Part shown: piece by piece, positions 1 through 64,000 of the stretch
How the letters are laid out: every line of letters begins with the position of its first letter
Numbering within the stretch: the first letter of the stretch is position 1
Assembly (NCBI GenBank): GCA_964500675.1
Contig: CAZCNY010000007.1
Coordinates: forward strand, 81,582 to 145,581
DNA length: 64,000 bases
Direction of reading: 5' to 3'
DNA from: an uncultured Verrucomicrobiaceae bacterium
Lineage (GTDB): Bacteria; Pseudomonadota; Gammaproteobacteria; Pseudomonadales; CAMLJR01
The notes under the pieces: generated by a model
What the model was told of the DNA's origin: nothing
The model's database searches: none
The model's input: only the letters and a program-made list of their open reading frames with translations
Translations under genes and position numbers: made by a program

Positions 1-999
<999 letters not shown>

Positions 1000-1039
1000 T
1001 CAATAAGAAAAAAGCCAGTTAACGGATTTGCGAAAACGA

Positions 1040-2338
1040 TTACAGGGTTTTCATCACGCGCTCGGCGGCAGCAATCGTGTAATCGATGTCATCGCGCGAA
1101 TGCGTCGACGACAAAAATGATGCTTCATACGATGCGGGCGCGAGATAAATGCCTGCGTCCAGCATGCCGTGAAAGAAGCGATTGAAGCGAGCGATATTGC
1201 AGGCCATCACCTGTGTGTAATTCGTTACGGATTTTTCTTCCGTGGATTTTTCACCTAAAAAGAAAGCGCCAAACATACTGCCGACATAATTCGTCGTGAA
1301 TGGAATGCCGGCTTTTTGCGCCGCGCTTAATAAACCTTGCGCAACCAATTCGGTTTTATGAAATAACTCTTGATAAAAACCGGGCTGTTGAATGATGGCG
1401 AGGTTCGCGAGTCCCGCCGCCATCGCGACGGGATTTCCGGACAGTGTGCCCGCTTGATACACGGGGCCGAGCGGTGCGATTTTTTCCATGATTTCGCGTT
1501 TGCCGCCGAAGGCGCCGACCGGCATGCCGCCGCCGATGACTTTGCCGAGCGTGGTGAGATCGGCTTCGATATGGTAATAACCCTGCGCGCCTTGCAGACC
1601 CAAGCGAAAACCCGTCATCACTTCATCGAGAATTAACACCGCGCCGTAGCGCGTGCACTGTTCGCGCAATGTTTCGAGAAATCCCGGTAGCGGCGGTACG
1701 CAATTCATATTGCCGGCAACAGGCTCGACGATAATGCACGCGATTTGTTCGCCGATTTTCGCAAACATGTTTTTTACGCTGGCGCTATCGTTGTAGGTCA
1801 ATGTGATGGTGTGATCGGCGAGCGCCGCGGGCACGCCCGGTGAACTCGGCACACCGAAGGTGAGCGCGCCCGAGCCCGCTTTCACGAGCAGCGAATCGGA
1901 GTGGCCGTGATAGCAGCCTTCGAATTTGACGATTTTGTCGCGTCCGGTGTAACCGCGTGCAAGGCGGATCGCGCTCATCGTCGCCTCGGTGCCCGAACTC
2001 ACCATGCGCACCAGATCCATGTTCGGCATGATCTCGCAAAGTTTGCGCGCAAGTTCGATTTCGATTGCAGTCGGCGCGCCGAAACTCAAGCCATCGACAA
2101 TGCGCTCGCGCACGGCTTCGATAATAGCCGGGTGTGCATGCCCCGCGATCATCGGCCCCCACGACAGCACGTAATCGATGTAGCGATTGCCGTCGGCATC
2201 GAACAGGTACGGTCCGCAGGCGCGCTCAATAAAAATCGGCGTGCCACCGACCGCTTTGAACGCGCGCACGGGTGAATTCACGCCGCCCGGAATGTATTTT
2301 TGAGCCTGTTGGAATAATTCGATGGAGCGAGGATGCAT
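1040..2338 (-). CDS. hemL: glutamate-1-semialdehyde 2,1-aminomutase
   Basis: ORF 1040..2458 trimmed to the internal ATG at 2338 ([27 protein letters not shown]...), the canonical HemL N-terminus. Class-III aminotransferase motifs run throughout. Confidence 0.93.
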
Positions 2339-2465
2339 GATGTCGGGTCTGCGCATGACGATTAAGAGCGATGCGAAATTATCCTGGCTTGAACGCGCTA
2401 ATGCCAGCCGTTTTATTGACGATAATGTGTTCGCATTTATTGCAGAGGCGCGATGCAATCCGCCC

Positions 2466-3245
2466 CTACGGTTTGCGACACCAGAAGAGACGATCGGGAA
2501 TTAATCCGCCCATACCGACGCGGCGCGCATGCGCGAGTGCCTGCCAGGTGAATTGCTGTCCCTGTTGCAGCGCTTCGTGGAGATCGAAGCCGTGCGCGAG
2601 ATAGGCCGTCACCGCGGCCGATAAGGTGCTGCCGGCGCCGTGAAATGTCTGCGCTAATGCATCCCACAGATATTCTTTGGCGAGGCCGCGCGTTGAATAG
2701 AGTCGATTGGCGATTTTGTTGTGTTCGTTATGAGCTACCGTCGCGAGAATTTGCGGACAGCCGAATTCGAGCAGCTCCTGCACACAGGCGCCGATGCTGT
2801 CGCCGCAGTTTGAAAGGAGCGTGATGTGTTCGGTACTCATGATGCTGAGGCTGGCGCGCGGCAGTAACAGCATGCGCACCGCGGCCGCGACATCGCCGTC
2901 GACCGCGCCATGATGCAGCACCGGGTCTAAAACCACGGGGATTGCGCTGTATTCGCCGAGAATCGTGTGAATGACTTCGGCTTGCGCCACCGTGGCGACA
3001 TCGCCGATTTTGATCGCGGTCACCGCACTGTCTTCGAGTGCGACGCGCACCTGTTCGATCAGCAGCGATGCGCCCGTGCTTTGGCGGTCCTTGAAGTTGC
3101 GGGTGTCGCGCACATTGAGCGCGGTGATCGCGGAGGCGCAGTGGCAGCCCAGACTATTTGCGGTTTCGACATCGGCCACTACGCCCGCGCCGCCGCTCGG
3201 GTCGTGGCTGTTGATCGTGAGCAAAACGGGCTGTTTGTTATCCAT
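2466..3245 (-). CDS. thiD: hydroxymethylpyrimidine/phosphomethylpyrimidine kinase
   Basis: 259 aa. N-terminal [18 protein letters not shown] motif is typical of ThiD/PdxK-family kinases. Confidence 0.85.
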
Positions 3246-3320
3246 CGTTGATCCCTGCTGTCTTGCTCCCCGCCTCCTTCGGGAGAGGGGTTGGCGGTGA
3301 GGAAACTTATTCTGCGCTCG

Positions 3321-3737
3321 TCAAAAAGGCTTTACCACTGCAAGAATCACAATTGCAAACAGCAGCAGCACGGGCAGTTCGTTGAACCAGCGGTAGAACA
3401 CGTGGCTGCGCACTTCATCGCGCGCGAGCCGCTTTACTTCCGCGCCGCAAAAACCGTGATAGCCGAACAGCAGCAGCACGAGTGCAAGTTTTGCGTGCAG
3501 CCAGCCTGCGTGCAGGTAGTAATCAAGATTCGTCATCATCATCGCGACGCCGAATACCAGTGTGAACAGCATGAACGGGGTGATGAAGCGGTAGAGTTTG
3601 CGCTCCATGATTTTGAGGTGGTCGCGCGTGGCCTGCTCGGTGGCGAGCGCGTGATATACGAACAGGCGCGGCAGGTAGAAAATACCGGCGAACCAGCAGA
3701 TAACGGCGATGATGTGAAAGGCTTTTAACCAGAGCAT
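3321..3737 (-). CDS. hemJ: HemJ-family protoporphyrinogen IX oxidase (UPF0093/CopD-like membrane protein)
   Basis: ORF 3321..3914 trimmed to MLWLKAFHIIAVICWFAGIFYLPRLFVYHA..., the characteristic HemJ start. ~138 aa with 4 predicted TM segments. Confidence 0.75.
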   Translation of the reverse strand: MLWLKAFHIIAVICWFAGIFYLPRLFVYHALATEQATRDHLKIMERKLYRFITPFMLFTLVFGVAMMMTNLDYYLHAGWLHAKLALVLLLFGYHGFCGAEVKRLARDEVRSHVFYRWFNELPVLLLFAIVILAVVKPF

Positions 3738-3885
3738 AAGTGTGATTCCTGATCGCGCCGGCGGCGTAAGAAAACAATGGCCGGCATTGTAGCGGTCTCT
3801 TCGAGGCGGCAACATCGGCGCGGCTGTGGTTAAATAAGCGGTCTGTTGCATTCTCCCTGAAATCTGTTCATTCGAGGCTTTTGCT

Positions 3886-4923
3886 GTGATCAAAGTCGGC
3901 ATCGTCGGTGGCACCGGTTATACCGGCGTCGAATTGTTGCGCATCCTGTCCAAGCATCCGCAGGTCGAACTGGTCGCGATCACCTCGCGCTCGGAGGCGG
4001 GGCAAGCTGTTGCGGACATGTACCCGAATCTGCGCGGCCACGTCGATCTCAAATTCACGGTGCCCGATCACGTTGCGCTCGCCCAATGCGATGTGGTGTT
4101 TTTCGCCACGCCGCACAATGTTGCGATGCAGACCGTGCCCGATCTTATCGAGCGCGGCGTGCACATCATCGATCTATCGGCGGATTTTCGGATTCGCGAT
4201 GCGCAGTTGTGGTCGAAATGGTATGGCGAGCCGCACACGGCGCCCGAACTGCTCGCCAAAGCCGTTTACGGCCTACCCGAAGTCAACCGCGAGCGCATTC
4301 GCGAGGCGCAATTGATTGCGGCGGCGGGCTGCTATCCGACTTCGGTGCAATTGGGTTTTCTGCCGCTACTCGAAAAAGGCTGGATCGATCCCGCGCGTTT
4401 GATTGCAAACTCGGCGTCGGGTGTCAGCGGTGCGGGCAAGAGCGCGAAAATCGACAACCTGTTCGCCGAAATCAACGACAGCTTCAAGGCCTATGGGGTA
4501 TCGGGCCATCGCCACTTGCCTGAAATCGAACAGGGCCTCGGCGCTATCGCGGGCAAACCCGTGCAGGTGACGTTCGTGCCGCATCTGTTGCCGATTGTGC
4601 GCGGTATACACTCGACGCTGTATGCGGAATTAACCGGCGATATTCCACTCGAACAATTACAGCAGGCATTCGAAGAGCGTTACGCGAACGAGCCGTTCGT
4701 TGATGTGCTGCCGAAAGGTGTGTTGCCGCAGACGCGCAGCGTGAAAGGCGCGAATATCTGTCGCATCAGTGTGCAGCGACCGCAGGGTCGCAACACTGTG
4801 GTTGTACTTGCGGTGATCGACAATTTGGTGAAAGGCGCCTCGGGTCAGGCGGTGCAGTGCATGAATATCATGTGCGGTCTGCCCGAAACGCAGGGGCTCG
4901 ATATCGTCGCACTGTTGCCGTGA
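3886..4923 (+). CDS. argC: N-acetyl-gamma-glutamyl-phosphate reductase
   Basis: 345 aa with [21 protein letters not shown] Rossmann start and AAGCYPTS active-site Cys context. Confidence 0.95.
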
Positions 4924-4947
4924 TATAAATTATTTCTAGAGGTTGTT

Positions 4948-5301
4948 ATGTCCGTTGTTACCGAATTCGTGCCGCAGGTTTTGCATCTGACCGACAACGC
5001 TGTCGCCAAAGTGAAAGCGTTAGTCGCAGAGGAAGAAAACCCATCGCTCAAATTGCGCGTATACGTCACGGGCGGCGGCTGCTCGGGATTTCAGTACGGT
5101 TTTTCGTTTGAGGACGAGGCTGCCGAAGACGACACGCTCGTGGAAAAAGACGGCGTGACCGCGCTGGTCGATCCGCTCAGCTACCAATATCTCGTCGGTT
5201 CCGAAGTCGATTACAAAGAAGGGCTAGAAGGCTCGCGCTTCGTCATCAATAATCCGAACGCCGCAACGACCTGCGGCTGCGGCTCTTCGTTTTCGATTTG
5301 A
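4948..5301 (+). CDS. erpA: iron-sulfur cluster insertion protein (A-type carrier)
   Basis: 117 aa with GGGCSGFQY and a C-terminal CGCGSSF cluster-ligand motif. Confidence 0.92.
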
Positions 5302-5463
5302 TTTCTATTTACTCCGAGCGAAGCGATCGCTAAGTTCAAGGCCATGCAACAGCGCATACCGGTCGAGCATTTCATGATGATGAAGCCGCCGGGGCTGCCG
5401 GCTGCGAAATTTGTCGAATACGCCGAGCTATTCGCCAAAGAGGTTATTCCCGCCTTTTGCTGA
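5302..5463 (+). pseudogene. C-terminal remnant (~50 codons) of a luciferase-like monooxygenase (LLM) family gene
   Basis: The frame starting right after the erpA stop reads FLFTPSEAIAKFKAMQQRIPVEHFMMMKPPGLPAAKFVEYAELFAKEVIPAFC*. This matches the usual LLM C-terminal pattern (TPE..A..L......V.H.....P.GLP......S.ELFA.EV.PAF). The preceding ~300 codons of such a gene are absent. Confidence 0.55.
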
Positions 5464-5595
5464 CACGAAACAATCCAGCCCGGGCGATTTTGAAAGCGGT
5501 AACCTGACGTCGGCTTTCATCTAATGGTAATGTGCGTCGTAAGCATTTCGTTCAAAATGCCGTCCACCATTATCTCTCTTCTTGGCTGATGAATC

Positions 5596-6288
5596 ATGTC
5601 GAAACCGGCTCTTGTTCCATTACCTATCATTGCCATTGTGGGAGGCACCGGCGATCTCGGTACCGGATTGGCGCGGCGTTGGGTGCAGGCGGGTTATCCG
5701 GTAATTATCGGTTCGCGCACGGCCGATAAAGCGGAGGCGGCGGCGGCAGCACTGAAAGCGCTGATGCAACAGCGCGGCGCCGGCGCGGTCGATGTGCGCG
5801 GCGCAGACAATGTAGCGGCAGCGCAGGCAGCCGATATCGTCGCGTTGACGGTGCCGTTCAGTCACCAGGCGCCGACACTCGAACAGATTAAATCCGCGCT
5901 CGAAGGCAAAATCCTGATCGATGTCACGGTGCCGCTGGTGCCGCCGAAAGTGATGCGCGTGCAATTGCCGCCCGAGGGCTCGGCGGGACAGATCGCGCAG
6001 AACATTCTCGGTGAAGGCGTGCGCGTGGTGTCGGCGTTTCAGAATGTCGCCGCGCATCATTTGCAGGAAGGCCATGCGCTCGATTGCGATGTGCTTGTGT
6101 GCGGCGACGATAAAGAGGCGCGCGCGCAAGTCATTGCGTTAGTCGAGGCGGCCGGCATGCGCGGTTTTCATGCGGGCTCGATCGCGAACGCGGCGGCGGC
6201 CGAGGCGCTGACCTCGCTGCTCATCTTCATCAACAAACAATACAGCTGCCACGCCGGAATTCGTATCACCGGCCTTAATGACCGTTGA
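5596..6288 (+). CDS. npdG: NADPH-dependent F420 reductase (F420:NADP+ oxidoreductase)
   Basis: 230 aa with IAIVGGTGDLGTGLARRW dinucleotide-binding start typical of Fno/NpdG. It heads the F420 cluster. Confidence 0.8.
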   Translation: MSKPALVPLPIIAIVGGTGDLGTGLARRWVQAGYPVIIGSRTADKAEAAAAALKALMQQRGAGAVDVRGADNVAAAQAADIVALTVPFSHQAPTLEQIKSALEGKILIDVTVPLVPPKVMRVQLPPEGSAGQIAQNILGEGVRVVSAFQNVAAHHLQEGHALDCDVLVCGDDKEARAQVIALVEAAGMRGFHAGSIANAAAAEALTSLLIFINKQYSCHAGIRITGLNDR

Positions 6289-6306
6289 ATAAGTGCGAGC
6301 ATTGAG

Positions 6307-7074
6307 ATGCGTTGTCAGTTGCAATTAAGCGCGCTGCCGGGTATTCCCTTCGTCGAGCCCGGCGATGATTTGTGTGCGCTGATGCTGGCGGCGCTCGATC
6401 GTGCGCAGCAAAAATTGCATGGCGGCGATGTGCTCGTGCTCGCGCAAAAAATCGTTTCCAAAGCCGAAAATCGCTACGTTTATTTGAATACGGTGACGCC
6501 GGGCGCGCGCGCTATCGAATTGGCGCGGCAGGCCGATAAGGATCCGCGCATTGTCGAATTGATTTTGCGCGAATCGGTCGAAGTGCTGCGTGTGCGCAAA
6601 GGCGCGATCATTGTCGAACATCGCAACGGTTATGTGCACGCGCATGCGGGTATCGATCAATCGAATATTGCTTCCGAATCCGATAATCCGCGCGTGTTGC
6701 TGTTGCCGGAAAATTCCGACGCCAGTGCTGCGCAATTGCGCGAACAATTGCGCGCGGCCACGGGTGTCGATGTGGCCATCATCATCAACGACAGCGCGGG
6801 ACGAGCGTGGCGCAATGGCGTGATCGGTTTCGCGCTCGGTAGCGCGGGTTTAATGCCGCTCGAAAATCGCATCGGCACGCGCGATTTATTCGGCCGCGCG
6901 CTCGAAGTGACAGAGGTTGCCGTCGCCGATGAACTGGCGGCGGCGGCATCGTTTTTGATGGGGCAGGCCGCCGAAGGTGCGCCCGTGGTATTGATTCGCG
7001 GTGCTGATATCACGCGATCGGATGACGGTTCGAAAACATTGATTCGTGCGCGCGCGCAGGATTTGTTTCGATGA
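6307..7074 (+). CDS. cofE: coenzyme F420-0:L-glutamate ligase, stand-alone form
   Basis: 255 aa with GDVLVLAQKIVSKAENRYV and HAHAGIDQSN motifs of CofE. There is no C-terminal nitroreductase-like (FbiB-type) extension. Confidence 0.85.
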   Translation: MRCQLQLSALPGIPFVEPGDDLCALMLAALDRAQQKLHGGDVLVLAQKIVSKAENRYVYLNTVTPGARAIELARQADKDPRIVELILRESVEVLRVRKGAIIVEHRNGYVHAHAGIDQSNIASESDNPRVLLLPENSDASAAQLREQLRAATGVDVAIIINDSAGRAWRNGVIGFALGSAGLMPLENRIGTRDLFGRALEVTEVAVADELAAAASFLMGQAAEGAPVVLIRGADITRSDDGSKTLIRARAQDLFR

Positions 7075-8051
7075 CGTTTTCTGGGAAAAAATATCTTGCG
7101 CTGTCGGGCGGCGTCGGCGGCGCGAAACTGGCGGTCGGTCTCGCGCAGTTGCTTGCGCCCGAGCAATTAACGATTGTCGGCAACACGGGCGATGATTTCG
7201 ATCACTACGGCCTGCGCATCTGCCCCGATCTCGACAGCGTCATGTACGCGCTCGCCGGCCGCAATAACGCGGTACAAGGCTGGGGTCTAACGAATGAATC
7301 GTGGCGCGTGCTCGATCAGCTCGGCGCGATCGGCGGCGAAACCTGGTTCAAGCTCGGCGATCTCGATATCGCCACGCATCTGCTGCGTTCGGAATATTTG
7401 CGGCGCGGCGAATCGCTGAGCGCAGCGACCAGAAAATTATGTGCGGGCTTCGGCGTTCAGCATCGCTTGGTGCCGATGAGCGACGACGCGGTAGCAACCA
7501 TCGTCGAAACGGCGAAGGATGAAACCGAAAGCGGCGATCTGAGTTTTCAGCATTATTTCGTGCGCGAGCAATGCAAACCGGTTGTGCGCGGTTTTTATTT
7601 TCGCGGCATCGAGCAAGCCAGGCCGCATCCCGAACTATTGCAGCCGTTGCTCGATAATGCCGTCGACGCCGTGATCATTTGTCCGTCGAATCCGTTTGTG
7701 AGCGTCGATCCGATGCTTCAATTGCCGGGCGTGCGCACAGCATTGCAAAATACCTCGGTGCCCGTCATCGCGGTTTCGCCGATTGTCGGCGGCCATGCCA
7801 TCAAAGGCCCTGCGGCAAAAATGCTGCGCGAGCTTAATTACGCTAGCAGTGCGTTTGCAGTAGCGAAGTACTATCGCGACGTTGTCGATGGTTTTGTGAT
7901 CGATCACGCCGATGCCGATCAACTCGCTGCGATTGCCGAACTCGATATCGTCGCGCATGCAACGGCGAGCGTGATGAAAACTCACGATGATCGCGTTCAA
8001 CTCGCGCGTGCGGTGCTGCAATTCGCCAGTGCACTCGCGGGCGAGCAGTGA
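7071..8051 (+). CDS. cofD: 2-phospho-L-lactate (or analogue) transferase
   Basis: 326 aa with [17 protein letters not shown] start typical of CofD/FbiA. ATGA overlap with the cofE stop. Confidence 0.88.
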
Positions 8052-8057
8052 GAAAGC

Positions 8058-8801
8058 GTGATGCAAGTTCTATTGCCGCTCAAAGAATTCGCCGCCGCTA
8101 AACAGCGGCTCTCCGGTGTGCTCTCGGCTGCCGAGCGCGCGCAATTATTCGAGGCGATGGTCGAGGATGTGCTGCTGGTTCTGACGCGACATCCCGCGAT
8201 TGAAAATATTGCGATCTGCTCGCGCGATCACGCCGCGCGTTGGCTGGCGAATTATTACGAGGTCGAATTTATCGACGAAGCGAAATTGCCGTCCAGCGAT
8301 TTAAATACGGCGGTCAACGCGACGGTGCGTGAAATCGACTCGCGTGGCGAAAACGATCTATGCGTGGTGCACGGCGATTTACCGCTACTGAGCGCTGAAG
8401 ATGTCAGCGCATTTTTACAGGCCCATCGCGACGGTAAAATATCGGCAATGACGATCGCGCCCGATCGTCGCGGCAGCGGCACGAATCTGCTGGCATGGCG
8501 CGCGCTTCCAGATTTGCTGGTGAGTTACGGCGACAACAGTTTTCAGCGCCACTGTGCACTGGCGCGTGAATTGAATATCGATCCTACGATTTGCGATTTG
8601 CCCGGCGCTCGTTGCGATATCGACAATCCCGAGGATTTACTGTTGTTGGTAACGCAGCCCGCGTGCGATGGCGCCGCCAAGAGTCTGGCATTTTTACGCG
8701 ACAGCGGCATCGCCGAGCGGTTGCGCGCCATGCAGCGCAGCGCGAACCGCGCGTGCGGCAAAGAAATCACGCACGGCGGAGATGATCGTGAGCGCGCCTG
8801 A
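8058..8801 (+). CDS. cofC: 2-phospho-L-lactate/phosphoenolpyruvate guanylyltransferase
   Basis: 247 aa with the VLLPLKEFAAAKQRLS start typical of CofC/FbiD. Sits between cofD and fbiC. Confidence 0.78.
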   Translation: MMQVLLPLKEFAAAKQRLSGVLSAAERAQLFEAMVEDVLLVLTRHPAIENIAICSRDHAARWLANYYEVEFIDEAKLPSSDLNTAVNATVREIDSRGENDLCVVHGDLPLLSAEDVSAFLQAHRDGKISAMTIAPDRRGSGTNLLAWRALPDLLVSYGDNSFQRHCALARELNIDPTICDLPGARCDIDNPEDLLLLVTQPACDGAAKSLAFLRDSGIAERLRAMQRSANRACGKEITHGGDDRERA

Positions 8802-11235
8802 GATTTTCGAAATAGTTGCGCAGCAATTGCTCGCCGATAAGCCGCTCAGCGATAGCCAGGCGTTGCAGCTGGCCGCTATCGACGATACCGCAGCATTGAT
8901 GCGCGTCGCCGCGCAATTGCGCGATCGCGGTTTTCGCAATGTCGTTACGTATTCGCGCAAGGTTTTTCTGCCGCTGACGCAACTCTGTCGCGATGTGTGC
9001 CATTACTGCACCTTCGCGCAAACGCCGCGCCATCTTGCCGCGCCGTATATGTCCGTCGATGATGTGATCGCGCAAGTCAAAGCGGCAGAAAAATTGGGTT
9101 GCAAAGAAGCGCTGCTCACGCTCGGCGAAAAACCCGAGCTGCGCTATCGCGTCGCGCGCGAAGCGCTCGATGCGATGGGCTTTGCAACGACGCTCGATTA
9201 TGTTGCGCATGTCGCCGAACGCATCGTGCAGGAAACTTCGGTGCTGCCGCATATCAACGCGGGCACGATGACGCGCGAAGAAATTGCGAAATTACGCACA
9301 GTGAGTGCGTCGATGGGCATCATGCTCGAATCGGCCGCCGCACGTTTGTGCGACAAAGGTCTGCCGCATCACGGTTCGCCCGATAAAATTCCCGCCGTGC
9401 GTTTGGAAACGCTGCGCTTGGCGGGCGAAGCTAACGTGCCGTTCACGAGCGGGATTTTGATCGGCATCGGCGAAACACGGCGCGAGCGCATCGAAAGTTT
9501 ATTGGCATTGCGTGAGATTCATGTGCCCCGTGGTTGTCAGCACAGGGGTCATCTGCAAGAAATCATCGTGCAGAATTTTCGCGCCAAGCCGAATACATTG
9601 ATGGCGCAAGCGCCAGAGCCCGATCTCGATGAATTGCTGTGGACGCTCGCAGTGGCGCGCTGCATTTTCGGCGCGCAGATGAGCATCCAGGCGCCGCCGA
9701 ATTTAAGTCCCGGCGTGTTGCCGCAATTAATCGCCGCGGGCATCAACGATTGGGGCGGTGTGAGCCCGGTGACACCCGATTATGTCAATCCCGAAGCGCC
9801 GTGGCCGCATCTCGATAATCTCGCGCGTGAAACGGCGAGCGCCGGGAAATGTTTGCAAGAGCGGCTGACGATTTATCCTCGGTATGTTTTGGAAAAAGAG
9901 CGTTGGCTCGATGCCTCGCTGCATGAAAATGTGTTGAAGAAAATCGACGCCGAAGGTTTTGCGCGGCTCGATGAGTGGATGCCGGGCAGCGCCACAGAAT
10001 TGCCAGCATTCGATGTCGAGCTGCTGACGAAACCGCCGCGTGCTGCCAGTAAAGATATTGAAGCGATCGTTGCGCGTGCGCGCGCTGGCGAGCGTTTGCA
10101 TGAAAATGAAATCGTACGGCTATTTCAGGTGCGCGGCGATGATTTTGCATTCGTGACACAGGCCGCGAATGCGCTGCGCAATGCGGTGAACGGCGATCGC
10201 GTCGCCTACGTCGTCAATCGCAATATCAATTACACCAATATCTGCTATTTCAAATGTCAGTTCTGTGCCTTCTCGAAAGGCAAGCTCAGCGAAAATTTGC
10301 GCGGGCGTCCTTACGATTTATCGCTCGATGAAATTCAGCGCCGTGTGCGCGAAGCGTGGGATCGCGGCGCGACGGAAGTGTGCATGCAGGGCGGCATTCA
10401 TCCCGACTACACGGGGCAGAAATATCTCGAAATTCTCGCCGCGGTAAAAGACGCGGTGCCGGCAATGCATGTGCACGCCTTTTCACCGCTCGAAGTGTGG
10501 CAGGGCGCGAAAACACTCGGCGTCGATCTCGAAATCTTCTTGCGAAAATTAAAGGAAGCTGGGCTCGGCACGCTGCCGGGTACCGCGGCGGAAATTCTCG
10601 ACGATGAAGTGCGCGCGATCATCTGTCCCGACAAAATCAACACCGAAGATTGGTTGCGTGTGATAGAAACCGCGCATCGCGTCGGTTTGAAAACGACATC
10701 GACCATCATGTACGGCCACGTCGAAAAATTGCAGCACTGGGCGCGGCATTTATTGCGCGTGCGCGCTGTGCAGGAACGCACGGGTGGCATCACCGAATTT
10801 GTGCCGCTGCCGTTTGTGGCGAAGGAGGCGCCGCTGTATTTGAAAGGCCGTGCGCGGCGCGGTCCGACGTTTCGCGAAGCGGTGTTGATGCACGCGGTGG
10901 CTCGCCTCGTCTTGCATCCATTGATTCCGAATATTCAAACGTCGTGGGTCAAGATGGGCGCTGCGGGTGTTGCCGCGTGTTTACATGCGGGTGCGAATGA
11001 CGTTGGTGGCACGTTGATGAATGAATCGATTACGCGTGCAGCGGGTGCCAGTCATGGCGAGGAAATGCCGCCCGAAATGATGGATGCACTGATTCGCAAT
11101 TGTGCGCGCGAGCCGCAGCAGCGCACGACGTTGTACGGCGAGCCGAGTGCTGCACAGGTTGAAAAATCATACAGCGCGCCCGCGCTCGTGCAGATTGTGA
11201 ATACGCCGGTGCCGAAAAAGATTGGCGGAATTTGA
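8782..11235 (+). CDS. fbiC: FO synthase, fused CofG-CofH (two radical-SAM domains)
   Basis: ORF 8668..11235 trimmed to ATG 8782, preceded by GGCGGAG and overlapping cofC by 20 nt. Two radical-SAM Cys triads are present: CRDVCHYCTF and CYFKCQFCAF. Confidence 0.9.
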   Translation: MIVSAPEIFEIVAQQLLADKPLSDSQALQLAAIDDTAALMRVAAQLRDRGFRNVVTYSRKVFLPLTQLCRDVCHYCTFAQTPRHLAAPYMSVDDVIAQVKAAEKLGCKEALLTLGEKPELRYRVAREALDAMGFATTLDYVAHVAERIVQETSVLPHINAGTMTREEIAKLRTVSASMGIMLESAAARLCDKGLPHHGSPDKIPAVRLETLRLAGEANVPFTSGILIGIGETRRERIESLLALREIHVPRGCQHRGHLQEIIVQNFRAKPNTLMAQAPEPDLDELLWTLAVARCIFGAQMSIQAPPNLSPGVLPQLIAAGINDWGGVSPVTPDYVNPEAPWPHLDNLARETASAGKCLQERLTIYPRYVLEKERWLDASLHENVLKKIDAEGFARLDEWMPGSATELPAFDVELLTKPPRAASKDIEAIVARARAGERLHENEIVRLFQVRGDDFAFVTQAANALRNAVNGDRVAYVVNRNINYTNICYFKCQFCAFSKGKLSENLRGRPYDLSLDEIQRRVREAWDRGATEVCMQGGIHPDYTGQKYLEILAAVKDAVPAMHVHAFSPLEVWQGAKTLGVDLEIFLRKLKEAGLGTLPGTAAEILDDEVRAIICPDKINTEDWLRVIETAHRVGLKTTSTIMYGHVEKLQHWARHLLRVRAVQERTGGITEFVPLPFVAKEAPLYLKGRARRGPTFREAVLMHAVARLVLHPLIPNIQTSWVKMGAAGVAACLHAGANDVGGTLMNESITRAAGASHGEEMPPEMMDALIRNCAREPQQRTTLYGEPSAAQVEKSYSAPALVQIVNTPVPKKIGGI

Positions 11236-11331
11236 TGTCGTAGACGGGTTGCTTTGATTTGTAAGCGGACGTTCATTGTATTTATGTGATGGACAAGTTA
11301 TCGGGTGGAGCGGACATCAAAGATCAAGAAA

Positions 11332-12024
11332 TTAAAGAACAAACCTATAACCAACCCCGACTTCCGTTAGGAAATGTTTAGGTTTAGCCGGTTCGACTTC
11401 GAGTTTTTGCCGCAGGTTTGCCATAAAAACGCGCAGTGAAGTACTGTTATCCATATACGCCTGTCCCCAGACATCGCGAAGTAATTGTCGATGCGTTAAT
11501 ACCTTGTTTGGATGGCCAATTAAATATACCAAGAGACGGTATTCGATAGGCGTCATATGCACTAATTCATCGCTACGCTTTACGATGCGCGCAGCAAGAT
11601 CAATTCGTATCGAGTCAAATTCAATGACAGGAGACACCTCATCTGTCGCTTTTGTTAAACGGCGCAACATTGCGCGTACGCGCGCGAGCAATTCACCGGT
11701 CCCGAATGGCTTAACGAGATAATCGTCCGCGCCGGCATCGAGCGCGGCAATTTTGTCCTCTTCTTGCGCGCGCGCCGAAAGCACCAGCACGGGTATTGCC
11801 GACCAAGCGCGCAGATCGCGAATGAATTCAACGCCGTCGCGATCGGGTAAACCGAGATCGAGAATAATCAAATTCGGATTGTGTGTGCCCGCCTCGATCA
11901 AACCGCGCTCTACGGTTTCCGCTTCGAATACTTGGCAATTTTCGGCCTCCAGCGCAGAACGCACGAACCGGCGGATTTGCATTTCGTCCTCGACAATCAC
12001 CACGACAGGTTTGTGCGTGCTCAT
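11332..12024 (-). CDS. kdpE: two-component response regulator KdpE (OmpR family)
   Basis: 230 aa with receiver domain (DLGLPDRDG, KPF) plus winged-helix domain. 4-nt overlap with kdpD. Confidence 0.9.
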   Translation of the reverse strand: MSTHKPVVVIVEDEMQIRRFVRSALEAENCQVFEAETVERGLIEAGTHNPNLIILDLGLPDRDGVEFIRDLRAWSAIPVLVLSARAQEEDKIAALDAGADDYLVKPFGTGELLARVRAMLRRLTKATDEVSPVIEFDSIRIDLAARIVKRSDELVHMTPIEYRLLVYLIGHPNKVLTHRQLLRDVWGQAYMDNSTSLRVFMANLRQKLEVEPAKPKHFLTEVGVGYRFVL

Positions 12025-14735
12025 GTGCCAATCCTTCGTTGCGCTTGTTCAAGCGTAATGGGCAGTAACCCCGTCTTATCGACGAAGGGTGGGTCCCCGA
12101 GTGGTAATGTAAACACGAAGCGCGCGCCGCCTAAATGACTTTTCTCGACCCAAATGCGGCCACCATGCGCGGAGACAATCGCGCGACAAATCGCAAGACC
12201 TAAACCCACGCCTGGTGTTGTCGTTTCCGTTTGCCCTCGCGTGAATTTTTCAAACACCTGCTCTTCCATGCCCGCCGGCAAACCAGGACCATCGTCTTCC
12301 ACGGCGATTTCGGCACACTCATTATTTACACTTGCTGCGATTTCAATACGACTACCCGCCGGGGTATATTTCTGCGCATTCTCCAATAAATTAAATAGAA
12401 CCCGCTCGATCAGCACCGCGTCAAATTCAAGCAATGGCAGGTCAGGTGGCAGCTTAACAGTGACTAGATACCCGCCTAGAAAGCTGCTAGTTGCCTTCAC
12501 CGCGGCGCCAACGATTTCTTCGAGTGGCTGCCACTGTTTATTTAATTTAATCTCGCCCGATTGCAGGCGCCCCATGTCGAGCAAATTATTGACGAGTGCC
12601 GTCATGCGCTGTGTTTCGTTTTTAATAGACAACGCGATATCGTGTTGTTCGGCACTCAATTCGGGTTTGCTGACCGATAAATATTCGGTGAGTCCGAGCA
12701 AGGTGGTGAGCGGCGTGCGTAAATCGTGAGACAACGCGGATAACAATGAATTGCGCAGGCGCTCCGATTCGATTTGTACCGTGGTGCGCTGTGCGATATC
12801 GACATAATGCACACGTTCGACCGCCAGCGCGATCAAACTCGCGAAGGTATCGAGCAGGCGGCGCTGCTCCGGGATCAACAGCCAGCGCGTATTGCGCGGT
12901 TCGACTGCAAGCACGCCGCGAAAACGCATCGGCGCTCGCAGCGGCAGATATAAGATCGGCGCAGCCGGCAGCGTGTCCGTGCCGTTTCCGGCGGGCTCGC
13001 CGTGATCGAAAGCCCATTGTGCAACACCGATATCGACTGCGAGCGCGGACTGGCCGAGCGGCGCTTGCAGCTTGTCGCCATCATCGGCAATCAGCAGCGC
13101 CGATTTCGCGCGAAAACCGCTCTCGATAAAGCGGCCGGCGATTTCGGCGATTTGTTCGAGCATCAGCGCGGCCGATAATTCGCGCGACATTTCCGCGATG
13201 GCACGCGCGCGCAATTCGCGGCTCATCGCCACGCGCGCTTGATATTGCGAGCCGGCCGTCAATTGGCCGGTGATCAACGCCACCGTGAGCATCACGGCAA
13301 ACGTGAGCAGGTAACGCACGTCGCTTACCGCAAAGGTGAACCGCGGCGGCACGAAAAAGAAATCGAAAGAAGCGACACTGAGTATGGCAGCAAGCACGGC
13401 GGGACCGCGGCCGAAATACGCGGCGACGAGCACCACCGTGAGCAAAAAAATCATGGCGGTGTTGGTGAGCTCGACGTATGGATAAAGACCGGTAGCGATA
13501 ACTGTTGCGACGACGCAGCCGAATGCGCCGAGCCCGTAATCGAGCCATTGAATTTCGCGCGTGTCGGTATCGCGCTGATCGACCACGTTGCGCTTGTCGT
13601 CGCCATCGCGCGCGACATAAATAATATCGAGATCGGGCGCGAGTTTTCCCAGACGCTCGGCGAGCGAACGTTGCCACCACAGCGGACGCATCGTGCTGCG
13701 CCCGATCAGCACTTTGGCGAGATTGTGATCGCGTGCGTAACGCGCAACGGTCTGTACGATATCGTTGCCGGGCAACGTGGCGGTTTCGGCCCCCATATCC
13801 TGCGCGAGCTTGAGTGTTTTCAGAATATGCTGCCGCCGCGATGATGACAGCCGTTGCAGTTGCGGTGTTTCGGTATAAATCGCGTGCCACGGCGCACCGA
13901 GTTTGCTCGCGAGACGCGCGGCGCTGCGCACGAGTTTTTCTTCGCCCGCGCCGGGGCCGATGCACACAAGCAATGATTCGCGCGTTTGCCAAACGGGCAA
14001 TACCGCCTGGTGCTGTCGATACTGGCGCATTTCATCGTCGATGCGATCAGCCGTACGCCGCAGTGCGAGTTCGCGCAGTGCGATCAAGTTGCCCTTTCTA
14101 AAAAAATTATTGATGGCGCGCTCGGCTTGCTGCGCCATGTAAACCTTGCCCTCCTTTAAACGCTGCAATAATTCGTCGGGCGGCAAATCGACGACAACGA
14201 CCTCATCGGCTTCGTCGAACACGCGATCCGGTACGGTCTCCCACACGCGAATCCCCGTGATGCTACCGACGATATCGTTGAGACTTTCGATGTGCTGCAC
14301 GTTGACCGTGGTGTAAACATCGATGCCGGCCGCCAACAATTCTTCGATATCCTGCCAGCGTTTGGGATGGCGCGAGCCCGCGACATTCGAATGCGCGAGT
14401 TCGTCGACGAGAATCAATTGCGGTTTACGCGCGAGCGCTGCATCGAGATCGAATTCCTTCAGCGTGCGATCGCGATATTCAATCGACTGCAACGGAACTT
14501 GTTCGAAACCTTCGAGCAATGCCGCCGTTTCACCGCGGCCATGCGTTTCGATAATGCCGATAACGGCATCGACGCCCTGCGCGCGAATCTGTCGCGCCGC
14601 CGACAACATCGCGTAGGTTTTACCGACGCCGGCAGAGGCACCAAAAAATATTTTGAGTTTGCCGCGCCGTGCACGCTCGTCTTCCTGCCTGATGCTTTCA
14701 AGCAATTGATCCGGATCGGGGCGACGTTCGCTCAT
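12021..14735 (-). CDS. kdpD: sensor histidine kinase KdpD
   Basis: 904 aa with N-terminal KdpD domain (GASAGVGKTYAML), Usp-like region, 4 TM segments, GAF-like region and a HisKA/HATPase core (LSHDLRTPL, GLGLAI). Confidence 0.93.
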   Translation of the reverse strand: MSERRPDPDQLLESIRQEDERARRGKLKIFFGASAGVGKTYAMLSAARQIRAQGVDAVIGIIETHGRGETAALLEGFEQVPLQSIEYRDRTLKEFDLDAALARKPQLILVDELAHSNVAGSRHPKRWQDIEELLAAGIDVYTTVNVQHIESLNDIVGSITGIRVWETVPDRVFDEADEVVVVDLPPDELLQRLKEGKVYMAQQAERAINNFFRKGNLIALRELALRRTADRIDDEMRQYRQHQAVLPVWQTRESLLVCIGPGAGEEKLVRSAARLASKLGAPWHAIYTETPQLQRLSSSRRQHILKTLKLAQDMGAETATLPGNDIVQTVARYARDHNLAKVLIGRSTMRPLWWQRSLAERLGKLAPDLDIIYVARDGDDKRNVVDQRDTDTREIQWLDYGLGAFGCVVATVIATGLYPYVELTNTAMIFLLTVVLVAAYFGRGPAVLAAILSVASFDFFFVPPRFTFAVSDVRYLLTFAVMLTVALITGQLTAGSQYQARVAMSRELRARAIAEMSRELSAALMLEQIAEIAGRFIESGFRAKSALLIADDGDKLQAPLGQSALAVDIGVAQWAFDHGEPAGNGTDTLPAAPILYLPLRAPMRFRGVLAVEPRNTRWLLIPEQRRLLDTFASLIALAVERVHYVDIAQRTTVQIESERLRNSLLSALSHDLRTPLTTLLGLTEYLSVSKPELSAEQHDIALSIKNETQRMTALVNNLLDMGRLQSGEIKLNKQWQPLEEIVGAAVKATSSFLGGYLVTVKLPPDLPLLEFDAVLIERVLFNLLENAQKYTPAGSRIEIAASVNNECAEIAVEDDGPGLPAGMEEQVFEKFTRGQTETTTPGVGLGLAICRAIVSAHGGRIWVEKSHLGGARFVFTLPLGDPPFVDKTGLLPITLEQAQRRIGT

Positions 14736-14772
14736 GACATGTTCCTTGCCAGCGATCAGTGGCTATATGCAC

Positions 14773-15345
14773 CTAGTGTGATTGATCCAATGCGAGATTT
14801 AATTTCAATACATTGACTCTCGGCTCACCGAAAATACCCAATTGTCGTCCCTCCGTATTCTGCGCGATCAATTGATCGACTTTCGCTTTGTCGATACCGC
14901 GTGTTTTGGCAACACGCGCAGCTTGATACGCTGCGGCTGCCGGACTGATATGCGGATCAAGACCGCTGCCCGACGCCGTCACCAAATCCACGGGTATAGG
15001 CGCGTGGTTGTCAGGATCCGCCGCATGCAAGGCATCGACACGCGCTTTGATATTGTCGGTGAGCACTGGATTGAGCGGCCCCAGATTCGACCCGCTCGAT
15101 GCGCTCGCGTTATACGGTTGCGGCGATGTTGCGGATAGGCGGCCCCAGAAATATTTTGGACTGGAAAAATTCTGGCCGATCAATGCCGAGCCTACCAGTT
15201 TGCCATTTTCAATGATCAGGCTGCCTGCCGCCTGCTCGGAAAATACCGCCTTGCCGATCCCCGTGACGACAAGCGGATACAGCAGACCCGTGATCACCGA
15301 TAACACGACAAATAATAAAGTAGCCGGTCTTAGTGCGCTGAACAT
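14773..15345 (-). CDS. kdpC: K+-transporting ATPase subunit C
   Basis: 190 aa, collinear with KdpC ([10 protein letters not shown]..., [11 protein letters not shown]). Confidence 0.92.
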
Positions 15346-15369
15346 GATCTTTACTCCGTTGCTCGCTGA

Positions 15370-17469
15370 TTATGCCAAACCAAGTGCGACCAAAATTAAA
15401 TCGATGGCTTTGATGCCGATAAACGGCGCAATGATGCCGCCCAAACCGTAGATCAATAAATTTCTGCGCAGCAAAATCGCCGCGCCGAGTGCGCGATATT
15501 TCACGCCTTTGAGTGCCAGTGGAACCAGCGCGATGATAATCAACGCATTGAAGATCACGGCTGACATCACCGCCGAATTCGGACTCGCCAGATGCATGAT
15601 GTTAAGCGCGGACAATTGCGGGTACGTCGTAATAAACGCTGCAGGAATAATCGCAAAATATTTGGCGATATCATTAGCGATGCTGAATGTCGTCAGCGAG
15701 CCGCGCGTCATCAGCATTTGTTTGCCGGTTTCGACAACCTCGATCAACTTGGTCGGGTTTGAATCGAGATCGACCATGTTGCCCGCTTCTTTTGCCGCCT
15801 GTGTGCCGCTGTTCATCGCGACGGCGACATCGGCTTGCGCGAGTGCGGGCGCATCGTTAGTGCCGTCGCCCGTCATCGCCACCAGTTTGCCCTGCGCTTG
15901 ATATTCGCGAATCAATGCGAGCTTGGCTTCGGGTGTCGCTTCCGCGAGAAAATCATCGACGCCCGCTTCGGCGGCAATGGCCGCTGCGGTTAAGCGATTG
16001 TCGCCCGTGATCATCACGGTTTTGATGCCCATGCGACGCAATTCGGCAAAGCGCTCTTTGATACCGCCTTTGACGATATCTTTTAACTCGATAACACCGA
16101 GCACTTTGGCGCCATCGGCGACCACCAACGGTGTGCTGCCACGACGCGCAACTTCGTCGACGGCTTGCTGAGTCGAGTCGTAAAACAAACCGCCGAGCGT
16201 TTCGATATGTTTGCGAATCGCTTCCGCAGAGCCTTTGCGCAGTTGCCGCTCGCCGCTTTCTTTTTTTAGATCAACATTGGCTGTTTTCAAGTTCACACCG
16301 CTCATGCGCGTCTGTGCAGAAAAATGCACGAAGGTGGCATTGAGCGCGTGCACATCGCGTTCGCGCAAATTGAATTTTTGTTTGGCCAGCACAACGATGC
16401 TGCGACCCTCTGGGGTTTCATCGGCGAGTGAAGATAATTGAGCGGCATCGGCGAGAGCTTCTTCGCTAATACCTTTCGCCGGAATAAATGCGGAGGCTTG
16501 GCGATTGCCCAGCGTGATCGTGCCGGTTTTATCGAGCAGCAAGACATCGACATCGCCCGCCGCTTCGACTGCACGACCCGATGTGGCAATGACATTCGCT
16601 TGCAACATTCGGCTCATGCCGGCAATGCCAATGGCCGATAGCAGACCGCCAATCGTGGTAGGAATCAGACACACGAGCAACGCGATCAACACCGTAACCG
16701 TCACTGGCGAACCGGCGCCCGCTGCGTTGACGCTGTAAATCGAAAACGGCAGCAACGTGACGGTAACGCCGAGAAAGACGATGGTGAGCGCGACAAGCAA
16801 AATCGTGAGCGCAATTTCGTTCGGCGTTTTTTTGCGTTTCGCGCCTTCCACCATCGCGATCATGCGATCGAGAAATGTCTCACCGGGATTGGCGGTAATT
16901 TTCACCACGATCCAATCCGACAACACGCGCGTGCCGCCAGTGACTGAGGAAAAATCGCCGCCCGATTCGCGGATCACCGGTGCCGATTCGCCCGTGATCG
17001 CGCTTTCGTCTACCGACGCGACGCCTTCGATGACTTGTCCGTCCATCGGAATCACATCGCCTGCGTCGACAAGGACGACATCGCCTTTAACCAACGAGGT
17101 CGCTGACAACGGCAAAAATTTAGCGCCATACCTCGGCTCCTGCAGTTTTTTCGCGAGCACGGTTTTTTTCATGCCGCGCAGCGCAGCGGCCTGCGCTTTG
17201 CTGCGGCCTTCGGCGAGCGCTTCGGCAAAATTCGCGAACAGCACGGTGAACCACAGCCACAGCGCAATACCGAGAATAAATCCGGCGGGCGCTTCGCCAT
17301 GCCCCACCAACGCTTCATAACAAAGATACGTGGTGAGAATGCTGCCGATGTACACCACAAACATCACGGGATTACGCCACTGCGTGCGCGGATCGAGTTT
17401 CTTGAAAGCATCGCCAATCGCCGGCACAACTAACGCCGGATCGAGCATCGCTAAACTTTTTTTCGACAT
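15370..17469 (-). CDS. kdpB: K+-transporting P-type ATPase subunit B
   Basis: 699 aa with the P-type ATPase DKTGTIT phosphorylation motif and [12 protein letters not shown] hinge. Confidence 0.96.
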
Positions 17470-17485
17470 GATGATTTCTCCGCGC

Positions 17486-19279
17486 TCAGTGAGCGATCAA
17501 CTGCAAATGTTCAACGATCGGGCCGAGCGCCAAACCCGGAACATAATTGAGTGCGCCAACGAGAATGACAGTGCCTGCGAGCAGAATCACAAACAGTGGA
17601 CCGTGCGTTGGCATCGTGCCCGCACTGACAGCGATGCGTTTTTTCGCAGCGAGTGAACCTGCAATCGCGAGCACGGGGACGATCACGCCGAAGCGGCCGA
17701 ACCACATCGCAATCGCCAGCATGATGTTGTAGAACGGCACGTTGGCGGAAATGCCGGCGAACGCGCTGCCGTTGTTGTTACCGGCTGAGGTGAACGCGTA
17801 ATACACTTCGGAAAATCCGTGCGCGCCCGGATTGAAAATACTGGCGGTGCCGCTCGCACTCACCACAGCGATCGCGGTTCCCGCGAGCACCAGCAGCGGT
17901 GTAATCAGAATCGCGATCGAGATCATTTTCATATCGAACGCTTCGATTTTCTTGCCGACGTATTCGGGCGTGCGACCGATCATCAAACCTGCGATAAATA
18001 CCGCCAGCAATGCAAACACCAGCATGCCGTACAGGCCCGTGCCGACGCCGCCGAACACCACCTCGCCCAATTGCATGAGCGCCAGCGGCACCATGCCGCC
18101 GAGCGGCGTGAATGAATCGTGCATACCATTGACTGCACCGCACGAAGCCGCCGTGGTGATCGCAGCGAATAAGCCCGAATCAGCGATACCGAAGCGCGCT
18201 TCCTTGCCTTCCATATTGCCGCCCGACTGCAATGGCGTTGCGCTTTGGTCGATATTGAATTGTGCAAAGAGCGGATTGCCGTGCTGCTCAAAATGCGTCG
18301 CGGCAATGGCGAACGGAATAAATAAAACCAGCATCGTCGCGAGCACCGCCCAACCCTGCCGCGTATCGCCGACCATACGACCGAACGTGTAACACAGTGC
18401 GCTTGGGATTAGAAAAATCGCCACCATCTGTAGAAAATTGCTGAGCGGTGTGGGATTTTCAAACGGGTGCGCGGAGTTCGCATTGAAAAATCCACCACCG
18501 TTGGTACCGAGCATTTTTATCGCTTCTTGCGAAGCCACTGGCCCCATCGCGAGTGTTTGTGTCTGTGTACTTGCCGCCTCGGTAACCGCATTGCCTTTCT
18601 CATCCTTCACAGGCTGTCCAGCGGCGTCGAGTTTTGCTGTTTGGTATGCGGTGACTTCCAGCGTAGTGACGTCTTTGTACGCATCGAAATTTTGAATAAC
18701 GCCCTGGCTGACAAACGCCAATGCCAGCACGAATGAGAGCGGTAATAAAATAAATAACGTCACGCGCGTCAGATCGACCCAGACATTGCCGATGGTTTTA
18801 ATCGAGTGACGCGCCAGCCCGCGAATCAATGCGATAACCACAACGATGCCGGATGCTGCACTCAAAAAATTCTGCACAGCGAGCGCGAGCATCTGCGTGA
18901 GATAGCTTATCGTCGCTTCGCCGACGTAACCCTGCCAGTTGGTATTCGAAATAAAGCTGACTGCCGTATTGAACGACGAATCGGCACTCACATTCGCCAT
19001 GTGTTGTGGATTGAGCGGCAACCACAATTGCATGCGCTGCAATACGTACACAGACAAGGTGCCGATCAGCGTGAATAACAGCAGCGAAATGGCATAGCGC
19101 GACCAATGCATTTCCTCAGACGCGCGAATACTACAAATTCGATAAATCGCGGCCTCGATGCGTGCAGCAAAACCGAGTTTTCCTTCCATCACGTTGGCGA
19201 TGTAAATGCCAAGCGGTTTCACGCACAATAACAGCACCGCAAAATACAGCACCATAGTGAGCCAGGCGTGGTGTGTCAT
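17486..19279 (-). CDS. kdpA: K+-transporting ATPase subunit A
   Basis: 597 aa polytopic protein, collinear with KdpA (NTNWQGY, GTNGGGF selectivity-filter-like repeats). Confidence 0.95.
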
Positions 19280-19280
19280 T

Positions 19281-19370
19281 TTAGAATTCCTCCGCCTTGA
19301 TCAGCGCGTATATCAGATACACCAGCAATCCTGCGCTCAATAGAGCGCCCGCGATATAAATGGGATTCAT
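19281..19370 (-). CDS. kdpF: K+-transporting ATPase subunit F
   Basis: 29-aa MNPIYIAGALLSAGLLVYLIYALIKAEEF (compare the E. coli KdpF ending ...YLVYALINAEAF). GGAGG lies 10 nt upstream. The stop abuts the kdpA start. Confidence 0.8.
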   Translation of the reverse strand: MNPIYIAGALLSAGLLVYLIYALIKAEEF

Positions 19371-19508
19371 GAGCGCGGGCCTCCGAGCTTGTCGCAGCCG
19401 GCAACCAGCGCAACCGTGAGCAAATAAAAACCGATGCAAAGACCGACGTAGAGAAAATCCATAATCCACCCCTTGAGGTTTTCAATGAGCTAATACTAGG
19501 AGCATCCC

Positions 19509-19526
19509 TGTAAAGAAGGCGTTAAA
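19509..19526 (-). promoter_or_regulatory. candidate KdpE-binding direct repeat
   Basis: The minus strand reads TTTAACgccttcTTTACA ~140 nt upstream of the kdpF ATG. It resembles the TTTATA/TTTACA repeat of the E. coli kdp promoter, but the period here is 12 nt rather than 11. Confidence 0.25.
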
Positions 19527-19785
19527 TGTGGATGGCGCGCTGTTAAGAAGTTGTAAAGGCGCTTGGGATAGCGCGTGGATTACGATAGGTCGTGAAAGCA
19601 ACGTCGGATTTGATCTAAATCACCGCAATGCTAAGTGCTTGCCGCCCAACTCGGACGATGAATCTCATTTATTGCTGTTGCCCGAGGCACCTAGAGGGGG
19701 GCTGTTGAATGGCTGTCTTGGCCGAACTGCTGAAATTTATTTCTATGTGCCGAGTGTCTGATTTTGTCGATTAAGTACGAGGATA

Positions 19786-20377
19786 TTACCGAGACCGCAG
19801 CAATCGCTCGCGAAATTCTCCGGGTGTTAGACCGATCCCGCGCCGGAAGGCAACGCAGAAATTCGATGGCGATGAGAAGCCCAGCGTTTCCGCGATTGCG
19901 GCAACACTTTCATCGGTCGCTAATAAGCGTTTGGCGTGTTCAATCTGTCGCTGCGCAACGTAAGCGCCGATGGAGTGGCCGTAACTGCCAGGGTGCAAGC
20001 CCGCCGTGGGGTTGCGCATCCAACACCACGGTGCCGCGGCGCATCAGTTCGACGGTCAATTGTGTGGTGATGGAATCGACGAGTATTTGACTGGCAAATC
20101 CCGGTTGCCTCGCTTCTTCCGCCAATCTGAGCAGCAGGCTTTGAATGCGTGTGTCCTGCACATCGAGCGCGGCTAGCAATAGATTTTCGGTCGGCTCGGG
20201 GAGGACATCAAATAACTCGATAATGGATTCGCGTTTGAGATGGCAGGTGATCGATGTCAGCGAGGTGCTTTCATCGCTTTCGATCTGTAAATCCAGATCG
20301 GGCGGCGCAATGAAGAAATCGTCGTCACCGCGCGGCGCACGGAAGAAAATATTCAAAAAGTGCCGCTGTCGATACAT
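19786..20377 (-). pseudogene. AraC-family transcriptional regulator, 5'-truncated and internally deleted/frameshifted
   Basis: Two ORF-track pieces in different frames (19940..20377 and 19786..20019). The first ends ...GGLAPWQLRPLHRRLRCAATD*. The second carries only the second HTH half (GHSIGAYVAQRQIEHAKRLLATDESVAAIAETLGFSSPSNFCVAFRRGIGLTPGEFR). About 40 codons that normally hold the first HTH are missing at the junction, and the N-terminal sensing domain is incomplete. Confidence 0.75.
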
Positions 20378-20381
20378 TTAC

Positions 20382-20864
20382 ATGGATGCTTATTTTGTCG
20401 AGTTTATGGTGCCGAGAAGTTCGGCGAGCCCTCAACTCGATTGTACGGGCAGCTATATTTCAAACGGTCAGTTGGGCAATTATTCCTGCATACCGTTTGC
20501 GGATACGCCTAAACAACAATACAGCGTCGGCTTTAATTACAAACTGCCGATCGATAAACAATTTGGTGATGTTGAAGCCGCATTCACTTATAGTCACGTG
20601 GACAAACGTTATACGGCGCCAATAACCGTTCCCCAGGCCGAGCCTGGTGCTTGGCTGGATAGTTTTGGTATCTTGAACGGCAGTATCAGTTGGAGCGAAG
20701 TTTTTAAAACACGGTTCGATTTGCAAGTGTTTGGAACGAATTTAACCAACCAGACCTATCGCGTGTCCAACAGCAATACCTGGAATGAATTGGGTTATCA
20801 AAATACGATTTGGAGTGAGCCTCGCATGTATGGCGTAAAAGCCACGTATCGCTGGGGTGATTAA
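20382..20864 (+). pseudogene. C-terminal ~160-codon fragment of a TonB-dependent receptor
   Basis: The tail of ORF 20145..20864 reads ...YSVGFNYKLPI...LQVFGTNLTNQTYRVSN...SEPRMYGVKATYRWGD. These are typical terminal beta-strands of a TonB-dependent receptor. The plug and most of the barrel are absent, and the upstream part of the ORF is antisense to the AraC remnant. Confidence 0.7.
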
Positions 20865-20882
20865 TAAAAAGGTTGAATACGT

Positions 20883-21587
20883 ATGAATAACAGAGGTCAA
20901 CTTATTCTATTGTGGACAACGCCCGTTGCCGGCGTTTTGTTTTTGCTGGCTTATTTTTTATTTCCGGGGTTTTCGCCGCCGATGTCGCCGACGATGACGC
21001 CGGAGCAGGTCGCTGCGTTTTTCAGGGAGCATATCACCAGCATTCGCGGTGTCGCCATTTTTTGTAACGTCATCGCCGCTACGCTGGTGCCACTGTTTGC
21101 GATCGTCGCCGTGCAGATGCTGCGCGTTGTCAATTCGAGCCCCGTGTTTGCCTACTCTTACATCATCTGTGTGGGAATCGGCATGACGGAATTTATTCTT
21201 GCCGATTACTCGTGGGGTGTTGCGGCGTTCAGGCCCGATCGCGATCCACAGCTGATCAGCTTGCTCAACGATATGGCGTGGTTTTTTTTCATCGCGCCGG
21301 TGGGAACGATCATGGTGCAAAACCTCTGCCTCGCGTTGAGCATCTATCTCGATGCGCGCCCAAAGCCGGTATTTCCGCGCTGGGTGGCGCACTTCAATAT
21401 CGCGACTGCGCTGCTGATGCTGCCCGGTGCATTTTCGATTCTTTACAAAACAGGGCCGCTCGCGTGGGATGGCAGCGTATCGTTTTCGTTGCGTTTAATA
21501 ACCTTTGCAGTCTACGTTGCGGTGATGTTCGTGGTGCTGCTGCGTATCGTGAATCGACAAATTGAAAACGAGGGCGTTGCAGCATGA
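20883..21587 (+). CDS. polytopic membrane protein of unknown function (paralogue A)
   Basis: 234 aa with ~6 hydrophobic segments. It shares PPMSP..(T/S)...VAAF and KTGPLAWDG motifs with the next gene. I recognise no domain. Confidence 0.7.
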   Translation: MNNRGQLILLWTTPVAGVLFLLAYFLFPGFSPPMSPTMTPEQVAAFFREHITSIRGVAIFCNVIAATLVPLFAIVAVQMLRVVNSSPVFAYSYIICVGIGMTEFILADYSWGVAAFRPDRDPQLISLLNDMAWFFFIAPVGTIMVQNLCLALSIYLDARPKPVFPRWVAHFNIATALLMLPGAFSILYKTGPLAWDGSVSFSLRLITFAVYVAVMFVVLLRIVNRQIENEGVAA

Positions 21588-22366
21588 GCGAGTCCATCGC
21601 GATCAGTTTGCACGGCACGCAAAGCGAAAAAGTGCCGTGGTACAAAAATAAAAAGCTCGATCAGTGGATTTGTTTCTGGTGCGTTCCGGTTTTTTATAAT
21701 CTGTTCGGGCTCGTGTTTGTACCGCTCAGCTGGATGATGCCGCCGCGCTCGCCGGCGAATTCGTTGCCCGGCATTGTCGCGTTCATGCAATCGCCTAATC
21801 TGCTGATTGCCTCGACGATCTTGATACTTTCGATCGGGCTGGCGGCCGTTGGAAATGCGGTGTACGTGGTGCAGATGCAGCGCATGTCCGTGAGCCCGGT
21901 ATTGCGCTATGCATTTATGGCGGGCTCGATGACCGGCGCGGTTGTCGGCTGCCTGTTTCCGATGTTCTGTTTTGGTCTGGGCGCTTTTCGCTCGGGCTAT
22001 CGACCTGAAATTTTGCAGATGTTGTACGACTTCGGCTATCTGTCGTTCATCGGTTCGCTGGGTTGTTTCTGCGTGATGTGGTCCTCGCTCGCCTTATCGA
22101 TATTGTTAGATAAAAATAATATTTTGCCCAAGTGGCTCGGCTACTACACGGTGTGGCAGTACGTCACGGAGTTATTCGCCTCGATGGTATGGATCGACAA
22201 AACCGGGCCGTTTGCCTGGGATGGTTTGCTCGCGTTCTGGTTCGACATGGTGATTTACGTGCCGTGGCAATTCATTATTTATTTCTGCATTTACAAGGCC
22301 ATCAAAAAACAGCCGGTGAACGAATTGGCCAATGCGCAGCTCGTACCCAAAGCGACGTATGCCTGA
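21584..22366 (+). CDS. polytopic membrane protein of unknown function (paralogue B)
   Basis: 260 aa. ATGA overlap with paralogue A. Carries MPPRSPANSLPGIVAF and KTGPFAWDG motifs parallel to paralogue A. Confidence 0.7.
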   Translation: MSESIAISLHGTQSEKVPWYKNKKLDQWICFWCVPVFYNLFGLVFVPLSWMMPPRSPANSLPGIVAFMQSPNLLIASTILILSIGLAAVGNAVYVVQMQRMSVSPVLRYAFMAGSMTGAVVGCLFPMFCFGLGAFRSGYRPEILQMLYDFGYLSFIGSLGCFCVMWSSLALSILLDKNNILPKWLGYYTVWQYVTELFASMVWIDKTGPFAWDGLLAFWFDMVIYVPWQFIIYFCIYKAIKKQPVNELANAQLVPKATYA

Positions 22367-22377
22367 GGTGGGTTTCG

Positions 22378-23019
22378 ATGAGCGACGCGACGGTAAATAC
22401 AGAAGAAGCTTCGCCGGCGGCCGGCGCTTTTGATAACAAGAAAGGATCTGATAACAAACAAGCAGCTGCACGGGGGCATCTTCCCGGCTCATCCGCCATG
22501 TGGTTTTTTATCCTCGGCGACTTAATGATTTTTGGTGTTTACTTCATTTGCTATGTGTATTACCGCGGCCAGAACCAGCCGCTGTTTCTGCAAAACCAAC
22601 AACATTTGAATCAGACGGTTGGCGTTATCAATACCGTCATACTGCTGACAAGCTCGCTGTTTGTCGCGCTCGGTACCCAAGCCGCGCGCGCGGGGAAAAC
22701 CAACGATGCCTTTCGCCTGTTCGGCATTGCGTTGGCGTTTGGGGCGTTTTTCCCATTTCTCAAAATGACGGAGTGGATACCCAAAATCAGCGCGGGTATG
22801 ACGCCCGGAGCAAATCTTTTTTTCATGTATTACTACGTGATGACGGGGCTGCATCTGTATCACGTGTTGCTCGGGCTCGTGCTTATCGGTTTTGTCATGT
22901 ATGACTTGCGCAAGTCGAGCCAGCCCAATATTGCGTTTGTCGAAAACGGCGCCATTTATTGGCACATGGTCGATTTGCTCTGGCTGGTTTTGTTCGCGCT
23001 GTTTTATTTAATGAGATAG
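22378..23019 (+). CDS. heme-copper oxidase subunit III-like protein (NorE/NirO/CyoC-like, 5 TM)
   Basis: ORF 22132..23019 trimmed to ATG 22378 (GAGGTGG upstream). HLPGSSAMWFFILGDLMIFG...YYYVMTGLHLYHVLLGL...YWHMVDLLWLVLFALFYL follows the short subunit-III pattern. Confidence 0.8.
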   Translation: MSDATVNTEEASPAAGAFDNKKGSDNKQAAARGHLPGSSAMWFFILGDLMIFGVYFICYVYYRGQNQPLFLQNQQHLNQTVGVINTVILLTSSLFVALGTQAARAGKTNDAFRLFGIALAFGAFFPFLKMTEWIPKISAGMTPGANLFFMYYYVMTGLHLYHVLLGLVLIGFVMYDLRKSSQPNIAFVENGAIYWHMVDLLWLVLFALFYLMR

Positions 23020-23022
23020 AGA

Positions 23023-23301
23023 ATGACGGCATACCTGCGTAATCCGCTAACTTACGTCTGGGCTTTTTTGACGCTCATTACGATCGCGTCGTGGTGGATC
23101 AGCCGAAGCAGCGGTGCTGAGTTTAAAATCAATCCGGCAGTTACCGCCGGTGTGTTGCTGATCGCGCTGATTAAATCGCGGCTGGTGCTGCGCTATTTCA
23201 TGGAGGTGCGCACCGCGCCGGCATGGTTGCGCTGGGTTTGCGACGGCTGGCTTATGGTTGCTTTCGGACTGATTTTCGCGTTCTATTACGTCTCGCTGTG
23301 A
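23023..23301 (+). CDS. small membrane protein, prokaryotic cytochrome oxidase subunit IV-like (NorF/NirP/CyoD-like)
   Basis: 92 aa with 3 TM segments, starting 3 nt after the subunit-III-like gene. Size, position and hydrophobicity match subunit IV family proteins. The sequence-level call is from memory only. Confidence 0.6.
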   Translation: MTAYLRNPLTYVWAFLTLITIASWWISRSSGAEFKINPAVTAGVLLIALIKSRLVLRYFMEVRTAPAWLRWVCDGWLMVAFGLIFAFYYVSL

Positions 23302-23352
23302 AGTTTTAAAATGACCGCGTCGATACCGCCATAATTTCCGGAGACACTGATC

Positions 23353-24411
23353 ATGCGCGTAGGGTTACATTTGGGGTATCAGAATCTCAACGGCATGTCC
23401 GATGCCGAGAAATTCATGCAGGAAACCCGGTTCGCTATTGAGGCCGAGGCGATGGGTTTCGATTATGTCGGCCCGGTCGAGCATCACTTTACCGATTATG
23501 CGGCGTGCCCCGATCCTTTTCAGATGTTGGCCTACGTCGCGGCGAAAACAAAAACAATAAAACTGATTACGGCCGCGACCATTTTGCCGTGGAATAATCC
23601 GCTGCGCGTGGTGGAGCAGGCGATCGAACTCGATATTTTGAGCGAAGGGCGTTTGATACTCGGCATGGGTCGCGGCGCGGCGCGCCGGGAATTCAAATCG
23701 TTCGGCGTCGAACTCAAAGATTCGCGCGAAATGTTCGATGAAGCTGCGCTCATCGTTATGCAGGGCACCGAAACCGGTATCGTCGAAGCCGACGGCCAAT
23801 GGTTCAAGATTCCGCGCACCGAAATTCGTCCGCGTCCGTTCAAATCCTTTAAAGATCGCACCGTCATGGTGTCGATGTCACCTTCGTCGGTGGACGTGGC
23901 GGCGCGCTATGGGTTGCAAACGCTGCGCTTTTCGCAGGGCGATTGGCGCAATGCGATTCCCGAAATCAATCAATACCGAAAAACATTCCTCGAATTGCAC
24001 AAGCGCGAAGCGCCACCGTTTATTATTTCCGACTTCGTGCTGTGCTTTAACGATAAGCGCAGGGTGACCGAATATTGCGATAAATATTTTTCGCGCATGT
24101 TCGCGACGGTCGCCAATCATTACGAATTCATGAGCGCCCATTTCAAGGAGCTGCCGTCGTATTCGACCTATGCCTACATGGGTCAAATGGCGGAAGCCGC
24201 CGGCGGCCCCGACAAGGCTTATCGCGATTACATCGGCGGCAATATGATCGGCACGCCCGAAGAATTGGTGGAGTACCATCTCAACCGCGCGTCGATGGTT
24301 GGCGATTACGAAATTCTCGCGAATTTCAGTTTTGGCGGTTTGCCTTACGAATTGGTTTACGAGCAGGCCAAATTGTTCGCGGACAAGGTTTTGCCGAAAC
24401 TCAAAGGCTAA
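23353..24411 (+). CDS. LuxA-like LLM-class flavin-dependent monooxygenase
   Basis: 352 aa. The FDYVGPVEHHFTDYAACPDPFQMLAYVAA and GRLILGMGRGAARREF blocks parallel bacterial luciferase alpha (LLEHHFTEFG..., GRFRFGICRG). GGAG RBS present. Confidence 0.85.
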   Translation: MRVGLHLGYQNLNGMSDAEKFMQETRFAIEAEAMGFDYVGPVEHHFTDYAACPDPFQMLAYVAAKTKTIKLITAATILPWNNPLRVVEQAIELDILSEGRLILGMGRGAARREFKSFGVELKDSREMFDEAALIVMQGTETGIVEADGQWFKIPRTEIRPRPFKSFKDRTVMVSMSPSSVDVAARYGLQTLRFSQGDWRNAIPEINQYRKTFLELHKREAPPFIISDFVLCFNDKRRVTEYCDKYFSRMFATVANHYEFMSAHFKELPSYSTYAYMGQMAEAAGGPDKAYRDYIGGNMIGTPEELVEYHLNRASMVGDYEILANFSFGGLPYELVYEQAKLFADKVLPKLKG

Positions 24412-24439
24412 TCAAATAATAACGTAGGGGATTCAGTCG

Positions 24440-25195
24440 ATGGCGGAAAACAAACGCATTGCGCTGGTGACTGGCGGCGGTGTCGGCATGGGCGCGGCGG
24501 CGTGTCAGCGTTTCGCCAGAGATGGCATGGCGGTGGCTGTGCTCGATATCAACGGTGATGCCGCTGCAAGCGTGGCGGCTGCAATCAATGCGGCTGGCGG
24601 TCGAGCACTGGCGGTTGTCGCGGATGTCTCCGATCGAGCGCAGGTGGAAATTGCCGTCGATAAAATTCGCGCAGCGCTCGGCCCGATTACCGTGTTGGTA
24701 AATAACGCCGGGGTCGAGAGCTTTATGCCATTTGAGGAAATCGGCGACGATACCTGGGATCGGTTGATGGCGGTCAATCTCAAGGGTGCGTACATCGTCA
24801 CCCAGGTTGTGCTGCCGGATATGTTCGCGTGCGGCTGGGGACGAATAATCAACATCTCTTCGTTCGGTGCGCAAATCGGCGCGCCGACGATGGTGCATTA
24901 CTCGGCATCGAAAGGCGGCATTATTTCTATGACAAGATCGCTGGCATTAGAACTCGGTCGAAGAGGTATTACCGTGAATTCAATTGCGCCAGGCTTCATC
25001 GATACGCCGATGGCGCGTCGAGCGATAGCGGGTAATAAATTTCCTATGCCCATCGAGGACATGCTCAAGTCATATCCCATTCCGCGTTTGGGAAAACCGG
25101 AGGAAGTGGCGGCGGCCTGCGCGTTTTTCGCCTCCGAAGAGGCGGGATATATCACCGCGCAACTGTTGGGTGTTAATGGCGGAACGGCGGTTTAG
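24440..25195 (+). CDS. SDR-family oxidoreductase (FabG-like)
   Basis: 251 aa with TGGGVGMG cofactor motif, NNAG, and the S...YSASK catalytic triad context. Confidence 0.9.
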   Translation: MAENKRIALVTGGGVGMGAAACQRFARDGMAVAVLDINGDAAASVAAAINAAGGRALAVVADVSDRAQVEIAVDKIRAALGPITVLVNNAGVESFMPFEEIGDDTWDRLMAVNLKGAYIVTQVVLPDMFACGWGRIINISSFGAQIGAPTMVHYSASKGGIISMTRSLALELGRRGITVNSIAPGFIDTPMARRAIAGNKFPMPIEDMLKSYPIPRLGKPEEVAAACAFFASEEAGYITAQLLGVNGGTAV

Positions 25196-25260
25196 TTTCG
25201 TCAATCGATTGAAACGCACAGGCTCCTATCGAAGCTGTGTCGAAAAACTACCCAGTAAAA

Positions 25261-25389
25261 TTAGCTCTTAGGGTAAAACGAAACATCGGCACTCGCGCGG
25301 AAATTGACTACACGCAGTCCGGCGGGACCGGCCGCAAAACCGTAGTAGGTATTGCCGGGAATATAATGGGATGTACTCGCTTGCGCCAT
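25261..25389 (-). CDS. unlisted 42-codon ORF (MAQASTSHYIPGNTYYGFAAGPAGLRVVNFRASADVSFYPKS)
   Basis: Below the ORF-track size cutoff. The ATG is preceded by cccGAGGAGttatgaatt (strong SD, 8-nt spacing) and lies 35 nt downstream of the LLM stop on the same strand. I recognise no homologue. Confidence 0.4.
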   Translation of the reverse strand: MAQASTSHYIPGNTYYGFAAGPAGLRVVNFRASADVSFYPKS

Positions 25390-25424
25390 AATTCATAACT
25401 CCTCGGGAACTAGACACGATTACA

Positions 25425-26333
25425 TCAAAGTTTTGCAATCACCTCCGCTCCAAACCGCGCGGCGTTATCGCACCATTCCGCGCGCGTTTTGCCATCGATG
25501 CTGATGCCCGCGCCGATCACGCCCATTTCCTTGAATTTGCCGATCTTGTCGATGAGTTGTGGCGGAGTCCATTTTTCTCCCGGTTGCGTGATGCTGGCGA
25601 GAAATATCTGCGGCAGGTTGTTGCGTCCGACTTTTTCGCAGTGTTCGCGCATGTAAGCGATGCCGTCGGCGAGGTCGAGTTCGCTGGTCATCGCGGCGGT
25701 GCGTGCGGTCGATGAGACTTGTGCGGGCGTGAAGAAGGGATTCCAGCCGTCGGCCATTTCGACGACGCGGCGAATCGCGCGTTTGGAATTGCCGCCGATA
25801 TAGAGAAGCGGATGCGGCGTTTGCACCGGACGCGGACGCATGCGATTGCCGCGCGCGCTGTAGCCGGTGCCTTCGAAATTAAATTCTTCGCCGGTCCACG
25901 CGAGCTTCATCGCTTGCAGATATTCATCCATGGTTTCGTTGCGGCGTTCGAAATCTGCGCCGAGCGCGAAATATTCGCCTTTCAAATAACCCGCACCGAA
26001 GCTCAACGTTAAACGGCCGTTGGAAAATACATCGAGCGTCGCCGCTGCGCGCGCGACAATGAATGGATTGCGATACGGCAAAACTAAAATGCCGGTTTGC
26101 AGGCGCAATTTTTTCGTGTGCGCGGCGACGAGGCTCAGCATCACGAACGGATCTTGCGCATCGTGGCCGCCGGCATCGAGCCACTTGGCCGTCGGGCAGG
26201 GATGGTCGGTGACATTGCCGCCATTAAATCCAGCGCGCTCTACCGTTTGGCTGATTTCGGCAACCGCATCCATGGTGAGAAATTCTTGCGGAGCAAACGT
26301 GTGATCGAAGGGGAGCGTTACGTTGAGTTTCAT
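25425..26333 (-). CDS. LLM-class oxidoreductase, probably F420-dependent (Rv2161c-like subgroup)
   Basis: ORF 25425..26354 (TTG) trimmed to ATG 26333 (MKLNVTLPF...). NVTDHPCP, LQTGILVLPYRNP and GRLTLSFGAGY blocks are typical of the short (~300 aa) LLM group annotated as F420-dependent. The cofactor assignment is an inference. Confidence 0.75.
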   Translation of the reverse strand: MKLNVTLPFDHTFAPQEFLTMDAVAEISQTVERAGFNGGNVTDHPCPTAKWLDAGGHDAQDPFVMLSLVAAHTKKLRLQTGILVLPYRNPFIVARAAATLDVFSNGRLTLSFGAGYLKGEYFALGADFERRNETMDEYLQAMKLAWTGEEFNFEGTGYSARGNRMRPRPVQTPHPLLYIGGNSKRAIRRVVEMADGWNPFFTPAQVSSTARTAAMTSELDLADGIAYMREHCEKVGRNNLPQIFLASITQPGEKWTPPQLIDKIGKFKEMGVIGAGISIDGKTRAEWCDNAARFGAEVIAKL

Positions 26334-26377
26334 GATGAGTCTCTTTAATTTCAAAAAATCTTTTCGAAAAAAATAAA

Positions 26378-27235
26378 TTAATTTTCAATATCGCCAACCA
26401 GCGTCCACTTGCCCGCTTTGTTGCGAATCCATCCGCTCGATGCCCAGGTGCCGCCATCGACGGGAATCACGGTGCCCGTCACGTATTCGCTCATTTTCGA
26501 GGCGAGAAATACCGCGACATTGCCGCACTCGGTATCGATGCCGGGACGGCTGAGTGGAATGCGACGCGCGGTGGCGTCGGCTTGCGCAGGTGTCGGTTGA
26601 ATCCATGTCGAAGGATCGACCGGGCCTTTGATATTGCCGCTGAGTCCTGGCGTTAGGGTGTAATCGGGCGCAATCGCGTTGACGCGAATACCGTGATCGG
26701 CAAGCTCCAGTGCGAGCGAGCGCGTGAAATTGAGCATGCCGGCTTTACATGCGGCGTACACGGAAAAATACGGCGCCGCGCGCGATGCCTCGATACTCGC
26801 GACGTTGATAATGGCGCCGCCGCGTTTGCCATCGATGATGTGCGGCGCTGCCGCGGACGTTGCCGCGAGCATGCTGACTAAATTCAAATCGATCGCGCGG
26901 CGCCACGCGCGTTCGGATTGCTCGATAAACGGTTTGGGTGCGACACCGCCGGCGTTGTTGACGAGAATATCGATGCGCCCGAAATGTTTGTGCGTGCTTT
27001 CGACCATCACGCGAATCTGATCGGTGTCGGTGACGTCGGTCGTCACGGGCAACGCTGCGCGTCCCATTTCGCGCACACGCGCCGCCGTTTCCTCGCAGCG
27101 CTCGGGAACGATATCGGCGATGACAATATTTGCGCCCGCCGCTGCGAACGCGAGTGCAATCGCTCTGCCGATGCCGCCACCGCCGCCGGTGACGATGGCG
27201 ACTTGATCCGTTAAAAGTATGTCGGTTGTCTGCAA
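26378..27235 (-). CDS. SDR-family oxidoreductase
   Basis: 285 aa with VAIVTGGGGGIGRAIA, NNAG and YAACKAG catalytic motif. TTG start with GAGAGA upstream. Confidence 0.88.
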   Translation of the reverse strand: MQTTDILLTDQVAIVTGGGGGIGRAIALAFAAAGANIVIADIVPERCEETAARVREMGRAALPVTTDVTDTDQIRVMVESTHKHFGRIDILVNNAGGVAPKPFIEQSERAWRRAIDLNLVSMLAATSAAAPHIIDGKRGGAIINVASIEASRAAPYFSVYAACKAGMLNFTRSLALELADHGIRVNAIAPDYTLTPGLSGNIKGPVDPSTWIQPTPAQADATARRIPLSRPGIDTECGNVAVFLASKMSEYVTGTVIPVDGGTWASSGWIRNKAGKWTLVGDIEN

Positions 27236-27254
27236 AATAAAATTCTCTCAAACT

Positions 27255-27279
27255 AAACCAAATCAAACCAAATCAAATC
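27255..27279. repeat. short tandem decamer in an intercistronic spacer
   Basis: AAACCAAATC AAACCAAATC AAATC lies between the unknown 360-aa gene and the SDR gene. Confidence 0.6.
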
Positions 27280-27311
27280 AAGGCGAATGTCGGTGCTGTC
27301 AGCAAATAGCA

Positions 27312-28394
27312 TCAGCCAATAGTCGTCAGACTTTCATGTGATGAGCGCTCCATCATGCCATAGGCGGTTTGATCATCCCAGGTATAACGCACGCCCGTTT
27401 GCTGCAAGTTGAGGCCGCCGATATCGGGATTGCCGACGCGGAACGTCGACAACGCCGTCACGCCTTTGATGCGCGTAATGCCTAAATCGGATTCGAGTTC
27501 CAATGATGCATCGTCGCCTTCGCCGATAATACGGCGCAGCCACGGAATTTTCACGGCGCGCGCAGGATGCATTTTGCCATCTTGAAAAATATAACCCTCG
27601 TTCAATGCGGTGCCATCTTCGCGCGGCGGATAAGTGATATAGCCGAACGCGCGGCCATCGGGAAATACCGCGGATTGCCAGCAGTGCCCGCGAAAGCCGC
27701 CGAGTGGGCGCACGCTCTGGCGTTTAATGCGTAATCCAGAGCCTTTGAATTCACGCTCTTTGCCATCGAGATAAATCTCTTTACCATCAACAGAAAAAAA
27801 ACCGCGCGCGCGAAATAATTGTTCGAAGCGCCAGCCGATGCCCATGTACGCGGCTTCGGCAGCTTCCTTCTCCGACATTTTCGCCACTTTCTCCGGCGAA
27901 AAATCCTGCACCCACGCCGGCGTGACCATTTCCAATTCGACGTCGAAACGCACCTGCGTGCGCTTGTTCGGATCGATGGTTTTGTGAATTTGCTGATCCA
28001 CAGTGCCATCGATTGCGCTGCCATCGAAGGTCATGCGCCATTTGCGAAATGGCTCTAAGCACTGAAATGCAATCGGCCCGGCACCTAAGATTGCGGGTTT
28101 GCCGCTGGCATCGAAAGGCGAATGCGCAGCGCCCATACCGGCGCCATTCAAAATGCGTCCGCCCGCAATAGCAAAATTGCCTTGCACGCGACGGTTGTCC
28201 CACGACGACGCTTCGGCTTCGATGCCGACACGCGGAAACGCGAACGCGCCGTTTTCTTCGTACAGCCATACCGATGTGCTCTCGCGCATGTCTGGATTCG
28301 CGGGTTTTTCCGCAAAAAATAAATCGTGCTCGGGTGTGAGCCCATTCATCATTTGTTCGAGTGCTATTTGTTTGGGTGTTAAGGACATTTTCAT
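27312..28394 (-). CDS. conserved-looking protein of unknown function (360 aa)
   Basis: ORF 27312..28529 trimmed to MKMSLTPKQ... at 28394. This forms an ATGA overlap with the sulfotransferase stop and has GGGGA upstream. Soluble, beta-rich composition. I can name no motif. Confidence 0.65.
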   Translation of the reverse strand: MKMSLTPKQIALEQMMNGLTPEHDLFFAEKPANPDMRESTSVWLYEENGAFAFPRVGIEAEASSWDNRRVQGNFAIAGGRILNGAGMGAAHSPFDASGKPAILGAGPIAFQCLEPFRKWRMTFDGSAIDGTVDQQIHKTIDPNKRTQVRFDVELEMVTPAWVQDFSPEKVAKMSEKEAAEAAYMGIGWRFEQLFRARGFFSVDGKEIYLDGKEREFKGSGLRIKRQSVRPLGGFRGHCWQSAVFPDGRAFGYITYPPREDGTALNEGYIFQDGKMHPARAVKIPWLRRIIGEGDDASLELESDLGITRIKGVTALSTFRVGNPDIGGLNLQQTGVRYTWDDQTAYGMMERSSHESLTTIG

Positions 28395-29536
28395 TTTCCC
28401 CGCTTGGTCCACGCCGTCATGCGCGCGACATAATCCGAAAATAATTCGCGCACCTGATTGAGATCGACACCGTAAGCGCTCGCTTCTTTTTTTGAACTCG
28501 GTTCGCGATTTTCCGAATTCTGCTTCCACCAGCGCGCCATATTGGTTTCGAACTCGGCGCTGATCGGTTCGCCGAGCCAGTCATATAAACCGCGCACTTC
28601 GCGGATGGGGTCTTCGTGCATGGCGCGAAAATGAATATCGTAGAAACGTGCGTTATGGTTGGCCGCGTCGCGGAATTTCAGCGCGCGCTTCATTCCCTCG
28701 GACCACTGCCGAATATTCAGCTCCGCCACCGAAGCGATATCGAGATGTTCGGTGAATTTGCCGATGATATCGGCATACACTTCGATCACCGACAGCATGA
28801 CATCGGTGGGGTCGCGGTGCGTCATCACAAAACGCGCATCGGGAAAAGCGTTGTTGAGATGATCCAGATAAATTAAATGCGTCGGGCATTTGAGCCGCCA
28901 CGATTTTTCCGGCATGCGCCACTGCAATAATTTCAGCGCGCGGCGCTCGTACAGATACGTCGATGTCAGATCGGCGTCGAGCAGCCAATCGGCGTAAGAT
29001 GGAATTTGCGCGAACGCGATAAATATTTGCGATTTAAAATCGAGAGCCATTAAATCCTGACATTCTGCGGGCGCGTCTGCGCCGGAGGGCACGTGCGTTT
29101 TCAATCCGGTTGCGCGCTGCATCGCGGCGTCGTGATCGATTTTTGTATTTGCCAGGCAGGGCGGTGGGCACGGTTGCGCTGCTTCCATTCTGCGCAGCGA
29201 ACGCGCGTTGGGATCTTCCGCCAACAGAAATGACAGTACCGTCGAGCCCGTGCGCGGCAGGCTGATGCCGATCAGCGGCGCCTTGATCGACACCGCGTCG
29301 ATTTCCGGATATCGGCGATACCAGTCTTCAATTTGCAAACGCTGCTTGAGATGGTTGAGGATGCGCTCGCGCAGAATCTTGTCGCCGAGTGCATTGAGTT
29401 TCGCCTCGTTATTCAGCGCATCGACGAGAATTTCGAGACCTTCGAGGAACGTGTCCGCGCCGAAATCGTTGAGCCCGGTTTCAGCTTTGGCGATATCGAG
29501 CAACGTTTTATATCCTTCCACGGTCGAGCTCCTCAT
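28391..29536 (-). CDS. sulfotransferase-family protein (PAPS-dependent, Stf-like)
   Basis: 381 aa with an LPRTGSTVLSFLL 5'-PSB loop and a later THRDPTDVMLS block, typical of the bacterial Sulfotransfer_3-type family. Confidence 0.8.
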   Translation of the reverse strand: MRSSTVEGYKTLLDIAKAETGLNDFGADTFLEGLEILVDALNNEAKLNALGDKILRERILNHLKQRLQIEDWYRRYPEIDAVSIKAPLIGISLPRTGSTVLSFLLAEDPNARSLRRMEAAQPCPPPCLANTKIDHDAAMQRATGLKTHVPSGADAPAECQDLMALDFKSQIFIAFAQIPSYADWLLDADLTSTYLYERRALKLLQWRMPEKSWRLKCPTHLIYLDHLNNAFPDARFVMTHRDPTDVMLSVIEVYADIIGKFTEHLDIASVAELNIRQWSEGMKRALKFRDAANHNARFYDIHFRAMHEDPIREVRGLYDWLGEPISAEFETNMARWWKQNSENREPSSKKEASAYGVDLNQVRELFSDYVARMTAWTKRGK

Positions 29537-29656
29537 TGCGTCGGGTAGGTGAAGAGGTTACCTAATTTTAGCGAGTATCGTTATTAAGGTTCGTTAATCA
29601 TTAAACTCCGCTAAGATTTACGCGGCATTTTCAGAACAACGGCAAAGGAGTTAGCC

Positions 29657-31342
29657 ATGGCAGATACCAAACAAAGACTGGTCCAGGATGATGGACAGGT
29701 TAAGCGCCCCATGGTGGGCTGGTACGACCCCGGCCAATTAATTCAAACCGCGGTTTCCGTTGTCGTCTCGACATGCTTCGGCCGCCACGCCGATTTTCGA
29801 CTCATGGAAGCGTTGGCCGTCAACAGCGAAGTGCATCGTTTCGATGAGTGCATCGATGGCGCATTTTGGTTTGATTATACCGCCGACGCCGGTGACGGCT
29901 GGAATTCCAGTTATGCCGTCGCGTATTGGCTGGCGCAACCGACACTGCATCTGCGCGATGAAAACGGCGGTGAACACCGTACCGAGCGCGGAAAAATTCT
30001 CGTGTTCGGCGGCGATGAGGTGTATCCCGTTGCGAGCCGATCGGCCTATCAAGAAAAATTGATCGATGTCTACGAGGCAGCGCTGGCGCAAACGCCCGAA
30101 AAAAATTCGCCGACGGTATTCGCGATTCCGGGCAATCACGATTGGTACGACAGCCTCGCCGCGTTCATGCGTTTGTTTTGTTCCGAGCGCTGGTTCGGCG
30201 GGTGGCGGACGCAACAAAAGGCGAGTTATTTCGCCGCGAAATTGCCGCGCGGCTGGTGGCTGATCGGCACCGATATTCAATTGGATTCCGATATCGACGA
30301 TGCACAGGTGCGATTTCTGCGCAGCGTCGCGGAGCAAATGCAAGAACGCGATCGCATCATTCTCTGTGTTGCGGAACCGCATTGGATTTACGCAAAAGCG
30401 TACGGCATCGACGACAAGGATTACAACGAAAGCAATCTCGCCTTCATCGAGGAAAAGATTTTCAAGCGCAAGATAGCCGCTTTTGTCGCGGGCGATCTGC
30501 ATCATTATCGCCGGCATGCGGCGCCCGACGGCGTGCAGAAAATTACCGCGGGGGGTGGCGGCGCGTTTTTGCATCCCACGCACGGACCCGATGTGGAAAA
30601 TCTCGCCGACGATTTCAAGCTGGCGAAAAGTTTTCCCGACCAGAAAATTTCGCGCCGCCTGGCGTGGCGCAATGCAATGTTTCCGGCGCTCAACCCGACG
30701 TTCGGCGTGGTCACGGGAATTTTGTATCTGCTCACCGGGTGGGCTACGCATTTGGATTTATCCACGTATTCGTTGCGCGAGATAAAACCGGCGCTCGGCG
30801 CATCGGTGAACAAAGCGCTGAATGAACCGCTCGCGGCATTTTGGATAACGCTGGTATTTCTCGGGTTTTATTTGTTCACCGATACGCACTCGAAATGGTA
30901 TCGCTATAGCGCGGGTACGCTGCATGGCCTCGCTCATTTGCTGGCGGTATTTAGCCTCGGTTGGCTCAGCAGTAAATTGACCGTAACGCTGCTCGGTTTC
31001 GCCTTCGGTTCGACGGCGCAATTGTTGAGTGCGGGGCTTGCGATGTTTATCGGCGGTTGGCTGGCGGGTTCGATCATCATGGGGCTGTATCTGCTGATTT
31101 CGCTGAATGGCTTCAAGCATCACACCAACGAGGCCTTTTCGTCGCTGAAGATCGAGGACTGGAAAAATTTTCTGCGCATGAAAATCGATGCCGATGGCAG
31201 TTTGACGATTTTCGCGGTGGGCTTGCGACGCGTGCCGCGCCGATGGAAAAAAATCGGCGAGCCCGGCGCGCGCAGCTGTATCATTCCCGATGATAAAAGC
31301 GCAACCGAGCCGCATCTGATCGATAAGGTCGTGCTTAGATGA
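29657..31342 (+). CDS. metallophosphoesterase fused to a C-terminal polytopic membrane domain
   Basis: 561 aa with calcineurin-like motifs DAGDG, GGDEVYP, IPGNHDWYD and AGDLHHY, followed by ~5 hydrophobic segments (aa ~350-490). Confidence 0.8.
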   Translation: MADTKQRLVQDDGQVKRPMVGWYDPGQLIQTAVSVVVSTCFGRHADFRLMEALAVNSEVHRFDECIDGAFWFDYTADAGDGWNSSYAVAYWLAQPTLHLRDENGGEHRTERGKILVFGGDEVYPVASRSAYQEKLIDVYEAALAQTPEKNSPTVFAIPGNHDWYDSLAAFMRLFCSERWFGGWRTQQKASYFAAKLPRGWWLIGTDIQLDSDIDDAQVRFLRSVAEQMQERDRIILCVAEPHWIYAKAYGIDDKDYNESNLAFIEEKIFKRKIAAFVAGDLHHYRRHAAPDGVQKITAGGGGAFLHPTHGPDVENLADDFKLAKSFPDQKISRRLAWRNAMFPALNPTFGVVTGILYLLTGWATHLDLSTYSLREIKPALGASVNKALNEPLAAFWITLVFLGFYLFTDTHSKWYRYSAGTLHGLAHLLAVFSLGWLSSKLTVTLLGFAFGSTAQLLSAGLAMFIGGWLAGSIIMGLYLLISLNGFKHHTNEAFSSLKIEDWKNFLRMKIDADGSLTIFAVGLRRVPRRWKKIGEPGARSCIIPDDKSATEPHLIDKVVLR

Positions 31343-31388
31343 GGCGGCGCTTAAATAAAGTTATCCGAAAATAAAAGAGTTCCTCGAT

Positions 31389-32870
31389 ATGCGCTATGTA
31401 TTGGCGATGGATCAGGGCACCACGAGTTCGCGTGCGATCGTATTCGACAGCGCTGCGCGCATCTGTGGAATTGCGCAGCAGGAATATCAGCAGCTGTATC
31501 CACGGGCGGGGTGGGTCGAACACGATCCCTACGATATTTGGCAGAGCCAGCTCAGCGTTGCGCGACAGGCGCTCACGAAAGCCGGCGTCACCGCGCGCGA
31601 TATCGCCGCCGTCGGCATCACCAATCAGCGCGAAACCACATTGTTGTGGGACCGGCGCAACGGTAAACCGATGGGCAATGCGATCGTCTGGCAGGACCGG
31701 CGCACCGCGGATCGTTGCGCGCAACTGAAACCGCAGCATGAAAAATTATTTCGCGAACGCACGGGGCTGCTGCTCGATCCGTATTTTTCGGGAACCAAAC
31801 TCGCGTGGTTGCTCGATCATCATAAAGATGCGCGCAATCGCGCCGAAAATGGCGAGCTGGCATTTGGCACGGTCGATACCTGGTTGTTATTCAATTTAAC
31901 GAAAGGCGGATTGCACGCGACCGACGTGACGAATGCATCGCGCACTTTGTTGTTCGATATTCACCGCAATTGCTGGGACAGCGACTTGCTTGCGGCGCTC
32001 GTCATTCCCGAAAAATTATTGCCGCGAGTGTTGCCTTCAAGCGCTAAGTTTGGGTACACCGCAGCCGAATTATTCGGCGAGCCGATTTTGATCGGCGGCG
32101 TCGCTGGCGATCAGCAAGCGGCGTTATTTGGTCAAGCTTGTCACGCTCCGGGCATGGTTAAAAATACCTACGGCACGGGTTGTTTCATGCTGATGCAAAC
32201 CGGCGCGACTGCGTGCGCGTCGCGACATGGTTTGTTGACGACGAGCGCGGCGCAAATCGACAGCACGCCGATATTCGCGCTTGAAGGCAGCGTATTCATC
32301 GGCGGCGCAGTGGTGCAATGGTTGCGCGATGGTCTCGGCATCATCAAAAGCTCGAACGAAATCGAAGCGCTCGCCACTTCTGTGACCGACAGCGGCGGCG
32401 TGTATTTCGTGCCCGCATTCACCGGTCTCGGCTCGCCGCATTGGGATCCGCATGCGCGCGGCACGATATTCGGTTTGACGCGCGGCAGCACGAAAGCGCA
32501 CATCGCGCGCGCTGCGCTCGAAGCCATCGGTTATCAATCCGCTGAATTGTTGTTAGCGATGCAACAGGATGCCGGCACACCGATCAAAGAATTGCGCGTC
32601 GATGGCGGCGCAAGTGCAAATAATTTATTGATGCAACATCAAGCCGATTTACTCGGCGTACCCGTCGTGCGCCCGCGCATTATCGAAACCACCGCGTTGG
32701 GTGCGGCGTATCTCGCGGGATTAACCGCCGGTGTATGGAGTAACACAGAAGAAATTTCAGCGCATTGGCAAATCGATCGCGTTTTCGAACCGATGCTTTC
32801 GCGCGATGAAGCGGCGCAACGGATGTTTGATTGGAGTAAGGCGGTGAGCGCGTGTAATCCGTGGAGATAA
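31389..32870 (+). CDS. glpK: glycerol kinase
   Basis: 493 aa with [20 protein letters not shown] start and the FGGY-family signature throughout. Confidence 0.96.
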
Positions 32871-32871
32871 A

Positions 32872-33591
32872 TCAATTAACCTTTGGCTTTTCGAGATAAC
32901 ATTCTCTTAGTAAGTTTTCTAATTTAATAAACGTGTCATCGATTAGCTTTTCGGCACCAATCAGTACTCCAACTTTGTCGCCTTTATTAAAGCAGGGTAA
33001 CTGTTTAACGGCTGCTTCGGGTAAATAGAACTCAATATTGTCTGTTCCATTGGTAAAGTCGAACCAATGCTCTGCTGTACTGAATTCATTACTGTAGTGA
33101 TAAACGCCAGCCCTGTATTCGGCAAGCTTGTTGATCCAACTACTGTGTAGGGACTTTACTGATGCGGCCGTTTTTGGAAATCCGAGATGGTTGTTTCTTA
33201 AGGTTTGTTGAAGACTGTTCCATTTCATGATTTTTGACGTATTTTCTGTAATTATCATCGTTATTAAAGAGGCGGAGTAATCGATCAGCGAAATTAAATT
33301 AAAAATAACATCATCAAAGTTGAATGAGATTGGAAATAGATGGTTAATTGCAGCTGGGTAGATGTCGTCTCGGGTTTTTTGAAGGGAGATCGTATAGATG
33401 GCGTTGTTGAGAGTTGCTTTTAATGCGTTGTAATTCCATTGGACGGCGGATGCTCTATAGGCCACTGCATTGCTTCGCTCGGTTAAGATGGTTCTAGTGG
33501 CGGTTGCAGATCCAGAGTAATGTTCATTTAAGTGAGTGATCAGATAACCTCTGATTCTATTTTCGTATTTGCGAAACTCTACATCTTGCAT
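32872..33591 (-). CDS. AT-rich orphan protein (239 aa), possible HEPN-like domain
   Basis: Intact ORF with GGTGA RBS. Three 60-nt lines inside it count 30%, 42% and 30% G+C, against 57% for a glpK line. Contains LAEYRAGVYHY (R160-x4-H165). I recognise no homologue. Confidence 0.6.
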   Translation of the reverse strand: MQDVEFRKYENRIRGYLITHLNEHYSGSATATRTILTERSNAVAYRASAVQWNYNALKATLNNAIYTISLQKTRDDIYPAAINHLFPISFNFDDVIFNLISLIDYSASLITMIITENTSKIMKWNSLQQTLRNNHLGFPKTAASVKSLHSSWINKLAEYRAGVYHYSNEFSTAEHWFDFTNGTDNIEFYLPEAAVKQLPCFNKGDKVGVLIGAEKLIDDTFIKLENLLRECYLEKPKVN

Positions 33592-33624
33592 GTTTCACCA
33601 TTTAAAATTTCAACCATTAGTATG

Positions 33625-35823
33625 CTATTTCCGCCGCGAACCACGCGCATTTTTAGAGCGGCTTCGTGCTGGTTTATCTCCACGATCGCGCGGCGGTAAT
33701 CCTGTATGCTGCGTCAAAATCCGCTTGCCAGGCTTTTCGGGTTTCGCCGTCGATGTTTTCGATGATTGCCAGTTCGCAGGCTGGCGCGGCGGGATCAATT
33801 GTTTTTTGCCGTAGCCGATTAAATCGGCGCGGCCCATTTCTTTGAGTGTGTCGCGCAGTAGCGGCCAGTTTTCCGGGTCGTGATAGCGCAGAAACGCTTT
33901 GTGCAAACGGCGCTGACGCAGGCCTTTCGCGGTAAACACTTTTTCGCTGTCGCGATTGACGTGGTGCAGCGGATTTTTCCCCGAGTAATACATCGCTGTT
34001 GCGTTCGCCATCGGCGAGGGATAAAACGCCTGCACCTGATCGGCGCGAAAGCCATTTTCCTTAAGCCATAGCGCGAGATTGAGCATGTCCTTATCGGTGG
34101 TGCCCGGATGCGCGGCGATGAAATACGGAATCAGAAACTGTTCTTTGCCGGCCTGTTTCGAAAATTTATCGAACATCGCTTTGAAGCGATCGTAGGTGCC
34201 GATGCCGGGCTTCATCATTTTCGAGAGCGGGCCATCCTCGGTGTGCTCGGGCGCGATTTTCAAATAGCCGCCGACGTGATACGTGACGAGCTCTTTCACG
34301 TATTCCGGTGTTTCCACGGCGAGGTCGTAACGTAAACCTGAAGCGATCAGCACACGCTTGATACCGGGCAATTCGCGCACGGCGCGATATAAATGAATCA
34401 GCGGCGTTTGATCGGTGTCGAGATTTTTGCAGATGCCCGGATACACGCACGATAAGCGCCGGCAGTTCTCTTCGATTTTTTTGCTCTTGCAGTTGAGCCG
34501 CCACATATTCGCGGTGGGACCGCCGAGATCGGAAATCGCGCCCGTGAATCCCGGCGTTTTGTCGCGAATATTTTCGACTTCGCGCACGATCGATTCTTCG
34601 GAGCGGCTTTGAATAATGCGGCCTTCGTGTTCGGTGATCGAACAAAAACTGCAACCGCCGAAACAGCCGCGCATGATATTCACCGAGAAGCGAATCATTT
34701 CGTACGCGGGAATTTTTGCATCGCCATACGCCGGGTGCGGCACGCGCTGATACGGCAATTCAAAAACGTTATCGAGCTCGTCGGTTTCAAGCGGCAGCGG
34801 CGGCGGGTTGAGCCACACTTCGCGCTCGCCGTGTTTCTGCACGAGCGCACGCGCATTGCCGGGGTTGGTTTCCAAATGCAAAACGCGCGCGGTGTGTGCG
34901 TAATACACGGGATCGTTTTTAACCTGTTCGTAACTCGGCAGGCGGATCACGGTTTTATGCGGATCGAGTTTCGCCTTGCGCGCGGTCAGCGGATCGAGAA
35001 TGCGTATGACCTGCGTTTTTTCAACGAGCGGCTCTGCTTTTTTCGTTGCGCATACCGATGGTTCTTCAACCATCTCATAAGGGTTTTTGTGATGATTGGT
35101 TGGGCCGAGTTGATCGAATTCGGTTGAATCGATCACGGTCCAACCGGCAGGAATTTCATTCGTCGCGAATGCAGTGCCGCGCACATCGCGAATATTTTCG
35201 ATGTTTTCGCCGTTCGCTAAACGATGCGTGACTTCGACAATCGCGCGCTCGGCATTTCCGTACAGCAATAAATCGGCTTTGCTGTCGAGCAAAATCGAAC
35301 GTCGAACTTTATCGCTCCAATAATCGTAATGCGCGATGCGGCGCAAACTCGCTTCGATCGAGCCGATCACCACCGGCACATCGGGATACGCTTCCTGGCA
35401 GCGCTGCGAATACACGATGACGGCGCGGTCGGGGCGTTTGCCGCCGACATCGCCGGGCGTGTACGCATCGTCGTGACGCAGGCGGCGATCGGCCGTGTAG
35501 CGGTTGATCATCGAATCCATATTGCCCGCGGCGACGCCGAAATACAGATTCGGTTTGCCGAGCGCCATGAATGCGTCTTTCGATTGCCAGTCGGGCTGCG
35601 CGATGATGCCGACGCGAAAACCCTGCGCTTCGAGCGTGCGGCCGATCACGGCCATGCCGAAACTCGGATGATCCACATACGCATCGCCCGTAACGATGAT
35701 GACATCGCACGAATCCCAGCCGAGCACATCCATTTCCGCGCGCGACATCGGCAGAAACGGCGCCGGGCCGAAACATTCGGCCCAGTATTTTCTATAAGAA
35801 AAGAGTTGTGTGGCTTGGGGCAT
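33625..35823 (-). CDS. ygiQ: YgiQ-family radical SAM protein (UPF0313)
   Basis: 732 aa with [44 protein letters not shown] start, a CFGGCSFC radical-SAM triad and a basic C-terminal tail. Confidence 0.9.
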
Positions 35824-35930
35824 ATCAGAGTACGGCGGTCGGATAAGGCGGGCATTATACGCTGGTTGTGCCTTTAATATCCTTTATGCAATAGTGACCG
35901 CTGGCTTTCACTTAGCTCGTTGATTTATCT

Positions 35931-36824
35931 ATGGAACATACCTACCGCCTGGTGATTTCGTGCCCCGATCGCGTCGGCATCGTCGCGCGCGTGAGTCAGT
36001 TCGTGGCCGAGTATGGCGGTTGGCTGACCGAGGCCAATTATCACTCCGATCGCGACAGCGGCTGGTTTTTCATGCGCAACGAGATTCGCGCCGATTCGCT
36101 CAAGATCGGCGTGCGCGAATTTTCCGCCGCGTTCGCGCGCATTGCCGACGACTACAAAATGCAGTGGTATTTACGCGATTCGACCGTGCGCCAGCGCGTC
36201 GTCATTCTCGCGAGCCATGCTTCGCATTGCCTCGCCGATTTATTGCACCGCTGGCATTCGGACGAATTGTTCTGCGATATTCCCTGCGTGATTTCGAATC
36301 ACGAAAATCTGCGCAGCATGGTCGAGTGGCATAACATTCCGTTTCATTACGTGCCCGTACCCAAGGGACAAGAGGCCCAAGGAAAAGAAGAGAAGGATAC
36401 GGAGGGCAAGGCGCGGGCGTTCGCTGAAGTCGAAAAATTGATCGAGCAATATCGCGCCGATACGATTGTGTTAGCGCGCTACATGCAGATCGTGCCGCCC
36501 GAATTGTGCGTAAAATATCCGGGCAGGATCATCAATATTCACCACAGTTTTCTGCCTTCTTTTATCGGCGCCAATCCATATCAGAAAGCCTACGACCGCG
36601 GCGTGAAATTGATCGGCGCGACGAGTCATTACGTGACCACTGAGTTGGACGAAGGACCGATCATCGAACAGGACGTGATCCGTGTGAATCATCGCCATGC
36701 GGTCGAGGATTTAGTGCGCTTGGGAAAGGACGTGGAGGTCGCGGTACTGGCGCGCGCGCTGCGCAACCACCTCGAAGATCGCGTTGTCGTGCACGGCAAC
36801 AAAACCGTCGTATTCAATGGCTGA
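35931..36824 (+). CDS. purU: formyltetrahydrofolate deformylase
   Basis: 297 aa with an N-terminal ACT domain (LVISCPDRVGIVARVSQF) plus a formyltransferase core (INIHHSFLPSF). Confidence 0.93.
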   Translation: MEHTYRLVISCPDRVGIVARVSQFVAEYGGWLTEANYHSDRDSGWFFMRNEIRADSLKIGVREFSAAFARIADDYKMQWYLRDSTVRQRVVILASHASHCLADLLHRWHSDELFCDIPCVISNHENLRSMVEWHNIPFHYVPVPKGQEAQGKEEKDTEGKARAFAEVEKLIEQYRADTIVLARYMQIVPPELCVKYPGRIINIHHSFLPSFIGANPYQKAYDRGVKLIGATSHYVTTELDEGPIIEQDVIRVNHRHAVEDLVRLGKDVEVAVLARALRNHLEDRVVVHGNKTVVFNG

Positions 36825-36843
36825 TCGACCGGTGTTTGCACAA

Positions 36844-36861
36844 TTGTCACATTAACTTCAT
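36844..36861 (+). promoter_or_regulatory. candidate Pho box 1 upstream of phoB
   Basis: TTGTCAC-ATTA-ACTTCAT has the 7-4-7 layout of the CTGTCAT-N4-CTGTCAT consensus. A TTTAAT/TAATAG -10-like hexamer lies ~12 nt downstream. Confidence 0.45.
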
Positions 36862-36887
36862 ATTGCTTCTCTTTAATAGCCACCAAA

Positions 36888-36905
36888 CTGTCATGCCGCT
36901 GTAGG
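36888..36905 (+). promoter_or_regulatory. candidate Pho box 2 upstream of phoB
   Basis: CTGTCAT-GCCG-CTGTAGG, 43 nt upstream of the phoB ATG. The first half-site is a perfect match to consensus. Confidence 0.45.
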
Positions 36906-36947
36906 GTTCTCCGCGCGGCGCCCACTAAAGGTAGCTGTTAGGCGATT

Positions 36948-37655
36948 ATGGATAACAAGTGTGTATTGATTGTCGATGACGAATCCGCGATTCGCGAGAT
37001 GATTCGCGTCGCGCTCGAAATGTCCGATTTCGACTGCATGGAAGCGGCCAATGCGCAGGAAGCGCACGGACGTATCATCGATCACAAGCCCGATCTGGTT
37101 CTGCTCGATTGGATGCTGCCCGGTGCGAGCGGCATCGAATTACTGCGTCGATTGAAGCGCGAAGAATTGACCAAGGACGTGCCCGTGATCATGCTGACGG
37201 CCAAGGGTGAAGAAGACAATAAAATCCAAGGTCTCGAAGTCGGCGCCGACGACTACATCACCAAACCGTTCGCGCCGCGCGAATTGATTGCGCGCATCAA
37301 AGCGGTGATGCGGCGCAGCGGCCAACTGGAAGACGAAGGCGCGATCGAGGTTGAAGGGCTCGTGCTCGATCCGGCCAGTCATCGCGTATTTATCCGGCAG
37401 AAACCGGTCGATATGGGACCCACAGAGTTCAAGCTGTTAAAATTTTTCATGACGCACCGCGAGCGCGCCTATTCGCGCGGCCAGTTGCTCGATCACGTGT
37501 GGGGCGGTAATGTCTACGTCGAGGAGCGCACCGTCGATGTGCATATCCGCCGTCTGCGCAAAGCGCTGCAGACCGATGAAGCCGATTATGGCGAGTTGAT
37601 TCAAACGGTGCGCGGTACCGGCTATCGATTCTCCACCACCGGTGCGTTTGTCTAA
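36948..37655 (+). CDS. phoB: phosphate regulon response regulator
   Basis: 235 aa OmpR-family protein. [19 protein letters not shown] and the C-terminal winged helix are collinear with PhoB. Followed by phoR. Confidence 0.92.
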
Positions 37656-37709
37656 CAGCAGCTGTCGTCCGGTGGCTGCGCCCGCCAGAGAGCTAATGCT
37701 GACCCGCTG

Positions 37710-39023
37710 ATGTTAACAAATAACTGGAAGTCCGAAGTTTACCGTTTGTTATTGTGGCTCGGCGGCGCCTTGTTGATCGGCTGGTTACTCGATCGGGTGC
37801 CGTGGACGGTCGCCATCGCGGCGCTCGCGTTTGCCGCGCGCTCGATCTACAACCTCCATCGCTTGCAGCATTGGTTGTCGCAGCGTTCCTCGGTTGAGCC
37901 GCCAGAAGCGAGCGGTATGTGGGGCGAGGTGATGGACAATCTCTACCGCATGCAGCGGAAAGATCGACGCGAGCGTGTGCGGCTGCGCGCGTTGATCGGC
38001 TATTTGCGCGAGTCGTTCGCCTCGTTGCCTTATGGGGCGGTCATGATCGACCCGGAAGGCAATATCGAATGGACGAATAGAGCGGCCGAAACGTTGTTGG
38101 GGTTGCGTTTTCCGGACGATACGGGTCAACAAATTTTAAATCTGATGCGCGGTCCGGAGTTCGTCGCCTATTTCGAGGCGGAGGATTACAGCAAACCGCT
38201 CGAAATGCCGTCGTCATTGCATAACGATGTGCAATTGCAAATTCACGTCACGTTTTTTGGCCGACGCAGCCGCTTATTGTTCGCGCGCGATATCACGCAA
38301 GCGACGCGGCTCGAACAGATGCGCAAGGATTTCGTCGCCAATGTTTCGCACGAGCTGCGCACGCCGCTAACCGTCATCAACGGTTATCTCGAAACGTTCG
38401 CCGACAGTGTCGGTGCCAATAATCCGCGCTGGGCGCGCGCGCTCGATCAAATGTTGATGCAATCGCGCCGCATGCAGACGCTGATCAACGATTTGCTACT
38501 GCTGTCGCGTCTCGAAACCTTGCCTGAAGTGAGCGGACATGAAGCATTCGCGCTGCGGCCGCTGCTCGAAATGATCCGCGAAGAAGCGCTGGCATCGGTC
38601 GCCGGTAAACGCGAAATCACGATCGAGTGCGATGACAGTCTCGCGCTGATCGGACAGCGCGACGAGTTGCGCTCGGCCTTTGCCAACATCGTGCTCAATG
38701 CCACGCGTTACACCGAAGTCGGCGGCAATATTGCGATCCGCTGGTTTGCCGATCGCGACAATGCGTACCTGCAAGTGCAGGACGATGGCGTCGGCATCGA
38801 GGCCGATCATATCCCGCGCCTGACCGAGCGCTTTTATCGCGTCGATAAGAGCCGCTCGATGGACACCGGCGGCACGGGGCTGGGGCTCGCCATCGTCAAG
38901 CATGTGCTGATTCGCCATCAAGCGCGGTTGCACGTGACCTCCAAGCCCGGTGAGGGCAGTTGTTTTTCGTGCGTGTTCCCGCTGACGCGAACCGCGCGCG
39001 AAGTAAAGTCCGCGCAACGCTAG
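37710..39023 (+). CDS. phoR: phosphate regulon sensor histidine kinase
   Basis: 437 aa with two N-terminal TM segments, a PAS-like region, FVANVSHELRTPLT H-box and a GTGLGLAIVKH G-box. Confidence 0.92.
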   Translation: MLTNNWKSEVYRLLLWLGGALLIGWLLDRVPWTVAIAALAFAARSIYNLHRLQHWLSQRSSVEPPEASGMWGEVMDNLYRMQRKDRRERVRLRALIGYLRESFASLPYGAVMIDPEGNIEWTNRAAETLLGLRFPDDTGQQILNLMRGPEFVAYFEAEDYSKPLEMPSSLHNDVQLQIHVTFFGRRSRLLFARDITQATRLEQMRKDFVANVSHELRTPLTVINGYLETFADSVGANNPRWARALDQMLMQSRRMQTLINDLLLLSRLETLPEVSGHEAFALRPLLEMIREEALASVAGKREITIECDDSLALIGQRDELRSAFANIVLNATRYTEVGGNIAIRWFADRDNAYLQVQDDGVGIEADHIPRLTERFYRVDKSRSMDTGGTGLGLAIVKHVLIRHQARLHVTSKPGEGSCFSCVFPLTRTAREVKSAQR

Positions 39024-39097
39024 CGGGAGCGTTGGGTTAAGAGGTCGTGAGGCCCAGCGACCGCAGGGCGGAAAAACAACGATTTTGTGTAGCAAAA

Positions 39098-39115
39098 ATG
39101 TCATAATTCGTTTCT
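39098..39115 (+). promoter_or_regulatory. weak Pho-box-like element upstream of pstB
   Basis: ATGTCAT-AATT-CGTTTCT. The first half is good and the second half is poor. Confidence 0.2.
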
Positions 39116-39305
39116 AAGATGTGTCGATGCAAGAGTTGACGATGCCCTCCCAAATTATTATTGGAAACGCCGCGAATCGATTGGCCGTCTCTATTTCTAT
39201 TCGACTCATCGTCCTTATTGCGCCGTAGAATTCCGGCGCCGTCGCACTGCGCAAATGCTTACGCGAAACCAGTCGCGCTCTGGAAATGTAAAGGAAAATT
39301 TCGTT

Positions 39306-40145
39306 ATGTCCGAAACGCCAACCGCCAAATCGCACGCGATCGATATTTCGCAACTCGGCCGCTCACCGGGACAGCATTCGCTGGAGAATGAAGAGACCTG
39401 CTTGTCGGTGCGCAACCTGAATTTGTTCTACGGTACCAAGCAGGCGCTTCACGACGTCAACATGGAGATTCCTCACCAGCGCGTCACCGCGTTCATAGGC
39501 CCGAGCGGCTGCGGTAAATCGACACTGCTGCGCTGCTTCAATCGCATGAACGATCTGGTCGATTCGTGCCGCATCGAAGGCGGCATTCTGCTCGACGATG
39601 CCGATATCTACGCGAAATCCGTTGATGTCGCTGCGCTGCGCCGCCGCGTCGGTATGGTGTTTCAAAAGCCGAATCCGTTTCCAAAAACGATTTACGAAAA
39701 CGTCGCTTACGGTTTGCGCATTCAAGGCATCAATAAGAAGCGCGTGCTCGATGAGGTTGTCGAGCGCTCGCTGCGTTCGGCTGCGTTGTGGGATGAAGTC
39801 AAAGATCGATTGCATGAAAACGCGCTCGGTATGTCGGGTGGTCAGCAGCAGCGCCTCGTTATCGCGCGCACCATCGCGGTCGAGCCTGAAGTGGTGTTGC
39901 TTGATGAACCGGCCTCCGCGCTCGATCCGATTTCGACATTGAAAATCGAAGAATTAATTTATGAATTGAAAGCCAAATACACCCTTGTGATCGTTACCCA
40001 CAACATGCAGCAAGCGGCGCGGGTTTCTGACTATACTGCCTTCATGTACATGGGCAAGTTGATCGAATTCGATAGCACCGATCGCCTGTTCACGAACCCC
40101 AAACAACGGCAGACCGAAGACTACATCACGGGGCGCTATGGTTGA
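39306..40145 (+). CDS. pstB: phosphate ABC transporter ATP-binding protein
   Basis: ORF 39255..40145 trimmed to ATG 39306 (AAGGAAA RBS). Has Walker [10 protein letters not shown], the LSGGQQQRL signature, and the PstB-typical C-terminus ...[10 protein letters not shown]. Confidence 0.93.
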
Positions 40146-40210
40146 CGGGCCAATAGGACCGATACCGGCGTCGCGTTGAGCGATTTAATTATTTTTGAGG
40201 TGCTTTGACC

Positions 40211-40933
40211 ATGGTCGACAAGGATACGCACTCGCATCATATCTCGCAGCAGTTCAACGCCGAGTTGGACGATATTAAAACACGCATGTTGGAAATGGGC
40301 GGGTTGGTCGAGCGCCAGGTTGCGGAAGCCGTGAATGCGGTGATGAATTCCGATGGCGGACTCGCCGAGCGCGTGCTCAAAGGCGATATGCGCATCAATG
40401 CAATGGAAGTTGCGATTGATGAAGAATGCGCACTGATTCTCGCGCGCCGTCATCCCGCCGCGAGCGATTTGCGTCTCGTGCTCGCGATCACGCGTGCCTT
40501 GCACGATCTCGAACGCATGGGCGACGAAGCGACGAAAATTGCCGAGCAGGCGATTCGTTTGATCGATCACGGCGAGATGCCGCGTTGCGTGCAGGAGATT
40601 CGTCATCTCGGCAACCACGTCTGCATGATGGTGCGCGAAGCGCTCGATTGCTTTGCGCGCCTCGACACCGAGCAGGCATTGCGTGTCGCGCAGGAGGATA
40701 AAGCCGTCGATCTCGAATACTCGACAGCGATGCGCACGCTCATGACGTATATGATGGAGGATCCGCGCAGTATTTCAGCGGTGCTCAATATCATGTGGAG
40801 TCTGCGCTCGCTCGAACGCATCGGCGACCACGCGCTCAATATTGCCGAGCACGTCGTTTACATGGTGAAAGGGCAGGATGTGCGCCATGTCGGCTTGAGC
40901 GAACTCGAAGCGCGCATTCACAGCGGCAACTGA
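40211..40933 (+). CDS. phoU: phosphate signalling complex protein PhoU
   Basis: ~240 aa, a two-fold repeat with E(R/K)xGD motifs (LERMGDEA, LERIGDHA). ATG 40211 is preferred over TTG 40205. Confidence 0.92.
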   Translation: MVDKDTHSHHISQQFNAELDDIKTRMLEMGGLVERQVAEAVNAVMNSDGGLAERVLKGDMRINAMEVAIDEECALILARRHPAASDLRLVLAITRALHDLERMGDEATKIAEQAIRLIDHGEMPRCVQEIRHLGNHVCMMVREALDCFARLDTEQALRVAQEDKAVDLEYSTAMRTLMTYMMEDPRSISAVLNIMWSLRSLERIGDHALNIAEHVVYMVKGQDVRHVGLSELEARIHSGN

Positions 40934-40946
40934 TTGAATCCTTCAT

Positions 40947-41264
40947 TCACATTTGCGGCGCCCATGCCGAACACCAGCCCGCCGCTTTGACCTGCTTGCC
41001 GGGGAAAACCGAACAAGGTCCCTGTGCGGATCCCGTCGCGCCTTCATACAATGCGCAATTGCTGCAACGTCTATCAGCCGGTGCAGCGCTCGATTTGTCG
41101 GCGTCCTCGACATAACCGCGGGCTTTAGCCGCCGGATCATCGATGCGTAGCAACGTATCGTCGGCAAATGTATTTTCGCAGACCACATTCAGCGCCGGGA
41201 TGCATGCACCCAGTATCAGAGTTTTGAGCAGGGTGCGGCGCGACGTATCGACAATATGACGCAT
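40947..41264 (-). CDS. high-potential iron-sulfur protein (HiPIP) with Tat signal
   Basis: 105 aa with a SRRTLLK twin-arginine leader and the Cys pattern C..C..Y...(9)...C..F.GK.V...GWC..W. Confidence 0.88.
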   Translation of the reverse strand: MRHIVDTSRRTLLKTLILGACIPALNVVCENTFADDTLLRIDDPAAKARGYVEDADKSSAAPADRRCSNCALYEGATGSAQGPCSVFPGKQVKAAGWCSAWAPQM

Positions 41265-41541
41265 GGAATTTTCTCCGTCGTTGTGGCTGCGACGATATCG
41301 ATTCTTGTGCGTGAGCGCATAGATTTTTCGCCGCTAACGCATATCGGTTTCAATCGTCATTTACCGCGTGACAATCAATCGTACGCCGAGTCCTTCGTCG
41401 CGGCGATCGATATTGATGATTAGTTCCGCTCGACCTGTGACAGGCAGCAAATAGATTTCCTCTAGACTTGGTGGGTGGATCGGCTTCAGCGCAGAATGCG
41501 CGCCGAATTTAGACAGTAATCTAATTATTGAACCGGAGAGA

Positions 41542-41901
41542 ATGATGAAGATTTTTCGTGTGGCGGTCGTGGCGCTGTTGCCTTTGGCTGCGCAATGGGC
41601 ATGGTGTGGCGATTTGACGACCGATGCCGCGATTGGCGGTGCCGTTGGTGGAGCTTTGGGCGGTGTGGTCGGCGCCCAGGTCGGCGGTCGCCAAGGTGCC
41701 GTGGTGGGTGCAGGGATCGGCGGCGCGACCGGTGCGGCGATCGCCACTCAGGGCGATCAAGATACTCATCATGCTAGTCGTGAGCGCGATTATGACGATC
41801 GTGATTATGAAGGTCATGAGCACCATAGGCATCATGAACACTACGACGACGATGAAAATCATTTTTGTCCGCCCGGCCAAGCCAAAAAAGGCAACTGTTA
41901 G
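41542..41901 (+). CDS. secreted glycine-zipper protein with acidic/His-rich tail and CPPGQAKKGNC terminus
   Basis: 119 aa with a signal peptide, (GxxxG)n tract AIGGAVGGALGGVVGAQVGG..., then RDYDDRDYEGHEHHRHHEHYDDDENHFCPPGQAKKGNC. Confidence 0.75.
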   Translation: MMKIFRVAVVALLPLAAQWAWCGDLTTDAAIGGAVGGALGGVVGAQVGGRQGAVVGAGIGGATGAAIATQGDQDTHHASRERDYDDRDYEGHEHHRHHEHYDDDENHFCPPGQAKKGNC

Positions 41902-41924
41902 ATTTATTTTTTCTAGCCCTTCAC

Positions 41925-41953
41925 GAAAGGCCCGCAAGGGCCTTTCGCATTTT
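41925..41953 (+). terminator. rho-independent terminator
   Basis: GAAAGGCCC-GCAA-GGGCCTTTC (9-bp stem, tetraloop) followed by GCATTTT, 24 nt after the stop. Confidence 0.8.
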
Positions 41954-42177
41954 CGTCGTGCAGAAACTGCATGCGTCTTGCTTTCTAAGATATTTCACGA
42001 AGTCGCTGTGAGCGCGTTCACGTGTTGAATAGATATTGCCGGCGACGGTTGAAGCTCTTCACAAAAGCGCGGTTCATCGACAGCCTTGCTGCAATGTCCA
42101 CTATAAGATGATGCGAGAATCCATCAACAACAATGCATCATGGCCAATGGATTGTGCGTGTGCTCTGAGGCGAAGTC

Positions 42178-42738
42178 ATGCGCAAAATATCGATCTTAGC
42201 GGCAGCTCTAACAGCTCTTGTCAGCGGTGAGGCGGCTGCCTACAAAACGAGTTATAACACTTCCTCGACCATCAGTTACAACGGTATTACCTATCAGTAT
42301 TCAAGTAGCTCGACATGTCCGGATGGCACAGCGGCGCTGCGGCTATATCGCAAATGGTGGTGCCCCGTAACGAGCAGTACGACCAGTACATCGGGTTCCA
42401 CCAGCACGACGACTTCCAGCGGTACGACAACGACGAGCACAACAACGACGAGTACAACAACGACGCCGACGTCTTACAGCGCTAATATTTCGTGGACAAT
42501 TCCCACCACGCGCGCCGACGGTACGTTGTTATCGGCGAGCGAGTTGTCGGGCTATGAGGTGTATTACACCAACGATACCGGCAGCGTCAACGTGACAGTT
42601 CCTGTATCGGGGGGCAACACGGTGAATACAGTGGTGAGCAGCTTGACGTCGGGCAATTATTATTTTTCGATCTCGGCGATCGATACCAGCGGGCTGAAGA
42701 GCGCACTCTCGACGGTCGCAACGGTAAGCCTTCCTTAA
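42178..42738 (+). CDS. secreted protein: Ser/Thr-rich linker plus fibronectin type III-like domain
   Basis: 186 aa with a signal peptide and a 35-residue S/T tract. The C-terminal ANISWTIPTTRADGTLLSASELSGYEVYY...GNYYFSISAIDTSGLKS follows the FN3 pattern. Confidence 0.75.
   Translation: MRKISILAAALTALVSGEAAAYKTSYNTSSTISYNGITYQYSSSSTCPDGTAALRLYRKWWCPVTSSTTSTSGSTSTTTSSGTTTTSTTTTSTTTTPTSYSANISWTIPTTRADGTLLSASELSGYEVYYTNDTGSVNVTVPVSGGNTVNTVVSSLTSGNYYFSISAIDTSGLKSALSTVATVSLP
42370..42474 (+). repeat. low-complexity ACN/AGY codon tract encoding the Ser/Thr linker
   Basis: Encodes TSSTTSTSGSTSTTTSSGTTTTSTTTTSTTTTPTS. The DNA shows reiterated acaacaacgacgag units. Confidence 0.7.
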
Positions 42739-42758
42739 AGCTGGCGGTGAAGTTTTGC

Positions 42759-42793
42759 ATGGCGCGCGAATAATTTGTGCGCCATTTTTTTTT
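42759..42793 (+). terminator. rho-independent terminator
   Basis: ATGGCGC-(13-nt loop)-GCGCCAT followed by T8. The A-poor 5' flank means it should work on the plus strand only. Confidence 0.6.
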
Positions 42794-42799
42794 GGTCAT

Positions 42800-44044
42800 C
42801 TAATTCATGTTGGCAATCACAGCGGCGCCGAACTCCGAGCATGTCAGTGTCGCCGCATCGGGAATGAGCCGCGCGAGATCGTATGTCACCGTTTTTGCCG
42901 CGATCGCGCCATCCAAACCGCGTTGAATAAGATCGGCCGCTTCGCACCATTGCAGATAGCGCAATAGCATTTCCCCCGCGAGAATCAGCGCGCTCGGATT
43001 TACTTTGTCCTGGCCGGCATATTGCGGCGCGGTGCCGTGGATGGCTTCAAAGACCGCGACATCATCGCCGAGATTTGCCACCGCCGAACGGCCGACTGCA
43101 CCGGCCTGCGCCGTGAGCGCATCGGCCAAATAGTCTCCATTTAAATTCAGCGTGGCGATAACGCTGAATTGTTCCGGGCGTGTGAGCATCTGCTGAAACA
43201 TCGCATCGGCGACGATATCGTTGATGACGATTTGACGCTGCGTGCGCGGGTTGGTGAATGCGAGCCACGGCGTATTGTCGAGCGGTTGCGCACCGAATTC
43301 TTCCGCGGCTAATTCATAACCCCACTGCCGAAATGCATCCTCGGTGAATTTCATCGCATCGCCTTTATGCACGAGCGTCACGCTTGGCAGGTCGTGATCG
43401 ATGGCGTATTGAATGGCGCGTCGTATCAAGCGCTTTGAACCTTCGGCAGAAACATTTTTGATGCCGATGGCGCAATTTTCGTCGAAGCGAATTTTTTTAA
43501 CGCCCATCTCTTCGAGCAGGAATTGCAAAACCTTTTCCGCTTGCGGCGAACCCGCTTTCCACTCGATACCCGAGTAAACGTCCTCGGAATTTTCGCGAAA
43601 AATCACCATGTCGATTTTTTGCGGTTCGCGCACCGGTGCGGGCGAGCCGCGCAGCCAGCGCACGCGTCGCTGCGCGACGTAAAGATCGAACTCCTGGCGC
43701 AGTGCGATATTGAGCGAACGAAAACCTTCGCCGATCGGAGTCGTGAGCGGACCTTTGATGACGATGCCGTATTCCTTGATGGCGTCGAGCGTCGCGGTAG
43801 GGTACCACTCGCCCGCAAACATATCGGCGGCTTTTTCTCCGCTGTAAATTTCGAGCCACGCAATGTGGCGTTTACCGCCGTAAGCGCGCGCAACGGCGGC
43901 GTCGATCACGCTGCGCATCACCGGAGCGATGTCGACACCGATGCCGTCGCCCTCGATGAATGGCACGATCGGATGATCGGGCACATGCAGCGAGCGGTCG
44001 GCGTCGATCGCAATTTTTTCGCCGCGTTGAGTCGCTTGTGTCAT
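42800..44044 (-). CDS. icd: NADP-dependent isocitrate dehydrogenase (E. coli-type homodimeric)
   Basis: ORF 42800..44269 trimmed to [11 protein letters not shown]... at 44044 (GGGAG RBS). 414 aa. [21 protein letters not shown] retains the Ser that AceK phosphorylates in E. coli (S113 context IRSLN). Confidence 0.93.
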
Positions 44045-44087
44045 CTTATCGCTCCCAACATCGTATGTTGTTGACATCGGCGGCCAA

Positions 44088-46268
44088 TTAACTTTTTGCC
44101 AATTGCGCTTTGCGTTCGCGACGGCGCGCGTGCAATACCGGCTCGGTGTAACCGTTCGGTTGCTCGCGGCCTTTGAACACCAAATCGCACGCCGCTTGAA
44201 ACGCGATGCCGTCGAAATTCGGCGCCATTTTCGTGTACAGCGCGTCGCCGGCGTTTTGCTCGTCGACAATGACCGCCATGCGTTGCATGGTTTCTAGCAC
44301 TTGTTCGCGCGTGCAAATCCCGTGATGCAGCCAGTTCGCGATGTGCTGACTCGAAATGCGCAGCGTCGCGCGATCTTCCATCAACCCGATATTGTTGATG
44401 TCGGGTACTTTCGAGCAGCCGACGCCCTGATCGATCCAGCGTACGACATAACCGAGAATGCCCTGCGCGTTGTTGTCGAGCTCCTGTTGAATTTCCGCGG
44501 CCGACAATTTTTTATTGTCCGCCGGCACATGTTTATTCAGCAAAGGCAGTGTAAGAATGTCGTCGAGTGCGGCGCGCGAACGCGCGAGCAATTCTTCCTG
44601 GCGCTGCGCGACATTGACTTGATGGTAGTGCATGGCGTGCAGCGTTGCCGCGGTCGGCGAAGGCACCCACGCGGTATTCGCGCCGGCTTGCGGATGCCCG
44701 ATTTTTTGTTTGAGCATTTCCGCCATAAGGTCGGGCATCGCCCACATGCCTTTACCGATTTGCGCGCGCTGGCGCAGACCGCATTGCAGACCGATATCGA
44801 CGTTCCACTGCTCGTACGCCTGAATCCATGTTTCCTGTTTCATCGCATTTTTGCGCACCATCGCACCGGCTTCCATGCTGGTGTGAATTTCATCGCCAGT
44901 ACGATCGAGAAAGCCTGTGTTGATGAAGACGACGCGCTGTTTCGCCACGCGAATGCATTCTTTCAGGTTCACCGTGGTGCGGCGCTCTTCGTCCATGATG
45001 CCGACTTTGAGCGTATTGCGCGCGAGACCGAGGATGTTTTCGATCGCACTGAATAAGTCACAGGTAAATGCGACTTCTTTGGGTCCATGCATTTTCGGTT
45101 TGACGATGTAGATCGAACCTGTGCGCGAATTTTTTATACGACCGCCGCCTTTCAAATCGTGCATGGCGATCAGAGAGGTAATCGCGCCGTCGAGAATGCC
45201 TTCGGGCACTTCGTTGCCGGCGCTGTCGAGCACCGCGCTTGTCGTCATCAAATGGCCGACGTTGCGCACGAATAGCAAGCTGCGGCCCGGCAACGTGAGA
45301 TTGCCGCCATCGAGCGCGGTGAATGTGCGATCGGGGCTGAGCGTGCGCGTGAGCGTTTTGCCGTCTTTCACAAAACTTTCGCTGAGATCGCCTTGCATGA
45401 GGCCGAGCCAATTGGCGTAGGCGAGCGCTTTGTCCTCGCCATCGACCGCAGCGATCGAGTCTTCCAAATCCTGAATCGTGGTGAGCGCGGATTCGAGCAC
45501 GATGTCTTTGATGCCCGCTGCATCGGTGCTGCCGATCGAATGTGCGCGATCGATTTGGATTTCGATATGCAGACCGTTGTGACGCAACAGAATCGACGAT
45601 GGCGCATGCGCTTCGCCGTTGTAGCCGACCAGTGCATGACGTTGTTGCAGCGGCGCAGTCTTGCCGCTTTTCAGCGCGATCTGCAATTCACCGTCAATGA
45701 TGACGTATTGCGTTGCATCGCTGTGGCTGCCGTCTTTCAGCGGGACGCTGCGATCGAGAAATTCGCGTGCAAACGCGATCACGCGTGCGCCGCGTTTTGG
45801 ATCGTAGCCCTTCGCGCTTTCCGAAGGGTCGCGCGCAATCGCATCGGTGCCATAGAGCGCATCGTACAAACTGCCCCAGCGCGCATTCGCCGCGTTCAAT
45901 GCGTAACGCGCGTTCATCACGGGCACGACGAGCTGCGGGCCGGCGAGAATTGCGATTTCAGAATCGACATTCTGCGTTTCGATCTGAAAATCCGGGCCTT
46001 CGGGCAACAGGTAGCCGATGTCGCGGAGAAATTGCCGATAAGTAACGGGATCGAACGGGTTCGATCGATGCCAGTTATCGATCTGCGCTTGCAGCGCATC
46101 GCGTTCCGCGAGCAGCGCGCGATTGCGCGGCGCGAACTCGGCAAGCAGCGCGGCAAAACCGCGCCAGAATTGATCGGCAGCGATGCCAGTGCCGTGCGCG
46201 GCGCGTTGCACGAGCGCGTGCAGCGGCGCAGAAATTTTTAAACCTTCGACCGGGATGTAATTGCTCAT
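44088..46268 (-). CDS. glcB: malate synthase G
   Basis: 726 aa, with size and blocks (e.g. [37 protein letters not shown]) typical of GlcB. Confidence 0.95.
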
Positions 46269-46328
46269 AATCGTCGTCCTGCTTGAAAAAAAACGGAGTG
46301 AAAAATTGTCGTCTAAAAAATCGTCTAA

Positions 46329-48134
46329 TCAAAACCCGCTGTCATTGGCATGTTGCACAAAGCGCTGTGCCTTGCGGTAGGGGAACACATCGTGCACCAC
46401 GCCCGCATTGATCTGACGCTGCATATCGATCCAGAAGTCGGGGTCGTAGATTTCCGGGTGCAAACGATCGAGCGCTTGCCGCGCGCGCGGATTCCCCGCA
46501 AAGAAGCGCCGAAACTCTTCCGGGAAAATATCGTTGACGGCGACGCCGTATGTGGGTGTTCCCGCCAGTATATCGGCATCGTCGCGCGGCGGTGGAATGC
46601 GGCGAAAACGGCATTCGGTGAGCGGGCACAATTCGTCGTAGTCGTAGAACACGACGCGGCCGTGGCGCGTCACACCGAAATTCTTGAGCAGCATATCGCC
46701 TGGAAAAATATTGGCGGCGGCGAGTTGCTTGATGGCGTTGCCGTACTCGTCCATCACGCTGTCGATCTCGTCATCGACGGCGTGCTGCAAATACAAATTC
46801 AACGGCGTCATGCGGCGTTCGATATAGATGTGTTTGATGATCAGCGCCCGGCCGTGAATGACGATCTGCGACGCGCATTCGCGCTGTAATTCCGCCAGCA
46901 ACTCGGGCGAAAAGCGCGCGAGCGGAAACGCGAGATTGCGAAATTCGTGCATGTCGGCCATGCGGCCAGCGCGCTCGGAGCGCTTTACAAAATTGTATTT
47001 TTCCTTGACCTGTTCGCGCGTCGTTTCCTTGGGAGGCGCGAAGCGATCCTTGATGATTTTGTAAACGTAATCAAATGAGGGCAGGGTGAACACTTCCATC
47101 ACCATGCCTTTGATACCCGGTGCAATCACGTACTGATCGGTTGAATGCCGCGTGTGTGCGACGGCGGCGCGATAAAATTCGCTTTTAGCGTGCTTGACGA
47201 AACCGAGTGCGGTGTACAGCTCGAAAATTTCCTTGTTCGGCATCAGCCCTTTGAGAAAGCGCACGTATTGCGACGGCACCGGAATATCGACCATGAAGTA
47301 TGTGCGCGTGAAGCTGAACAAAATCGAGAGATCGTCGGCGCTGAATAATGCGGTGTCGACGAAGATGCCGCCCTGCTCGTTGTTGAGCAGCGCTAAAACA
47401 AATGGGCAGCTGCGATCGCCGCAGTAAATTTTTCCGATCAGGTAGCCGGCTTTGTTGCGATAAAAAATGGAATCGAGCACTTCGATTTGCGTGGCATGCG
47501 GGGCGAGCATGCCGCGCGCTTCGTCGCTGCGCTCCGCGGCCGCAATGATGCATTGAATATCGCGCTCGATATTCTCGAAACCGATGCTGAAATCGATGTC
47601 GCACAAAATTTCGCGAAGCAGCGCCGGCACGCTGTCTTTACGTTGCTCATCATCGTTGCTTTGCCCGTCGTCATTGCATTGCCCATCGCCGTTGTATTGC
47701 TCATCGTCGCTGCATTGATAGGTTTTCAGTACGCGCTCAAAACTTGCGGGCGTTGACAGGGGTTGTTCGAGGGCGAACGAATTGAGCCCCGATACTTTTT
47801 CGTGACCGAATACGAAGCAGTAACACGAGTTAAAAAACGTCTGCGCGATTTCGGCGTTGCTGTGTGTGAGCACGATGTCGGCATATTCGCGTTTTGCCGC
47901 GCGCCATAAATAGCGATCGTGCAAGTGTTCGCCGGCGATGACGCCGATCGCGGTGGCGGTGTGGTTGACCTTGCGGCGATAAATGGTAAGCCGATCGGCC
48001 ATTGCGGTATGAATCGCGTGCCATTCGGCGCGTTCGAAGCGCGCTTGCGCACCCAGCGTGATGTTCTGCCATTCGGCGAACATGCTGTCGAAACCGTTGA
48101 GGATGGCGCGCGCGAAGCGGCGGGCGATGGACAT
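46329..48134 (-). CDS. aceK: isocitrate dehydrogenase kinase/phosphatase
   Basis: ORF 46329..48170 trimmed to MSIARRFARAILNGFDSMFAEW... at 48134. 601 aa, collinear with AceK through the C-terminal kinase domain. Confidence 0.9.
   Translation of the reverse strand: MSIARRFARAILNGFDSMFAEWQNITLGAQARFERAEWHAIHTAMADRLTIYRRKVNHTATAIGVIAGEHLHDRYLWRAAKREYADIVLTHSNAEIAQTFFNSCYCFVFGHEKVSGLNSFALEQPLSTPASFERVLKTYQCSDDEQYNGDGQCNDDGQSNDDEQRKDSVPALLREILCDIDFSIGFENIERDIQCIIAAAERSDEARGMLAPHATQIEVLDSIFYRNKAGYLIGKIYCGDRSCPFVLALLNNEQGGIFVDTALFSADDLSILFSFTRTYFMVDIPVPSQYVRFLKGLMPNKEIFELYTALGFVKHAKSEFYRAAVAHTRHSTDQYVIAPGIKGMVMEVFTLPSFDYVYKIIKDRFAPPKETTREQVKEKYNFVKRSERAGRMADMHEFRNLAFPLARFSPELLAELQRECASQIVIHGRALIIKHIYIERRMTPLNLYLQHAVDDEIDSVMDEYGNAIKQLAAANIFPGDMLLKNFGVTRHGRVVFYDYDELCPLTECRFRRIPPPRDDADILAGTPTYGVAVNDIFPEEFRRFFAGNPRARQALDRLHPEIYDPDFWIDMQRQINAGVVHDVFPYRKAQRFVQHANDSGF
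47646..47717 (-). repeat. four imperfect 18-nt tandem repeats inside aceK
   Basis: Plus strand: CTCATCATCGTTGCTTTG / CCCGTCGTCATTGCATTG / CCCATCGCCGTTGTATTG / CTCATCGTCGCTGCATTG. In the gene frame this encodes QCSDDE-QYNGDG-QCNDDG-QSNDDE. Confidence 0.9.
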
Positions 48135-48195
48135 GGTATTAACCGGTCTGGTGTAAAAAGTATGGAGCACTCATAATCGTTACAAGGAGTCACTT

Positions 48196-48213
48196 CCCCT
48201 TTAATTAAAGGGG
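48196..48213. promoter_or_regulatory. perfect 18-bp palindrome in the aceK/LysR divergent region
   Basis: CCCCTTTAATTAAAGGGG lies 24 nt upstream of the LysR ATG (48237) and 62 nt from the aceK ATG (48134). Confidence 0.4.
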
Positions 48214-48236
48214 GAATCAAATAATTGAGCCAGCCT

Positions 48237-49187
48237 ATGAATCTTGCCCGCGTCGATCTCAATCTGCTCGTCTACCTTGATGTGCTGCTGCGCGAATGCA
48301 GCGTCACGCGTGCGGCCGAGCAGCTTAACATCACGCAGCCCGCGATGAGCAACGGTCTGCGCCGCTTGCGCGATCTGTTCGACGATCCGCTGCTGATTCG
48401 CACCAGCGAGGGCATGCGCCCGACCGCGCGCGCGCTCGAATTGCAGCCGCAATTGCGCGAGGTGCTGAGCAAGCTTGAAGTTGTCGTGCAGTCGAGCAAC
48501 TTTGAGCCGCGGCAGAGCGAGCAGTTGTTTCGCATCATGGCCAGCGATTACGCCGAGTCGACCTTGCTGCCGCATTTGCTCGACGCCCTTCGCGACAGCG
48601 CACCCGGTATCGCGATCGATATTCTGACGCCGTCCGATGTCACGTTTCTCGATCTCGAAAAAGGCAAGATCGATCTCGCGATCAACCGCTTCGATCATTT
48701 GCCCAAATCGTTGCATCATACGACGCTGTGGCGCGATACGTTTTCGTGCTTGCTCAGCGCCGGCAATCCGATACTCGATGATTTTACACTCGATGCGTAT
48801 TTGCAGGCAGCGCATATTTGGGTGAGCAAAACCGGCATGGGCGTGGGTACGGGCATGACACCGCGCGATACGCTGCGGCTCGGTTGGGTCGACGAGGCGC
48901 TCGCCGAACTTGGCAAGCAGCGGCGCATTCGCATTTTCACGCGCCATTACCAGGTTGCCGCGCTGCTCGCGCAACAACCCGATTTGATTGCGACGCTGCC
49001 GACACAAGCGGCGCTGCTGCAAAGCGATAACCCGCGTCTCGCAATTCGCCGCCCGCCGTTTCCGATCGTGCCGATTGAGTTGAAGATGGCATGGAGCGCA
49101 CTACTGCAACACAACAACGCGCATATCTGGTTGCGCCGGAAAATTCAGGATGTCGCGCGCGAGTTGCTCACGAAAAATAAATCCTGA
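48237..49187 (+). CDS. LysR-family transcriptional regulator
   Basis: ORF 48225 (TTG) trimmed to ATG 48237. MNLARVDLNLLVYLDVLLRECSVTRAAEQLNITQPAMSNGLRRLR is a canonical LysR HTH. Confidence 0.9.
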   Translation: MNLARVDLNLLVYLDVLLRECSVTRAAEQLNITQPAMSNGLRRLRDLFDDPLLIRTSEGMRPTARALELQPQLREVLSKLEVVVQSSNFEPRQSEQLFRIMASDYAESTLLPHLLDALRDSAPGIAIDILTPSDVTFLDLEKGKIDLAINRFDHLPKSLHHTTLWRDTFSCLLSAGNPILDDFTLDAYLQAAHIWVSKTGMGVGTGMTPRDTLRLGWVDEALAELGKQRRIRIFTRHYQVAALLAQQPDLIATLPTQAALLQSDNPRLAIRRPPFPIVPIELKMAWSALLQHNNAHIWLRRKIQDVARELLTKNKS

Positions 49188-49215
49188 AAATATCGGCTGT
49201 GTTGAGACCGCGGAT

Positions 49216-50346
49216 TTACGCGGCCATCTCCTCTCGCTCTTCCAGATCGCGCTGTGCAACCGGTGCGATGAACTGGAATTGGTAACCCAGCGCCGTCAGC
49301 TCACGTTGCATCTGTTGCGCGTTTTGATTACCGGCAGGGCAGCTGTAAGCGAGCAATTGCTGCGGATATTCGCGATGAATTGCCGCGGCGAATTGTCGCG
49401 CTTGTTCGAGATCGAGTTGAGCCGTTTCGAGCCAGAGCACATCGGCATATGGCGCATATGCGAGGCCGCGCGCAATCGCTTGCTCGATACCGCCGCGCAC
49501 TGCGTAAAAGCCTTCCTCGGTGCGCTCGCCGGTCATGAACGATTGATCGCGCGGATCGCAATCGGAGCTCAACAGGTTCGTTGTGTTGGCCGTGGTGCGC
49601 GCGACGATTAATGTCGGCACATCCTCAACATCGGCCGCGAGGCGCGCCGCATCCAATTTCTGCGCGACTTCGCGTGTCGGCATCAACACGTTGTCCATGT
49701 GAGCACGGCCGATCTGGCCGCGATGTTTGGTCGAGGTGAGCTGATCGTCGAAATGCACGCCCGCAGCACCGGCGCGAATCATGTTTTTCATGAGCTCGAA
49801 TGCGTTGAGCGCACTGCCGCTGTGAGCTTCGGCATCCGCTACGATCGGCGCGAAATAATCGATGAAGTCAGCATCGCCGGCGCAAGCGCTGGCTTTCCAC
49901 TGTATTTGGTCGGCGCGCTCGAACGCATTATTGATACGGCGCACGAGCGAGGGCACTGAATTGATCGCGTAGAGCGATTGGTCGGGGCGAATCGTTTCCG
50001 CACTGCTCTGATCAGCGCTTGCATGCGAACCGGAAAGATAAATGGCCTGCGCGCCGGCTCTGACCTGCTGTACTGCCTGCTCTCCGGTCAGAGCGGTTTG
50101 CGCATGGATGCAAGCCTGGTCCGTCGCGAGCAATTCCCAGAGCTTTTCCGCGCCGAGTTTGGCGATGGTGTTGTCGCGTTTGATCGAACCGCGCAGCCGC
50201 ACCACGTCTGCGGCGGTATAGGTCCGAGCGACGCCGTGCCAACGCGGATTTTCGGCCCAATCGGCCTCGATGCGGGCAGTTTCAGCGCGGCGATCGTATT
50301 TTCCCAGAGTGTGTTGAGCGTGCTGAGTGCATTGCGTGGTATTCAT
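49216..50346 (-). CDS. isocitrate lyase homologue lacking the catalytic KKCGH signature and C-terminal lid (pseudoenzyme or diverged ICL/PEP-mutase superfamily member)
   Basis: ORF 49216..50394 trimmed to ATG 50346 (GGAGAA RBS). 376 aa, strongly collinear with AceA/Icl1 (PDQSLY..NSVP, RADQIQW, IVADAEA, NAFELMK, VHFDDQ, VART, SDCDP, GERT, YAPYAD). However, it reads LTSTKHRGQIGRAH where ICLs have L.S.KKCGH.GGK, SGSH for SGWQ, AYSCPAGNQ for AYNCSPSFNW and FIAPVA for FITLAG. It ends ~55 aa early. Confidence 0.8.
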   Translation of the reverse strand: MNTTQCTQHAQHTLGKYDRRAETARIEADWAENPRWHGVARTYTAADVVRLRGSIKRDNTIAKLGAEKLWELLATDQACIHAQTALTGEQAVQQVRAGAQAIYLSGSHASADQSSAETIRPDQSLYAINSVPSLVRRINNAFERADQIQWKASACAGDADFIDYFAPIVADAEAHSGSALNAFELMKNMIRAGAAGVHFDDQLTSTKHRGQIGRAHMDNVLMPTREVAQKLDAARLAADVEDVPTLIVARTTANTTNLLSSDCDPRDQSFMTGERTEEGFYAVRGGIEQAIARGLAYAPYADVLWLETAQLDLEQARQFAAAIHREYPQQLLAYSCPAGNQNAQQMQRELTALGYQFQFIAPVAQRDLEEREEMAA

Positions 50347-50484
50347 GGCACTTCTCCAACCGTATGTCCGGTGCAAGAGGCAGCGTGTGAGCATCTGCGA
50401 TGAGGCATATTAGGGGCGGGTTGATGCATTAGCCGAATTTATTATTTTTATCCCTTGTATTTATCGCATGAATAGTTGGGCGGG

Positions 50485-50934
50485 TCACCGTCGCTTCTGC
50501 CGCAGCGCGTGCATCATGATGAGCACGACCGCAACGTTGAGCGCCAGCGCGCCGATGCTGATCCCGTCGGTGCGGCGGACCAGCTCGGCGATTTCAAACG
50601 GGATGTACACCGCCGCGCTGATCGCGGCGAACATTTCTGCCCAGGTCGCCTCGTGGAACAACCCATAGGCCTCGATAAATCGAGCGAGGGAATATGCGGC
50701 AGCGCCGAGTGCCAGCGTCACGAGTTTCGGGTTGCCCAGATGCGTTGCCGCCGCAATGAAGATACTCGGATATTTTGCGGCCGGATTGAGATGGGCGTGT
50801 TCGATCAGACGTACCGCGAGTTCATGCACATCGCGGTGAAAGAGCAGCAACAATCCCGATGCCGCGGCGACTGCAAGGAACCCTTTGAACGCCTCGAACA
50901 ATGCCACGGCTTTGATGGTTTTATGTAGACGCAT
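50485..50934 (-). CDS. DUF2127-like inner-membrane protein
   Basis: 149 aa with 4 TM segments. The start LHKTIKAVALFEAFKGFLAVAAASGLL resembles DUF2127 family members as I recall them. Confidence 0.6.
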   Translation of the reverse strand: MRLHKTIKAVALFEAFKGFLAVAAASGLLLLFHRDVHELAVRLIEHAHLNPAAKYPSIFIAAATHLGNPKLVTLALGAAAYSLARFIEAYGLFHEATWAEMFAAISAAVYIPFEIAELVRRTDGISIGALALNVAVVLIMMHALRQKRR

Positions 50935-51135
50935 AATACAATGTCAGTTCGATCGCGAAACTTCGCTCTAAGATTGATCCGCGCTGTTGCTGCCTGTTTC
51001 GCGGCGATGTTTTGCAGTGATGTTATGCGCTGAAGCATTGCGATTGTAAATGCCGATAGTGATTTTCTGCGGAGTGGGTTCGATGACGAAATCGCGATGC
51101 GATGCGGCCGCCTTTGCGTATGGCAGCGCGATGTG

Positions 51136-51169
51136 AAAAAAAGCCGCAACATCGTTGCAATGTTGCGGC
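51136..51169 (-). terminator. rho-independent terminator of the phosphoesterase gene
   Basis: On the minus strand, GCCGCAACAT-(7-nt loop)-ATGTTGCGGC (10-bp perfect stem) is followed by T7, 14 nt after the TAA at 51183-51185. Confidence 0.85.
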
Positions 51170-51182
51170 GCGCGCTTGTGCT

Positions 51183-52289
51183 TTACTGACAGCTCGTCAG
51201 CGGATCTTTGCAGTAGGCGACATTTTCCCAGCTAAACACATCGCGTTTGCGCGTGTCGATCGTGAGTTTCAACCATTCCGCAGGCGCGTTGGTCGAACCC
51301 TGCACGGTAATGCGCGTGAGATTCGGCACCGCTTGCGTGTGGTGAATTTGTCCCGTCGCGCTGCTCGGATCGGCGAGCGGCTGATCTTCTTCATACACGT
51401 GCGAATCGCCGTTCAACAACAGCACGGGTTTGCCGAAATGCGCGCTGAGATCGGCGAGTTTCTGCACGAACGGCGTGTACGCGGAAAGCTCATCGCTCGC
51501 TAGCGCTTCAGGATCCCACATGTCGGCTTGCAGACCGATGACGACCGCTTTGGCGTGTTCGCGCTCGGCCATATCGAATGCTGCTTGCAGCCAGCGCATA
51601 TTGGCACCTTCGCGGTCCGCAACTTCCATCGCCTGCGCACCGGGGTTGGCGAAATTGCCCGTCCACGGCACCGTGTCGTCATTCGAACCCGGCACATTGA
51701 GCGTAACGAAAACAACGCGGCCCTGCCGCCACATCACATTTTCGACAAATTGCGCATCGTGCGGATAGGCGCTATCGAAATGTTGCGCCTGGCTGATCAC
51801 CGGCATTTCACTCATACCCAAGGTGCGGCCGGGTTTCGCGAAAAACAATTGACGCACGCTGGCGAGTTCGTTGAGCGGCGCACCCGCGGCTTTTTCTTTC
51901 GATTTGTGGCAATCGGTCCACTCGTTGTCGCCCGGCGTGTAAACCATCGGTGCATGGAATTGTTGGAATTGATAATAGATCGATTGATTCCAGCCCGGGT
52001 TGGCACTCGCAATCGTCGGCAGAATGCCGGCGCTTGTGCACGGCATGCTGCCCGAATGAATATCGCCGACATGCAGCACGAGATCGACGGCGCGATCCGC
52101 GTTTACCGAATCGATCAGCAGTGAGGCATTGTCGAGCAAGTTCTGGTTGTACGGCCAATCGCCGAATACGGCGAGTGTGATGGGGCGTGCATCTCGATCG
52201 CCGTTGTCCATGGGTTCGCCCGCGATGCTGCAAGCGGCATTGGTGAGACCGGCGGTAATAAGCGCCGCGCTCCAGAAGAATTTATGCAT
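51183..52289 (-). CDS. secreted (possibly lipoprotein) metallophosphoesterase
   Basis: ORF 51183..52589 trimmed to MHKFFWSAALITAGLTNAACS... at 52289. Has calcineurin-like motifs (FGDWPY, HVGDIHSG, TPGDNEW, VIGLQADMW, LLNGDSHVY). Confidence 0.8.
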   Translation of the reverse strand: MHKFFWSAALITAGLTNAACSIAGEPMDNGDRDARPITLAVFGDWPYNQNLLDNASLLIDSVNADRAVDLVLHVGDIHSGSMPCTSAGILPTIASANPGWNQSIYYQFQQFHAPMVYTPGDNEWTDCHKSKEKAAGAPLNELASVRQLFFAKPGRTLGMSEMPVISQAQHFDSAYPHDAQFVENVMWRQGRVVFVTLNVPGSNDDTVPWTGNFANPGAQAMEVADREGANMRWLQAAFDMAEREHAKAVVIGLQADMWDPEALASDELSAYTPFVQKLADLSAHFGKPVLLLNGDSHVYEEDQPLADPSSATGQIHHTQAVPNLTRITVQGSTNAPAEWLKLTIDTRKRDVFSWENVAYCKDPLTSCQ

Positions 52290-52455
52290 GGGAACGATTC
52301 CTGTTGAAAAGAAATTTAGGGCTACGAGTGCCGTGTCGACACAACGCGTAAACGCAAAAGCGCGCGTCCAATTTAGAGGCGCGCGATGACAGCTTTGTGA
52401 TGAAAATATTGCGAGGAAACGTGCCGCATTTACGAGTAACGTTTTCGTAACCAAA

Positions 52456-54309
52456 TTGCAAACTGTCGGTGACACACTCGTCGCTTCGCGATATGTCAGC
52501 CGTGTGCTGGCCGTATTTGTCGTTCGCAATGAGTTGTTAGAGGTCACGTTGAACGCAGTCAATCCTGTCGGCGTCATTGCCCATCTCATCAGTCAGCAAG
52601 CTCTCCGCGTTTTTTTTCAACCCATAGTCGCGCTGAACAATGCGACTATTTTTGCGCACGAAGCGCTAATTCGCGGCCCGGCCGGCAGCGCTGAAGAGTT
52701 TCCCGACGTGCTGTTCGCCACCGCCAATCGCGAAAATATGCGCGCCGAATTGGAAATGGCGTGCTTGCAAGCCGCGTTGCGGCGCGTGCGCCAGCAAGCG
52801 ATTCCCGGTTATTTATTTTTAAATCTGAGCGGCAAGGTATTGCTGACGGTTGCGCACGAATGGGGCACCGACGCGTTATTGCGTTGGTTCGATAGCGAAG
52901 GTGTGCCGCTGAGCAAATTGGTGATCGAAATTACCGAGCACGATCGCGTCAGTGATGTCGATTACTTGAAGTCGGTTGTCGATTGTTTGCGCGCGCGCGG
53001 TATCGGCTTTGCGCTCGACGATTTCGGCGACGGCCATTCGAGCTTGCGTTTATGGGCCGAAATTCAACCGAGCTTCGTCAAAATCGATAAATTTTTTACG
53101 TCGGGTCTGGCCGATTCCAATTACAAGGCGCGCACGCTGCGCGCGCTCGGTTTTCTTTCCGAAATTCTCGGCGGCAGTTTGATCGCCGAAGGCATCGAAG
53201 ACGGCGAGCAGCTCGCCATCGTGCGCGATTTGGGCATCGGTCACGGCCAGGGTTATTTTCTCGGCCGTCCGCAAATCGACGCGGTCGATGCGACTTTAAC
53301 CGAAGCACAAACCGTAATTCGCAATCGCGAAGTGGCAATCGTCACGCAAAGTGTGAGCGCGGTGCCGAAAGGCGTCACCGTCGCGCGATTGATTATTCAT
53401 GTGGCGCCAATTACGCCGCAGTGGAGCAACGCCGATGTGCTCAAACTATTTCAAAGAAATAACGATTTGCACGCCGTCGCCGTGGTGGTCGACGATCGCC
53501 CGATCGGCTTGATCAATCGACGCCGCTTCATGGAGCGCTTCACGCAGCCGTACCATACCGAATTATTCGCGCGGCATAGTTGCACCGAGCTCATGGACGA
53601 TCAGCCGCGCTTGATTGAAGTGACGGCCGATCTCGCGGAAATGATGGCGATACTGACATCGTCCGATCAGCGTTATTTGACCGACGGTTTGATTGTTGTC
53701 GATGCGGGTGTCTATGTCGGCCTTGGCACGGGCGAGCAACTCGTGCGCACGGTCACCGAGCAGCGCATCGAAGCCGCGCGGCACGCCAATCCGCTCACGT
53801 TTTTGCCGGGCAATATTCCGATCAGCGAACACATCGAAAAATTGCTCGCGAGCGGCAATCGTTTTTACGCAGCGTATTGCGATCTCAACCATTTCAAGCC
53901 GTTCAACGATCAATATGGCTATTGGCGCGGCGATGAAATGATTCGATTGCTCTCCGCGGTGCTGGTGGGTGCGGTCGACAGCCGACTCGATTTTGTCGGC
54001 CATGTCGGCGGCGACGATTTCGTCGTCTTGTTTCAGAGCGTCGACTGGGAAGCGCGCTGTCGCGACATCATCGCTACATTCAACCAGCGCGCGCACGATT
54101 TGTTCGACGCCGAAGCGCTGCAAAAAGGCGGCATCGAAGCGGAAGACCGCGACGGTAATCCGCGTTTTTTTCCGCTGACGACGTTGACCATCGGCGCAAT
54201 TACGGTGCACGCTGGCGAATATCGCGATGCCGAGGCTGTGGCATCGGCGGCGGCTGCGGCCAAGCGCAAGGCAAAAAGTGCGCAAATGGGCTTGTATTTA
54301 ACGCAATGA
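52456..54309 (+). CDS. EAL phosphodiesterase - CBS pair - degenerate GGDEF (GGDDF) signalling protein
   Basis: EAL motifs are intact: FQPIV, HEALIRG, EITEH, DDFGDGHSS, KIDKFF, EGIEDGEQL, GQGYFLGRP. A central CBS-like pair follows. The C-terminal domain reads CDLNHFKPFNDQYGYWRGDEMIR...GHVGGDDFVVLF. The start is uncertain (TTG 52456 or GTG 52504). Confidence 0.85.
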   Translation: MQTVGDTLVASRYVSRVLAVFVVRNELLEVTLNAVNPVGVIAHLISQQALRVFFQPIVALNNATIFAHEALIRGPAGSAEEFPDVLFATANRENMRAELEMACLQAALRRVRQQAIPGYLFLNLSGKVLLTVAHEWGTDALLRWFDSEGVPLSKLVIEITEHDRVSDVDYLKSVVDCLRARGIGFALDDFGDGHSSLRLWAEIQPSFVKIDKFFTSGLADSNYKARTLRALGFLSEILGGSLIAEGIEDGEQLAIVRDLGIGHGQGYFLGRPQIDAVDATLTEAQTVIRNREVAIVTQSVSAVPKGVTVARLIIHVAPITPQWSNADVLKLFQRNNDLHAVAVVVDDRPIGLINRRRFMERFTQPYHTELFARHSCTELMDDQPRLIEVTADLAEMMAILTSSDQRYLTDGLIVVDAGVYVGLGTGEQLVRTVTEQRIEAARHANPLTFLPGNIPISEHIEKLLASGNRFYAAYCDLNHFKPFNDQYGYWRGDEMIRLLSAVLVGAVDSRLDFVGHVGGDDFVVLFQSVDWEARCRDIIATFNQRAHDLFDAEALQKGGIEAEDRDGNPRFFPLTTLTIGAITVHAGEYRDAEAVASAAAAAKRKAKSAQMGLYLTQ

Positions 54310-54338
54310 GTGTTTAATGCAATGAGGTGATCGTTCTC

Positions 54339-55214
54339 ATGAATCGTTCCGCGCCGTACACCCTGGGCATGGCGCTGAGCGAGGCGTGGCAGATGCAGTT
54401 GCGCGAATTGCGCGCCTGCGAGCGCGCAGTGATTGCGGGCGACGATGCCGAGGCGTTGCATCGATTTCGTGTCGCGCTGCGTACCACGCGCGCACTGTTG
54501 CGCTTGTTTCAAAGCGAACTGCCGGAGTCTGAAACGCTCGCGCGCGAATTGGCGTGGTTGTCGGACGCGCTGAATCGCGCGCGCGATCTCGATATCGTCG
54601 CGCAATTTATCCAGGGCCTGGCTGCGCCATCACTGTTAAATGAGCGGCGCGCACTGATCGCATGCAGCCGCGAATTGGCGCGTGAGCACGCGGCGCAACG
54701 TCGGGCCGTGCAAACGCTGCTGCGCGGGCGCCGCTATCGGCGGCTGTTGCAAGAGTGGGAAAATTATATCGCGCATCGCGTGCGCGAAGCCGAGCTTCCG
54801 ATCGCGCTGCATATTCGTGCCGAAACGGCACAACGCGTTATCGCACTTGCGCAGGCGCTGAAATTATTGCGGCGCTTGCACCGCATCGATAACGACTGCG
54901 CACCCGCAACGTTGCACCGGTTACGCATTCGCTGCAAGCGTCTGCGCTATTTATTCGAAGCACTGCCGCAGACGCGCACCGACAAAAAAATTGCCGCGCT
55001 GGTAAAAGCACTGGCGCGCCTGCAACGTATTTTGGGCGAGCACCAGGATGCAGTCGTCATTCGCGCGTGGTTTGCGCAGCTTGCCGATCGCCATGATGCC
55101 GCTATCGAAATACCGCAAACCTGGCATATCGCGGTCGAGCGACAACAGCGGCGCAGGTTGACCGCATTGCCGCGCGCATGGCATGCGTTGGTTAAAACCT
55201 GTGTCGGCATTTGA
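54339..55214 (+). CDS. CHAD domain-containing protein
   Basis: ~291 aa, helical. EALHRFRVALRTTRALLRLF and HRLRIRCKRLRYLFE are typical conserved CHAD His/Arg helices. Lies 29 nt after the EAL gene. Confidence 0.8.
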   Translation: MNRSAPYTLGMALSEAWQMQLRELRACERAVIAGDDAEALHRFRVALRTTRALLRLFQSELPESETLARELAWLSDALNRARDLDIVAQFIQGLAAPSLLNERRALIACSRELAREHAAQRRAVQTLLRGRRYRRLLQEWENYIAHRVREAELPIALHIRAETAQRVIALAQALKLLRRLHRIDNDCAPATLHRLRIRCKRLRYLFEALPQTRTDKKIAALVKALARLQRILGEHQDAVVIRAWFAQLADRHDAAIEIPQTWHIAVERQQRRRLTALPRAWHALVKTCVGI

Positions 55215-55551
55215 ATTTTCGGGTGTTCGGAAAGCGATGATGAAAGCGGAGGCTTGATGGCGTCGGTCGAAACGTTCCACTCGCCATCATTCCCAGCGCG
55301 CCAGAGTTGACAAAAGCTCGGGCATTGCCAGAGATAAAGAATTCTTGCTCCGTGTACCCTAAACTCGCCAAATTGATTGCCGACGACTGAAAGGGAAAGC
55401 CGTGAGCGCCAGCCAGCGGGTTTGAGACCGTTGGCGTTGGTACTGCCGCCATGCCGGTCATGGGCGCAGCGACATTATCCCTACTCAAAGCCGAAACGAA
55501 ACTACAATACACGATAAAAATACCGGGAGGAGTTGAATGACGCAAAAACAA
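55192..55551 (-). pseudogene. N-terminal remnant of a paralogue of the 56253..57785 hydrolase-like gene (frameshifted, 3'-truncated)
   Basis: INLASLGYTEQEFFISGNARAF aligns with FDLGSVGYQQSEYFISGKARSY of the intact gene. The next segment matches only in another frame (NDGEWNV versus TDGKWSV) before returning (SLRFHHRFP versus FKTRFLIYRP). The ORF then ends inside the CHAD gene 3' end. Confidence 0.65.
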
Positions 55552-56040
55552 TCCCAGTCACCGAGAAGCGAGTCGACCAATCGGGTAGATCGTCTTGGTC
55601 ATCTCATCAGCTTACTTGAGCGCATTCTGCGCAAAGAACTATCGGATGCGTTGGCACCGATGCAATTAACACTGCAGCAATATGCTGCTCTGCAGATATT
55701 GAACAACAACGATAAGATGTCGAACGCTAAGCTAGCTAAACGATCTTTTATGACACCACAATCGACGAATGAAATGGTCAATACAATGGAGGCTAAATCA
55801 CTCATCGTTCGGCAGCCGAACGAAAACCACGGGCGCATTATTCACATATTGATCAGTAGAAAAGGTAAAAAAACGTTGCAGAAAGCCGATGCAGCCGTGC
55901 TGGAAGTCGAAAAGCGCATGCTGGAGCACATCCCGCAGAATCATCGCATTAAATTTCGTGATCAGCTTATCGGCTGTATCATCGCTTTAAAAGCTTCTGT
56001 TTTACAGGACTTTCCGCTTAACGAAAACTTGGATACTTGA
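55537..56040 (+). CDS. MarR-family transcriptional regulator
   Basis: 167 aa. LTLQQYAALQILNNNDKMSNAKLAKRSFMTPQSTNEMVNTMEAKSLIVRQPNENHGR is a winged-helix MarR pattern. A counted 60-nt line gives 40% G+C. Confidence 0.85.
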   Translation: MTQKQSQSPRSESTNRVDRLGHLISLLERILRKELSDALAPMQLTLQQYAALQILNNNDKMSNAKLAKRSFMTPQSTNEMVNTMEAKSLIVRQPNENHGRIIHILISRKGKKTLQKADAAVLEVEKRMLEHIPQNHRIKFRDQLIGCIIALKASVLQDFPLNENLDT

Positions 56041-56061
56041 GTTAGTTATTTTTGAACTAAC
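56041..56061 (+). other. AT-rich hairpin immediately after the marR stop
   Basis: GTTAGTT-atttttg-AACTAAC (7-bp perfect stem) with no T-run. Could be a weak terminator or a protein-binding site. Confidence 0.3.
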
Positions 56062-56125
56062 TCTATAAATAGTGGCAAGAAATCGCATCCCCGCACTAGC
56101 CATCTCCACTTCATCTTGCGTTTTA

Positions 56126-56142
56126 TATCAGGCTGCCTGATA
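56126..56142. promoter_or_regulatory. 17-bp palindrome, candidate MarR operator
   Basis: TATCAGGC-T-GCCTGATA lies between marR and the hydrolase-like gene, 111 nt upstream of ATG 56253. Confidence 0.4.
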
Positions 56143-56252
56143 CTTGCTGCGCCATGTGACATCTGGCGCTCGCCGAGATCGATTACTACCGATCATTTAA
56201 GATAAAAAATAAGAGAGCGCATTAAGCAATACGAACAGACAGGACATCAAAA

Positions 56253-57785
56253 ATGCCAATAATAAGATCGACACCTAAGCAGATGGTGAGGGGCGCGCAG
56301 TTTCTATCTATTTTCCAACTGTTGATCGTCGTCAGCGTAGGATCATTTATGAGCGCCTGTAATTCCGGTAGCAGCGGCCATTCTTCTACAGTCACGCCAA
56401 ATCCCGTCATCGAAGGGCCAATTGCTGGCACGCCTACATTACTCGGCACCACCATGTTCGATCTTGGCTCTGTTGGCTATCAGCAGAGCGAATATTTTAT
56501 TTCCGGCAAAGCGCGCAGCTATACCAGCAACTCGACGTTAAATACCGATGGCAAATGGTCGGTGCGTGTTGCCGACACAGCGGATTTTAAAACGCGCTTT
56601 CTTATTTATCGACCGATCGATGCCGCTGCGTTCAATGGCACAGTGATATTCGAATGGCTCAATGTAAGCGGTGGTCCCGACACGGCTGCTGAATGGATGG
56701 TGTCGCACAACGAGCTGATCCGAAAGGGCTACGTGTGGATCGGTATTTCGGCACAAAGCGCCGGTATCCAAGGCGGTGGCGTGAATTTTTCGGGGCTACA
56801 GCTGGATTTAAAAACGATAAATGCAGCGCGTTATGGCACGCTCACGCATCCGGGCGATAAATACGCTTTCGATATATTTTCGCAAGCCGCACAAGCAGTT
56901 CTCCATCCCAAGGATATCGATCCGTTAGCGGGTTTACACGTGCAGCGCGCATTCGCTGTTGGCGAATCGCAATCGGCCGATTTTCTGGTGACCTACGTGA
57001 ATGCGATCGCAAAAGACGCGAAATTATTCGACGGTTATTTTATTCACAGTCGGTTTCACGGCACCGTCGGTTTGAATCCCCCAACCTTTACTTCGGAAGG
57101 CATCGATTTTCTCGCGCGGCCTAGCGTGCTCGTGCGCGATGATCTGGATGTGCCTGTCATGATGTTTCAGACTGAAACGGATGTTTTGATGTTTGGATCG
57201 TATTCCGAGCGTCAGCCCGACAGCGCGCATTTCAGGCTTTGGGAGGTGGCTGGTACCGCGCATGCGGATATCTATTCGGCGCAGACCAGCCTGACTGATA
57301 AGGGTAATGATCCAAATGTTGCTGCGGTTATTGAGCAGAGTTTTCCGCTCTATGGTTGCACCATTCCGGTCAATTCGGGACCACAGCATTTTGTCGCTAG
57401 CGCAGCTATTGCCGCACTCGATAATTGGGTGCGCAATGGGGTGGCACCAGCGTATGCAGATCGGCTTGAAGTTGCGGGAAATCCTGCGGCATTTGTTAAG
57501 GACAGCGTCGGCAATGTACTGGGCGGTATCCGTACGCCATATGTTGATGTGCCCGTTGCGATATTGTCTGGTGAAGGTCAGACGGGAAATTTGCTCTGCA
57601 CGCTGTTTGGTACCACGCAGCTATTCGACAGCACGCAACTGATGAGTTTGTATCCCGATCACGCCACCTTTGTTTCTGAGATAAATACATCGGTTGACAG
57701 TGCCGTGAGGGAAAGATTTTTGCTGCAGCCTGATGGTGATCTCATCAAAACGTGGGCGCAATCATCCAATATCGGCACGCATTGA
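56253..57785 (+). CDS. alpha/beta-hydrolase-like lipoprotein of unknown function
   Basis: 510 aa with a signal peptide ending FMSAC (lipobox-like) and a nucleophile-elbow-like AVGESQSADF. I recall this large family only as hydrolase-domain proteins of unknown substrate. Confidence 0.65.
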   Translation: MPIIRSTPKQMVRGAQFLSIFQLLIVVSVGSFMSACNSGSSGHSSTVTPNPVIEGPIAGTPTLLGTTMFDLGSVGYQQSEYFISGKARSYTSNSTLNTDGKWSVRVADTADFKTRFLIYRPIDAAAFNGTVIFEWLNVSGGPDTAAEWMVSHNELIRKGYVWIGISAQSAGIQGGGVNFSGLQLDLKTINAARYGTLTHPGDKYAFDIFSQAAQAVLHPKDIDPLAGLHVQRAFAVGESQSADFLVTYVNAIAKDAKLFDGYFIHSRFHGTVGLNPPTFTSEGIDFLARPSVLVRDDLDVPVMMFQTETDVLMFGSYSERQPDSAHFRLWEVAGTAHADIYSAQTSLTDKGNDPNVAAVIEQSFPLYGCTIPVNSGPQHFVASAAIAALDNWVRNGVAPAYADRLEVAGNPAAFVKDSVGNVLGGIRTPYVDVPVAILSGEGQTGNLLCTLFGTTQLFDSTQLMSLYPDHATFVSEINTSVDSAVRERFLLQPDGDLIKTWAQSSNIGTH

Positions 57786-58344
57786 TTTTTCGCAGCTGCA
57801 ACATAAAAATATTTCTTTAAAATGTGCCTGCGGTTCCGTGTCAATAATTAAAGGATATAGCATTGATCTTTCAGAATATAATTGTTCTTGGCCTACTAAC
57901 CTGTTTCAGCTCGGAGAAATTATTTCTTGAAAATTATAGGTAAGTCGCTTTAGTGAAATAGAGCATGTCGGAAGTACCACGGTATCCTTGTATTAAAGCG
58001 TAATAGGCGTGACGTCATCAGTTCTGCGGATCGCCCTTTTTATAATGGGTAATGTCCGCTTCTATTCCACAAGCTGACATTGAGTGCGAAAAGGTTGAAA
58101 GACCGCAACGGGCCGACGGTGAATGTCCATGATTCTCAATTGTGCGATCCGCGAGTAACCGCTTTCCCACTTGCGGTATTTTCAACAGCGCCGGATGCAG
58201 AACGGTTTTGCCGGCGAGGTCCAATTTTAATCACGCATTGTGGATGCTCGCATTTTCCTAACGCCATGCGCGGAAATTTTAAAAGTGTGTGCGCTATGAA
58301 GACGGCTGGCTTGGAGATGGCTTGATTTCGTTAATCGAAAATTG

Positions 58345-59082
58345 CTAATTGCCGCGATGAGGTCGAGCGCATCCGAACAAAATCAAATCACTCAACTGCC
58401 GCGAAACTTCGGAAAGGTCGCCGGTTTTTCCCGTCATGACACGATCCATTGCGATCGCGAAAAACATGCCGAAGCTCGCCAGTTCAACCAAGTCCGGGTC
58501 CATCGTATCCTTGATCACATTGCGCACGAGTTCCGTGCGCGCTTTGATCAGCGGTTGGATTTGTTCCCGATACAGTTTTTTACCCAGCGTCTGATCCGAG
58601 AATAATGCCTGAGCCAATAACGGATAAATCTCAATCATATTCTCCAGATGTTTTTGCATGCCCGTGTTGATGAGTTTCGACAAACTTTCGGGCGAATCGG
58701 CCGCCTCATAGACCTGGTAGCGCTCGCGCACGCCTTCGAGCAGCGCAACCAGCGGCTGCAAAACGGCGGCGGCGAACAAATCTTCCTTCGATTTGAAATG
58801 GCCGAACAGCGTTGCTTGATTGATGCCGGCGGCCTGCGCGAGATCGCGGGTGCGCGAGCCTCGTAAGCCGGAGCGTGCGAAGACTTCCTTAGCCGCTTCG
58901 AGAATCAGTTGTCTGCGTTCTTCGGCGGGCAAATAGTGCCGGCGTTTTTCCGATGCCGATGGTTTGCGGGAATTTTCAGCCGTCGATTGTGCTTTTGTCT
59001 TTTTCGGCGGATGTTTTTTTGCCGTGGGTTTTTCTCGATTCATTGCTGCTGATACCTGAGTGCTTGAATTAACCGGCGCCAT
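58345..59082 (-). CDS. TetR-family transcriptional regulator with basic N-terminal extension
   Basis: ORF 58345..59427 trimmed to ATG 59082 (alternative 59043). HTH is RTRDLAQAAGINQATLFGHFKSKEDLF. The 5' part of the listed ORF is antisense to the CAR start. Confidence 0.85.
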   Translation of the reverse strand: MAPVNSSTQVSAAMNREKPTAKKHPPKKTKAQSTAENSRKPSASEKRRHYLPAEERRQLILEAAKEVFARSGLRGSRTRDLAQAAGINQATLFGHFKSKEDLFAAAVLQPLVALLEGVRERYQVYEAADSPESLSKLINTGMQKHLENMIEIYPLLAQALFSDQTLGKKLYREQIQPLIKARTELVRNVIKDTMDPDLVELASFGMFFAIAMDRVMTGKTGDLSEVSRQLSDLILFGCARPHRGN

Positions 59083-59153
59083 AAAGCCAACGGTTTGCGA
59101 TCTGCGCTTGAGCGTAAGTATGGAGAAGATGCGGCGGCAAACCAACCGCATAG

Positions 59154-59184
59154 TTGGAATTGGGTTGGTTGGTATGGTATAAAT
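59154..59184 (+). promoter_or_regulatory. candidate sigma70 promoter of the CAR gene
   Basis: TTGGAA (59154-59159), an 18-nt spacer, then TATAAAT (59178-59184), ~35 nt upstream of ATG 59219. Confidence 0.35.
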
Positions 59185-59198
59185 CAACCAGTTGGTTG
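59185..59198. promoter_or_regulatory. inverted repeat, candidate TetR operator
   Basis: CAACCA-GT-TGGTTG lies directly after the -10-like element. A second pair, AACCAACC (59140-59147) / GGTTGGTT (59163-59170), lies upstream. Confidence 0.4.
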
Positions 59199-59218
59199 GA
59201 TTATCGCTGAGGCTGCCC

Positions 59219-62200
59219 ATGACCACGACCACCAGGACTACTACTGCCACGACCACTAGCGCGAAGACTGCGACCGAGGATACCGATCCGCGCGTGAAGT
59301 TGGCGCAGCGCATGAAAATGTTCAGCGCCGAAGATGCGCAGTTCCGCGCCGCATTTCCACTCCAAGAGGTCAGCGAAGCGAAGCGGCAACCGGGATTGCG
59401 ACTCGCCCAGATCGTGCAAATCGTCATGGAAGGTTATGCCGAGCGACCGGCGCTCGGGCAGCGCGCACGCGAGCTCGTCACCGATCCCGCCAACGGGCGC
59501 AAAACGCTCAGGCTCTTGCCGAAATTCGAAACCATCAGTTATCGGGATTTGTGGGCGCGGTCGCGTGCGGTCGCCAGCGCATGGCATCGCGACCCCAAAA
59601 ATCCGCTGCGCGCGGGCGATTTCGTTTGCATTCTGGGTTTCACGACCCCGGACTACGCGGCGATTTTGTTGGCGAATATTTCGCTCGGCGCGGTCAATGT
59701 GCCGCTGCAAACGAGCGCCTCGGTGCGCAATCACGTCGATATCATGGCCGAAACCGAAGCGCGCATTTTGGCCGCGAGCATCGATTACCTCGATGCCGCG
59801 GTGAACGCCGTGCTTGCGAGCGCGGTACCGCAGCGCCTGGTGGTTTTTGATTACGATGCGCGCGACGACGATCAGCGCGAAAAATGGCAGAACGCACATA
59901 AGCGATTGGCGGATGCGAACAGCGCGATCGTTGTCGATACGCTCGATGCAAGCGCCGATCGCGGCATGGCGCTACCGTTAGAGCCGCTGTTTGTGCCGGC
60001 AGCCGACGAAGATCCGCTGGCGTGGTTGTTTTACACCTCCGGTTCTACGGGTACGCCGAAAGGGGCGATCTTCACCGAGAAACTCGCGATCACGACTTGG
60101 CTCAGCGATGTGCCGATGCCGGTGATCACGCTGAGTTTCATGCCGATGGCGCACTTGGTCGGCAACGGTTATCTGCTGCTCGCGCTGGCGAACGGAGGCA
60201 CGAGTTATTGTTCGCCGAGAGCCGATTTGTCGACATTGTTCGAGGATTTTTCGCTGGCTCGCCCCACGATGAGTTCGTTAGTGCCGCGCGTTTGCGAATT
60301 GTTTTATCACCACTATCTCAGTGAGGTCGAAAGGCTCGGCGCAAGCCTCGCCGCTGAAATCAAAAAAGAAATGCGAGAGAAGACGATGGGCGGCCGCTTG
60401 TTATCGGTCGGTTGTGGTTCGGCTTCGCTCGCGCCGGAAACTTATGCGTTCATGGAATCGATGCTCGATATGCACATGGCCATCGGTTATTCCTCCACGG
60501 AAATCGCAGGCGGCACCGTGCTCGTCGATTGGAAGGTGCAGCGTCCGCCCGTGATTGATTACAAACTCGACGATGTACCCGAATTAGGGTATTTCAAAAC
60601 CGACAAACCGTATCCGCGCGGCGAGCTGTTGGTGAAATCCGATCGTTTCATGGGCGGCTATTACAAGCAGCCCGGTCTCACGGCGGACAAGTTCGACGCC
60701 GATGGTTTTTATCGGACCGGCGACGTCATGGCCGAGCGCGGGCCAGACCATCTGACGTTTGTCGATCGGCGCAACAATGTCATCAAGCTCTCGCAAGGCG
60801 AATTCGTCGCGATCTCGCGGCTGGAGGCGTTGTATTCGCACAGCCCGGAGATTCGACAGATTTACATTTATGGCACGAGCGAGCGCGCGTTTCTGCTCGC
60901 CGTCATCGTGCCTTCCGAAGAACTCGTCGCCGGGCTCGGGCGCGATGGTGCGGGGCGCGACTCAGTGAAGCTCGCGCTGCGCCATTCGCTGAAATGGATC
61001 GCCGATCAAGAAAATCTCAATGGCTACGAAATTCCGCGCGATTTTTTGATCGAGACCGAGCCATTCAGTTTGAAGAACGGACTTCTCACCGAAGTCGGCA
61101 AGCATCAGCGTCCGAAACTGAAGGAGCGTTACGACGAGCAGTTGGAGCAACTGTACACTCACATTGCGCGGGAGCAGCTCGATGAATTGCGCGCGCTGCG
61201 CTCCGGCGGCGCCGATCGACCGACGCTGGAAACCGTGACGCGCGCATTGCAGGCGGTTCTCGGTGTCGCCGCGACGGATGTAAGCCCCGAGGTGAAATAC
61301 GGCGAATTGGGAGGAGACTCGCTGTCGGCGCTCGAATTTTCGAAATTGCTGGAAGATATTTTCGACATCGAAGTGCCCGTCGGCGTCATTATCAATCCCG
61401 CCGGCAACGTGCGAGGTATCGCGGACTACATCGAGGCCGAGCGCAATTCCAGTGCGAAGCGTCCGACGTTTGCGCGCGTGCACGGCAAGCACAGCACCGT
61501 GGTGTCCGCCGCCGAACTCACGCTCGATAAGTTCATCGATCAGCGGATTCTCTCTAACGCATTAACACTGCCGCGATCCGGTGAATCCGTTCGTACGGTC
61601 CTGTTGACCGGCGCCACGGGTTATCTCGGCCGCTTCCTCGCCCTGTCGTGGTTGGAGCAAATGGCTAAAACCGGCGGTCAGCTCATGCTTATTGTGCGAT
61701 CTAACGATTTATCTGAGGCGCGACGGCGCATCGAAGGCGCGCTCGCTACCGATCCCGAATTGACGAAACATTTTCAAGCGCTGGCCGCTGATCATCTCGA
61801 AGTGATAGCAGGCGATCTCGGCGCGCCAAATCTCGGCTTGGATGCAGCAACCTGGGACCGGCTCGCCGAAACGGTCGACGCGATCGTGCACTCGGGTGCG
61901 CACGTCAATCACGTGTTGCCTTACAACCAATTGTTCGCGGCAAATGTGGCCGGCACGGCGGAATTGATCCGGCTCGCGATCACGAGCCGGCGCAAACGCA
62001 TTCACTACATCTCGACGCTGGGCGTGAGCGCGTTGTCGACTCGTCTGGTCGATGAAGACAGCGATATTCGCGATGCCGTGCCCGTCTGCGAAATTAACGC
62101 TAGCTATGCTAACGGCTACGGCATCAGCAAATGGGCGAGCGAAGTTCTGCTGCGCGAAGCGTTCGATTTGTGCGAATTGCCGATCGATGTTTTCCGCCCC

Positions 62201-62764
62201 GGCATGATTCTCGCGCACAGCCGTTACCAGGGGCAGTTGAACGTGCCCGATATGTTCACACGGTTGCTGTTCAGTCTGGCTGTCACCGGCGTGGCACCGG
62301 CGAGTTTTTACGCACAGGATGTGTCGGCGGGGCGGCCGCGCGCGCGCTACGAAGGTTTTGCCGCCGATTTTCTCGCCGCTGCGATCGTCGCGATCGGCAG
62401 CCGGGATACGCAGGGGTTTCACACATACAATCTGTCGAGCCCGCACGAGGAGGGCGTCGGGCTCGATGATTTCGTCGATTGGCTCGTCGATGCCGGTTGC
62501 AACATCGAACGCGTCGCTAAGTACGACGAGTGGCTGACGCGATTCGAAACCGCGATGCAGGCGCTGCCTGAAGCGCAGAAGCAGCAATCATTGCTCGCGC
62601 TGCTCGGACCGTATCGAAATCCGCAGATGGCCGGTGCAAAATCGCCGTTGACGAGTGAGCGGTTCTGCGCAGCGGCGACAGCAGCCGGTTTCAATATTCC
62701 CCGCTTGTCGGCGGCGCTGATCACCAAGTACGTTGCCGACTTGCGGCATCTTGGCTTGTTGTAA
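59219..62764 (+). CDS. carboxylic acid reductase (adenylation - PCP - thioester reductase; FadD9/CAR type)
   Basis: ORF 59192 (TTG) trimmed to ATG 59219. Has A-domain motifs LFYTSGSTGTPKGA and YRTGDV, carrier motif LGGDSLSA, reductase Rossmann LLTGATGYLGRFL and YGISKWASE (YxxxK). Overall 1181 aa, like Nocardia/Mycobacterium CARs. Confidence 0.9.
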   Translation: MTTTTRTTTATTTSAKTATEDTDPRVKLAQRMKMFSAEDAQFRAAFPLQEVSEAKRQPGLRLAQIVQIVMEGYAERPALGQRARELVTDPANGRKTLRLLPKFETISYRDLWARSRAVASAWHRDPKNPLRAGDFVCILGFTTPDYAAILLANISLGAVNVPLQTSASVRNHVDIMAETEARILAASIDYLDAAVNAVLASAVPQRLVVFDYDARDDDQREKWQNAHKRLADANSAIVVDTLDASADRGMALPLEPLFVPAADEDPLAWLFYTSGSTGTPKGAIFTEKLAITTWLSDVPMPVITLSFMPMAHLVGNGYLLLALANGGTSYCSPRADLSTLFEDFSLARPTMSSLVPRVCELFYHHYLSEVERLGASLAAEIKKEMREKTMGGRLLSVGCGSASLAPETYAFMESMLDMHMAIGYSSTEIAGGTVLVDWKVQRPPVIDYKLDDVPELGYFKTDKPYPRGELLVKSDRFMGGYYKQPGLTADKFDADGFYRTGDVMAERGPDHLTFVDRRNNVIKLSQGEFVAISRLEALYSHSPEIRQIYIYGTSERAFLLAVIVPSEELVAGLGRDGAGRDSVKLALRHSLKWIADQENLNGYEIPRDFLIETEPFSLKNGLLTEVGKHQRPKLKERYDEQLEQLYTHIAREQLDELRALRSGGADRPTLETVTRALQAVLGVAATDVSPEVKYGELGGDSLSALEFSKLLEDIFDIEVPVGVIINPAGNVRGIADYIEAERNSSAKRPTFARVHGKHSTVVSAAELTLDKFIDQRILSNALTLPRSGESVRTVLLTGATGYLGRFLALSWLEQMAKTGGQLMLIVRSNDLSEARRRIEGALATDPELTKHFQALAADHLEVIAGDLGAPNLGLDAATWDRLAETVDAIVHSGAHVNHVLPYNQLFAANVAGTAELIRLAITSRRKRIHYISTLGVSALSTRLVDEDSDIRDAVPVCEINASYANGYGISKWASEVLLREAFDLCELPIDVFRPGMILAHSRYQGQLNVPDMFTRLLFSLAVTGVAPASFYAQDVSAGRPRARYEGFAADFLAAAIVAIGSRDTQGFHTYNLSSPHEEGVGLDDFVDWLVDAGCNIERVAKYDEWLTRFETAMQALPEAQKQQSLLALLGPYRNPQMAGAKSPLTSERFCAAATAAGFNIPRLSAALITKYVADLRHLGLL

Positions 62765-62800
62765 CCGACAAATGTAGCAGTCAATCAGAAGGAAAAATTC

Positions 62801-64000
62801 TTGGATCGAATAGATTGGATTCGCGGCGATTCGATGGGCTTGGAGATTCCGGCCCACAGCGAATCGTTGCGAGCGGGCGGGGCCGAATTTCTTACTCATG
62901 CATTTCATGCCGCCGGTTCGCTGCCAACGGATAACCGCGTTATGCGCATTGCGGAGTGCAAGGAGGTTGCGGGCGGTAGCACTGGGCGTAAATTGCTGCT
63001 CGCGGTGGAATACGAAAAATCGTCGCCGAATTTGCACACTGATCTGTTCGTGAAATTCTCGCGCGATTTCGACGATGAAATTCGCGATCAAGCGAAAAGT
63101 CAAATGGAGCTGGAAGTGCTGTTTGCGTTGTTGTCGCGCAGCCCCGAATTTCCGATAGCCGTGCCGATTTGTTATTTCTCCGATTATCACCGCGAGTCCG
63201 GCACCGGAATTCTGATCACGCAACGCATTACGTATGACGCGAATGGTGTCGAGCCGCACTACGCAAAATGTCTTGATTATCATATGTCGGATCAGCTCGG
63301 GCATTACCAGGCGCTGATCAGGGCGCTGGCGCGTTTGGCGGGAACACATAAAGCCGGACGTTTGCCGGATATTGTCGAAAAATATTTTCCGTTCGACCAC
63401 GCCAGGCTGGTTGTGAGCAAGCGCGTCGCGTATACGCCCGAGCAAATCAGTGAGAGAGTGTTTGCATACGCGGAATTTGCAAAAAAATATCCGCAACTGT
63501 TGCCGGCAAACATTCGTTCCGATGAGTTTTTCGCGCGCTTAACAGCAGAAGCGCCGCGCTTTCAGGCATTGATGGCGGTTGGTCATCAGGTTTTGCAAAG
63601 CAGACACGACATGATCGCGCTCTGTCATTGGAATGCGCACATCGATAATGCGTGGTTTTGGCGCAATAGCGAAGGCCGGCTGCAATGCGGTCTCATGGAT
63701 TGGGGCAATGTGAGCCAAATGAATGTGGCAATGGCGATTTGGGGTTGCCTGAGCGGCGCTGAACTCACACTCTGGGACGAGCATTTGGACGAGCTGCTGA
63801 CATTATTTATTCGCGAATTTCAACACTGCGGCGGCCCCGCGCTCGATTTCGCCGAATTGAAATTGCATTTAACTATCTACGTGGCGGCGATGGGTTTGAA
63901 CTGGATGCTGGACTCGACGCGTTTGTTGTCGAAGATTCCCGATTTGGCAACAGCGGAAAATCGCCTCGACGCGCGTATTCAAGTCAACGAGCGCGCACGC
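62801..64000 (+). CDS. phosphotransferase-family protein (APH/choline-kinase-like fold), 3' end outside window
   Basis: Absent from the ORF track because it is open at the window end. My translation from TTG 62801 (AAGGA RBS; alternative ATG 62834) gives 400 in-frame codons, including LCHWNAHIDNAWFW (catalytic-loop HxxxxDN) and GLMDWGNV (DxG-like metal site). Confidence 0.75.
   Translation, partial: MDRIDWIRGDSMGLEIPAHSESLRAGGAEFLTHAFHAAGSLPTDNRVMRIAECKEVAGGSTGRKLLLAVEYEKSSPNLHTDLFVKFSRDFDDEIRDQAKSQMELEVLFALLSRSPEFPIAVPICYFSDYHRESGTGILITQRITYDANGVEPHYAKCLDYHMSDQLGHYQALIRALARLAGTHKAGRLPDIVEKYFPFDHARLVVSKRVAYTPEQISERVFAYAEFAKKYPQLLPANIRSDEFFARLTAEAPRFQALMAVGHQVLQSRHDMIALCHWNAHIDNAWFWRNSEGRLQCGLMDWGNVSQMNVAMAIWGCLSGAELTLWDEHLDELLTLFIREFQHCGGPALDFAELKLHLTIYVAAMGLNWMLDSTRLLSKIPDLATAENRLDARIQVNERAR

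Follow-up and report, generated by a model that had tools for sequence, protein, structure and literature searches.

Gene content and host of the locus

The DNA analysed here (the window) is a 64-kb stretch of one genome. Judged by its sequence, it is chromosomal DNA of an uncultured member of the Spongiibacteraceae (Cellvibrionales; Pseudomonadales in GTDB); its ArgC is 94% identical to that of Spongiibacteraceae MAGs and 69-71% identical to those of Dasania, Oceanicoccus and Alcanivorax. Gene families were called with curated profile models, using the NCBIfam curated cut-offs and Pfam. An initial annotation had described a mycobacteria-like toolkit embedded in a proteobacterial core, and the proteobacterial-type genes that it reported as interspersed were all recovered by profile search, namely kdpFABCDE, phoBR-pstB-phoU, glpK, purU and aceK-glcB-icd/ICL. 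The listed F420 cluster, F420-type LLM, LLM remnant, LuxA-like LLM, Stf-type sulfotransferase and carboxylic acid reductase (CAR) are also present, but not three SDRs: two classical SDRs lie in the window (24440-25195 and 26378-27235), a third just past its end, and the CAR reductase domain is SDR-fold.

The F420 biosynthesis operon

The F420 operon is complete, npdG-cofE-cofD-cofC-fbiC, and all five genes score above the NCBIfam curated cut-offs:

5596-6288, plus strand: npdG/Fno, NADPH-dependent F420 reductase (TIGR01915, 214.6 bits against a cut-off of 149.8; 90% identity to the L110 orthologue)
6307-7074, plus strand: cofE, F420-0:glutamate ligase, single-domain (TIGR01916, 273 against 181)
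7071-8051, plus strand: cofD/fbiA, phospho-lactyl (or analogue) transferase (TIGR01819, 304 against 257)
8058-8801, plus strand: cofC/fbiD guanylyltransferase (TIGR03552, 148.6 against 105)
about 8782-11235, plus strand: fbiC, fused CofG+CofH FO synthase (NF006687, 1118 against 1018)

The start of fbiC is probably MIVSAPEIF at 8782; alignments with its homologues begin at about query residue 47. Of the 449 positions in the FbiB-type model NF009810, the cofE product covers only 12-243, leaving out the FbiB nitroreductase domain; its matches in PDB are archaeal CofE only. CofC scores about equally against M. mazei CofC (62.8 bits), M. tuberculosis FbiD (59.3 bits) and the 3PG-CofC of M. rhizoxinica (51.7 bits).

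With the mycobacterial Fbi pathway (FbiC, FbiD, FbiA and a two-domain FbiB) the operon shares the fused FbiC and the FbiD-like and FbiA-like enzymes. However, its CofE lacks the nitroreductase (dehydro-F420-0 reductase) domain, the window shows neither FbiE nor an FbiB C-terminal domain to serve as dehydro-F420-0 reductase, M. tuberculosis FbiD is no closer a match to CofC than the archaeal enzyme is, and the window has Fno, without Fgd. The term "mycobacteria-like" is appropriate at the family level only; CofE is of the single-domain archaeal type and the CAR is nearer to proteobacterial enzymes. Non-actinobacterial F420 clusters from Alpha- and Betaproteobacteria and Chloroflexi are alike in having a fused fbiC, separate cofC, cofD and a single-domain cofE (Grinter and Greening 2021, PMC8498797); according to that review Betaproteobacteria, like the window, have no recognisable F420-reducing enzyme other than Fno. 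Differently from those clusters, the window operon starts with npdG and is conserved across the order, and its host is a gammaproteobacterium, a word not present in the main text of that review. No link between F420 and Cellvibrionales families was found in the literature searched.

The gene order recurs unchanged in 45 of 80 related FbiC loci and, minus fno, in 11 more; the best 80 FbiC loci come nearly all from Cellvibrionales families, with no actinobacteria among them. The flanks differ in all of 80 more distant FbiC loci, so the position of the operon is fluid. In an NJ tree of FbiC, built without an actinobacterial outgroup, the window sequence groups with a Spongiibacteraceae MAG (200/200), then with Litorivivens, Zhongshania and Neomelitea (123/200), and a non-gammaproteobacterial clade stands apart (148/200). 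The tree tracks family taxonomy, with moderate bootstrap (50-74%) for the deeper clades; given the strong conservation of FbiC (about 60% identity between phyla), transfer within the order may still have occurred. GC3 of the F420 genes is 0.63-0.69, against a window mean of 0.64, and their codon usage is host-like. Identities to the relative GCA_964631955.1 are 90% for fno, 86% for cofE, 83% for cofD, 74% for cofC and 84% for fbiC; core genes give 87% (ygiQ), 81% (glpK), 86% (hemB) and 93% (ArgC). The 74-90% of the F420 orthologues lies within the core-gene range of 73-95%.

The F420-LLM/sulfotransferase operon

The operon at 25261-29536 carries a module of four genes:

25425-26333, minus strand: F420-type LLM (LLM2; TIGR03619, Rv2161c family; 229.5 bits against 166.9)
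26378-27235, minus strand: classical SDR (adh_short, 191 bits)
27312-28394, minus strand: protein of the small DUF7064 family (PF23212, 28 bits)
28391-29521, minus strand: Stf-type PAPS sulfotransferase (PF13469, 128.5 bits)

These genes are 78-88% identical to those of GCA_964631955.1. LLM2 homologues range from 93-95% identity in the nearest relatives down to 68-70%; the named matches among the best 120 are Spongiibacteraceae and Pseudomaricurvus (95% down to 68%), with no actinobacterial sequence among the nearest. The SDR is 76-90% identical to its orthologues in L085, L102, L103 and L110. The sulfotransferase has 2Z6V (E 2e-53) and 2ZQ5 (E 3.5e-42) as sole relatives of solved structure, and a PRTGST loop of the 5'-phosphosulfate-binding type is read in its sequence. 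Of 1.84 billion representative sequences, only 600 match DUF7064 at E<=1e-3; the family accompanies a sulfotransferase and/or SDR/LLM in 10 of 16 metagenome loci, and occurs with module partners also on a Mycolicibacterium plasmid and on a Sphingomonas plasmid, where the module has the PAPS-supply genes cysDN and cysQ as neighbours.

The module is missing within 10 kb from most of the 80 FbiC loci. L085, L092, L094, L102, L103 and L110 all have LLM2 linked to genes of F420 biosynthesis. In Pseudomaricurvus sp. HS19 and in a second genome, GCA_033283175.1, fno-cofC~fbiC-sulfoT-DUF7064-SDR-LLM form one gene string; the metagenome loci L092 and L094 contain fno-sulfoT-DUF7064-LLM with cofC~fbiC nearby, and at L094 KstD-like, KshA-like, thiolase and MaoC genes surround the module. 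Since DUF7064 is a small family, chance linkage is unlikely. F420 dependence of the TIGR03619 LLM is predicted from the computational family definition and gene linkage, and the conserved linkage, including the single Pseudomaricurvus string, supports the proposal that F420 is supplied to this operon.

The module has the same composition as M. tuberculosis Rv3529c-Rv3530c-Rv3531c plus Rv3520c, where Rv3529c is taken here to be the Stf1 sulfotransferase and Rv3531c would be the counterpart of DUF7064. In the KstR (cholesterol) regulon these are listed as a conserved hypothetical (Rv3529c), an oxidoreductase (Rv3530c) and a hypothetical protein (Rv3531c), and Rv3520c, nearby, is an F420-dependent oxidoreductase (PMC6429209, PMC1995591). 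The window sulfotransferase is matched by 2ZQ5; however, its LLM belongs to TIGR03619 and Rv3520c to TIGR03559, and no steroid-catabolic genes are present in the window. On the Mycolicibacterium plasmid sulfotransferase, SDR and DUF7064 stand in a row (DUF7064 39%, E 1.5e-75), although gene identities are only 28-39%.

Intervening operons and truncated genes

Two operons lie between fbiC and the module:

11332-19370, minus strand: kdpE-D-C-B-A-F operon, between fbiC and the accessory operons (Pfam)
20883-25195, plus strand: operon of the six genes below (Pfam, NCBIfam, Logan gene calls)
20883-21587 and 21584-22366, plus strand: paralogous membrane proteins
22378-23019, plus strand: COX3-like protein
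23023-23301, plus strand: COX4_pro-like protein
23353-24411, plus strand: LuxA-like LLM (LLM1; top PDB match alkanal monooxygenase alpha)
24440-25195, plus strand: classical SDR

LLM1 matches alkanal monooxygenase alpha (PDB 8CBB) with 147 bits and V. harveyi LuxA (1BRL) with 94 bits, aligns end to end with NF052254 (positions 14-351 of 354) and scores below every F420-LLM cut-off; it is predicted to be of the FMN/LuxA type. Differently from luciferases, its score is far under the luciferase cut-off (115 against 600), luxB and luxCDE are absent, and it is set among COX3/COX4-like and unknown membrane proteins. There is no evidence for F420 dependence of this operon, and the suggestion that the F420 cluster serves the accessory operons is supported, through linkage, for 25261-29536 but not for 20883-25195.

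At locus L110 a single block, adjacent to glpK and ygiQ, holds the F420 operon with an intact LLM upstream of it and the sulfotransferase-DUF7064-SDR-LLM operon; FA_hydroxylase is all that separates LLM2 from fbiC there. Block synteny is seen in L110 and L085, and besides L110 several other loci have an LLM immediately before fno. The kdp operon is not at the same position in L110 and is inverted relative to L085 (blastn orientation). The scars noticed earlier at 5302-5463, 19486-20882 and 55192-55551 are indeed all truncated genes, whose intact orthologues are present in relatives:

5310-5462, plus strand: 3' remnant of an LLM, about 50 codons, ending in PPGLPAAKFVEYAELFAKEVIPAFC and a stop (78% over 51 aa, E 3e-25)
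19770-20400, minus strand: frameshifted AraC-family regulator remnant, HTH and N-terminal part in two frames
20478-20864, plus strand: TonB-dependent receptor reduced to its C-terminal 128 codons, truncated first gene of operon 20883-25195
55192-55551, minus strand: diverged Abhydrolase_10 paralogue, N-terminal fragment only (PF20091 positions 2-66 of 429)

The first was matched against the C-terminus of the intact 336-aa LLM that precedes fno in L110, and synteny with the close relatives L083 and L084 stops at 5302/5305; by these alignments the stump marks the breakpoint joining the F420 block to erpA. In relatives AraC genes flank the module, and the AraC remnant shares 50-57% (HTH) and 29% (rest) identity with them. 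L109 carries an intact receptor of 808 aa, to which the truncated one is 60% identical over 128 aa (E 3e-58); in L109 the receptor is followed by the same four genes that open the 20883-25195 operon. The last fragment, 28% identical to the intact Abhydrolase_10 copy, adjoins a low-GC marR-Abhydrolase_10 pair.

The carboxylic acid reductase locus

58345-59043, minus strand: TetR regulator, divergent from CAR (Pfam; 232-aa gene call)
59219-62764, plus strand: CAR, A-PCP-R (NF041592, 1602 against 1300; PDB 5MSC, 1390 bits)

Like the actinobacterial CARs (Nocardia iowensis Car; M. tuberculosis FadD9 type), the enzyme has the A-PCP-R architecture, passes the NF041592 equivalog cut-off and can be aligned over its full length with the CAR structures from Nocardia, Segniliparus and M. 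marinum (5MSC, 5MSP, 5MSO). Its best non-self match is just 78%, the named matches being Novosphingobium, Haliea, Mangrovimicrobium and Steroidobacteraceae; it shares 62-78% identity with proteobacterial CARs but 45-49% with those on actinobacterial plasmids, its nearest homologues include no actinobacterial sequence, and it falls in a proteobacterial clade. Downstream are a 429-aa protein without Pfam match, an enoyl-CoA hydratase and, beyond the window, a classical SDR. In the 429-aa protein a putative kinase-like motif was noted by sequence reading alone. CAR neighbours differ in every genome examined, and no phosphopantetheinyl transferase was seen within the window. From these comparisons, the CAR is best described as a patchy, separate accessory operon of a proteobacterial CAR clade, not F420-linked; F420 supply to it is not supported, and CAR uses ATP and NADPH.

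Origin of the F420 block

It is probable that the window carries a vertically inherited, clade-typical F420 block, rearranged in this genome, with the CAR as a separate element. Own-order homologues, the family-tracking FbiC tree, host-like codons, core-like divergence and synteny support the F420 operon as a standard, vertically inherited trait of the order Cellvibrionales and indicate that the module genes are likewise vertical and typical of the host clade; of the two origins put forward in the initial annotation, the ancient, lineage-typical one stands, and this is the outcome that it had named beforehand as speaking against its horizontal reading.

Neither the F420 operon nor the F420-LLM/sulfotransferase operon shows support for a recent origin in Actinobacteria, and repeated arrival gene by gene, with the scars as insertion junctions, appears very improbable. 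Actinobacteria are absent among the nearest homologues of FbiC, LLM2 and CAR, although these families are best known from mycobacteria and the CAR aligns full length with actinobacterial enzymes; CofE lacks the actinobacterial FbiB fusion, and close relatives hold orthologues in synteny with core-like divergence, against which stand the two sulfotransferase structures, 2Z6V and 2ZQ5, and the homologous sulfotransferase-SDR-DUF7064 trio of the Mycolicibacterium plasmid. The pseudogene remnants at three junctions would fit such arrivals, but they are truncated resident genes, not insertion-element ends, and no tRNA, integrase or transposase was found within the 64-kb window; host-like codon use is a further, weak point against them. 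An assembly or binning chimera of actinobacterial and gammaproteobacterial DNA is the least credible reading: the source looks like a draft assembly and all window proteins are singletons at 90% identity, but independent Logan contigs (SRR11845634) are 100% identical over 20.7-35.6 kb, 58.3-64 kb and downstream, composition is uniform along the window, and gene neighbourhoods are common to relatives.

Less improbable, but still unlikely, is that co-location is mostly coincidence, the F420 operon, LLM operons and CAR being functionally unrelated and the theme coming from family names. The CAR, 30 kb off, with its ATP and NADPH use and changing neighbours, would agree with this, as would the FMN-type similarity of the LuxA-like LLM, the fact that SDRs and sulfotransferases are not F420 users, and the distance of the module from most of the 80 FbiC loci; against it, at least six independent loci (L085, L092, L094, L102, L103, L110), spread over several lineages, have the module adjoining F420 gene strings or fused into them, the rarity of DUF7064 makes chance linkage unlikely, and an LLM recurs directly upstream of fno.

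Under vertical inheritance with rearrangement, 5.3-35.8 kb would derive by rearrangement from an ancestral F420 block, intact in relatives, with the order LLM-npdG-cofE-cofD-cofC-fbiC, fatty-acid hydroxylase, F420-type LLM-SDR-DUF7064-Stf-type sulfotransferase, AraC, mpe1-glpK-ygiQ. The upstream LLM would have been cut and joined to erpA, leaving the 50-codon stump; the kdp operon would have been inserted between fbiC and the F420-LLM operon, together with the TonB-receptor/membrane-protein/COX3-COX4/LuxA-like-LLM/SDR operon, its first gene truncated and a dead AraC adjoining; and the AraC adjoining the sulfotransferase would have been lost. The picture of a toolkit embedded in a core is then partly inverted, the "core" kdp operon being the one inserted into the ancestral F420 block. 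The F420 and module genes would have been vertical since at least the common ancestor with those relatives; if F420 genes did come from Actinobacteria, as has been proposed for fbiC in published models, this would have been an ancient event, older than the order.

By homology, FO would be made by FbiC, a phospho-acid linker (2-phospholactate, PEP or 3-phosphoglycerate) attached by CofC and CofD, and glutamates added by the single-domain CofE; NpdG would charge F420 from NADPH, and the TIGR03619 LLM would consume F420H2/F420. The LLM, SDR, DUF7064 protein and PAPS sulfotransferase probably oxidise or reduce, then sulfate, a substrate that is guessed, from the genes found around the module elsewhere, to be a hydrophobic alcohol or ketone, perhaps resembling a steroid or lipid.

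Gene content, composition and host

About 55 genes were called in the window and scanned against Pfam and NCBIfam. Their arrangement is given below; the paired values are profile scores and curated cut-offs.

Gene groups of the window (position, strand, content)
1-5301, left of the F420 operon: hemB, class-III aminotransferase, thiD, hemJ, argC, erpA
5596-6288, +: npdG, above its NCBIfam curated cut-off
6307-7074, +: cofE (TIGR01916, 273 vs 181)
7071-8051, +: cofD (TIGR01819, 304 vs 257)
8058-8801, +: cofC (TIGR03552, 148.6 vs 105)
~8782-11235, +: fused fbiC (NF006687, 1118 vs 1018 bits; CofG and CofH domain models both above cut-off)
11332-19370, -: kdpE-D-C-B-A-F, between fbiC and the accessory operons
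19486-20882: gene-poor stretch
20883-25195, +: two paralogous membrane proteins, COX3-like protein, COX4-like subunit, LuxA-like LLM (luciferase-like oxidoreductase), SDR
25261-29536, -: sulfotransferase, DUF7064 protein, SDR, TIGR03619 F420-type LLM, 42-codon ORF (gene calls)
Right of this module, in order: 561-aa protein, glpK, low-GC orphan, ygiQ, purU, phoBR, pstB, phoU, HiPIP
After HiPIP: icd, glcB, aceK, LysR regulator and ICL, a glyoxylate-shunt set
After the glyoxylate-shunt set: signalling genes, marR-Abhydrolase_10 pair, then TetR divergent from CAR (carboxylic acid reductase)

The redox and lipid genes listed by the initial annotation as a mycobacteria-like toolkit are all present, at or close to the coordinates given there, and profile and PDB searches uphold its family-level labels (TIGR03619 LLM, LuxA-like LLM, Stf-type sulfotransferase, equivalog-level CAR). 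Only the SDR count needs correction, since two classical SDRs lie in the window and the third is found just past its end, in the CAR operon.

ArgC shares 94% identity with proteins named as those of Spongiibacteraceae MAGs, 77% and 71% with those of other Spongiibacteraceae MAGs, and 69-71% with those of Dasania, Oceanicoccus, Alcanivorax and Pseudohongiellaceae. Ten window proteins were looked up in a protein collection, and the nine found there are all singletons at 90% identity. Thus, the host is an uncultured member of the Spongiibacteraceae (Cellvibrionales; Pseudomonadales in GTDB).

GC3 is 0.59-0.70 for the F420 genes, both LLMs, the SDRs, the sulfotransferase and CAR (window mean 0.64, sd 0.06), and these genes do not display the atypical composition expected of a recent genomic island. 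Outliers in composition or codon use are limited to the orphan 32872-33591, marR, Abhydrolase_10 and kdpE, whose GC3 of 0.515 is the lowest of its operon. Mobility genes or tRNAs, as expected at the borders of a recent island, were not found either: there is no tRNA or tmRNA anywhere in the window, its Rfam scan gave zero matches, and integrase and transposase families are absent from the Pfam scans of its ORFs. A PADLOC scan of the unannotated ORFs returned nothing relevant.

The orphan (minus strand, 239 aa, GC 0.39, GC3 0.41) lies between glpK and ygiQ and has no Pfam or PADLOC match. Its place is taken by a TauE gene in L110, a contig of the close relative GCA_964631955.1, and by other genes in L085, a contig of GCA_047602265.1; a recent insertion of foreign DNA is its probable origin. 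The 561-aa protein (mpe1; 29657-31342, plus strand) has a weak match to calcineurin-like phosphoesterases and a hydrophobic C-terminal half; it adjoins glpK in both relatives and is 73% identical. The longest icd ORF (in 42800-46268, minus strand) runs into the 3' end of glcB over some 180 bases, and its Iso_dh match begins only at residue 102; the true start is probably well downstream.

The F420 operon and its ancestry

The genes npdG, cofE, cofD, cofC and fbiC form a tight five-gene operon, and all five products exceed the NCBIfam curated cut-offs. FO synthase, CofC/FbiD, CofD/FbiA and CofE are all represented, so that the biosynthetic set appears complete and cofactor production is predicted. 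A promoter and terminator scan of the operon found sites no more numerous than in shuffled sequences.

Several features indicate that the pathway is not of mycobacterial type. The mycobacterial FbiB has two domains, CofE and a nitroreductase-type dehydro-F420-0 reductase, whereas the window CofE is a single-domain protein of 255 aa, which spans positions 12-243 of the 449-position FbiB-type model NF009810. No nitroreductase-family match was obtained among about 60 window ORFs and no FbiE-like gene was seen near the operon; neither a two-domain FbiB nor a separate FbiE is therefore recognizable in the window. Among PDB chains, CofE matches solely those deposited as CofE-type F420 glutamate ligases, which are archaeal. 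CofC lies equally far from archaeal CofC, from M. tuberculosis FbiD and from the 3-phosphoglycerate-specific enzyme, and Fno is encoded rather than Fgd.

The initial annotation proposed either repeated horizontal acquisition or an ancient lineage-specific expansion, and named the taxonomy of per-gene best matches and phylogenies as checks. A scan for FbiC, with one genome per GTDB species, gave 571 relatives, the best 80 of which (61-80% identity) were inspected. Almost all of these 80 belong to Spongiibacteraceae, Halieaceae, Porticoccaceae, Pseudohongiellaceae, Azotimanducaceae or unclassified "Pseudomonadales"/Gammaproteobacteria, with Litorivivens lipolytica, Zhongshania antarctica, Neomelitea salexigens, Seongchinamella unica and Haliea sp. 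E17 as isolates. Chloroflexota, Alphaproteobacteria and Acidobacteriota account for a minority, and no actinobacterium is found among the best 80; the nearest homologues thus do not appear to be actinobacterial. The order npdG-cofE-cofD-cofC-fbiC, on one strand, is shared by 45 of these 80 loci, and cofE-cofD-cofC-fbiC by 11 more.

A neighbour-joining tree (81 FbiC sequences, 804 columns, 200 bootstraps) groups the window with a Spongiibacteraceae MAG in 200/200 replicates, Litorivivens, Zhongshania and Neomelitea being next (123/200). Halieaceae (99/200), the Pseudohongiella group (97/200) and the non-gammaproteobacterial sequences (148/200) form clades of their own. The operon is thus a trait conserved across several families of Cellvibrionales, and these data agree with vertical inheritance. 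The fbiC fusion is described as having arisen in Actinobacteria and then spread to other bacteria (PMC8498797); any such transfer would long predate the host lineage.

Synteny in close relatives and rearrangement of the block

A closely related genome, GCA_964631955.1, whose ArgC is 93% identical to that of the window, carries the corresponding genes on two contigs. One (L084) has hemB...argC-erpA followed by tamB-tamA-anmK; the other (L110) has ygiQ-TauE-glpK-mpe1-AraC, then sulfotransferase-DUF7064-SDR-LLM, a fatty-acid hydroxylase and fbiC-cofC-cofD-cofE-fno-LLM (336 aa).

Identity of GCA_964631955.1 proteins to those of the window
F420 genes: fno 90, cofE 86, cofD 83, cofC 74, fbiC 84%
Module genes: 78-88%
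Core genes: ygiQ 87, glpK 81, mpe1 73, hemB 86, thiD 88, hemJ 82, ArgC 93, erpA 95%

Toolkit and core genes show exactly the same degree of divergence, and the toolkit genes lie in the same neighbourhood. In GCA_047602265.1 (L085, a 3.54-Mb contig, LLM2 93%, LLM2 being the TIGR03619 protein) the order is glpK-mpe1-AraC, module, kdpEDCBAF, hydroxylase and fbiC, with kdp oriented opposite to that of the window. The F420 operon and the module are therefore not absent from close relatives, as would be expected of a recent island, and repeated recent acquisition is contradicted by the very evidence that the initial annotation had set as its refutation. The ancient, lineage-typical alternative holds, in agreement with this synteny and with the best matches, tree and shared gene order of FbiC.

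Compared with L110, the F420 block was the recipient, into which kdp and the receptor operon were inserted, and not the reverse. The kdpFABCDE segment (11338-19558) is inverted with respect to L085, the closest complete relative, and is not at this position in L110; no inverted repeat longer than 9 bases was found at the edges of the inverted segment (11.3 kb, 25.3 kb).

The junction scars at 5302-5463, 19486-20882 and 55192-55551 are real; they are truncated resident genes at points of rearrangement or insertion, and none of the three is an insertion-element end. Nucleotide alignment of the window with L084 and with L083, from another relative, ends at 5302/5305, the end of erpA. The 153 bases at 5310-5462 code for an LLM C-terminus of ~50 residues, which matches the end of the complete LLM upstream of fno in L110 at 78% identity (E 3e-25); thus, the F420 block was cut inside that LLM gene and joined to erpA. 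The second scar holds, on the minus strand, a frameshifted AraC HTH, together with a TonB-dependent receptor reduced to its C-terminal 128 residues. This piece shares 60% identity (E 3e-58) with a full 808-aa receptor in the soil contig L109 and only 23% with the receptor of L103 (from Pseudomaricurvus sp. HS19 or GCA_033283175.1). Comparison of the AraC pseudogene with the AraC genes flanking the module in L085 and L103 gave identities of only 50-57% (HTH) and 29% (rest), which does not support orthology. The third scar is what is left of a diverged Abhydrolase_10 paralogue, namely its N-terminal ~90 residues, and adjoins the low-GC marR-Abhydrolase_10 pair (55537-57785; GC 0.45 and 0.51), whose own Abhydrolase_10 is a different paralogue. 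Yet another Abhydrolase_10 gene is found between thiD and hemJ in L083 (7807-9378), and none at that place in the window.

The sulfotransferase module and its linkage to F420

LLM2 (about 25425-26333, ORF to 26354, minus strand) scores 229.5 against a cut-off of 166.9 for TIGR03619 (Rv2161c family), a family said to have been defined by Selengut and Haft in 2010 by co-occurrence with F420 biosynthesis genes. FMN-using as well as F420-using enzymes are found among its PDB relatives (up to 64 bits). The sulfotransferase has the features of an Stf-type (Sulfotransfer_3) PAPS enzyme, as judged from its PF13469 match (128.5 vs 27). Its only relatives with solved structures are 2Z6V (E 2e-53) and 2ZQ5 (E 3.5e-42), named by their depositors as putative uncharacterized proteins and presumably the mycobacterial Stf9 and Stf1. 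A PDB sequence search with the DUF7064 protein gave only noise, and its single-sequence AlphaFold2 model (pLDDT 35) was unusable.

LLM2 adjoins F420 genes or lies within 10 kb of them in six comparison loci (L085, L092, L094, L102, L103, L110). In Pseudomaricurvus sp. HS19 and GCA_033283175.1, fno, a fused cofC~fbiC, sulfotransferase, DUF7064, SDR and LLM are co-directional, with cofE-cofD divergent upstream; identities to the window are 65-66% for the sulfotransferase, 38-39% for DUF7064, 76-77% for the SDR and 69% for the LLM. Two metagenome loci (L092, L094) show SDR-LLM...TetR-fno-sulfotransferase-DUF7064-LLM-sulfotransferase, with cofC~fbiC 4 kb away. With 600 representatives at E<=1e-3 among 1.84 billion, DUF7064 is a small family, so that its repeated linkage to F420 genes is unlikely to arise by chance. 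This provides support, good by the standard of a computational inference, for the proposal that the F420 operon feeds 25261-29536. A literature search on F420 with sulfotransferases or with Cellvibrionales families gave no relevant paper.

On a Sphingomonas megaplasmid the module stands beside cysD-cysN-cysQ, genes for PAPS supply and clean-up, which fits a working sulfotransferase. The sulfotransferase/SDR/DUF7064 trio is found at 744-10044 on the plasmid NZ_CP032828.1 of the alphaproteobacterium Sphingomonas paeninsulae.

The cofC~fbiC fusion is a single gene of 978-988 aa in Pseudomaricurvus sp. HS19, GCA_033283175.1 and one metagenome contig (L102 3878-6844, L103 3889-6843, L094 15430-18366); this three-domain form is not among the known gene fusions given in an F420 review (PMC8498797).

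The operon 20883-25195 and CAR

Supply of F420 to 20883-25195, also proposed initially, is not supported, because the LLM of this operon (23353-24411) is FMN/LuxA-like. It scores 98.4 against the TIGR03619 cut-off of 166.9, falls short of all F420-LLM cut-offs and has alkanal monooxygenase/LuxA as its nearest match. The soil contig L109 has an intact receptor followed by homologues of the next four window genes (62, 56, 48 and 48% identical). The string conserved between 20883-23301 (plus strand) and L109 16108-20912 comprises the TonB-dependent receptor, two polytopic membrane proteins, COX3-like and COX4_pro-like proteins; COX1 and COX2 are absent from it, and the window copy has a truncated receptor and continues with the LuxA-like LLM and SDR. 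The paired membrane proteins have no Pfam family and share a TGP[LF]AWDG motif. A strain-specific insertion, considered as the operon is absent at this site in L085, was dropped, as L109 has the receptor, two membrane proteins and COX3-COX4 beside the module.

CAR contains AMP-binding, PP-binding and NAD_binding_4 domains, the adenylation-carrier-thioester reductase architecture of carboxylic acid reductases, matches NF041592 at equivalog level (1602 vs 1300) and can be aligned from end to end with the Nocardia, Segniliparus and M. marinum structures; the activity is predicted. Such enzymes require ATP, NADPH and a phosphopantetheinyl arm; no phosphopantetheinyl transferase was found within the window or 6.5 kb downstream. 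CAR is a patchy accessory gene within Proteobacteria, because its identity is 62-78% with proteins of Novosphingobium, Haliea sp. E17, Mangrovimicrobium, Steroidobacteraceae and numerous metagenomes and only 45-49% with actinobacterial plasmid CARs, its best non-self match is 78% (ArgC and LLM2 reach 93-95%), and no match exists on the 3.54-Mb relative contig. Absence from close relatives, as in a recent island, is thus partly seen for CAR, with proteobacterial best matches. No evidence supports F420 supply to CAR; its neighbours differ in each genome examined and it lies 30 kb away.

Past CAR (62801-64000 and on; 4723-7762 of L082, the contig running past the window end) are a 429-aa protein, an enoyl-CoA hydratase and an SDR of 304 aa. 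The first has no Pfam family and a kinase-like HxxxxxN motif, read from the sequence; an SDR of this length also occurs downstream of CAR in the loci L105 and L106.

A mycobacterial parallel and a possible pathway

The sulfotransferase-DUF7064-SDR trio is the one real parallel between the window and mycobacteria. The three genes are consecutive (sulfotransferase-SDR-DUF7064) among P450, ferredoxin and SDR genes on the Mycolicibacterium madagascariense plasmid pJCM13574 (7034-10026), and in L094 the module is surrounded by KstD-like, KshA-like, thiolase and MaoC genes. Rv3529c of M. tuberculosis is presumably Stf1. The KstR cholesterol regulon of this species comprises Rv3529c, the oxidoreductase Rv3530c, the hypothetical Rv3531c and the F420-dependent Rv3520c (PMC6429209, PMC1995591), the first three making up a trio of composition like that of the window.

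It is possible, although doubtful at present, that this trio, shared with mycobacteria and coupled to a TIGR03619 LLM and to the F420 biosynthesis operon in Cellvibrionales and in some other bacteria, constitutes an F420-dependent pathway, so far undescribed, for the modification and sulfation of a steroid- or lipid-like alcohol. The biosynthetic steps are shown by homology: FbiC makes FO, CofC and CofD attach the phospho-acid linker, CofE the glutamates, and NpdG transfers hydride between NADPH and F420. The linkage suggests the TIGR03619 LLM as a consumer or regenerator of F420H2. More speculatively, the LLM may act with the SDR and the DUF7064 protein in alcohol/ketone interconversion on a hydrophobic substrate, which the PAPS sulfotransferase might then sulfate.

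The initial observation is confirmed and its interpretation partly supported: lineage-typical inheritance stands, recent horizontal transfer does not, and F420 supply is upheld for a single operon. Names like "FadD9", "Stf" and "Rv2161c family" can point to horizontal transfer in cases where there was none; the F420-linked sulfotransferase module is one worthwhile lead. The Cellvibrionales families carrying the operon are abundant marine and soil heterotrophs. According to a 2021 review, whose main text does not include Gammaproteobacteria, the role of F420 outside Actinobacteria has not been studied experimentally (PMC8498797); the cluster sits in a bacterial class largely overlooked by the F420 literature. 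Its repeated linkage to the small module of four genes (Stf-type sulfotransferase, DUF7064, SDR, TIGR03619 LLM), as yet uncharacterised, offers a concrete operon in which to seek an F420-dependent reaction in Gram-negative bacteria, and cultured carriers are available in Pseudomaricurvus sp. HS19, Zhongshania antarctica and Litorivivens lipolytica. If true, the proposed pathway would be the first assignable physiological role of F420 in Gammaproteobacteria, testable in cultured strains.

Follow-up and report, generated by a model that had tools for sequence, protein, structure and literature searches.

The 64-kb stretch of DNA analysed here (the window) very probably carries an F420 operon that is intact, of a known kind, and not of the 3-phosphoglycerate (3-PG) type. 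Five genes, npdG (also called fno), cofE, cofD, cofC and fbiC, each of them intact, lie in this order on the plus strand between positions 5596 and 11235. Judged by the CofC sequence, the linker of the cofactor would be of the 2-phospholactate (2-PL)/PEP kind and not made from 3-PG. F420 enzymes are wanted for biocatalysis. We know of no role established for F420 in Gram-negative bacteria.

The operon would be functional and vertically maintained, and would belong to a marine Spongiibacteraceae-like gammaproteobacterial type. FbiC would start from tyrosine and a riboflavin precursor and produce FO, a deazaflavin. CofC would activate a phosphorylated C3 acid with GTP, CofD would transfer the activated acid to FO, and the single-domain CofE would add the gamma-glutamyl tail. 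NpdG/Fno would keep the cofactor reduced with NADPH, for use by luciferase-like (LLM-class) oxidoreductases encoded nearby.

The operon and its flanks

All five operon proteins score above the curated NCBIfam equivalog cut-offs with full-length matches (Table 1), and Pfam agrees. This bears out the gene names given in the initial annotation. As far as genes can tell, F420 biosynthesis is fully represented: there is an FO synthase, there are CofD, CofC and CofE, and the binding residues of CofC are in place. The operon is compact at 5.6 kb and self-contained, and this includes the NADPH-linked recharging enzyme.

Table 1 Features of the window, with the models and scores (score vs cut-off) behind the assignments.
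Feature	Position	Strand	Evidence or place
argC	3886-4923		left flank of operon
erpA	4948-5301		left flank of operon
relic of LLM oxidoreductase gene, last 49 codons only	5311-5457	+	tblastn
npdG/fno, NADPH-dependent F420 reductase, recharges cofactor	5596-6288	+	TIGR01915 214.6 vs 149.8; PF03807
cofE, single-domain F420-0:gamma-glutamyl ligase, 255 aa	6307-7074	+	TIGR01916 273.2 vs 180.65; PF01996 only
cofD/fbiA, transferase joining activated C3 acid to FO	7071-8051	+	TIGR01819 304.2 vs 257.45
cofC/fbiD, guanylyltransferase	8058-8801 (probable start ATG 8061)	+	TIGR03552 148.6 vs 105
fbiC, fused CofG+CofH FO synthase	8782-11235 (ATG 8782 or GTG 8788)	+	NF006687 1118 vs 1018
kdpE	11332-12024	-	right flank of operon
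kdpD	12021-14735	-	right flank of operon
block of LLM, SDR, F420-type LLM, SDR, DUF7064, sulfotransferase	23353-29536		Pfam, synteny map
predicted F420-dependent LLM-class oxidoreductase	25425-26354	-	TIGR03619 229.5 vs 166.9

The best solved relative of NpdG is an F420:NADP oxidoreductase (5n2i, 147 bits; 1jax gives 111 bits), so that its identity as Fno is found both at equivalog level and by similarity to solved Fno structures. CofE covers positions 3-244 of the 244 in its model, its PDB matches are exclusively single-domain CofE ligases of 249-254 aa, and neither NCBIfam nor Pfam finds a nitroreductase domain in it. It is thus the stand-alone protein it was first taken for. FbiC matches the models for its CofG and CofH domains (TIGR03550, TIGR03551) over their full length, and both radical-SAM CxxxCxxC motifs are intact (residues 69 and 488). 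With 200 bits against M. mazei CofD and 195 against M. smegmatis FbiA, CofD is equidistant from the two, and its sequence does not discriminate the PEP/EPPG preference of the CofC/CofD pair.

The junctions between the genes were partly as first reported. The 4-nt overlap of cofE and cofD (ATGA) stands, and an 18-nt gap between npdG and cofE has to be added. The reported 6-nt gap between cofD and cofC applies only with the GTG start at 8058; the start is probably ATG 8061, favoured by relatives and by an independent gene call, and the gap is then 9 nt. Similarly, the 20-nt overlap of cofC and fbiC applies only with ATG 8782, and becomes 14 nt with GTG 8788. The longest fbiC reading frame starts at 8668, a start that is probably not used. 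FbiC is 812-833 aa long in relatives, and the gene call on an identical Logan contig is 815 aa.

The flanking genes are those named earlier, argC-erpA on one side (3886-5301) and the kdp locus on the other (11332 onward). Past kdpD come kdpC and then two long ORFs at the positions of kdpB and kdpA. G+C is even across the region (0.56-0.60), so composition shows no sign of recent import.

The LLM relic starts just past the erpA stop. In one relative (L002), an intact LLM of 336 aa lies ahead of npdG, and the relic is 84% identical to its residues 287-335. DNA homology between the window and this relative resumes at ~5320. The predicted LLM-class oxidoreductase further downstream is probably a user of F420. 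In L005, the closest relative, its orthologue lies two genes past fbiC, and the part of the window's gene block beyond 25.4 kb is syntenic with a block just after the operon there.

Relatives and known systems

The order npdG-cofE-cofD-cofC-fbiC is found in nearly all of 35 species-level genome loci, which span at least six genera, and in three further loci (L002-L004). Among the carriers are Zhongshania, Litorivivens, Spongiibacter, Microbulbifer and Spongiibacteraceae MAGs, and some of them are easily cultured marine heterotrophs. About 20 kb was examined per relative, and the source genome is represented by the 64-kb window. CofE has some 8000 homologues in the search made. The nearest have ~255 aa, and the name F420 ligase is already attached to many. 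The cluster is no oddity set in a backbone foreign to it, as the initial annotation might suggest: the same operon is present in at least 35 species-level genomes, with its genes already named by the public pipelines PGAP and IMG. Going by gene content and order, the operon is not rare, and is a conserved five-gene type of marine Spongiibacteraceae-like Gammaproteobacteria, Microbulbifer and allies. The open-access papers searched hold no joint mention of F420 with Spongiibacteraceae or Microbulbifer.

The initial annotation was right that no dehydro-F420 reductase is clustered with the operon. PF00881 is absent from the called ORFs of the window scanned with Pfam (all except the two long ORFs at the kdpB and kdpA positions and one of 70 aa). 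A tblastn search with two FbiB-type nitroreductase domains against the window and 39 loci gave no match (best E-value 0.23), and in this set no FbiB/FbiE reductase is fused to CofE or lies beside it. Within ~10 kb of the operon, an FbiB/FbiE-type nitroreductase occurs in 0 of the 35 related loci, and none of the recurrent neighbour families is a nitroreductase. The overlap of cofE and cofD also leaves no room for a gene between them. Among other neighbours, a pyruvate kinase gene is near the operon in 13 relatives and not in the window; for the supply of 2-PL it is a lead only.

F420 clusters in Proteobacteria are not new. Those of Paracoccus denitrificans and Oligotropha carboxidovorans (PMC8498797) also have a fused CofG-CofH, separate CofC and CofD, a single-domain CofE and Fno, and their physiological role and linker route are unsettled in the literature too (PMC8498797). 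In the window, unlike in these clusters, the five genes including fno form one tight operon.

Metagenomic operons of the form npdG-cofE-(PNPOx)-fbiE-cofD-cofC share the order and orientation of npdG, cofE, cofD and cofC with the window. In one of them (L040), CofE and CofD are each 53% identical to their counterparts in the window, and NpdG 50%. Unlike these operons, the window has no nitroreductase and has fbiC at the 3' end. The Thermomicrobium-type pathway similarly relies on a stand-alone FbiE, whereas the window operon is without a nitroreductase.

The mycobacterial FbiABCD system shares a fused FbiC with the window, as well as the Gly at the Mtb-FbiD G163 position of CofC. [quoted passage not shown] The archaeal 2-phospholactate route through CofC, CofD and CofE resembles the window in its single-domain CofE and, at least locally, in having no reductase. 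Unlike in archaea, the FO synthase is fused and not split into CofG and CofH, and the window CofC is no closer to archaeal than to bacterial CofCs.

The CofC lineage and its residues

The order npdG-cofE-(PNPOx)-NTR-cofD-cofC recurs among the 83 reductase-anchored loci examined (80 from a metagenome scan), with the stand-alone nitroreductase sitting between cofE and cofD. Between these contrast operons and those of the window type, CofD is 49% and CofE 50% identical, but CofC only 28-29%. This is the same distance as to archaeal and actinobacterial CofC. The window CofC itself is 28-39% identical to the CofCs of reductase operons and falls in a separate clade; the split is found in 30 of 30 NJ bootstraps, on simple NJ trees from naive ORF calls.

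The clade also has features of its own. Its 'AKQRL' motif contains a Gln at a position that is Ser or Thr in almost every CofC compared. The position of C95 in the CofC of Mycetohabitans rhizoxinica (Mrhiz-CofC) holds Val or Ile, against mostly Leu in the contrast CofCs, and the C-terminal tail has ~47 residues against ~17. By these comparisons the window CofC is a clade-specific lineage, and the odd component of the operon. CofC is fast-evolving in general, with 47-50% identity even within the window clade, so a changed substrate need not lie behind the extra divergence.

CofC residues were mapped against 6bwg, 7p97 and 2i5e for the window and 34 relatives (n=35). The criteria for 3-PG use were taken from PMC8764529, whose rule is built on a handful of characterised enzymes. 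The diagnostic residue is S162 of Mrhiz-CofC; swapping it for any tested residue except Thr loses the preference for 3-PG (PMC8764529). Ser or Thr is found at this position in 0 of the 35 CofCs, and Gly in all of them ('YGDNS' in the window). The supporting residues Met91, Cys95 and His145 are replaced in the window by Leu, Val and Ser. Across the set, the first of these positions is Leu in 34 of 35 and the second Val or Ile in all, and the third is variable, with His in one. The option of 3-PG as precursor, which the initial annotation had kept, is on this evidence largely set aside.

The substrate contacts known from 2-PL/PEP-type enzymes are kept: two checked residues of the Asp triad, Ser at S165, Thr or Ser at T147 and Leu at L92. 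Equivalents of D116 and S165 are present in all 35 CofCs. In a four-genus alignment, D107, D187, D189 and S161 are invariant (the GDLP Asp, the D-x-D motif and the Ser equivalent to Mtb S166).

Linker chemistry

Both the precursor accepted by CofC and the fate of dehydro-F420 had been called open. The literature agrees for bacteria and archaea with a single-domain CofE ('CofX', PMC6450877; PMC8498797). Our best guess, a tentative one, is that the CofC/CofD pair takes a precursor that needs no reduction, with 2-phospho-L-lactate as the candidate, leading to canonical F420. This guess follows from the reductase missing from all 35 related loci and from a CofC lineage that stands apart from the CofCs of reductase operons. 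The combination of a single-domain CofE and no reductase, typical of the archaeal 2-phospholactate route, is found in the 64 kb of the window. No enzyme that forms 2-phospholactate is known in any organism, nor is any bacterial source of it (PMC6450877). For the same reason, the earlier argument that no such enzyme is clustered here carries no weight.

It is less likely, but still a serious contender, that PEP is used, giving dehydro-F420-0 that an unlinked FbiE-type nitroreductase or an unrelated ene-reductase then turns into canonical F420. All bacterial systems that have been resolved use PEP, and no supply of 2-PL has been described (PMC6450877, PMC8498797). The characterised users of PEP are mycobacteria, Thermomicrobium and, probably, Ca. 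Entotheonella (PMC8498797, PMC8764529). Homologues of FbiE that stand alone are very common, and one among the matches listed is named from a Cupriavidus species. In addition, the CofD of the window clade is closer to the CofD of FbiE-carrying operons (49%) than to solved CofD or FbiA (39%). Speaking against PEP, the lack of a nitroreductase within ~10 kb extends over all 35 related loci from several genera, in contrast operons the reductase is part of the operon itself, and the CofC lineages of the two operon types are sharply distinct. The SDR genes adjoining the operon resemble parts of catabolic cassettes and not biosynthetic genes.

If the pathway is truly reductase-free, the operon would lend itself as a convenient cassette to F420 production in other hosts. 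The old question of how organisms with only a single-domain CofE come by the lactyl linker could then also be approached directly. With a reductase encoded at another place in these genomes, the locus would be just a further routine F420 operon. This can be tested cheaply since cultured relatives exist.

There is a small chance that the CofC lineage changed to another precursor at the time when a dehydro-F420 reductase was lacking, or for that reason. Such a switch would mean either canonical F420 made from 2-phospholactate by an undescribed bacterial route, or a deazaflavin whose linker is new or unreduced. The paired operons with and without a reductase would then be a natural experiment on the evolution of the F420 side chain.

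A non-canonical product is also a slim prospect. Through changed CofC specificity, either dehydro-F420 would be the working cofactor, with no reduction step, or the linker would be neither lactyl nor glyceryl. The operon has no linked reductase, the CofC clade has the features described above, and there is a precedent in Mycetohabitans, which changed its precursor in a reductase-less background (PMC8764529). However, the saturated forms are more stable than dehydro-F420 (PMC8764529, PMC8498797), the known substrate contacts of CofC are conserved as in 2-PL/PEP enzymes, and the clade-specific residues have no demonstrated role. Support for such a product is no greater than for any other F420 producer without FbiE.

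A producer of 3PG-F420 like Mycetohabitans rhizoxinica would also be proteobacterial, with a stand-alone CofE, no linked reductase and no need for one, and 3PG-F420 has been detected in environmental samples of unidentified producers (PMC8764529), but a window CofC without the residues that confer 3-PG use makes this extremely improbable.

A conserved F420 operon

Five ORFs running in one direction form the operon npdG-cofE-cofD-cofC-fbiC. The initial annotation had named these genes, with an HMM search as the check on orthology. That check was run: each ORF scores above the cut-off of its curated NCBIfam equivalog model and Pfam is consistent with the calls, so the five identities stand. F420_ligase is the only domain in CofE, and FbiC retains both radical-SAM motifs. 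The flanks in the ORF map are also as first described, with argC and erpA on the left and, on the right and on the opposite strand, kdpE, kdpD and kdpC. Beyond kdpC lie two long ORFs at the kdpB and kdpA positions; these are placed by position and fall outside the domain scans.

The junctions had been described nearly correctly. The cofE and cofD genes do overlap by 4 nt. The 6-nt gap between cofD and cofC requires that cofC begins at GTG 8058, while relatives and an independent gene call make ATG 8061 the more likely start. The 20-nt overlap of cofC and fbiC holds from ATG 8782, and becomes 14 nt from GTG 8788. The longest fbiC ORF starts at 8668; the two later starts fit because FbiC in relatives is 812-833 aa long. 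A promoter scan found no sigma-70-like site, and a terminator scan gave terminator-like sites no more often than expected by chance.

Features of the window and of related loci (L-numbers); LLM, luciferase-like oxidoreductase; scores are given against the model cut-off
Sequence	Feature	Position	Strand	Evidence or content
Window	LLM relic	5311-5457	+	last 49 codons, directly past the erpA stop
Window	F420 operon	5596-11235	+	five ORFs
Window	npdG/fno			TIGR01915, 214.6 vs 149.8
Window	cofE			TIGR01916, 273.2 vs 180.65
Window	cofD			TIGR01819, 304.2 vs 257.45
Window	cofC			TIGR03552, 148.6 vs 105
Window	bifunctional CofGH (FbiC)			NF006687, 1118 vs 1018
Window	kdp locus	11332-19279		
Window	sizeable ORFs	19764-21587, 29657-31342, 32872-33591, 51183-52589		no significant Pfam or NCBIfam match
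Window	LLM/SDR block	23353-29536		LLM, SDR, F420-type LLM, SDR, DUF7064, sulfotransferase genes (Pfam)
Window	F420-dependent LLM family member	25425-26354		TIGR03619, 229.5 vs 166.9
Window	phoB-phoR-pstB-phoU set	36.9-40.9 kb		
Window	HiPIP gene	40947-41264		
Window	glyoxylate-shunt block	42800-50394		isocitrate dehydrogenase, malate synthase G, AceK kinase/phosphatase, LysR regulator, isocitrate lyase
Window	carboxylic-acid-reductase-type gene	59192-62764	+	1190 aa; adenylation, carrier and reductase domains; TetR-family gene adjoining
L002	kdp locus	16190-20771		orientation opposite to the window
L008	SDR	3538-4344		alone between cofD and cofC
L013	oxygenase group	754-4020		upstream of operon
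L013	pyruvate kinase	4191-5612		cluster c6
L123-L125	cassette	~7001-11473		SDR-TetR-LLM-glyoxalase-LLM between cofD and cofC

A search with CofE yields about 8000 homologues, the closest of which are all about 255 aa. Where a source is named, these come from Spongiibacteraceae MAGs, Zhongshania, Litorivivens lipolytica, Microbulbifer, Halioglobus and Bermanella. Many close homologues already carry an F420 ligase annotation by NCBI or JGI, and the window CofE itself is on record in a 244-kb NCBI contig and a Logan assembly. A genome scan, using one genome per species and a CofC alignment as query, gives 35 loci. Seven named Zhongshania species are among them, as are Spongiibacter thalassae, Litorivivens, Microbulbifer agarilyticus and Biformimicrobium. 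The gene order is retained in nearly all of these, and neighbouring genes vary among genera. With 35 species-level loci of near-constant order, the cluster is no singular insertion but an operon conserved in a bacterial family. The searchable open-access papers do not mention F420 together with these genera; by that search, the occurrence is annotated in databases and undiscussed in the literature.

A sister lineage (L008, L123-L125) has the operon split between cofD and cofC, where a cassette has been inserted. Two further loci, L005 and L007, come from MAGs labelled Verrucomicrobiaceae. These loci have 73-79% DNA identity to the Spongiibacteraceae-like operon of the window; the MAGs are probably mis-binned or mislabelled.

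The reductase and the CofC lineage

Pfam finds no nitroreductase domain in the called ORFs of the window, a set that comprises all but the kdpB- and kdpA-position ORFs and one of 70 aa. A library-wide HMMER search with CofE does return FbiB-type fusions of CofE to a nitroreductase, the CofE part being 52% identical to the window CofE. The nitroreductase domains of these fusions found nothing by tblastn in the window and 39 related loci (best E-value 0.23), and when the neighbours of the 35 loci were clustered, no nitroreductase family recurred. Among metagenomic relatives of CofE there are NpdG-CofE, CofC-CofE and CofE-nitroreductase fusions (P0128, P0175, P0145, P0154, P0182, P0129, P0135).

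A search with the same nitroreductase (NTR) domain brings up a very large number of stand-alone homologues, each about 200-220 aa long. These occur in the context npdG-cofE-(PNPOx)-NTR-cofD-cofC, often with an LLM gene after it and sometimes with fbiC before it, and the pattern is repeated in 80 further metagenomic loci. There the nitroreductase sits between cofE and cofD, where the window operon has none. Given the equal gene order, and with no nitroreductase found in the scanned window ORFs or recurring beside the related loci, the window operon corresponds to a common type of operon that has the reductase, but lacks it.

Mean identities between and within the reductase-less clade (G) and the set from nitroreductase-linked operons (N)
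Protein	G to N	Within G	Within N	Other comparisons
CofD	49%	59-60%	53-54%	38-40% to archaeal CofD and mycobacterial FbiA
CofE	50%	66%	56%	
CofC	28-29%	47-50%	38%	to archaeal CofC, Mtb FbiD and Mycetohabitans CofC: G 29%, N 28-32%

The CofDs of the two groups are clearly each other's nearer relatives; the CofCs are not. In 30 out of 30 neighbour-joining bootstraps, the CofCs of the reductase-less clade form a single bipartition. They have Gln in 'AKQRL', where nearly all CofCs compared have Ser or Thr, and Leu replaces Val ahead of the first Lys. The Cys95 position holds Val or Ile, versus mostly Leu in the nitroreductase-linked set. There is also a conserved C-terminal extension, with a median of 47 residues past the EDL motif against 17. 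This divergence is suggestive of a changed substrate, but no proof of one, because CofC generally evolves faster than its partner proteins.

Precursors for the linker

Read from sequence, this is firmly an intact operon for F420 synthesis and recharge, of a known kind, apparently not of the 3-phosphoglycerate (3-PG) type and with no linked dehydro-F420 reductase. The initial annotation had left the side-chain chemistry open, and its interpretation is partly supported. That question, which precursor CofC takes, is a genuine one, but it arises for any F420 producer whose CofE has a single domain and is already present in the literature; here it is narrowed by setting 3-PG aside. The contrast with reductase-containing sister operons, and the existence of cultured hosts, make it cheap to test.

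Since none of the 35 loci has the reductase and their CofCs form a lineage of their own, the leading guess, a tentative one, is that CofC would accept a precursor needing no reduction. Most simply this would be 2-phospho-L-lactate (2-PL), giving canonical F420. Against this, no bacterial source of 2-PL is known, and every resolved bacterial pathway begins with PEP (PMC6450877, PMC8498797). An in-vitro preference for 2-PL was measured for alphaproteobacterial CofCs with a foreign CofD; its authors warn against taking this as the in-vivo substrate (PMC8764529).

Near the operon, 13 loci (L013 and 12 others) have a pyruvate kinase gene of standard type (NF004491, 584 bits), which in Zhongshania, Litorivivens and Spongiibacter sits one or two genes upstream. 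Pyruvate kinase phosphorylates L-lactate as a side reaction, and the adjacency is a speculative lead to 2-PL supply. As the 2-PL source it was dropped, being a standard enzyme in a conserved backbone and missing from the neighbourhood of the window operon.

The second reading, somewhat less probable than 2-PL, is PEP with a reductase that is unlinked or non-homologous. Of the 35 relative loci, 26 have an SDR gene no more than 10 kb from the operon; none adjoins it in the window. A role for SDR as the dehydro-F420 reductase was rejected: the SDRs fall into unrelated groups that share only about 30% identity. The in-operon SDR of L008 is a remnant of the larger consumer cassette that fills this slot in L123-L125, and its homologue at 73% identity sits in a cof-less catabolic cluster. 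Similarity to solved CofD/FbiA or CofC/FbiD does not discriminate between PEP and 2-PL, the scores being equidistant. An unreduced or new linker ranks third and is improbable, if still ahead of 3-PG.

For 3-PG activation, Mycetohabitans CofC requires Ser162, the equivalent of Gly163 in M. tuberculosis FbiD; Ser or Thr at this site is used as a diagnostic, with contributions from Met91, Cys95 and His145 (Hasan et al., PMC8764529). Mapped onto 6bwg, 7p97 and 2i5e, the window CofC has Gly, Leu, Val and Ser at these four positions. When its 34 relatives are included, the diagnostic site is Gly in 35/35, the Met91 site Leu in 34/35, the Cys95 site Val or Ile in 35/35, and the His145 site His in 1/35. 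Conservation extends to the carboxylate-binding Ser and to the two Asp of the metal-binding triad that were checked. With these residues, 3PG-F420 is an unlikely product, and a 3-PG linker is highly improbable.

Cofactor users and local history

The genes of the LLM/SDR block are plausible users of F420. Behind the operon of L005 comes a fatty-acid-hydroxylase-like gene, and after it a run of LLM, SDR, DUF7064 and sulfotransferase genes. The window has this block at 25.4-29.5 kb, and there the kdp locus and other genes separate it from the operon. Because most of the block directly follows the operon in L005, it probably consists of F420-using catabolic genes, split from the operon here by kdp. 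Upstream of the operon in L013 and other Zhongshania loci are KshA-like Rieske oxygenase, extradiol dioxygenase and acyl-CoA-dehydrogenase-like genes, which suggest that the surroundings serve the degradation of steroids or aromatics.

The LLM relic matches, at 84% identity, the last part of an LLM that lies complete upstream of npdG in the closest large contigs; L002, L005 and L006 all have the intact gene there. The relic is the trace of a rearrangement in which the original left flank of the operon was replaced. DNA similarity to L002 is 78%, from about 5320 to 11217. Recent horizontal import of the operon was rejected, as G+C is flat across the region and the window and L002 share the operon-kdp adjacency. 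In both, kdp comes after the F420 operon; kdpED being the kdp genes next to fbiC in the window, the opposite orientations point to an inversion.

Follow-up and report, generated by a model that had tools for sequence, protein, structure and literature searches.

A so far undescribed four-gene cassette of membrane proteins in marine Gammaproteobacteria and Mycobacteriaceae

The 64,000-nucleotide stretch of DNA analysed here (the window) carries a so far undescribed cassette of membrane-protein genes, whose function we infer from genomic context only. The conserved unit consists of four genes, A-B-C-D (20883-23301), and not of the six that the first-pass annotation had combined in one operon. 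The earlier view that the combination is undescribed still stands, as no description was found in Pfam, NCBIfam, PADLOC, PDB, or the full-text literature.

Results

Gene organization and conservation

Six co-directional open reading frames were all found where the first-pass annotation had placed them on the forward strand. Genes A (20883-21587; 234 aa) and B (21584-22366; 260 aa) encode 6-TM paralogues, the putative core subunits 1 and 2 of the cassette and both remote relatives of DUF4386. Gene C (22378-23019; 213 aa, counted from the ATG) encodes a 5-TM COX3-family protein of the NorE/CyoC/CtaE type, and gene D (23023-23301; 92 aa) a 3-TM COX4_pro-family protein of the NorF/CyoD type. Helix numbers (6, 6, 5, and 3 for A to D) were obtained from hydropathy and AlphaFold. 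For gene C, an alternative longer frame with a GTG start begins at 22132. Downstream are gene E (23353-24411; 352 aa), encoding a LuxA-like LLM-class oxidoreductase, and gene F (24440-25195; 251 aa), encoding a classical, FabG-like SDR. The junctions also agreed with the earlier description, with a 4-nt overlap between A and B and gaps of 11 (B-C), 3 (C-D), 51 (D-E), and 28 nt (E-F). The family assignments were likewise real, through Pfam and NCBIfam matches for C to F and alignment for the paralogy of A and B.

A relative of A was present in 316 species-representative genomes. At species level, these 316 carriers belong to the marine Gammaproteobacteria and the Mycobacteriaceae; they are marine oil- or lipid-degrading bacteria and mycobacteria, exposed to hydrocarbons or xenobiotics. 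A-B-C-D kept the same order and spacing in each of the 87 loci that no contig end interrupts. The start codon of B overlapped the stop codon of A in 81 loci out of 81, with gene A ending in ATGA (as here) or GTGA, and the C-D gap measured 2-6 nt in 77 of the 81. Gammaproteobacterial and actinobacterial copies had a median identity of 65% for A, 62% for B, 59% for C, and 51% for D; judging from these cross-phylum values, the cassette evolves unusually slowly. The single functional unit proposed earlier from tight packing thus held for the four membrane genes, but not for a six-gene unit including the LLM and the SDR.

The paralogues A and B

A and B were confirmed as paralogues (26% identity over 226 residues; E 2e-22), and both are real genes, since they have 1398 and 268 database relatives, respectively. 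B shares 66-85% identity with its orthologues in Spongiibacteraceae, Zhongshania, Ketobacter, and Mycolicibacterium. In the profile search, neither protein matched a Pfam or NCBIfam model, and scores against DUF4386 (PF14329) were below detection. Nevertheless, A aligned with a wider DUF4386-like family with an hhalign probability of 100% (E 3e-68), and some members of this family carry PF14329. This makes A and B homologues of a large family, with 1663 representative clusters, of uncharacterised membrane proteins of about 230 aa. This family has no characterised member, its link to COX3 and COX4_pro appeared in no description found, and a full-text literature search returned no paper with the term DUF4386.

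The confident AlphaFold model of A (pLDDT 94.1, pTM 0.89) matched no solved structure in Foldseek at E <= 0.001 (best E 0.3, TM <= 0.36), and a PDB sequence search with A gave no match. The A/B fold showed no likeness to any known transporter. Among 79 orthologues from two phyla, 87 of the 234 positions of A were at least 97% invariant, including the intramembrane residues D108, N129, D130, N147, and H170. In B, 95 of 260 positions were invariant in orthologues from two phyla, including the intramembrane residues D149, D176, Q192, and E196; the invariant polar sets of the two proteins thus differ. In the wider family, conserved Arg, Asp, and Gln residues were concentrated at both membrane faces, according to predicted topology. 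The alignments contained no family-wide conserved His or Cys in A or B, and no conserved metal, heme, or copper ligands were found. Electron handling by the membrane proteins, one of the roles suggested earlier, is thereby disfavoured, as neither A nor B has conserved His or Cys able to hold a redox centre.

The oxidase subunit-like proteins C and D

Protein C matched COX3 (PF00510; 4e-12) and the NCBIfam models of the 5-TM types CtaE_Actino (6e-25) and CyoC (2e-20), with bit scores far below both cut-offs (89 versus 190 and 74 versus 224, respectively). Its nearest solved chains were actinobacterial CtaE and bo3 CyoC. Protein D matched COX4_pro (PF03626; 5e-14). The resemblance to NorE/NorF noted in the first-pass annotation was borne out by the norCBQDEF genes of Paracoccus alcaliphilus, where norE is annotated as COX3 family and norF as COX4 family: C is 34% identical to this NorE and D 28% identical to this NorF. 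Identity of C was 37-43% with the COX3-like genes located downstream of single DUF4386-like genes. Moreover, all D-like proteins adjoining DUF4386-like genes had in common the motif FME(V/L)+xAP, which is absent from Paracoccus NorF. Catalytic oxidase or NOR genes were lacking alongside the pair, as previously reported: a NorB query gave no match in the window or in the other loci retrieved, and the gene calls listed for the annotated loci included no COX1, COX2, NorB, or NorC within ±10 kb.

The enzyme genes E and F

Protein E matched Bac_luciferase (PF00296; 2e-46); its nearest solved chain was 8cbb, an 'alkanal monooxygenase alpha chain' (6e-42), and LuxA matched at 6e-26. Protein F matched adh_short (1e-60) and several NCBIfam SDR models. 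A complete F420 biosynthesis cluster, which could serve LLM-class enzymes, is also encoded in the window. The co-occurrence expected earlier was found in public genomes for A and B with subunit III/IV-like genes, but not for an E-type LLM: no orthologue of E or F adjoined A-B-C-D in 82 non-redundant related loci or in the closest relative. BLAST detected no LLM gene in the 17 gammaproteobacterial loci, and LLM did not figure in the list of their 25 most frequent families. In mycobacteria, LLM genes near the cassette started 1-4 kb after D (at least 1 kb) and were at most 26% identical to E; as they were at least 83% identical to each other, they represent one lineage, a single Mycobacterium subclade. 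Other loci contained only unrelated SDRs (25-35% identity to F) at scattered positions. The 51-nt D-E gap had no terminator-like site, with motif counts at chance level. Gene E is thus a lineage-specific neighbour outside the conserved cassette, possibly co-transcribed with A-D, and gene F is likewise a lineage-specific neighbour.

Genomic neighbourhoods

The 17 gammaproteobacterial loci most often contained TetR (14 loci) and TBDR Plug (9) genes, followed by SDR (5), SnoaL (4), P450 (3), and KstD-like (3) genes; TetR was present in 15 of the 26 actinobacterial loci. At least 12 of the 17 gammaproteobacterial loci had a TonB-dependent receptor (TBDR) gene no more than 3.5 kb away, and in ten gammaproteobacterial loci an intact one was directly upstream and co-oriented. 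Flanking genes encoded FadL, P450, TetR, SDR, and SnoaL in Ketobacter; TetR, P450, Fer2, SIMPL, and TBDR in Halieaceae; TetR and TBDR in Mangrovimicrobium; and a divergently transcribed TetR in Mycolicibacterium. In the closest relative (A 87% identical), a toxin-antitoxin pair lay ahead of the cassette, and D was followed by esterase and SIR2 genes. The P450s adjoining the cassette in three gammaproteobacterial and two mycobacterial loci belonged to CYP150, a family discussed as PAH monooxygenase in Mycolicibacterium (PMC10301208). The surroundings were heterogeneous, with cell-envelope genes in many mycobacteria, whose loci are not independent observations.

In the window, a receptor remnant precedes the cassette (20312-20864, forward strand). 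It has lost about 570 internal codons, and its two leftover pieces lie in different frames: in tblastn with intact receptors (L013, L019, and L021), residues ~42-65 aligned to 20312-20377 and residues ~635-797 to 20373-20861. The Pfam match was weak and covered only the end of the barrel. Judging from these alignments, the remnant derives from the TonB-dependent receptor gene found ahead of the cassette in relatives. In the window, the cassette has no TetR gene next to it; given this and the receptor deletion, the locus has been rearranged, with A-D left intact.

In the wider family, COX3 and COX4_pro genes follow single-copy DUF4386-like genes in Actinobacteria and in Alpha-, Beta-, and Gammaproteobacteria, with TonB-dependent receptors, FadL, Mce, TetR, CYP150 P450s, and KstD-like flavoproteins as neighbours. 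This trio occurred in Porticoccaceae, directly after an Mce operon on Rhodococcus pRB98, inside an ECH/MaoC/SDR cluster in Diaphorobacter, and next to a TBDR gene on Novosphingobium pLA3. A COX3-like gene was immediately downstream in 12 of the 18 plasmid-borne homologues. DUF4386-like homologues without partner genes were located in lipid or steroid-type beta-oxidation clusters.

Discussion

Our preferred reading, with a probability of roughly 0.42, is that A-D form an inner-membrane complex for uptake or handling of bulky hydrophobic substrates, the LLM and SDR being local additions. From operon structure only, the four proteins would assemble into a single cytoplasmic-membrane complex. A and B might form a pseudo-symmetric 6+6-TM heterodimer as its working core, in the place of subunit I or NorB in oxidases and NO reductases, with C and D as a clamp or stabiliser, as NorE/NorF and CyoC/CyoD are elsewhere. 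The complex would have no redox centre. It could provide the inner-membrane step for, for example, polycyclic, terpenoid, steroid-like, or long-chain compounds. In Gram-negatives, these would arrive by way of a TonB-dependent receptor or FadL; in Actinobacteria, by way of Mce or the mycomembrane. Neighbouring enzymes would then oxidise them: CYP150 P450 with ferredoxin, KstD-like flavoproteins, and SDRs, or, in this window, the LLM and the SDR. Expression would normally be controlled by a TetR repressor sensing a hydrophobic ligand. Against uptake, the A/B fold is unlike known transporters, nothing that would energise transport, such as an ATPase, is present, hydrophobic molecules may need no help to pass the inner membrane, and the surroundings are heterogeneous, including the mycobacterial envelope genes.

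The very high conservation and invariant intramembrane polar residues (Asp, Asn, His, Glu, Gln) would suit an enzyme no less than a carrier. A/B could, although this is rather unlikely, be a cofactor-less integral-membrane enzyme (isomerase, hydratase, cyclase, or lyase using acid-base catalysis) acting on a membrane-dissolved hydrophobic substrate and stabilised by C/D. The differing invariant sets of A and B, as often seen in catalytic/auxiliary paralogue pairs, the catabolic enzymes encoded nearby, and the fold without transporter match agree with this. However, no known enzyme family is similar (Pfam, NCBIfam, PDB, Foldseek), the directly adjacent outer-membrane importers and Mce operon point to transport, and the family-wide conserved residues are, by predicted topology, split between the two membrane faces instead of lining one pocket.

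The same context makes TetR-controlled membrane protection from, or export of, toxic hydrophobic compounds, as in solvent or PAH tolerance, improbable: the cassette points the same way as importer genes (TBDR, FadL, Mce) and often shares a gene string with them, and no efflux family is similar, even though TetR is the commonest neighbour, carriers are exposed to hydrocarbons and xenobiotics, and here the cassette is intact while the adjacent importer gene is dead.

It is quite improbable that C/D are spare accessory subunits of a respiratory heme-copper oxidase or NO reductase whose genes lie elsewhere, with A/B as its assembly or accessory factors. Family membership, identity to NorE/NorF, and the CtaE and CyoC chains as nearest solved relatives speak for it; against it are the missing catalytic genes, the catabolic surroundings and megaplasmids, the TetR regulators, and the DUF4386-like gene as constant partner in four bacterial classes, with overlapping reading frames. 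Just as improbable is the original model of a membrane complex feeding substrate, protons, or electrons to the LLM and SDR, for which co-direction, short gaps, the terminator-free D-E gap, the mycobacterial LLM genes, and the F420 cluster could be cited, but which faces the lack of conserved redox ligands in A/B, the 0/17 gammaproteobacterial loci with an LLM neighbour, and a mycobacterial LLM lineage not directly adjacent to D; as a general system, the six genes are largely refuted by the absence of E/F orthologues beside the cassette in related loci, the 87%-identical relative included.

Among known systems, NorE/NorF (NirO/NirP) are the same kind of adjacent, non-catalytic COX3-family and small COX4_pro-family pair, but they follow norCBQD and serve the heme-iron 12-TM catalytic subunit of cytochrome c-dependent nitric oxide reductase. 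The cassette, in contrast, has no nor, nir, cox, or cyo gene nearby in any locus, one or two DUF4386-like genes as partner, and a context of hydrophobic-substrate catabolism under TetR. CyoC/CyoD, QoxC/QoxD, and actinobacterial CtaE/CtaF share the families and the 5-TM plus 3-TM architecture, and cyoABCD-type operons also have subunits III and IV at positions 3 and 4 of a four-gene string; however, positions 1 and 2 of the cassette are not subunits II and I, but 6-TM proteins of unrelated fold with neither conserved His nor heme/copper ligands. The genomic logic of an upstream, co-oriented outer-membrane importer gene, TetR, and surrounding catabolic enzymes is that of receptor-plus-permease loci and actinobacterial Mce lipid/steroid importers, although the inner-membrane part is not MFS, ABC, RND, or another recognised transporter and transport is putative.

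The cassette moves between very different genomic surroundings, and its intact state beside a receptor pseudogene implies no strict need for that receptor. It brings together two proteins without a solved fold relative and look-alikes of two respiratory-oxidase accessory subunits.

Organization of the gene string

Six co-directional open reading frames were present on the forward strand, exactly as the first-pass annotation had described them: A (20883-21587, 234 aa) and B (21584-22366, 260 aa), neither of which had a Pfam or NCBIfam match; C (22378-23019, 213 aa), a COX3 family protein (PF00510, 4e-12); D (23023-23301, 92 aa), a COX4_pro family protein (PF03626, 5e-14); E (23353-24411, 352 aa), a luciferase-like monooxygenase (LLM; PF00296, 1.7e-46); and F (24440-25195, 251 aa), a classical SDR (1e-60). 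The junctions between them consisted, in order, of a 4-nt overlap and gaps of 11, 3, 51 and 28 nt. A and B were paralogous (26% identity over 226 residues, E 2e-22), and hydropathy and AlphaFold were concordant in predicting 6, 6, 5 and 3 TM helices for A, B, C and D, respectively. The top NCBIfam models for C were the 5-TM types CtaE (89 bits, cut-off 190) and CyoC (74 bits, cut-off 224), both scoring far under cut-off, and D obtained 27.6 bits with caa3 subunit IV (cut-off 37.25); curated thresholds for subunit III and IV orthologues were therefore not reached by either protein. A role of A-D in anti-phage defence was rejected, as PADLOC models gave zero matches.

Conservation and distribution of the cassette

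The conserved unit is made up of the four genes A-D (20883-23301), not six. Their order and spacing were kept in all 87 fetched loci that were not cut by a contig end. The A gene ended in ATGA or GTGA in 81 loci out of 81, so that the start of B overlaps the stop of A, and the C-D gap measured 2-6 nt in 77 of these 81. Median identity between phyla was 65% for A, 62% for B, 59% for C and 51% for D, with 87 invariant positions out of 234 in A and 95 out of 260 in B. These data show that the cassette is translationally coupled and under strong purifying selection.

Database relatives numbered 1398 for A and 268 for B; the nearest came from Spongiibacteraceae, Litorivivens, Zhongshania, Mangrovimicrobium and Ketobacter, as well as from Mycolicibacterium, where identity was 65-74%. 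When one genome per species was scanned, 316 genomes proved to carry a relative of A. Carriers were marine or hydrocarbon-associated Gammaproteobacteria, including Halieaceae and Solimonas, and Mycobacteriaceae, among them the known degraders M. austroafricanum, M. vaccae, M. rhodesiae JS60 and M. vinylchloridicum.

Genomic neighbourhood of the cassette

In Halieaceae and Mangrovimicrobium, A-B-C-D was preceded by a TetR gene, in some cases P450, ferredoxin and SIMPL genes, and a TonB-dependent receptor gene. In Ketobacter, FadL-type channels, a P450 with its ferredoxin and a TetR gene lay upstream, and TetR, SDR and SnoaL genes downstream, while the Zhongshania cassette was flanked on both sides by KstD-like flavoproteins. 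The TetR gene of Mycolicibacterium was divergently transcribed from the cassette. The closest relative, whose A protein is 87% identical, had a toxin-antitoxin pair upstream of the cassette and an esterase gene downstream. Across 17 gammaproteobacterial loci, the neighbours comprised TetR (14), receptor Plug domain (9), SDR (5), SnoaL (4), P450 (3) and KstD-like (3) proteins, and at least 12 of these loci had a TonB-dependent receptor gene no more than 3.5 kb away; TetR was counted 15 times over 26 actinobacterial loci. In both phyla, the cassette is associated with TetR regulators, with oxidative enzymes of catabolism and with importers for hydrophobic compounds.

The P450s near the cassette, from three gammaproteobacterial and two mycobacterial loci, shared 45-53% mutual identity and belonged to the mycobacterial CYP150 family (PDB 6dcd, E 8e-142; 476 bits to CYP150A6, the protein of that entry). 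They were located at 4799-6055 in locus L005, at 5286-6557 in L001, about 8.4 kb upstream of A in L017, and about 3.1 kb downstream of the start of A in L026 and L058 (numbered loci fetched from other genomes). Those of marine Halieaceae and Ketobacter adjoined the cassette together with a 2Fe-2S ferredoxin. The presence of CYP150 beside the cassette in both phyla suggests that the two were exchanged jointly between phyla. In Mycolicibacterium, CYP150 has been discussed as a PAH monooxygenase (PMC10301208).

Structure and wider family of A and B

The A model, built from a deep alignment, was confident (pLDDT 94.1, pTM 0.89) and showed a 6-TM fold without a relative among solved structures. A Foldseek search against 350,542 PDB chains gave no match at E <= 0.001 (best E 0.3, TM <= 0.36) and no oxidase subunit among the matches, and a profile search of PDB sequences was empty. 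No Pfam or NCBIfam match to MFS, ABC, RND, DMT or other transporters was obtained for A and B, nor any Foldseek match to them with the A model.

No His or Cys was conserved family-wide in A/B, and the cassette carried no redox-ligand signature. The residues that were conserved family-wide formed two charged clusters, which the predicted topology placed on the periplasmic side (PPxSP, R117, D130 and GPxAWxG) and on the cytoplasmic side (Q78, R81, D157 and R166/W167). Speculatively, two such clusters would suit gating networks.

The A and B profile matched 1663 representative clusters, and hhalign aligned it with a profile of distant homologues at a probability of 100% (E 2.7e-68). This distant set includes proteins labelled DUF4386, and only some of the distant homologues carry PF14329. 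A and B are homologous to DUF4386 by profile comparison, yet fall under the Pfam gathering score, with no match to PF14329 at E <= 0.1. Wider-family loci, drawn from plasmid records and look-ups of individual proteins, revealed single-copy members followed by COX3 and COX4_pro genes (the three-gene form X-C-D) in Porticoccaceae, directly 3' of an Mce operon on Rhodococcus plasmid pRB98, within an enoyl-CoA hydratase/MaoC/SDR cluster on a Diaphorobacter plasmid, and adjoining a TonB-dependent receptor gene on Novosphingobium pLA3. A COX3-like gene lay immediately downstream in 12 of 18 plasmid-borne homologues and within 3 kb in three more; other members stood alone, within lipid or steroid-type beta-oxidation clusters. 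Since single-copy members also occur with COX3/COX4_pro, the association is old, spanning four bacterial classes, and the cassette of the window derives from it by duplication of the first gene.

On pLA3 of Novosphingobium pentaromativorans (L093), a COX4_pro-like open reading frame with an FMEV motif was noticed at about 8347-8640 (forward strand), between the COX3-family and TonB-dependent receptor genes; it is absent from the PLSDB gene table. In another protein, P0282 (705 aa), a DUF4386-like domain is naturally fused to a C-terminal region matching DUF1214 (6.5e-9), which might point to an interaction partner.

A putative inner-membrane uptake complex

No description of this gene combination was found in the libraries or by the full-text literature searches, and we regard the cassette as a system not described before, some of whose parts are known. 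From genomic context only, we infer a function as follows. A-D would form one inner-membrane complex, in which an A/B heterodimer (6+6 TM) may take the place of a catalytic subunit and C/D may act as a stabilising clamp, as NorEF and CyoCD do in their complexes; the whole would handle the entry of bulky hydrophobic substrates. In its general form, to which we tentatively give roughly three chances in ten, this reading holds that A-B-C-D and X-C-D represent an unrecognised class of cytoplasmic-membrane complexes, in which the subunit III/IV module known from heme-copper oxidases and NO reductases is re-used and holds a metal-free 12-TM core of unsolved fold. The core would perform the long-missing inner-membrane step by which steroids, terpenoids, PAHs or alkanes are taken up. 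Its partners would be TonB-dependent receptors or FadL in Proteobacteria, and Mce or the mycomembrane in Actinobacteria. The main competing explanation is that A/B constitute a membrane enzyme without a cofactor; the extreme conservation and the polar invariants within the membrane fit such an enzyme just as well as they fit uptake.

Comparison with NorEF and heme-copper oxidases

The label "NorE/NorF-like" given to C/D proved fair, because the genuine norE and norF products of Paracoccus alcaliphilus themselves carry COX3 and COX4 family annotations. Like C/D, NorE and NorF are COX3 and COX4_pro family proteins encoded side by side. C was 34% identical to the P. alcaliphilus NorE, and 37-43% identical to the COX3-like proteins encoded downstream of single DUF4386-like genes. 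NorF lacks the FME(V/L)+xAP motif that is common to D-like proteins, and C/D do not share the linkage of NorE/NorF to norCB(QD) or nir genes, none of which turned up within 10 kb on either side in the annotated loci. In agreement with the earlier remark that no norCB genes occur in the window, a NorB tblastn query found only the Paracoccus control, and nothing in the window or in the other fetched loci.

The closest solved relatives of C were the actinobacterial CtaE and the CyoC of bo3 oxidase. In heme-copper oxidases, heme and CuB are held by six conserved His residues of subunit I, which is accompanied by subunit II. Unlike operons of the cyoABCD/qoxABCD/ctaCDEF type, the cassette does not supply these two subunits through A/B, which had no COX1 or COX2 match in Pfam. 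The possibility that A and B together form a split subunit I was rejected, given the lack of a conserved His and a two-fold paralogy in place of the subunit I architecture. A respiratory accessory role of the cassette, which the likeness of C/D to NorEF might bring to mind, is much less likely than the uptake reading, as no COX1, COX2, NorB or NorC gene was listed within 10 kb on either side in annotated loci.

Relationship of E and F to the cassette

E has an LLM (TIM-barrel) domain, its closest solved chains being 8cbb (6e-42) and LuxA (6e-26); it scored far under the cut-offs of all NCBIfam LLM models (best 115 bits, cut-off 600), and none of the genes beside it was recognised as a flavin reductase. 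A scan for promoter and terminator motifs gave nothing above chance level, so the D-E gap speaks neither for nor against read-through. The 17 gammaproteobacterial loci contained no LLM gene by BLAST, and the list of their 25 commonest neighbour families did not include LLM. In mycobacteria, LLM genes recurred 1-4 kb downstream of the cassette, none directly adjacent to D. These proteins shared at least 83% mutual identity, which makes them one subclade, and at most 26% identity with E; LLM was rejected as a conserved partner, this closely related subclade not being orthologous to E. The first-pass annotation had read A-F as a candidate membrane-associated oxidation system coupling membrane proteins to the LLM and SDR. 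Its undescribed membrane unit with a NorEF-like pair is supported, but conserved coupling to the LLM and SDR is not, and a six-gene oxidation system is much less likely than the uptake or enzyme readings, as no orthologue of E or F adjoined A-B-C-D in any other fetched locus.

State of the locus and surrounding genes

Upstream of the cassette, where relatives have a TonB-dependent receptor gene, we found a pseudogene of this receptor (20312-20864, forward strand). Residues ~42-65 of intact homologues matched 20312-20377 and residues ~635-797 matched 20373-20861, in different frames; ~570 internal codons have been lost, and what is left comprises the ~24 N-terminal residues that follow the signal region and the final ~163. 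Further upstream was a broken AraC-type regulator (19786-20377, reverse strand), whose second helix-turn-helix was intact (HTH_18, 2e-17) and whose first was apparently missing; its N-terminal open reading frame lay in a different frame and matched no Pfam family. No TetR gene adjoined the cassette in the window. The receptor remnant, the absence of an adjacent TetR gene and the succession of an intact A-D by E and F indicate that the locus has been rearranged.

On the opposite strand to the cassette, a second LLM and SDR pair (25425-26354 and 26378-27235) was followed by genes for a DUF7064 protein and a sulfotransferase-family protein (25425-29536 in all), and looks, with E/F, like a small oxidoreductase island. 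A complete F420 biosynthesis cluster was located 12 kb upstream of E (5596-11235, forward strand), encoding an Fno-like F420-dependent NADP oxidoreductase, CofE, CofD, CofC and a fused CofG/CofH (FbiC, 855 aa). The LLM-class enzymes encoded at 23353-24411 and 25425-26354 could draw on this cluster for their cofactor. Its host is apparently a marine gammaproteobacterium; elsewhere, F420 is characteristic of Actinobacteria, which are also the second phylum with the cassette. Between the F420 cluster and the cassette, a kdp potassium-uptake locus (11332-19279, reverse strand) provided ordinary housekeeping context, with a KdpE-like response regulator and the sensor kinase KdpD called from Pfam, and KdpB and KdpA recognised from reading translations only.

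Significance of the cassette

There is little understanding of how hydrophobic compounds cross the cytoplasmic membrane in degraders of hydrocarbons, PAHs and steroids. For the outer membrane, FadL and TonB-dependent receptors are known, and Actinobacteria have their Mce systems; to our knowledge, no inner-membrane uptake component has been named for most Gram-negative degraders. The strongly conserved cassette, which adjoins such importers in marine oil-degrading Gammaproteobacteria and is also found in environmental mycobacteria, is a concrete, testable candidate for such a component. If the uptake reading is true, a subunit III/IV module has been kept while the catalytic heme-copper subunit was swapped for an unrelated protein, and this re-use would bear on the actual role of NorE/NorF and of subunit III. 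Even if the transport idea is wrong, these results provide a functional context for a large uncharacterised family, which at 50% identity forms about 1700 clusters.

Follow-up and report, generated by a model that had tools for sequence, protein, structure and literature searches.

Organization of the Locus

The locus lies on the minus strand of the window (the whole 64,000-nucleotide stretch of DNA that was analysed), and all five ORFs initially assigned to it are present where they had been placed (Table 1). The intergenic gaps of 76, 44 and 35 nt were also confirmed, together with an ATGA overlap between the stop codon of the sulfotransferase (Stf) gene and the start of the gene for the 360-aa DUF7064 protein (...GGAAAATGAAAATGTCC...). 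This overlap presupposes that the first ATG is the DUF7064 start. A second ATG, 3 nt past the Stf stop codon, marks the point where the N-termini of the homologues align, and the coupling of both genes is tight with either ATG. Four of the ORFs constitute an accessory operon made of two conserved two-gene units. In unit A, a PAPS-type sulfotransferase is tightly coupled to the DUF7064 protein, and unit B consists of an SDR followed by a luciferase-like oxidoreductase (LLM) of the F420-type TIGR03619 group. From the spacing alone we infer that the four genes are co-transcribed. No consensus promoter was found in the intergenic region upstream of Stf. At or near this position, an AraC-family regulator gene is carried by the two closest loci of the same order (L001 and L002) and by other loci; this gene is absent from the window locus.

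The preliminary description had proposed a five-ORF operon, which holds for coordinates, strand, gaps and overlap, and fails for the membership of the micro-ORF. DNA homology to L001 and L002 stops at 25429, the LLM stop codon, and no relative carries a homologue of the micro-ORF downstream of LLM. Its GC1/2/3 values are flat (0.53/0.53/0.53 versus ~0.58/0.45/0.65 in the neighboring genes), and protein-family searches returned no match for it. The micro-ORF is probably spurious, because it is not conserved and lacks a coding composition. It might be envisaged instead as a small peptide (RiPP-like precursor or regulator) modified by Stf, SDR and LLM, in line with the AGGAG-like sequence ahead of its ATG and its prediction by an automatic gene caller. 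We give this option almost no credence, since conservation of the ORF already breaks down in relatives 78-82% identical at the nucleotide level, in addition to its missing coding signature and family match.

Table 1. Features of the locus and of the F420 cluster in the window.
Feature	Position	Strand	Family match or basis
Fno, NADPH:F420 oxidoreductase, first F420-cluster gene	5596..6288	+	PF03807, E 2.9e-19
CofE, F420-0:gamma-glutamyl ligase, 255 aa, ligase domain only, without nitroreductase domain	6307..7074	+	PF01996, E 3.4e-73
CofD/FbiA	7071..8051	+	PF01933, E 1.1e-42
CofC/FbiD guanylyltransferase	8058..8801	+	PF01983, E 3.3e-29
FbiC (CofG/CofH fusion), FO synthase	8668..11235	+	Radical_SAM x2, CofH_C
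Micro-ORF, 42 aa, convergent intergenic region, probably no gene	25261..25389	-	no family match
Luciferase-like oxidoreductase (LLM), TIGR03619 (F420_Rv2161c) group, 302 aa	25425..26333	-	TIGR03619
Classical SDR, 285 aa	26378..27235	-	adh_short
DUF7064 protein, 360 aa, two-domain beta fold, candidate sulfate-ester C-O lyase	27312..28394	-	Pfam DUF7064
Stf-type PAPS-dependent sulfotransferase, 381 aa (gene caller: 376 aa)	28391..29536	-	Pfam Sulfotransfer_3
Divergent intergenic region upstream of Stf, 120 bp, presumed promoter region	29537..29656	.	inference only

Conservation of the Module across Bacteria

Comparison of gene neighborhoods, put forward earlier as a check on whether the homologues are scattered, revealed that the four genes form a conserved, rearranging module. 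Three separate searches, anchored on DUF7064, LLM and the sulfotransferase, converged on one and the same set of genes in Gamma- and Alphaproteobacteria, and this agreement indicates a linkage beyond chance. Of 70 evaluable genome loci, 52 have Stf no more than 2.5 kb from DUF7064, the two genes stand side by side on the same strand in 45/80 loci, and all three Stf-anchored look-ups gave Stf-DUF7064-(SDR)-LLM. The gene order varies, with at least five arrangements seen. The L007 operon reads TonB receptor-P450-DUF7064-Stf-SDR-LLM, and other loci carry P450, ferredoxin, MFS transporters, and TetR or AraC regulators; no steroid-ring genes (KshA) were found in any neighborhood. The combination of Stf, LLM and SDR had been regarded as a mycobacterial trait, a view that does not stand, as the module is widespread among several orders of Gamma- and Alphaproteobacteria. 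In Actinobacteria it exists as SDR-Stf-DUF7064 versions, in which unit A is joined to a different SDR. A Mycolicibacterium madagascariense plasmid carries Stf-SDR-DUF7064, and DUF7064 versions are also present in Pseudofrankia and Streptomyces.

It could be argued that the four genes share no pathway or are not co-transcribed, and that the module reflects co-transfer on paralogue-rich genomic islands. Indeed, these taxa possess large paralogous families of SDR, LLM and Sulfotransfer_3, the transcript could not be delimited by any promoter or terminator signal, and the 80% identity of LLM2 between gamma and alpha MAGs is a sign of horizontal transfer. We nevertheless consider this explanation very unlikely, since identity is kept at orthologue level (55-93%), the genes have re-associated repeatedly and in differing orders across classes and phyla, the three independent anchors agree, and the gaps range from -4 to 76 nt in the window and from 5 to 65 nt in L007 and L169.

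The Sulfotransferase and Its DUF7064 Partner

The window Stf matches Pfam Sulfotransfer_3 (E 5.6e-37) and, over the full length, PDB entries 2z6v (E 1.7e-53) and 2zq5 (E 3.2e-42), to which its PAPS motifs PRTGST and THRDP align. The module has PAPS-synthesis genes (cysD, cysNC, cysQ) next to it in five loci, located on a Sphingomonas plasmid, in Pseudofrankia, in Streptomyces and on two metagenome contigs; cysD and cysN-APS-kinase genes are found in all five and cysQ in two. On account of the conserved motifs and of these adjoining genes, the predicted sulfation step can be taken as real.

The 360-aa partner had been singled out as the most likely novel component. This was borne out. The protein belongs to DUF7064 (28.5 bits; Pfam cutoff 24.7), a family for which a literature search brought up neither a biochemical study of any member nor a paper naming it. 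Structure prediction followed by Foldseek, suggested at the outset, gave a confident AF2 model (pLDDT 93.6) whose best PDB fold matches are 25-phosphosteroid lyase (25-PSL; E ~1e-10 (1.3e-10), TM 0.60-0.61), which outranks AttH, Diels-Alderases and kievitone hydratase. In addition, 25-PSL is the sole significant PDB sequence match of a diverse DUF7064 family profile (E 6.8e-4), with an alignment that is collinear across the invariant R189/Q192, R222/R229 and G346-M-x-E349 motifs. The similarity is remote (identity ~15%), and the Asp of 25-PSL that was changed to Asn in the product complex (9g4c) falls on a variable Ile/Thr/Val position in DUF7064. Judged by fold and a weak profile match, 25-PSL is the nearest solved relative of the DUF7064 protein. 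As 25-PSL expels a phosphate ester group, sulfate is suggested as the leaving group for DUF7064; enzymes of the same fold include hydratases and pericyclases, which makes elimination one option among others. In some loci, e.g., in Sphingobium, DUF7064 accompanies LLM and SDR without a nearby Stf, and no residues distinguishing Stf-linked from Stf-less DUF7064 proteins were found.

The SDR-LLM Pair and the F420 Link

The SDR matches adh_short (E 1.5e-56), and TGGGGGIG and YAACK motifs are seen in its translation. The placement of LLM in the short, F420-type subgroup agrees with its match to TIGR03619 'F420_Rv2161c' (229.6 bits; cutoff 166.9), a family whose F420 assignment is based on comparative genomics. 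The PDB sequence neighbors of LLM comprise both FMN and F420 enzymes, and to our knowledge no member of TIGR03619 has a known substrate. An SDR orthologue lies directly upstream of LLM in 40 of the 60 LLM-anchored loci with enough flank, so that SDR and LLM form a near-obligate pair.

An F420 cluster reported some 14 kb away was confirmed as fno-cofE-cofD-cofC-fbiC (5596-11235, plus strand), 14.2 kb from the LLM stop codon. The true FbiC start is probably near 8800; FbiC homologues measure 808-812 aa. The proposed F420 link is strongly supported, well beyond what the 14-kb separation would indicate, as LLM and SDR orthologues adjoin or sit inside F420 operons in many lineages. At least two F420 genes are present on 13 of 23 long LLM-anchored contigs, where the SDR-LLM unit lies beside or within F420 biosynthesis operons, including recurrent fno-cofC-SDR-LLM operons. 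Within the DUF7064-anchored set, F420 genes accompany 9/20 loci with LLM versus 2/60 without it (Fisher p 3e-5), and co-directional superclusters of at least 10 genes are found in L087, L013 and L169. What Proteobacteria use F420 for has yet to be settled in the literature (PMC8498797, PMC8764529), and the proximity of SDR and LLM to F420 genes makes the module a testable candidate answer.

Alternatively, the SDR-LLM pair might belong to F420 biosynthesis rather than being a client of the cofactor, for example as the missing dehydro-F420-0 reductase or 2-phospho-L-lactate supplier of Proteobacteria with a nitroreductase-less CofE, its joining to Stf-DUF7064 in the window being secondary. In favor of this, the 2-PL source and the DF420 reductase of Gram-negative F420 producers are unresolved (PMC8764529; PMC8498797), the window cluster has a 255-aa CofE and no NTR/FbiE gene, and in ~18 metagenome loci the pair either closes fno-cofC-SDR-LLM operons or immediately precedes fno. 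As clients often cluster with cofactor genes, however, adjacency is compatible with both readings. Moreover, in the window, L001, L007 and L170 the pair shares an operon with Stf-DUF7064 at a distance from the F420 genes; 8/23 long loci have the pair with no F420 genes nearby; TIGR03619 members abound in Actinobacteria, a group already equipped with FbiB; and this reading does not explain why two redox enzymes would be needed. A biosynthetic role of the pair is thus distinctly improbable.

A Proposed Pathway

The scheme that we put forward, tentatively and at somewhat less than an even chance, is that an alcohol is sulfated, that DUF7064 eliminates the sulfate to leave an alkene, and that SDR and the F420-LLM perform the flanking redox steps. 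Stf would use PAPS to sulfate a hydroxyl of a hydrophobic substrate. Import of this substrate is probable, as is its prior hydroxylation by a P450 in some of the relatives. The DUF7064 protein, as a remote 25-PSL homologue with common arginine-rich motifs, would then expel the sulfate to form the alkene. Both steps together would mirror, on a sulfate basis, the kinase-plus-lyase dehydration ('activate and eliminate') known from Sterolibacterium. From chemical reasoning only, SDR and LLM would act on either side of this step, possibly by oxidation of a neighboring alcohol to the ketone and later hydride reduction of the resulting enone. LLM would use F420H2, which Fno would regenerate from NADPH. 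If this pathway is true, the module would rank among the main physiological clients that F420 has in these Proteobacteria.

The preliminary description had envisaged a tailoring pathway that may make or modify a sulfated metabolite by F420H2-dependent redox chemistry. Its F420 link is strongly supported; a sulfated product was not established, the nearest solved relative of DUF7064 being an ester-expelling lyase, and nor was a biosynthetic role, as uptake and catabolism agree better than biosynthetic tailoring with the TonB receptors, P450s and AraC/TetR regulators that recur near the module. In such an account, Stf would make a stable sulfated end product and SDR and the F420-LLM would tailor the scaffold, with DUF7064 acting earlier as a CrtC- or kievitone-hydratase-like hydratase that makes a tertiary alcohol acceptor, or as an isomerase/cyclase. 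The fold of DUF7064 is indeed found in kievitone hydratase and pericyclases, and the 25-PSL Asp is not conserved in DUF7064. Dedicated cysD/cysNC/cysQ genes beside sulfotransferases, as they occur here, are typical of sulfated-metabolite biosynthesis (Nod factor, SL-1), and the pairing of P450 and Stf resembles that of Cyp128 and Stf3 in sulfomenaquinone synthesis. Yet by fold and profile the nearest solved relative is a lyase and no hydratase; PKS, NRPS, terpene synthase and crt genes are absent from all neighborhoods examined; and no exporter is consistently present. We therefore regard a sulfated end product as unlikely, although it deserves some weight.

Comparison with Known Systems

The proposed sulfation and elimination resembles the two-step dehydration by the 25-hydroxysteroid kinase and 25-PSL of Sterolibacterium denitrificans (PDB 9fzn, 9g2i, 9g4c), in which an alcohol first receives an anionic ester from a transferase, and a second enzyme, a C-O lyase, then removes the ester group with formation of the alkene (PMC8449060). 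25-PSL and DUF7064 agree in their two-domain beta fold (TM 0.60) and in the RxxQL, GxRx[R/H]xxGVR and GMxE motifs. The partner is a PAPS sulfotransferase in the window and an ATP kinase in Sterolibacterium, and the Stf and DUF7064 genes are adjacent, whereas in Sterolibacterium the surroundings of the kinase gene contain no candidate for the lyase (PMC8449060). Furthermore, the hosts of the module are aerobes, and F420 redox partners are added.

The Stf1 operon of Mycobacterium tuberculosis (Rv3531c-Rv3530c-Rv3529c, KstR regulon) is a translationally coupled trio, encoding a 375-aa protein, an SDR and an Stf. Stf1 (structure 2zq5) is homologous to the window Stf (E 3e-42) and the SDRs are 32% identical, but the operon has no LLM. 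Rv3531c was rejected as a counterpart of DUF7064, to which it has no detectable similarity (BLASTP E 45; hhalign probability 0.1%), and the operon is an architectural analogue only.

Activation of a leaving group by sulfation has a parallel in natural-product synthesis. In the CurM/olefin-synthase ST-TE system, a hydroxyl is reportedly sulfated with PAPS and the sulfate then lost to form an alkene, the elimination being decarboxylative and catalysed by the thioesterase domain. In sulfomenaquinone synthesis, P450 hydroxylation by Cyp128 is said to be followed by sulfation by Stf3, and the sulfate stays on. We know of no use of an AttH-fold lyase or of F420 in either pathway.

The overall fold of DUF7064 is also that of NE1406 AttH (2ich), kievitone hydratase (7a0q) and the fungal decalin-forming pericyclases CghA, Phm7 and Fsa2 (Foldseek E 5e-9 to 5e-6). 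Compared with 25-PSL, these AttH-like enzymes have lower structural scores against DUF7064 and no sequence-profile match. Their substrates are hydrophobic alkenes or alcohols and, unlike DUF7064, they are not known to be paired with an enzyme of group transfer. Lastly, the window LLM belongs to the same TIM-barrel LLM fold family as the F420-dependent Fgd, Mer, Adf and hydroxymycolic acid dehydrogenase and, like these, comes from an F420-producing genome; it differs in that its host is a gammaproteobacterium and that orthologues of it form part of F420 operons in Proteobacteria.

Organization of the operon

A preliminary description of this region had placed five same-strand ORFs in one operon, with an ATGA overlap between the first two and gaps of 76, 44 and 35 nt between the others. 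This observation is confirmed apart from the smallest ORF: all five are present on the minus strand, the overlap between the sulfotransferase (Stf) and DUF7064 genes and the three gaps are as described, and family searches uphold the labels given to Stf, SDR and LLM. DUF7064 homologues start at the second ATG, 3 nt past the stop codon. The nearest relatives are Spongiibacteraceae MAGs, which assigns the window to a gammaproteobacterium of the Cellvibrionales type.

Features of the window in and around the operon
Feature	Position	Strand	Family match or remark
F420 cluster (fno, cofE, cofD, cofC, fbiC)	5596-11235	plus	
kdpDE/kdpABC	11332-19279		
Orphan cox-like cluster	20145-23301	plus	
Second LLM and second SDR (FabG-like)	23353-25195		Converge on the operon
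42-aa micro-ORF	25261-25389	minus	No family match
LLM (from its ATG)	25425-26333	minus	TIGR03619 'F420_Rv2161c'
SDR	26378-27235	minus	adh_short
360-aa DUF7064 protein	27312-28394	minus	28.5 bits (cutoff 24.7)
Stf-type sulfotransferase	28391-29536	minus	Sulfotransfer_3, E 5.6e-37
Segment at the AraC position of close relatives	29537-29656		120 bp
561-aa protein	29657-31342		Divergent from the operon
Low-GC stretches	32872-33591; 55000-58000		GC 0.45-0.51

The micro-ORF does not hold its place as an operon member. A counterpart is absent from all related loci, and nucleotide homology to the two closest loci of the same gene order (78-82% identity) ends at 25429, the stop codon of the LLM gene. 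Its GC content is flat over the three codon positions (0.53/0.53/0.53), as against about 0.58/0.45/0.65 in all neighbouring genes. It is therefore regarded as an ORF that arose by chance between convergent genes. The conserved short ORF with a coding signature beside modifying enzymes that would mark a RiPP-like small-peptide operon was not found here, and that the micro-ORF encodes a peptide substrate is scarcely conceivable. Promoter, terminator and Rfam scans gave no signal above chance.

Conserved linkage of two gene pairs

The linkage of the four remaining genes was examined from three independent anchors. With DUF7064 as the first (80 loci, one genome per species), a Stf homologue was the immediate same-strand neighbour in 45 loci, and lay within 2.5 kb in 52 of the 70 evaluable ones; LLM orthologues (at least 55% identity) and SDR orthologues occurred within 5 kb in 20 and 16 of the 80 loci, respectively. 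With the LLM as the second anchor (80 loci in metagenome contigs), an SDR orthologue was immediately upstream in 40 of the 60 loci with enough flank. Twenty-three of these LLM loci had 5 kb or more of flanking sequence on each side; at least two F420 biosynthesis genes were present in 13 of them, DUF7064 plus Stf in six, both sets in four and neither in eight. The third anchor consisted of close homologues of the window Stf, and in all three look-ups the gene after Stf encodes a protein of 344-345 aa and precedes LLM, with or without SDR in between; two of the three loci adjoin F420 genes. Two of these 344-345-aa proteins, from Cellvibrionaceae SEMH9 (L169) and a Povalibacter contig (L171), were compared directly with the DUF7064 protein and show 40-43% identity to it.

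Because all three anchors recover the module, its homologues are not scattered among genomes, the outcome that the preliminary description had named as evidence against a shared pathway. That unrelated genes are merely co-located is thus very improbable. At least five gene orders were found: Stf-DUF7064-SDR-LLM, DUF7064-Stf-SDR-LLM, Stf-SDR-LLM-DUF7064, Stf-DUF7064 facing LLM-SDR, and DUF7064 facing LLM-SDR without Stf. The module is most readily viewed as a pair of units, Stf-DUF7064 and SDR-LLM, that have re-associated repeatedly.

The two halves of the first unit diverge discordantly from the window proteins. In one group (L003, L004 and L006) DUF7064 is 77% and Stf 44% identical, and in the group of L169-L171 Stf reaches 64-70% with DUF7064 at 40-43%, a pattern which implies that paralogous Stf-DUF7064 pairs have recombined. 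Two loci of this kind, L054 and L169, are present in Cellvibrionaceae SEMH9. On the Povalibacter contig, a 41-aa ORF (8175-8300) between the DUF7064 and LLM genes is an SDR remnant in which the N-terminal TGGGGGIGRAIA motif is fused to the C-terminal WTL..GD tail; since it joins the two ends of the enzyme, SDR has been deleted in that lineage.

We had taken the Rv3531c-Rv3529c cluster of M. tuberculosis to be the expected homologous operon. The Stf1 locus, found through the sequence of 2zq5, does have an architecture like that of the module (Rv3531c-Rv3530c-Rv3529c), but Rv3531c is unrelated to DUF7064 (BLASTP E 45; hhalign probability 0.1%).

The DUF7064 protein resembles a phosphosteroid lyase

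The 360-aa protein matches DUF7064 (PF23212) over residues 234-352. Among 44 diverse relatives, 18 match this family and four also match DUF7065; the family is of modest size, with about 800 clusters at 50% identity at E 1e-3 or better, and a literature search returned no mention of it in any paper. Structure prediction followed by Foldseek, the check proposed for this protein in the preliminary description, gave a confident two-domain beta model (AlphaFold AF2, pLDDT 93.6). The top four PDB matches are all the 25-phosphosteroid lyase (25-PSL) of Sterolibacterium denitrificans (E 1.3e-10 to 3.2e-10, TM 0.60-0.61), followed by AttH NE1406, fungal decalin pericyclases and kievitone hydratase. 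Single-sequence and shallow-profile searches of the PDB found nothing. A profile of the 44 diverse relatives matched 25-PSL (E 6.8e-4, 21.7 bits) over three collinear stretches, and this was its only PDB match below E 0.1. The two proteins thus have a superposable two-domain beta fold in common and may be remotely related in sequence.

The aligned stretches span three motifs of the family, R189-x-x-Q192-L, G220-x-R222-x-[H/R/K]-R-x-G-x-R229 and G346-M-x-E349; R222, R229 and G346-M-x-E349 are conserved. The Asp of the 25-PSL motif GSR-D-RSWGVR, an Asp in 9fzn and an Asn in the product complex 9g4c, is presumably catalytic. It is not kept in DUF7064: it aligns to I223, in a family column of T19/I12/V9/D2. 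Since this position is variable and hydrophobic or Thr, catalytic details would differ. A comparison of Stf-linked with Stf-less DUF7064 proteins, made as a test for a sulfate site, found no residues separating the two sets.

25-PSL completes a dehydration in which a tertiary steroid alcohol is acted on first by a kinase and then by the lyase (PMC8449060). The resemblance gives the DUF7064 family its first functional hypothesis, tied to a just-solved enzyme; if it is true, this chemistry would not be confined to anaerobic steroid degraders, and its leaving groups would include sulfate as well as phosphate. A steroid substrate was considered and set aside, as a probe with M. tuberculosis KshA matched neither the window nor any of the 80 loci. 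A 447-aa recurrent neighbour, examined as a kinase that might replace Stf, found no Pfam or PDB support. In Novosphingobium and other alphaproteobacteria (L044, L047, L050, L060 and L065), TonB-dependent receptor genes are immediately followed downstream by tandem pairs of DUF7064 paralogues with no adjacent sulfotransferase.

Sulfation and PAPS supply

The window Stf scores 128.5 bits against PF13469 (cutoff 27) and aligns over its full length to both solved mycobacterial Stf structures (2z6v, E 1.7e-53, residues 13-370; 2zq5, E 3.2e-42). In the structure-sequence alignment its PRTGST pairs with PRTGTT/VRTGTT and its THRDP with AHRDP/THRPV, which we take to be the PAPS motifs, namely the 5'-phosphosulfate-binding loop and the 3'-phosphate-binding motif. 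In five loci the module is adjoined by cysD and a cysN-APS kinase gene, in two of them also by cysQ. On a Sphingomonas paeninsulae plasmid, cysD, cysN-APS-kinase and cysQ stand beside DUF7064-Stf-SDR, and genes for a P450, an MFS transporter and a GMC oxidoreductase as well as another DUF7064 gene accompany them; Pseudofrankia and Streptomyces have the order Stf-DUF7064-cysD-cysNC, and two metagenome contigs likewise carry PAPS-supply genes next to the module. Since the PAPS motifs are kept and PAPS-supply genes adjoin the module, sulfation is very likely a real step of the predicted pathway. For Stf-type sulfotransferases whose acceptor is unknown, the actinobacterial ones among them, the module provides a lead to their function.

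It had been proposed that the operon makes or modifies a sulfated metabolite. With a stable sulfated product, DUF7064 would be a hydratase or cyclase, which its fold permits, and dedicated cys genes fit this too. On present evidence, with 25-PSL ranked first in both the structural and the profile search, such a product is unlikely, and less likely than a role of sulfate as leaving group. The earlier interpretation as a whole is partly supported.

Association with F420

The SDR (191 bits against adh_short) contains TGGGGGIG, a Rossmann TGxxxGxG, and YAACK, the catalytic YxxxK; its neighbours in the PDB are generic. The LLM scores 229.6 bits against TIGR03619 (cutoff 166.9), with TIGR03560 as runner-up at 123.6 bits, and its sequence neighbours in the PDB are a mixture of FMN and F420 enzymes. 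A search of plasmids with the LLM returned only actinobacterial paralogues below 41% identity and none on a proteobacterial plasmid.

The F420 biosynthesis cluster reported near the operon is genuine and lies 14.2 kb away, separated from the module by the kdp operon and a small cox-like cluster. In other loci the LLM and F420 genes are far closer. F420 genes are present in nine of 20 LLM-positive but in only two of 60 LLM-negative loci of the DUF7064-anchored set (Fisher p 3e-5). In L002, one of the two closest same-order loci, the F420 operon lies 1 kb past the LLM gene; Sphingobium sufflavum has cofE-cofD-cofC-SDR-LLM facing DUF7064; L087 and L013 hold Stf, DUF7064, SDR, LLM, fno, cofC, fbiC, cofE and cofD in one co-directional run; the order in Cellvibrionaceae SEMH9 (L169) is fno, cofC/fbiC fusion, Stf, DUF7064, SDR, LLM; and fno-cofC-SDR-LLM is present in many soil contigs. 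This association and the TIGR03619 score make the link to F420 strong, and dependence of the LLM on F420 is the best supported of the single predictions made from the sequence. What F420 does physiologically in Gram-negative bacteria, Proteobacteria included, is described as unknown (PMC8498797; PMC8764529). The module is a concrete, conserved and genetically linked candidate for this role, for which four proteins and one cofactor suffice for testing.

An alternative is that the SDR-LLM pair takes part in F420 side-chain biosynthesis. The window cluster encodes no FbiE/nitroreductase domain, and papers on Gram-negative producers leave open how their lactyl tail is made (PMC8498797; PMC8764529), so that the pair could fill a side-chain step in organisms without FbiE, a testable proposition. 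However, both here and elsewhere the pair stands in an operon with Stf-DUF7064 apart from the F420 genes, and we consider this role rather improbable. The related idea that Stf, DUF7064 and LLM turn a 3PG-type F420 tail into the lactyl tail was dropped, because 3PG-F420 carries its phosphodiester on C3, not C2 (PMC8498797), and because Stf-DUF7064-SDR is also found without F420 genes, beside P450 and cysDNQ.

The window CofE is a stand-alone protein of 255 aa, and as the F420 cluster has no FbiE/nitroreductase gene, the saturated lactyl tail may come from 2-PL, from 3-PG, or from PEP plus a reductase. The cofC and fbiC ORFs overlap in the window and are fused into one 984-aa protein in L169.

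A predicted sulfation-elimination pathway

It is proposed that an imported hydrophobic alcohol, hydroxylated beforehand by a P450 in some relatives, would be sulfated by Stf with PAPS, and that DUF7064, whose gene is tightly coupled to that of Stf, would expel the sulfate to leave an alkene. SDR and the F420H2-dependent LLM would carry out flanking redox steps, with Fno (NADPH:F420 oxidoreductase) remaking F420H2 from NADPH; in one consistent scheme, a neighbouring alcohol would be oxidized to a ketone and the resulting enone reduced by hydride transfer. A role in uptake and catabolism is supported by gene context, because the operon of L007 is tightly packed as TonB receptor-P450-DUF7064-Stf-SDR-LLM, ferredoxin-P450 is located upstream of Stf-SDR-DUF7064 on a Mycolicibacterium plasmid, and AraC or TetR regulators recur among the loci. 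The full mechanism of sulfation, elimination and redox steps is offered tentatively, as a possibility somewhat short of probable.

A wider reading, which we regard as doubtful, is that in Stf and DUF7064 a PAPS sulfotransferase supplies a sulfate-ester lyase of the 25-PSL type, which would be the first 'activate-and-eliminate' dehydratase pair based on sulfate, and that with SDR and the F420-LLM they make up the pathway for which F420 biosynthesis was acquired, and is kept, by Alpha- and Gammaproteobacteria. Were this joint reading true, cofactor, PAPS supply and client pathway would make up a self-contained, horizontally mobile cassette. The system bears directly on the question of F420 in Proteobacteria and on an uncharacterised protein family.

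Neighbouring genes and rearrangements

In the two closest relatives, an AraC-family regulator gene (L001, 7728-8846; L002, 7736-8590) lies between a metallophosphoesterase-like gene and Stf. As the window has a mere 120 bp at this position, the regulator either was never gained or has been lost; of the 80 loci, 13 have AraC genes. The 561-aa protein next to this segment matches a metallophosphoesterase domain weakly in its N-terminal part, is hydrophobic in its C-terminal half, and is kept next to glpK in L001 and L002 (73% identity). In the window the kdp genes separate the F420 cluster from the module, whereas kdpE/kdpD directly follow the LLM gene in L001, and the F420 operon does so in L002; these differing placements indicate rearrangement of the region among closely related genomes.

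The orphan cox-like cluster encodes three proteins without family match (239, 234 and 260 aa), then a CyoC/COX3-like and a COX4_pro-like subunit, but genes for subunits I and II are absent. L006 again has COX3, COX4 and the 260-aa protein, at a distance of about 9 kb from its module. Two stretches of the window have a GC content below the value of about 0.56 found otherwise; the first, which may be foreign DNA, contains a 239-aa ORF with no Pfam match. The second LLM (352 aa, LuxA-like, no subgroup above cutoff) has orthologues of 80-81% identity in alphaproteobacterial MAGs (L008, Acidocella, and L031), located 5-6 kb from their DUF7064 genes, which suggests horizontal transfer.
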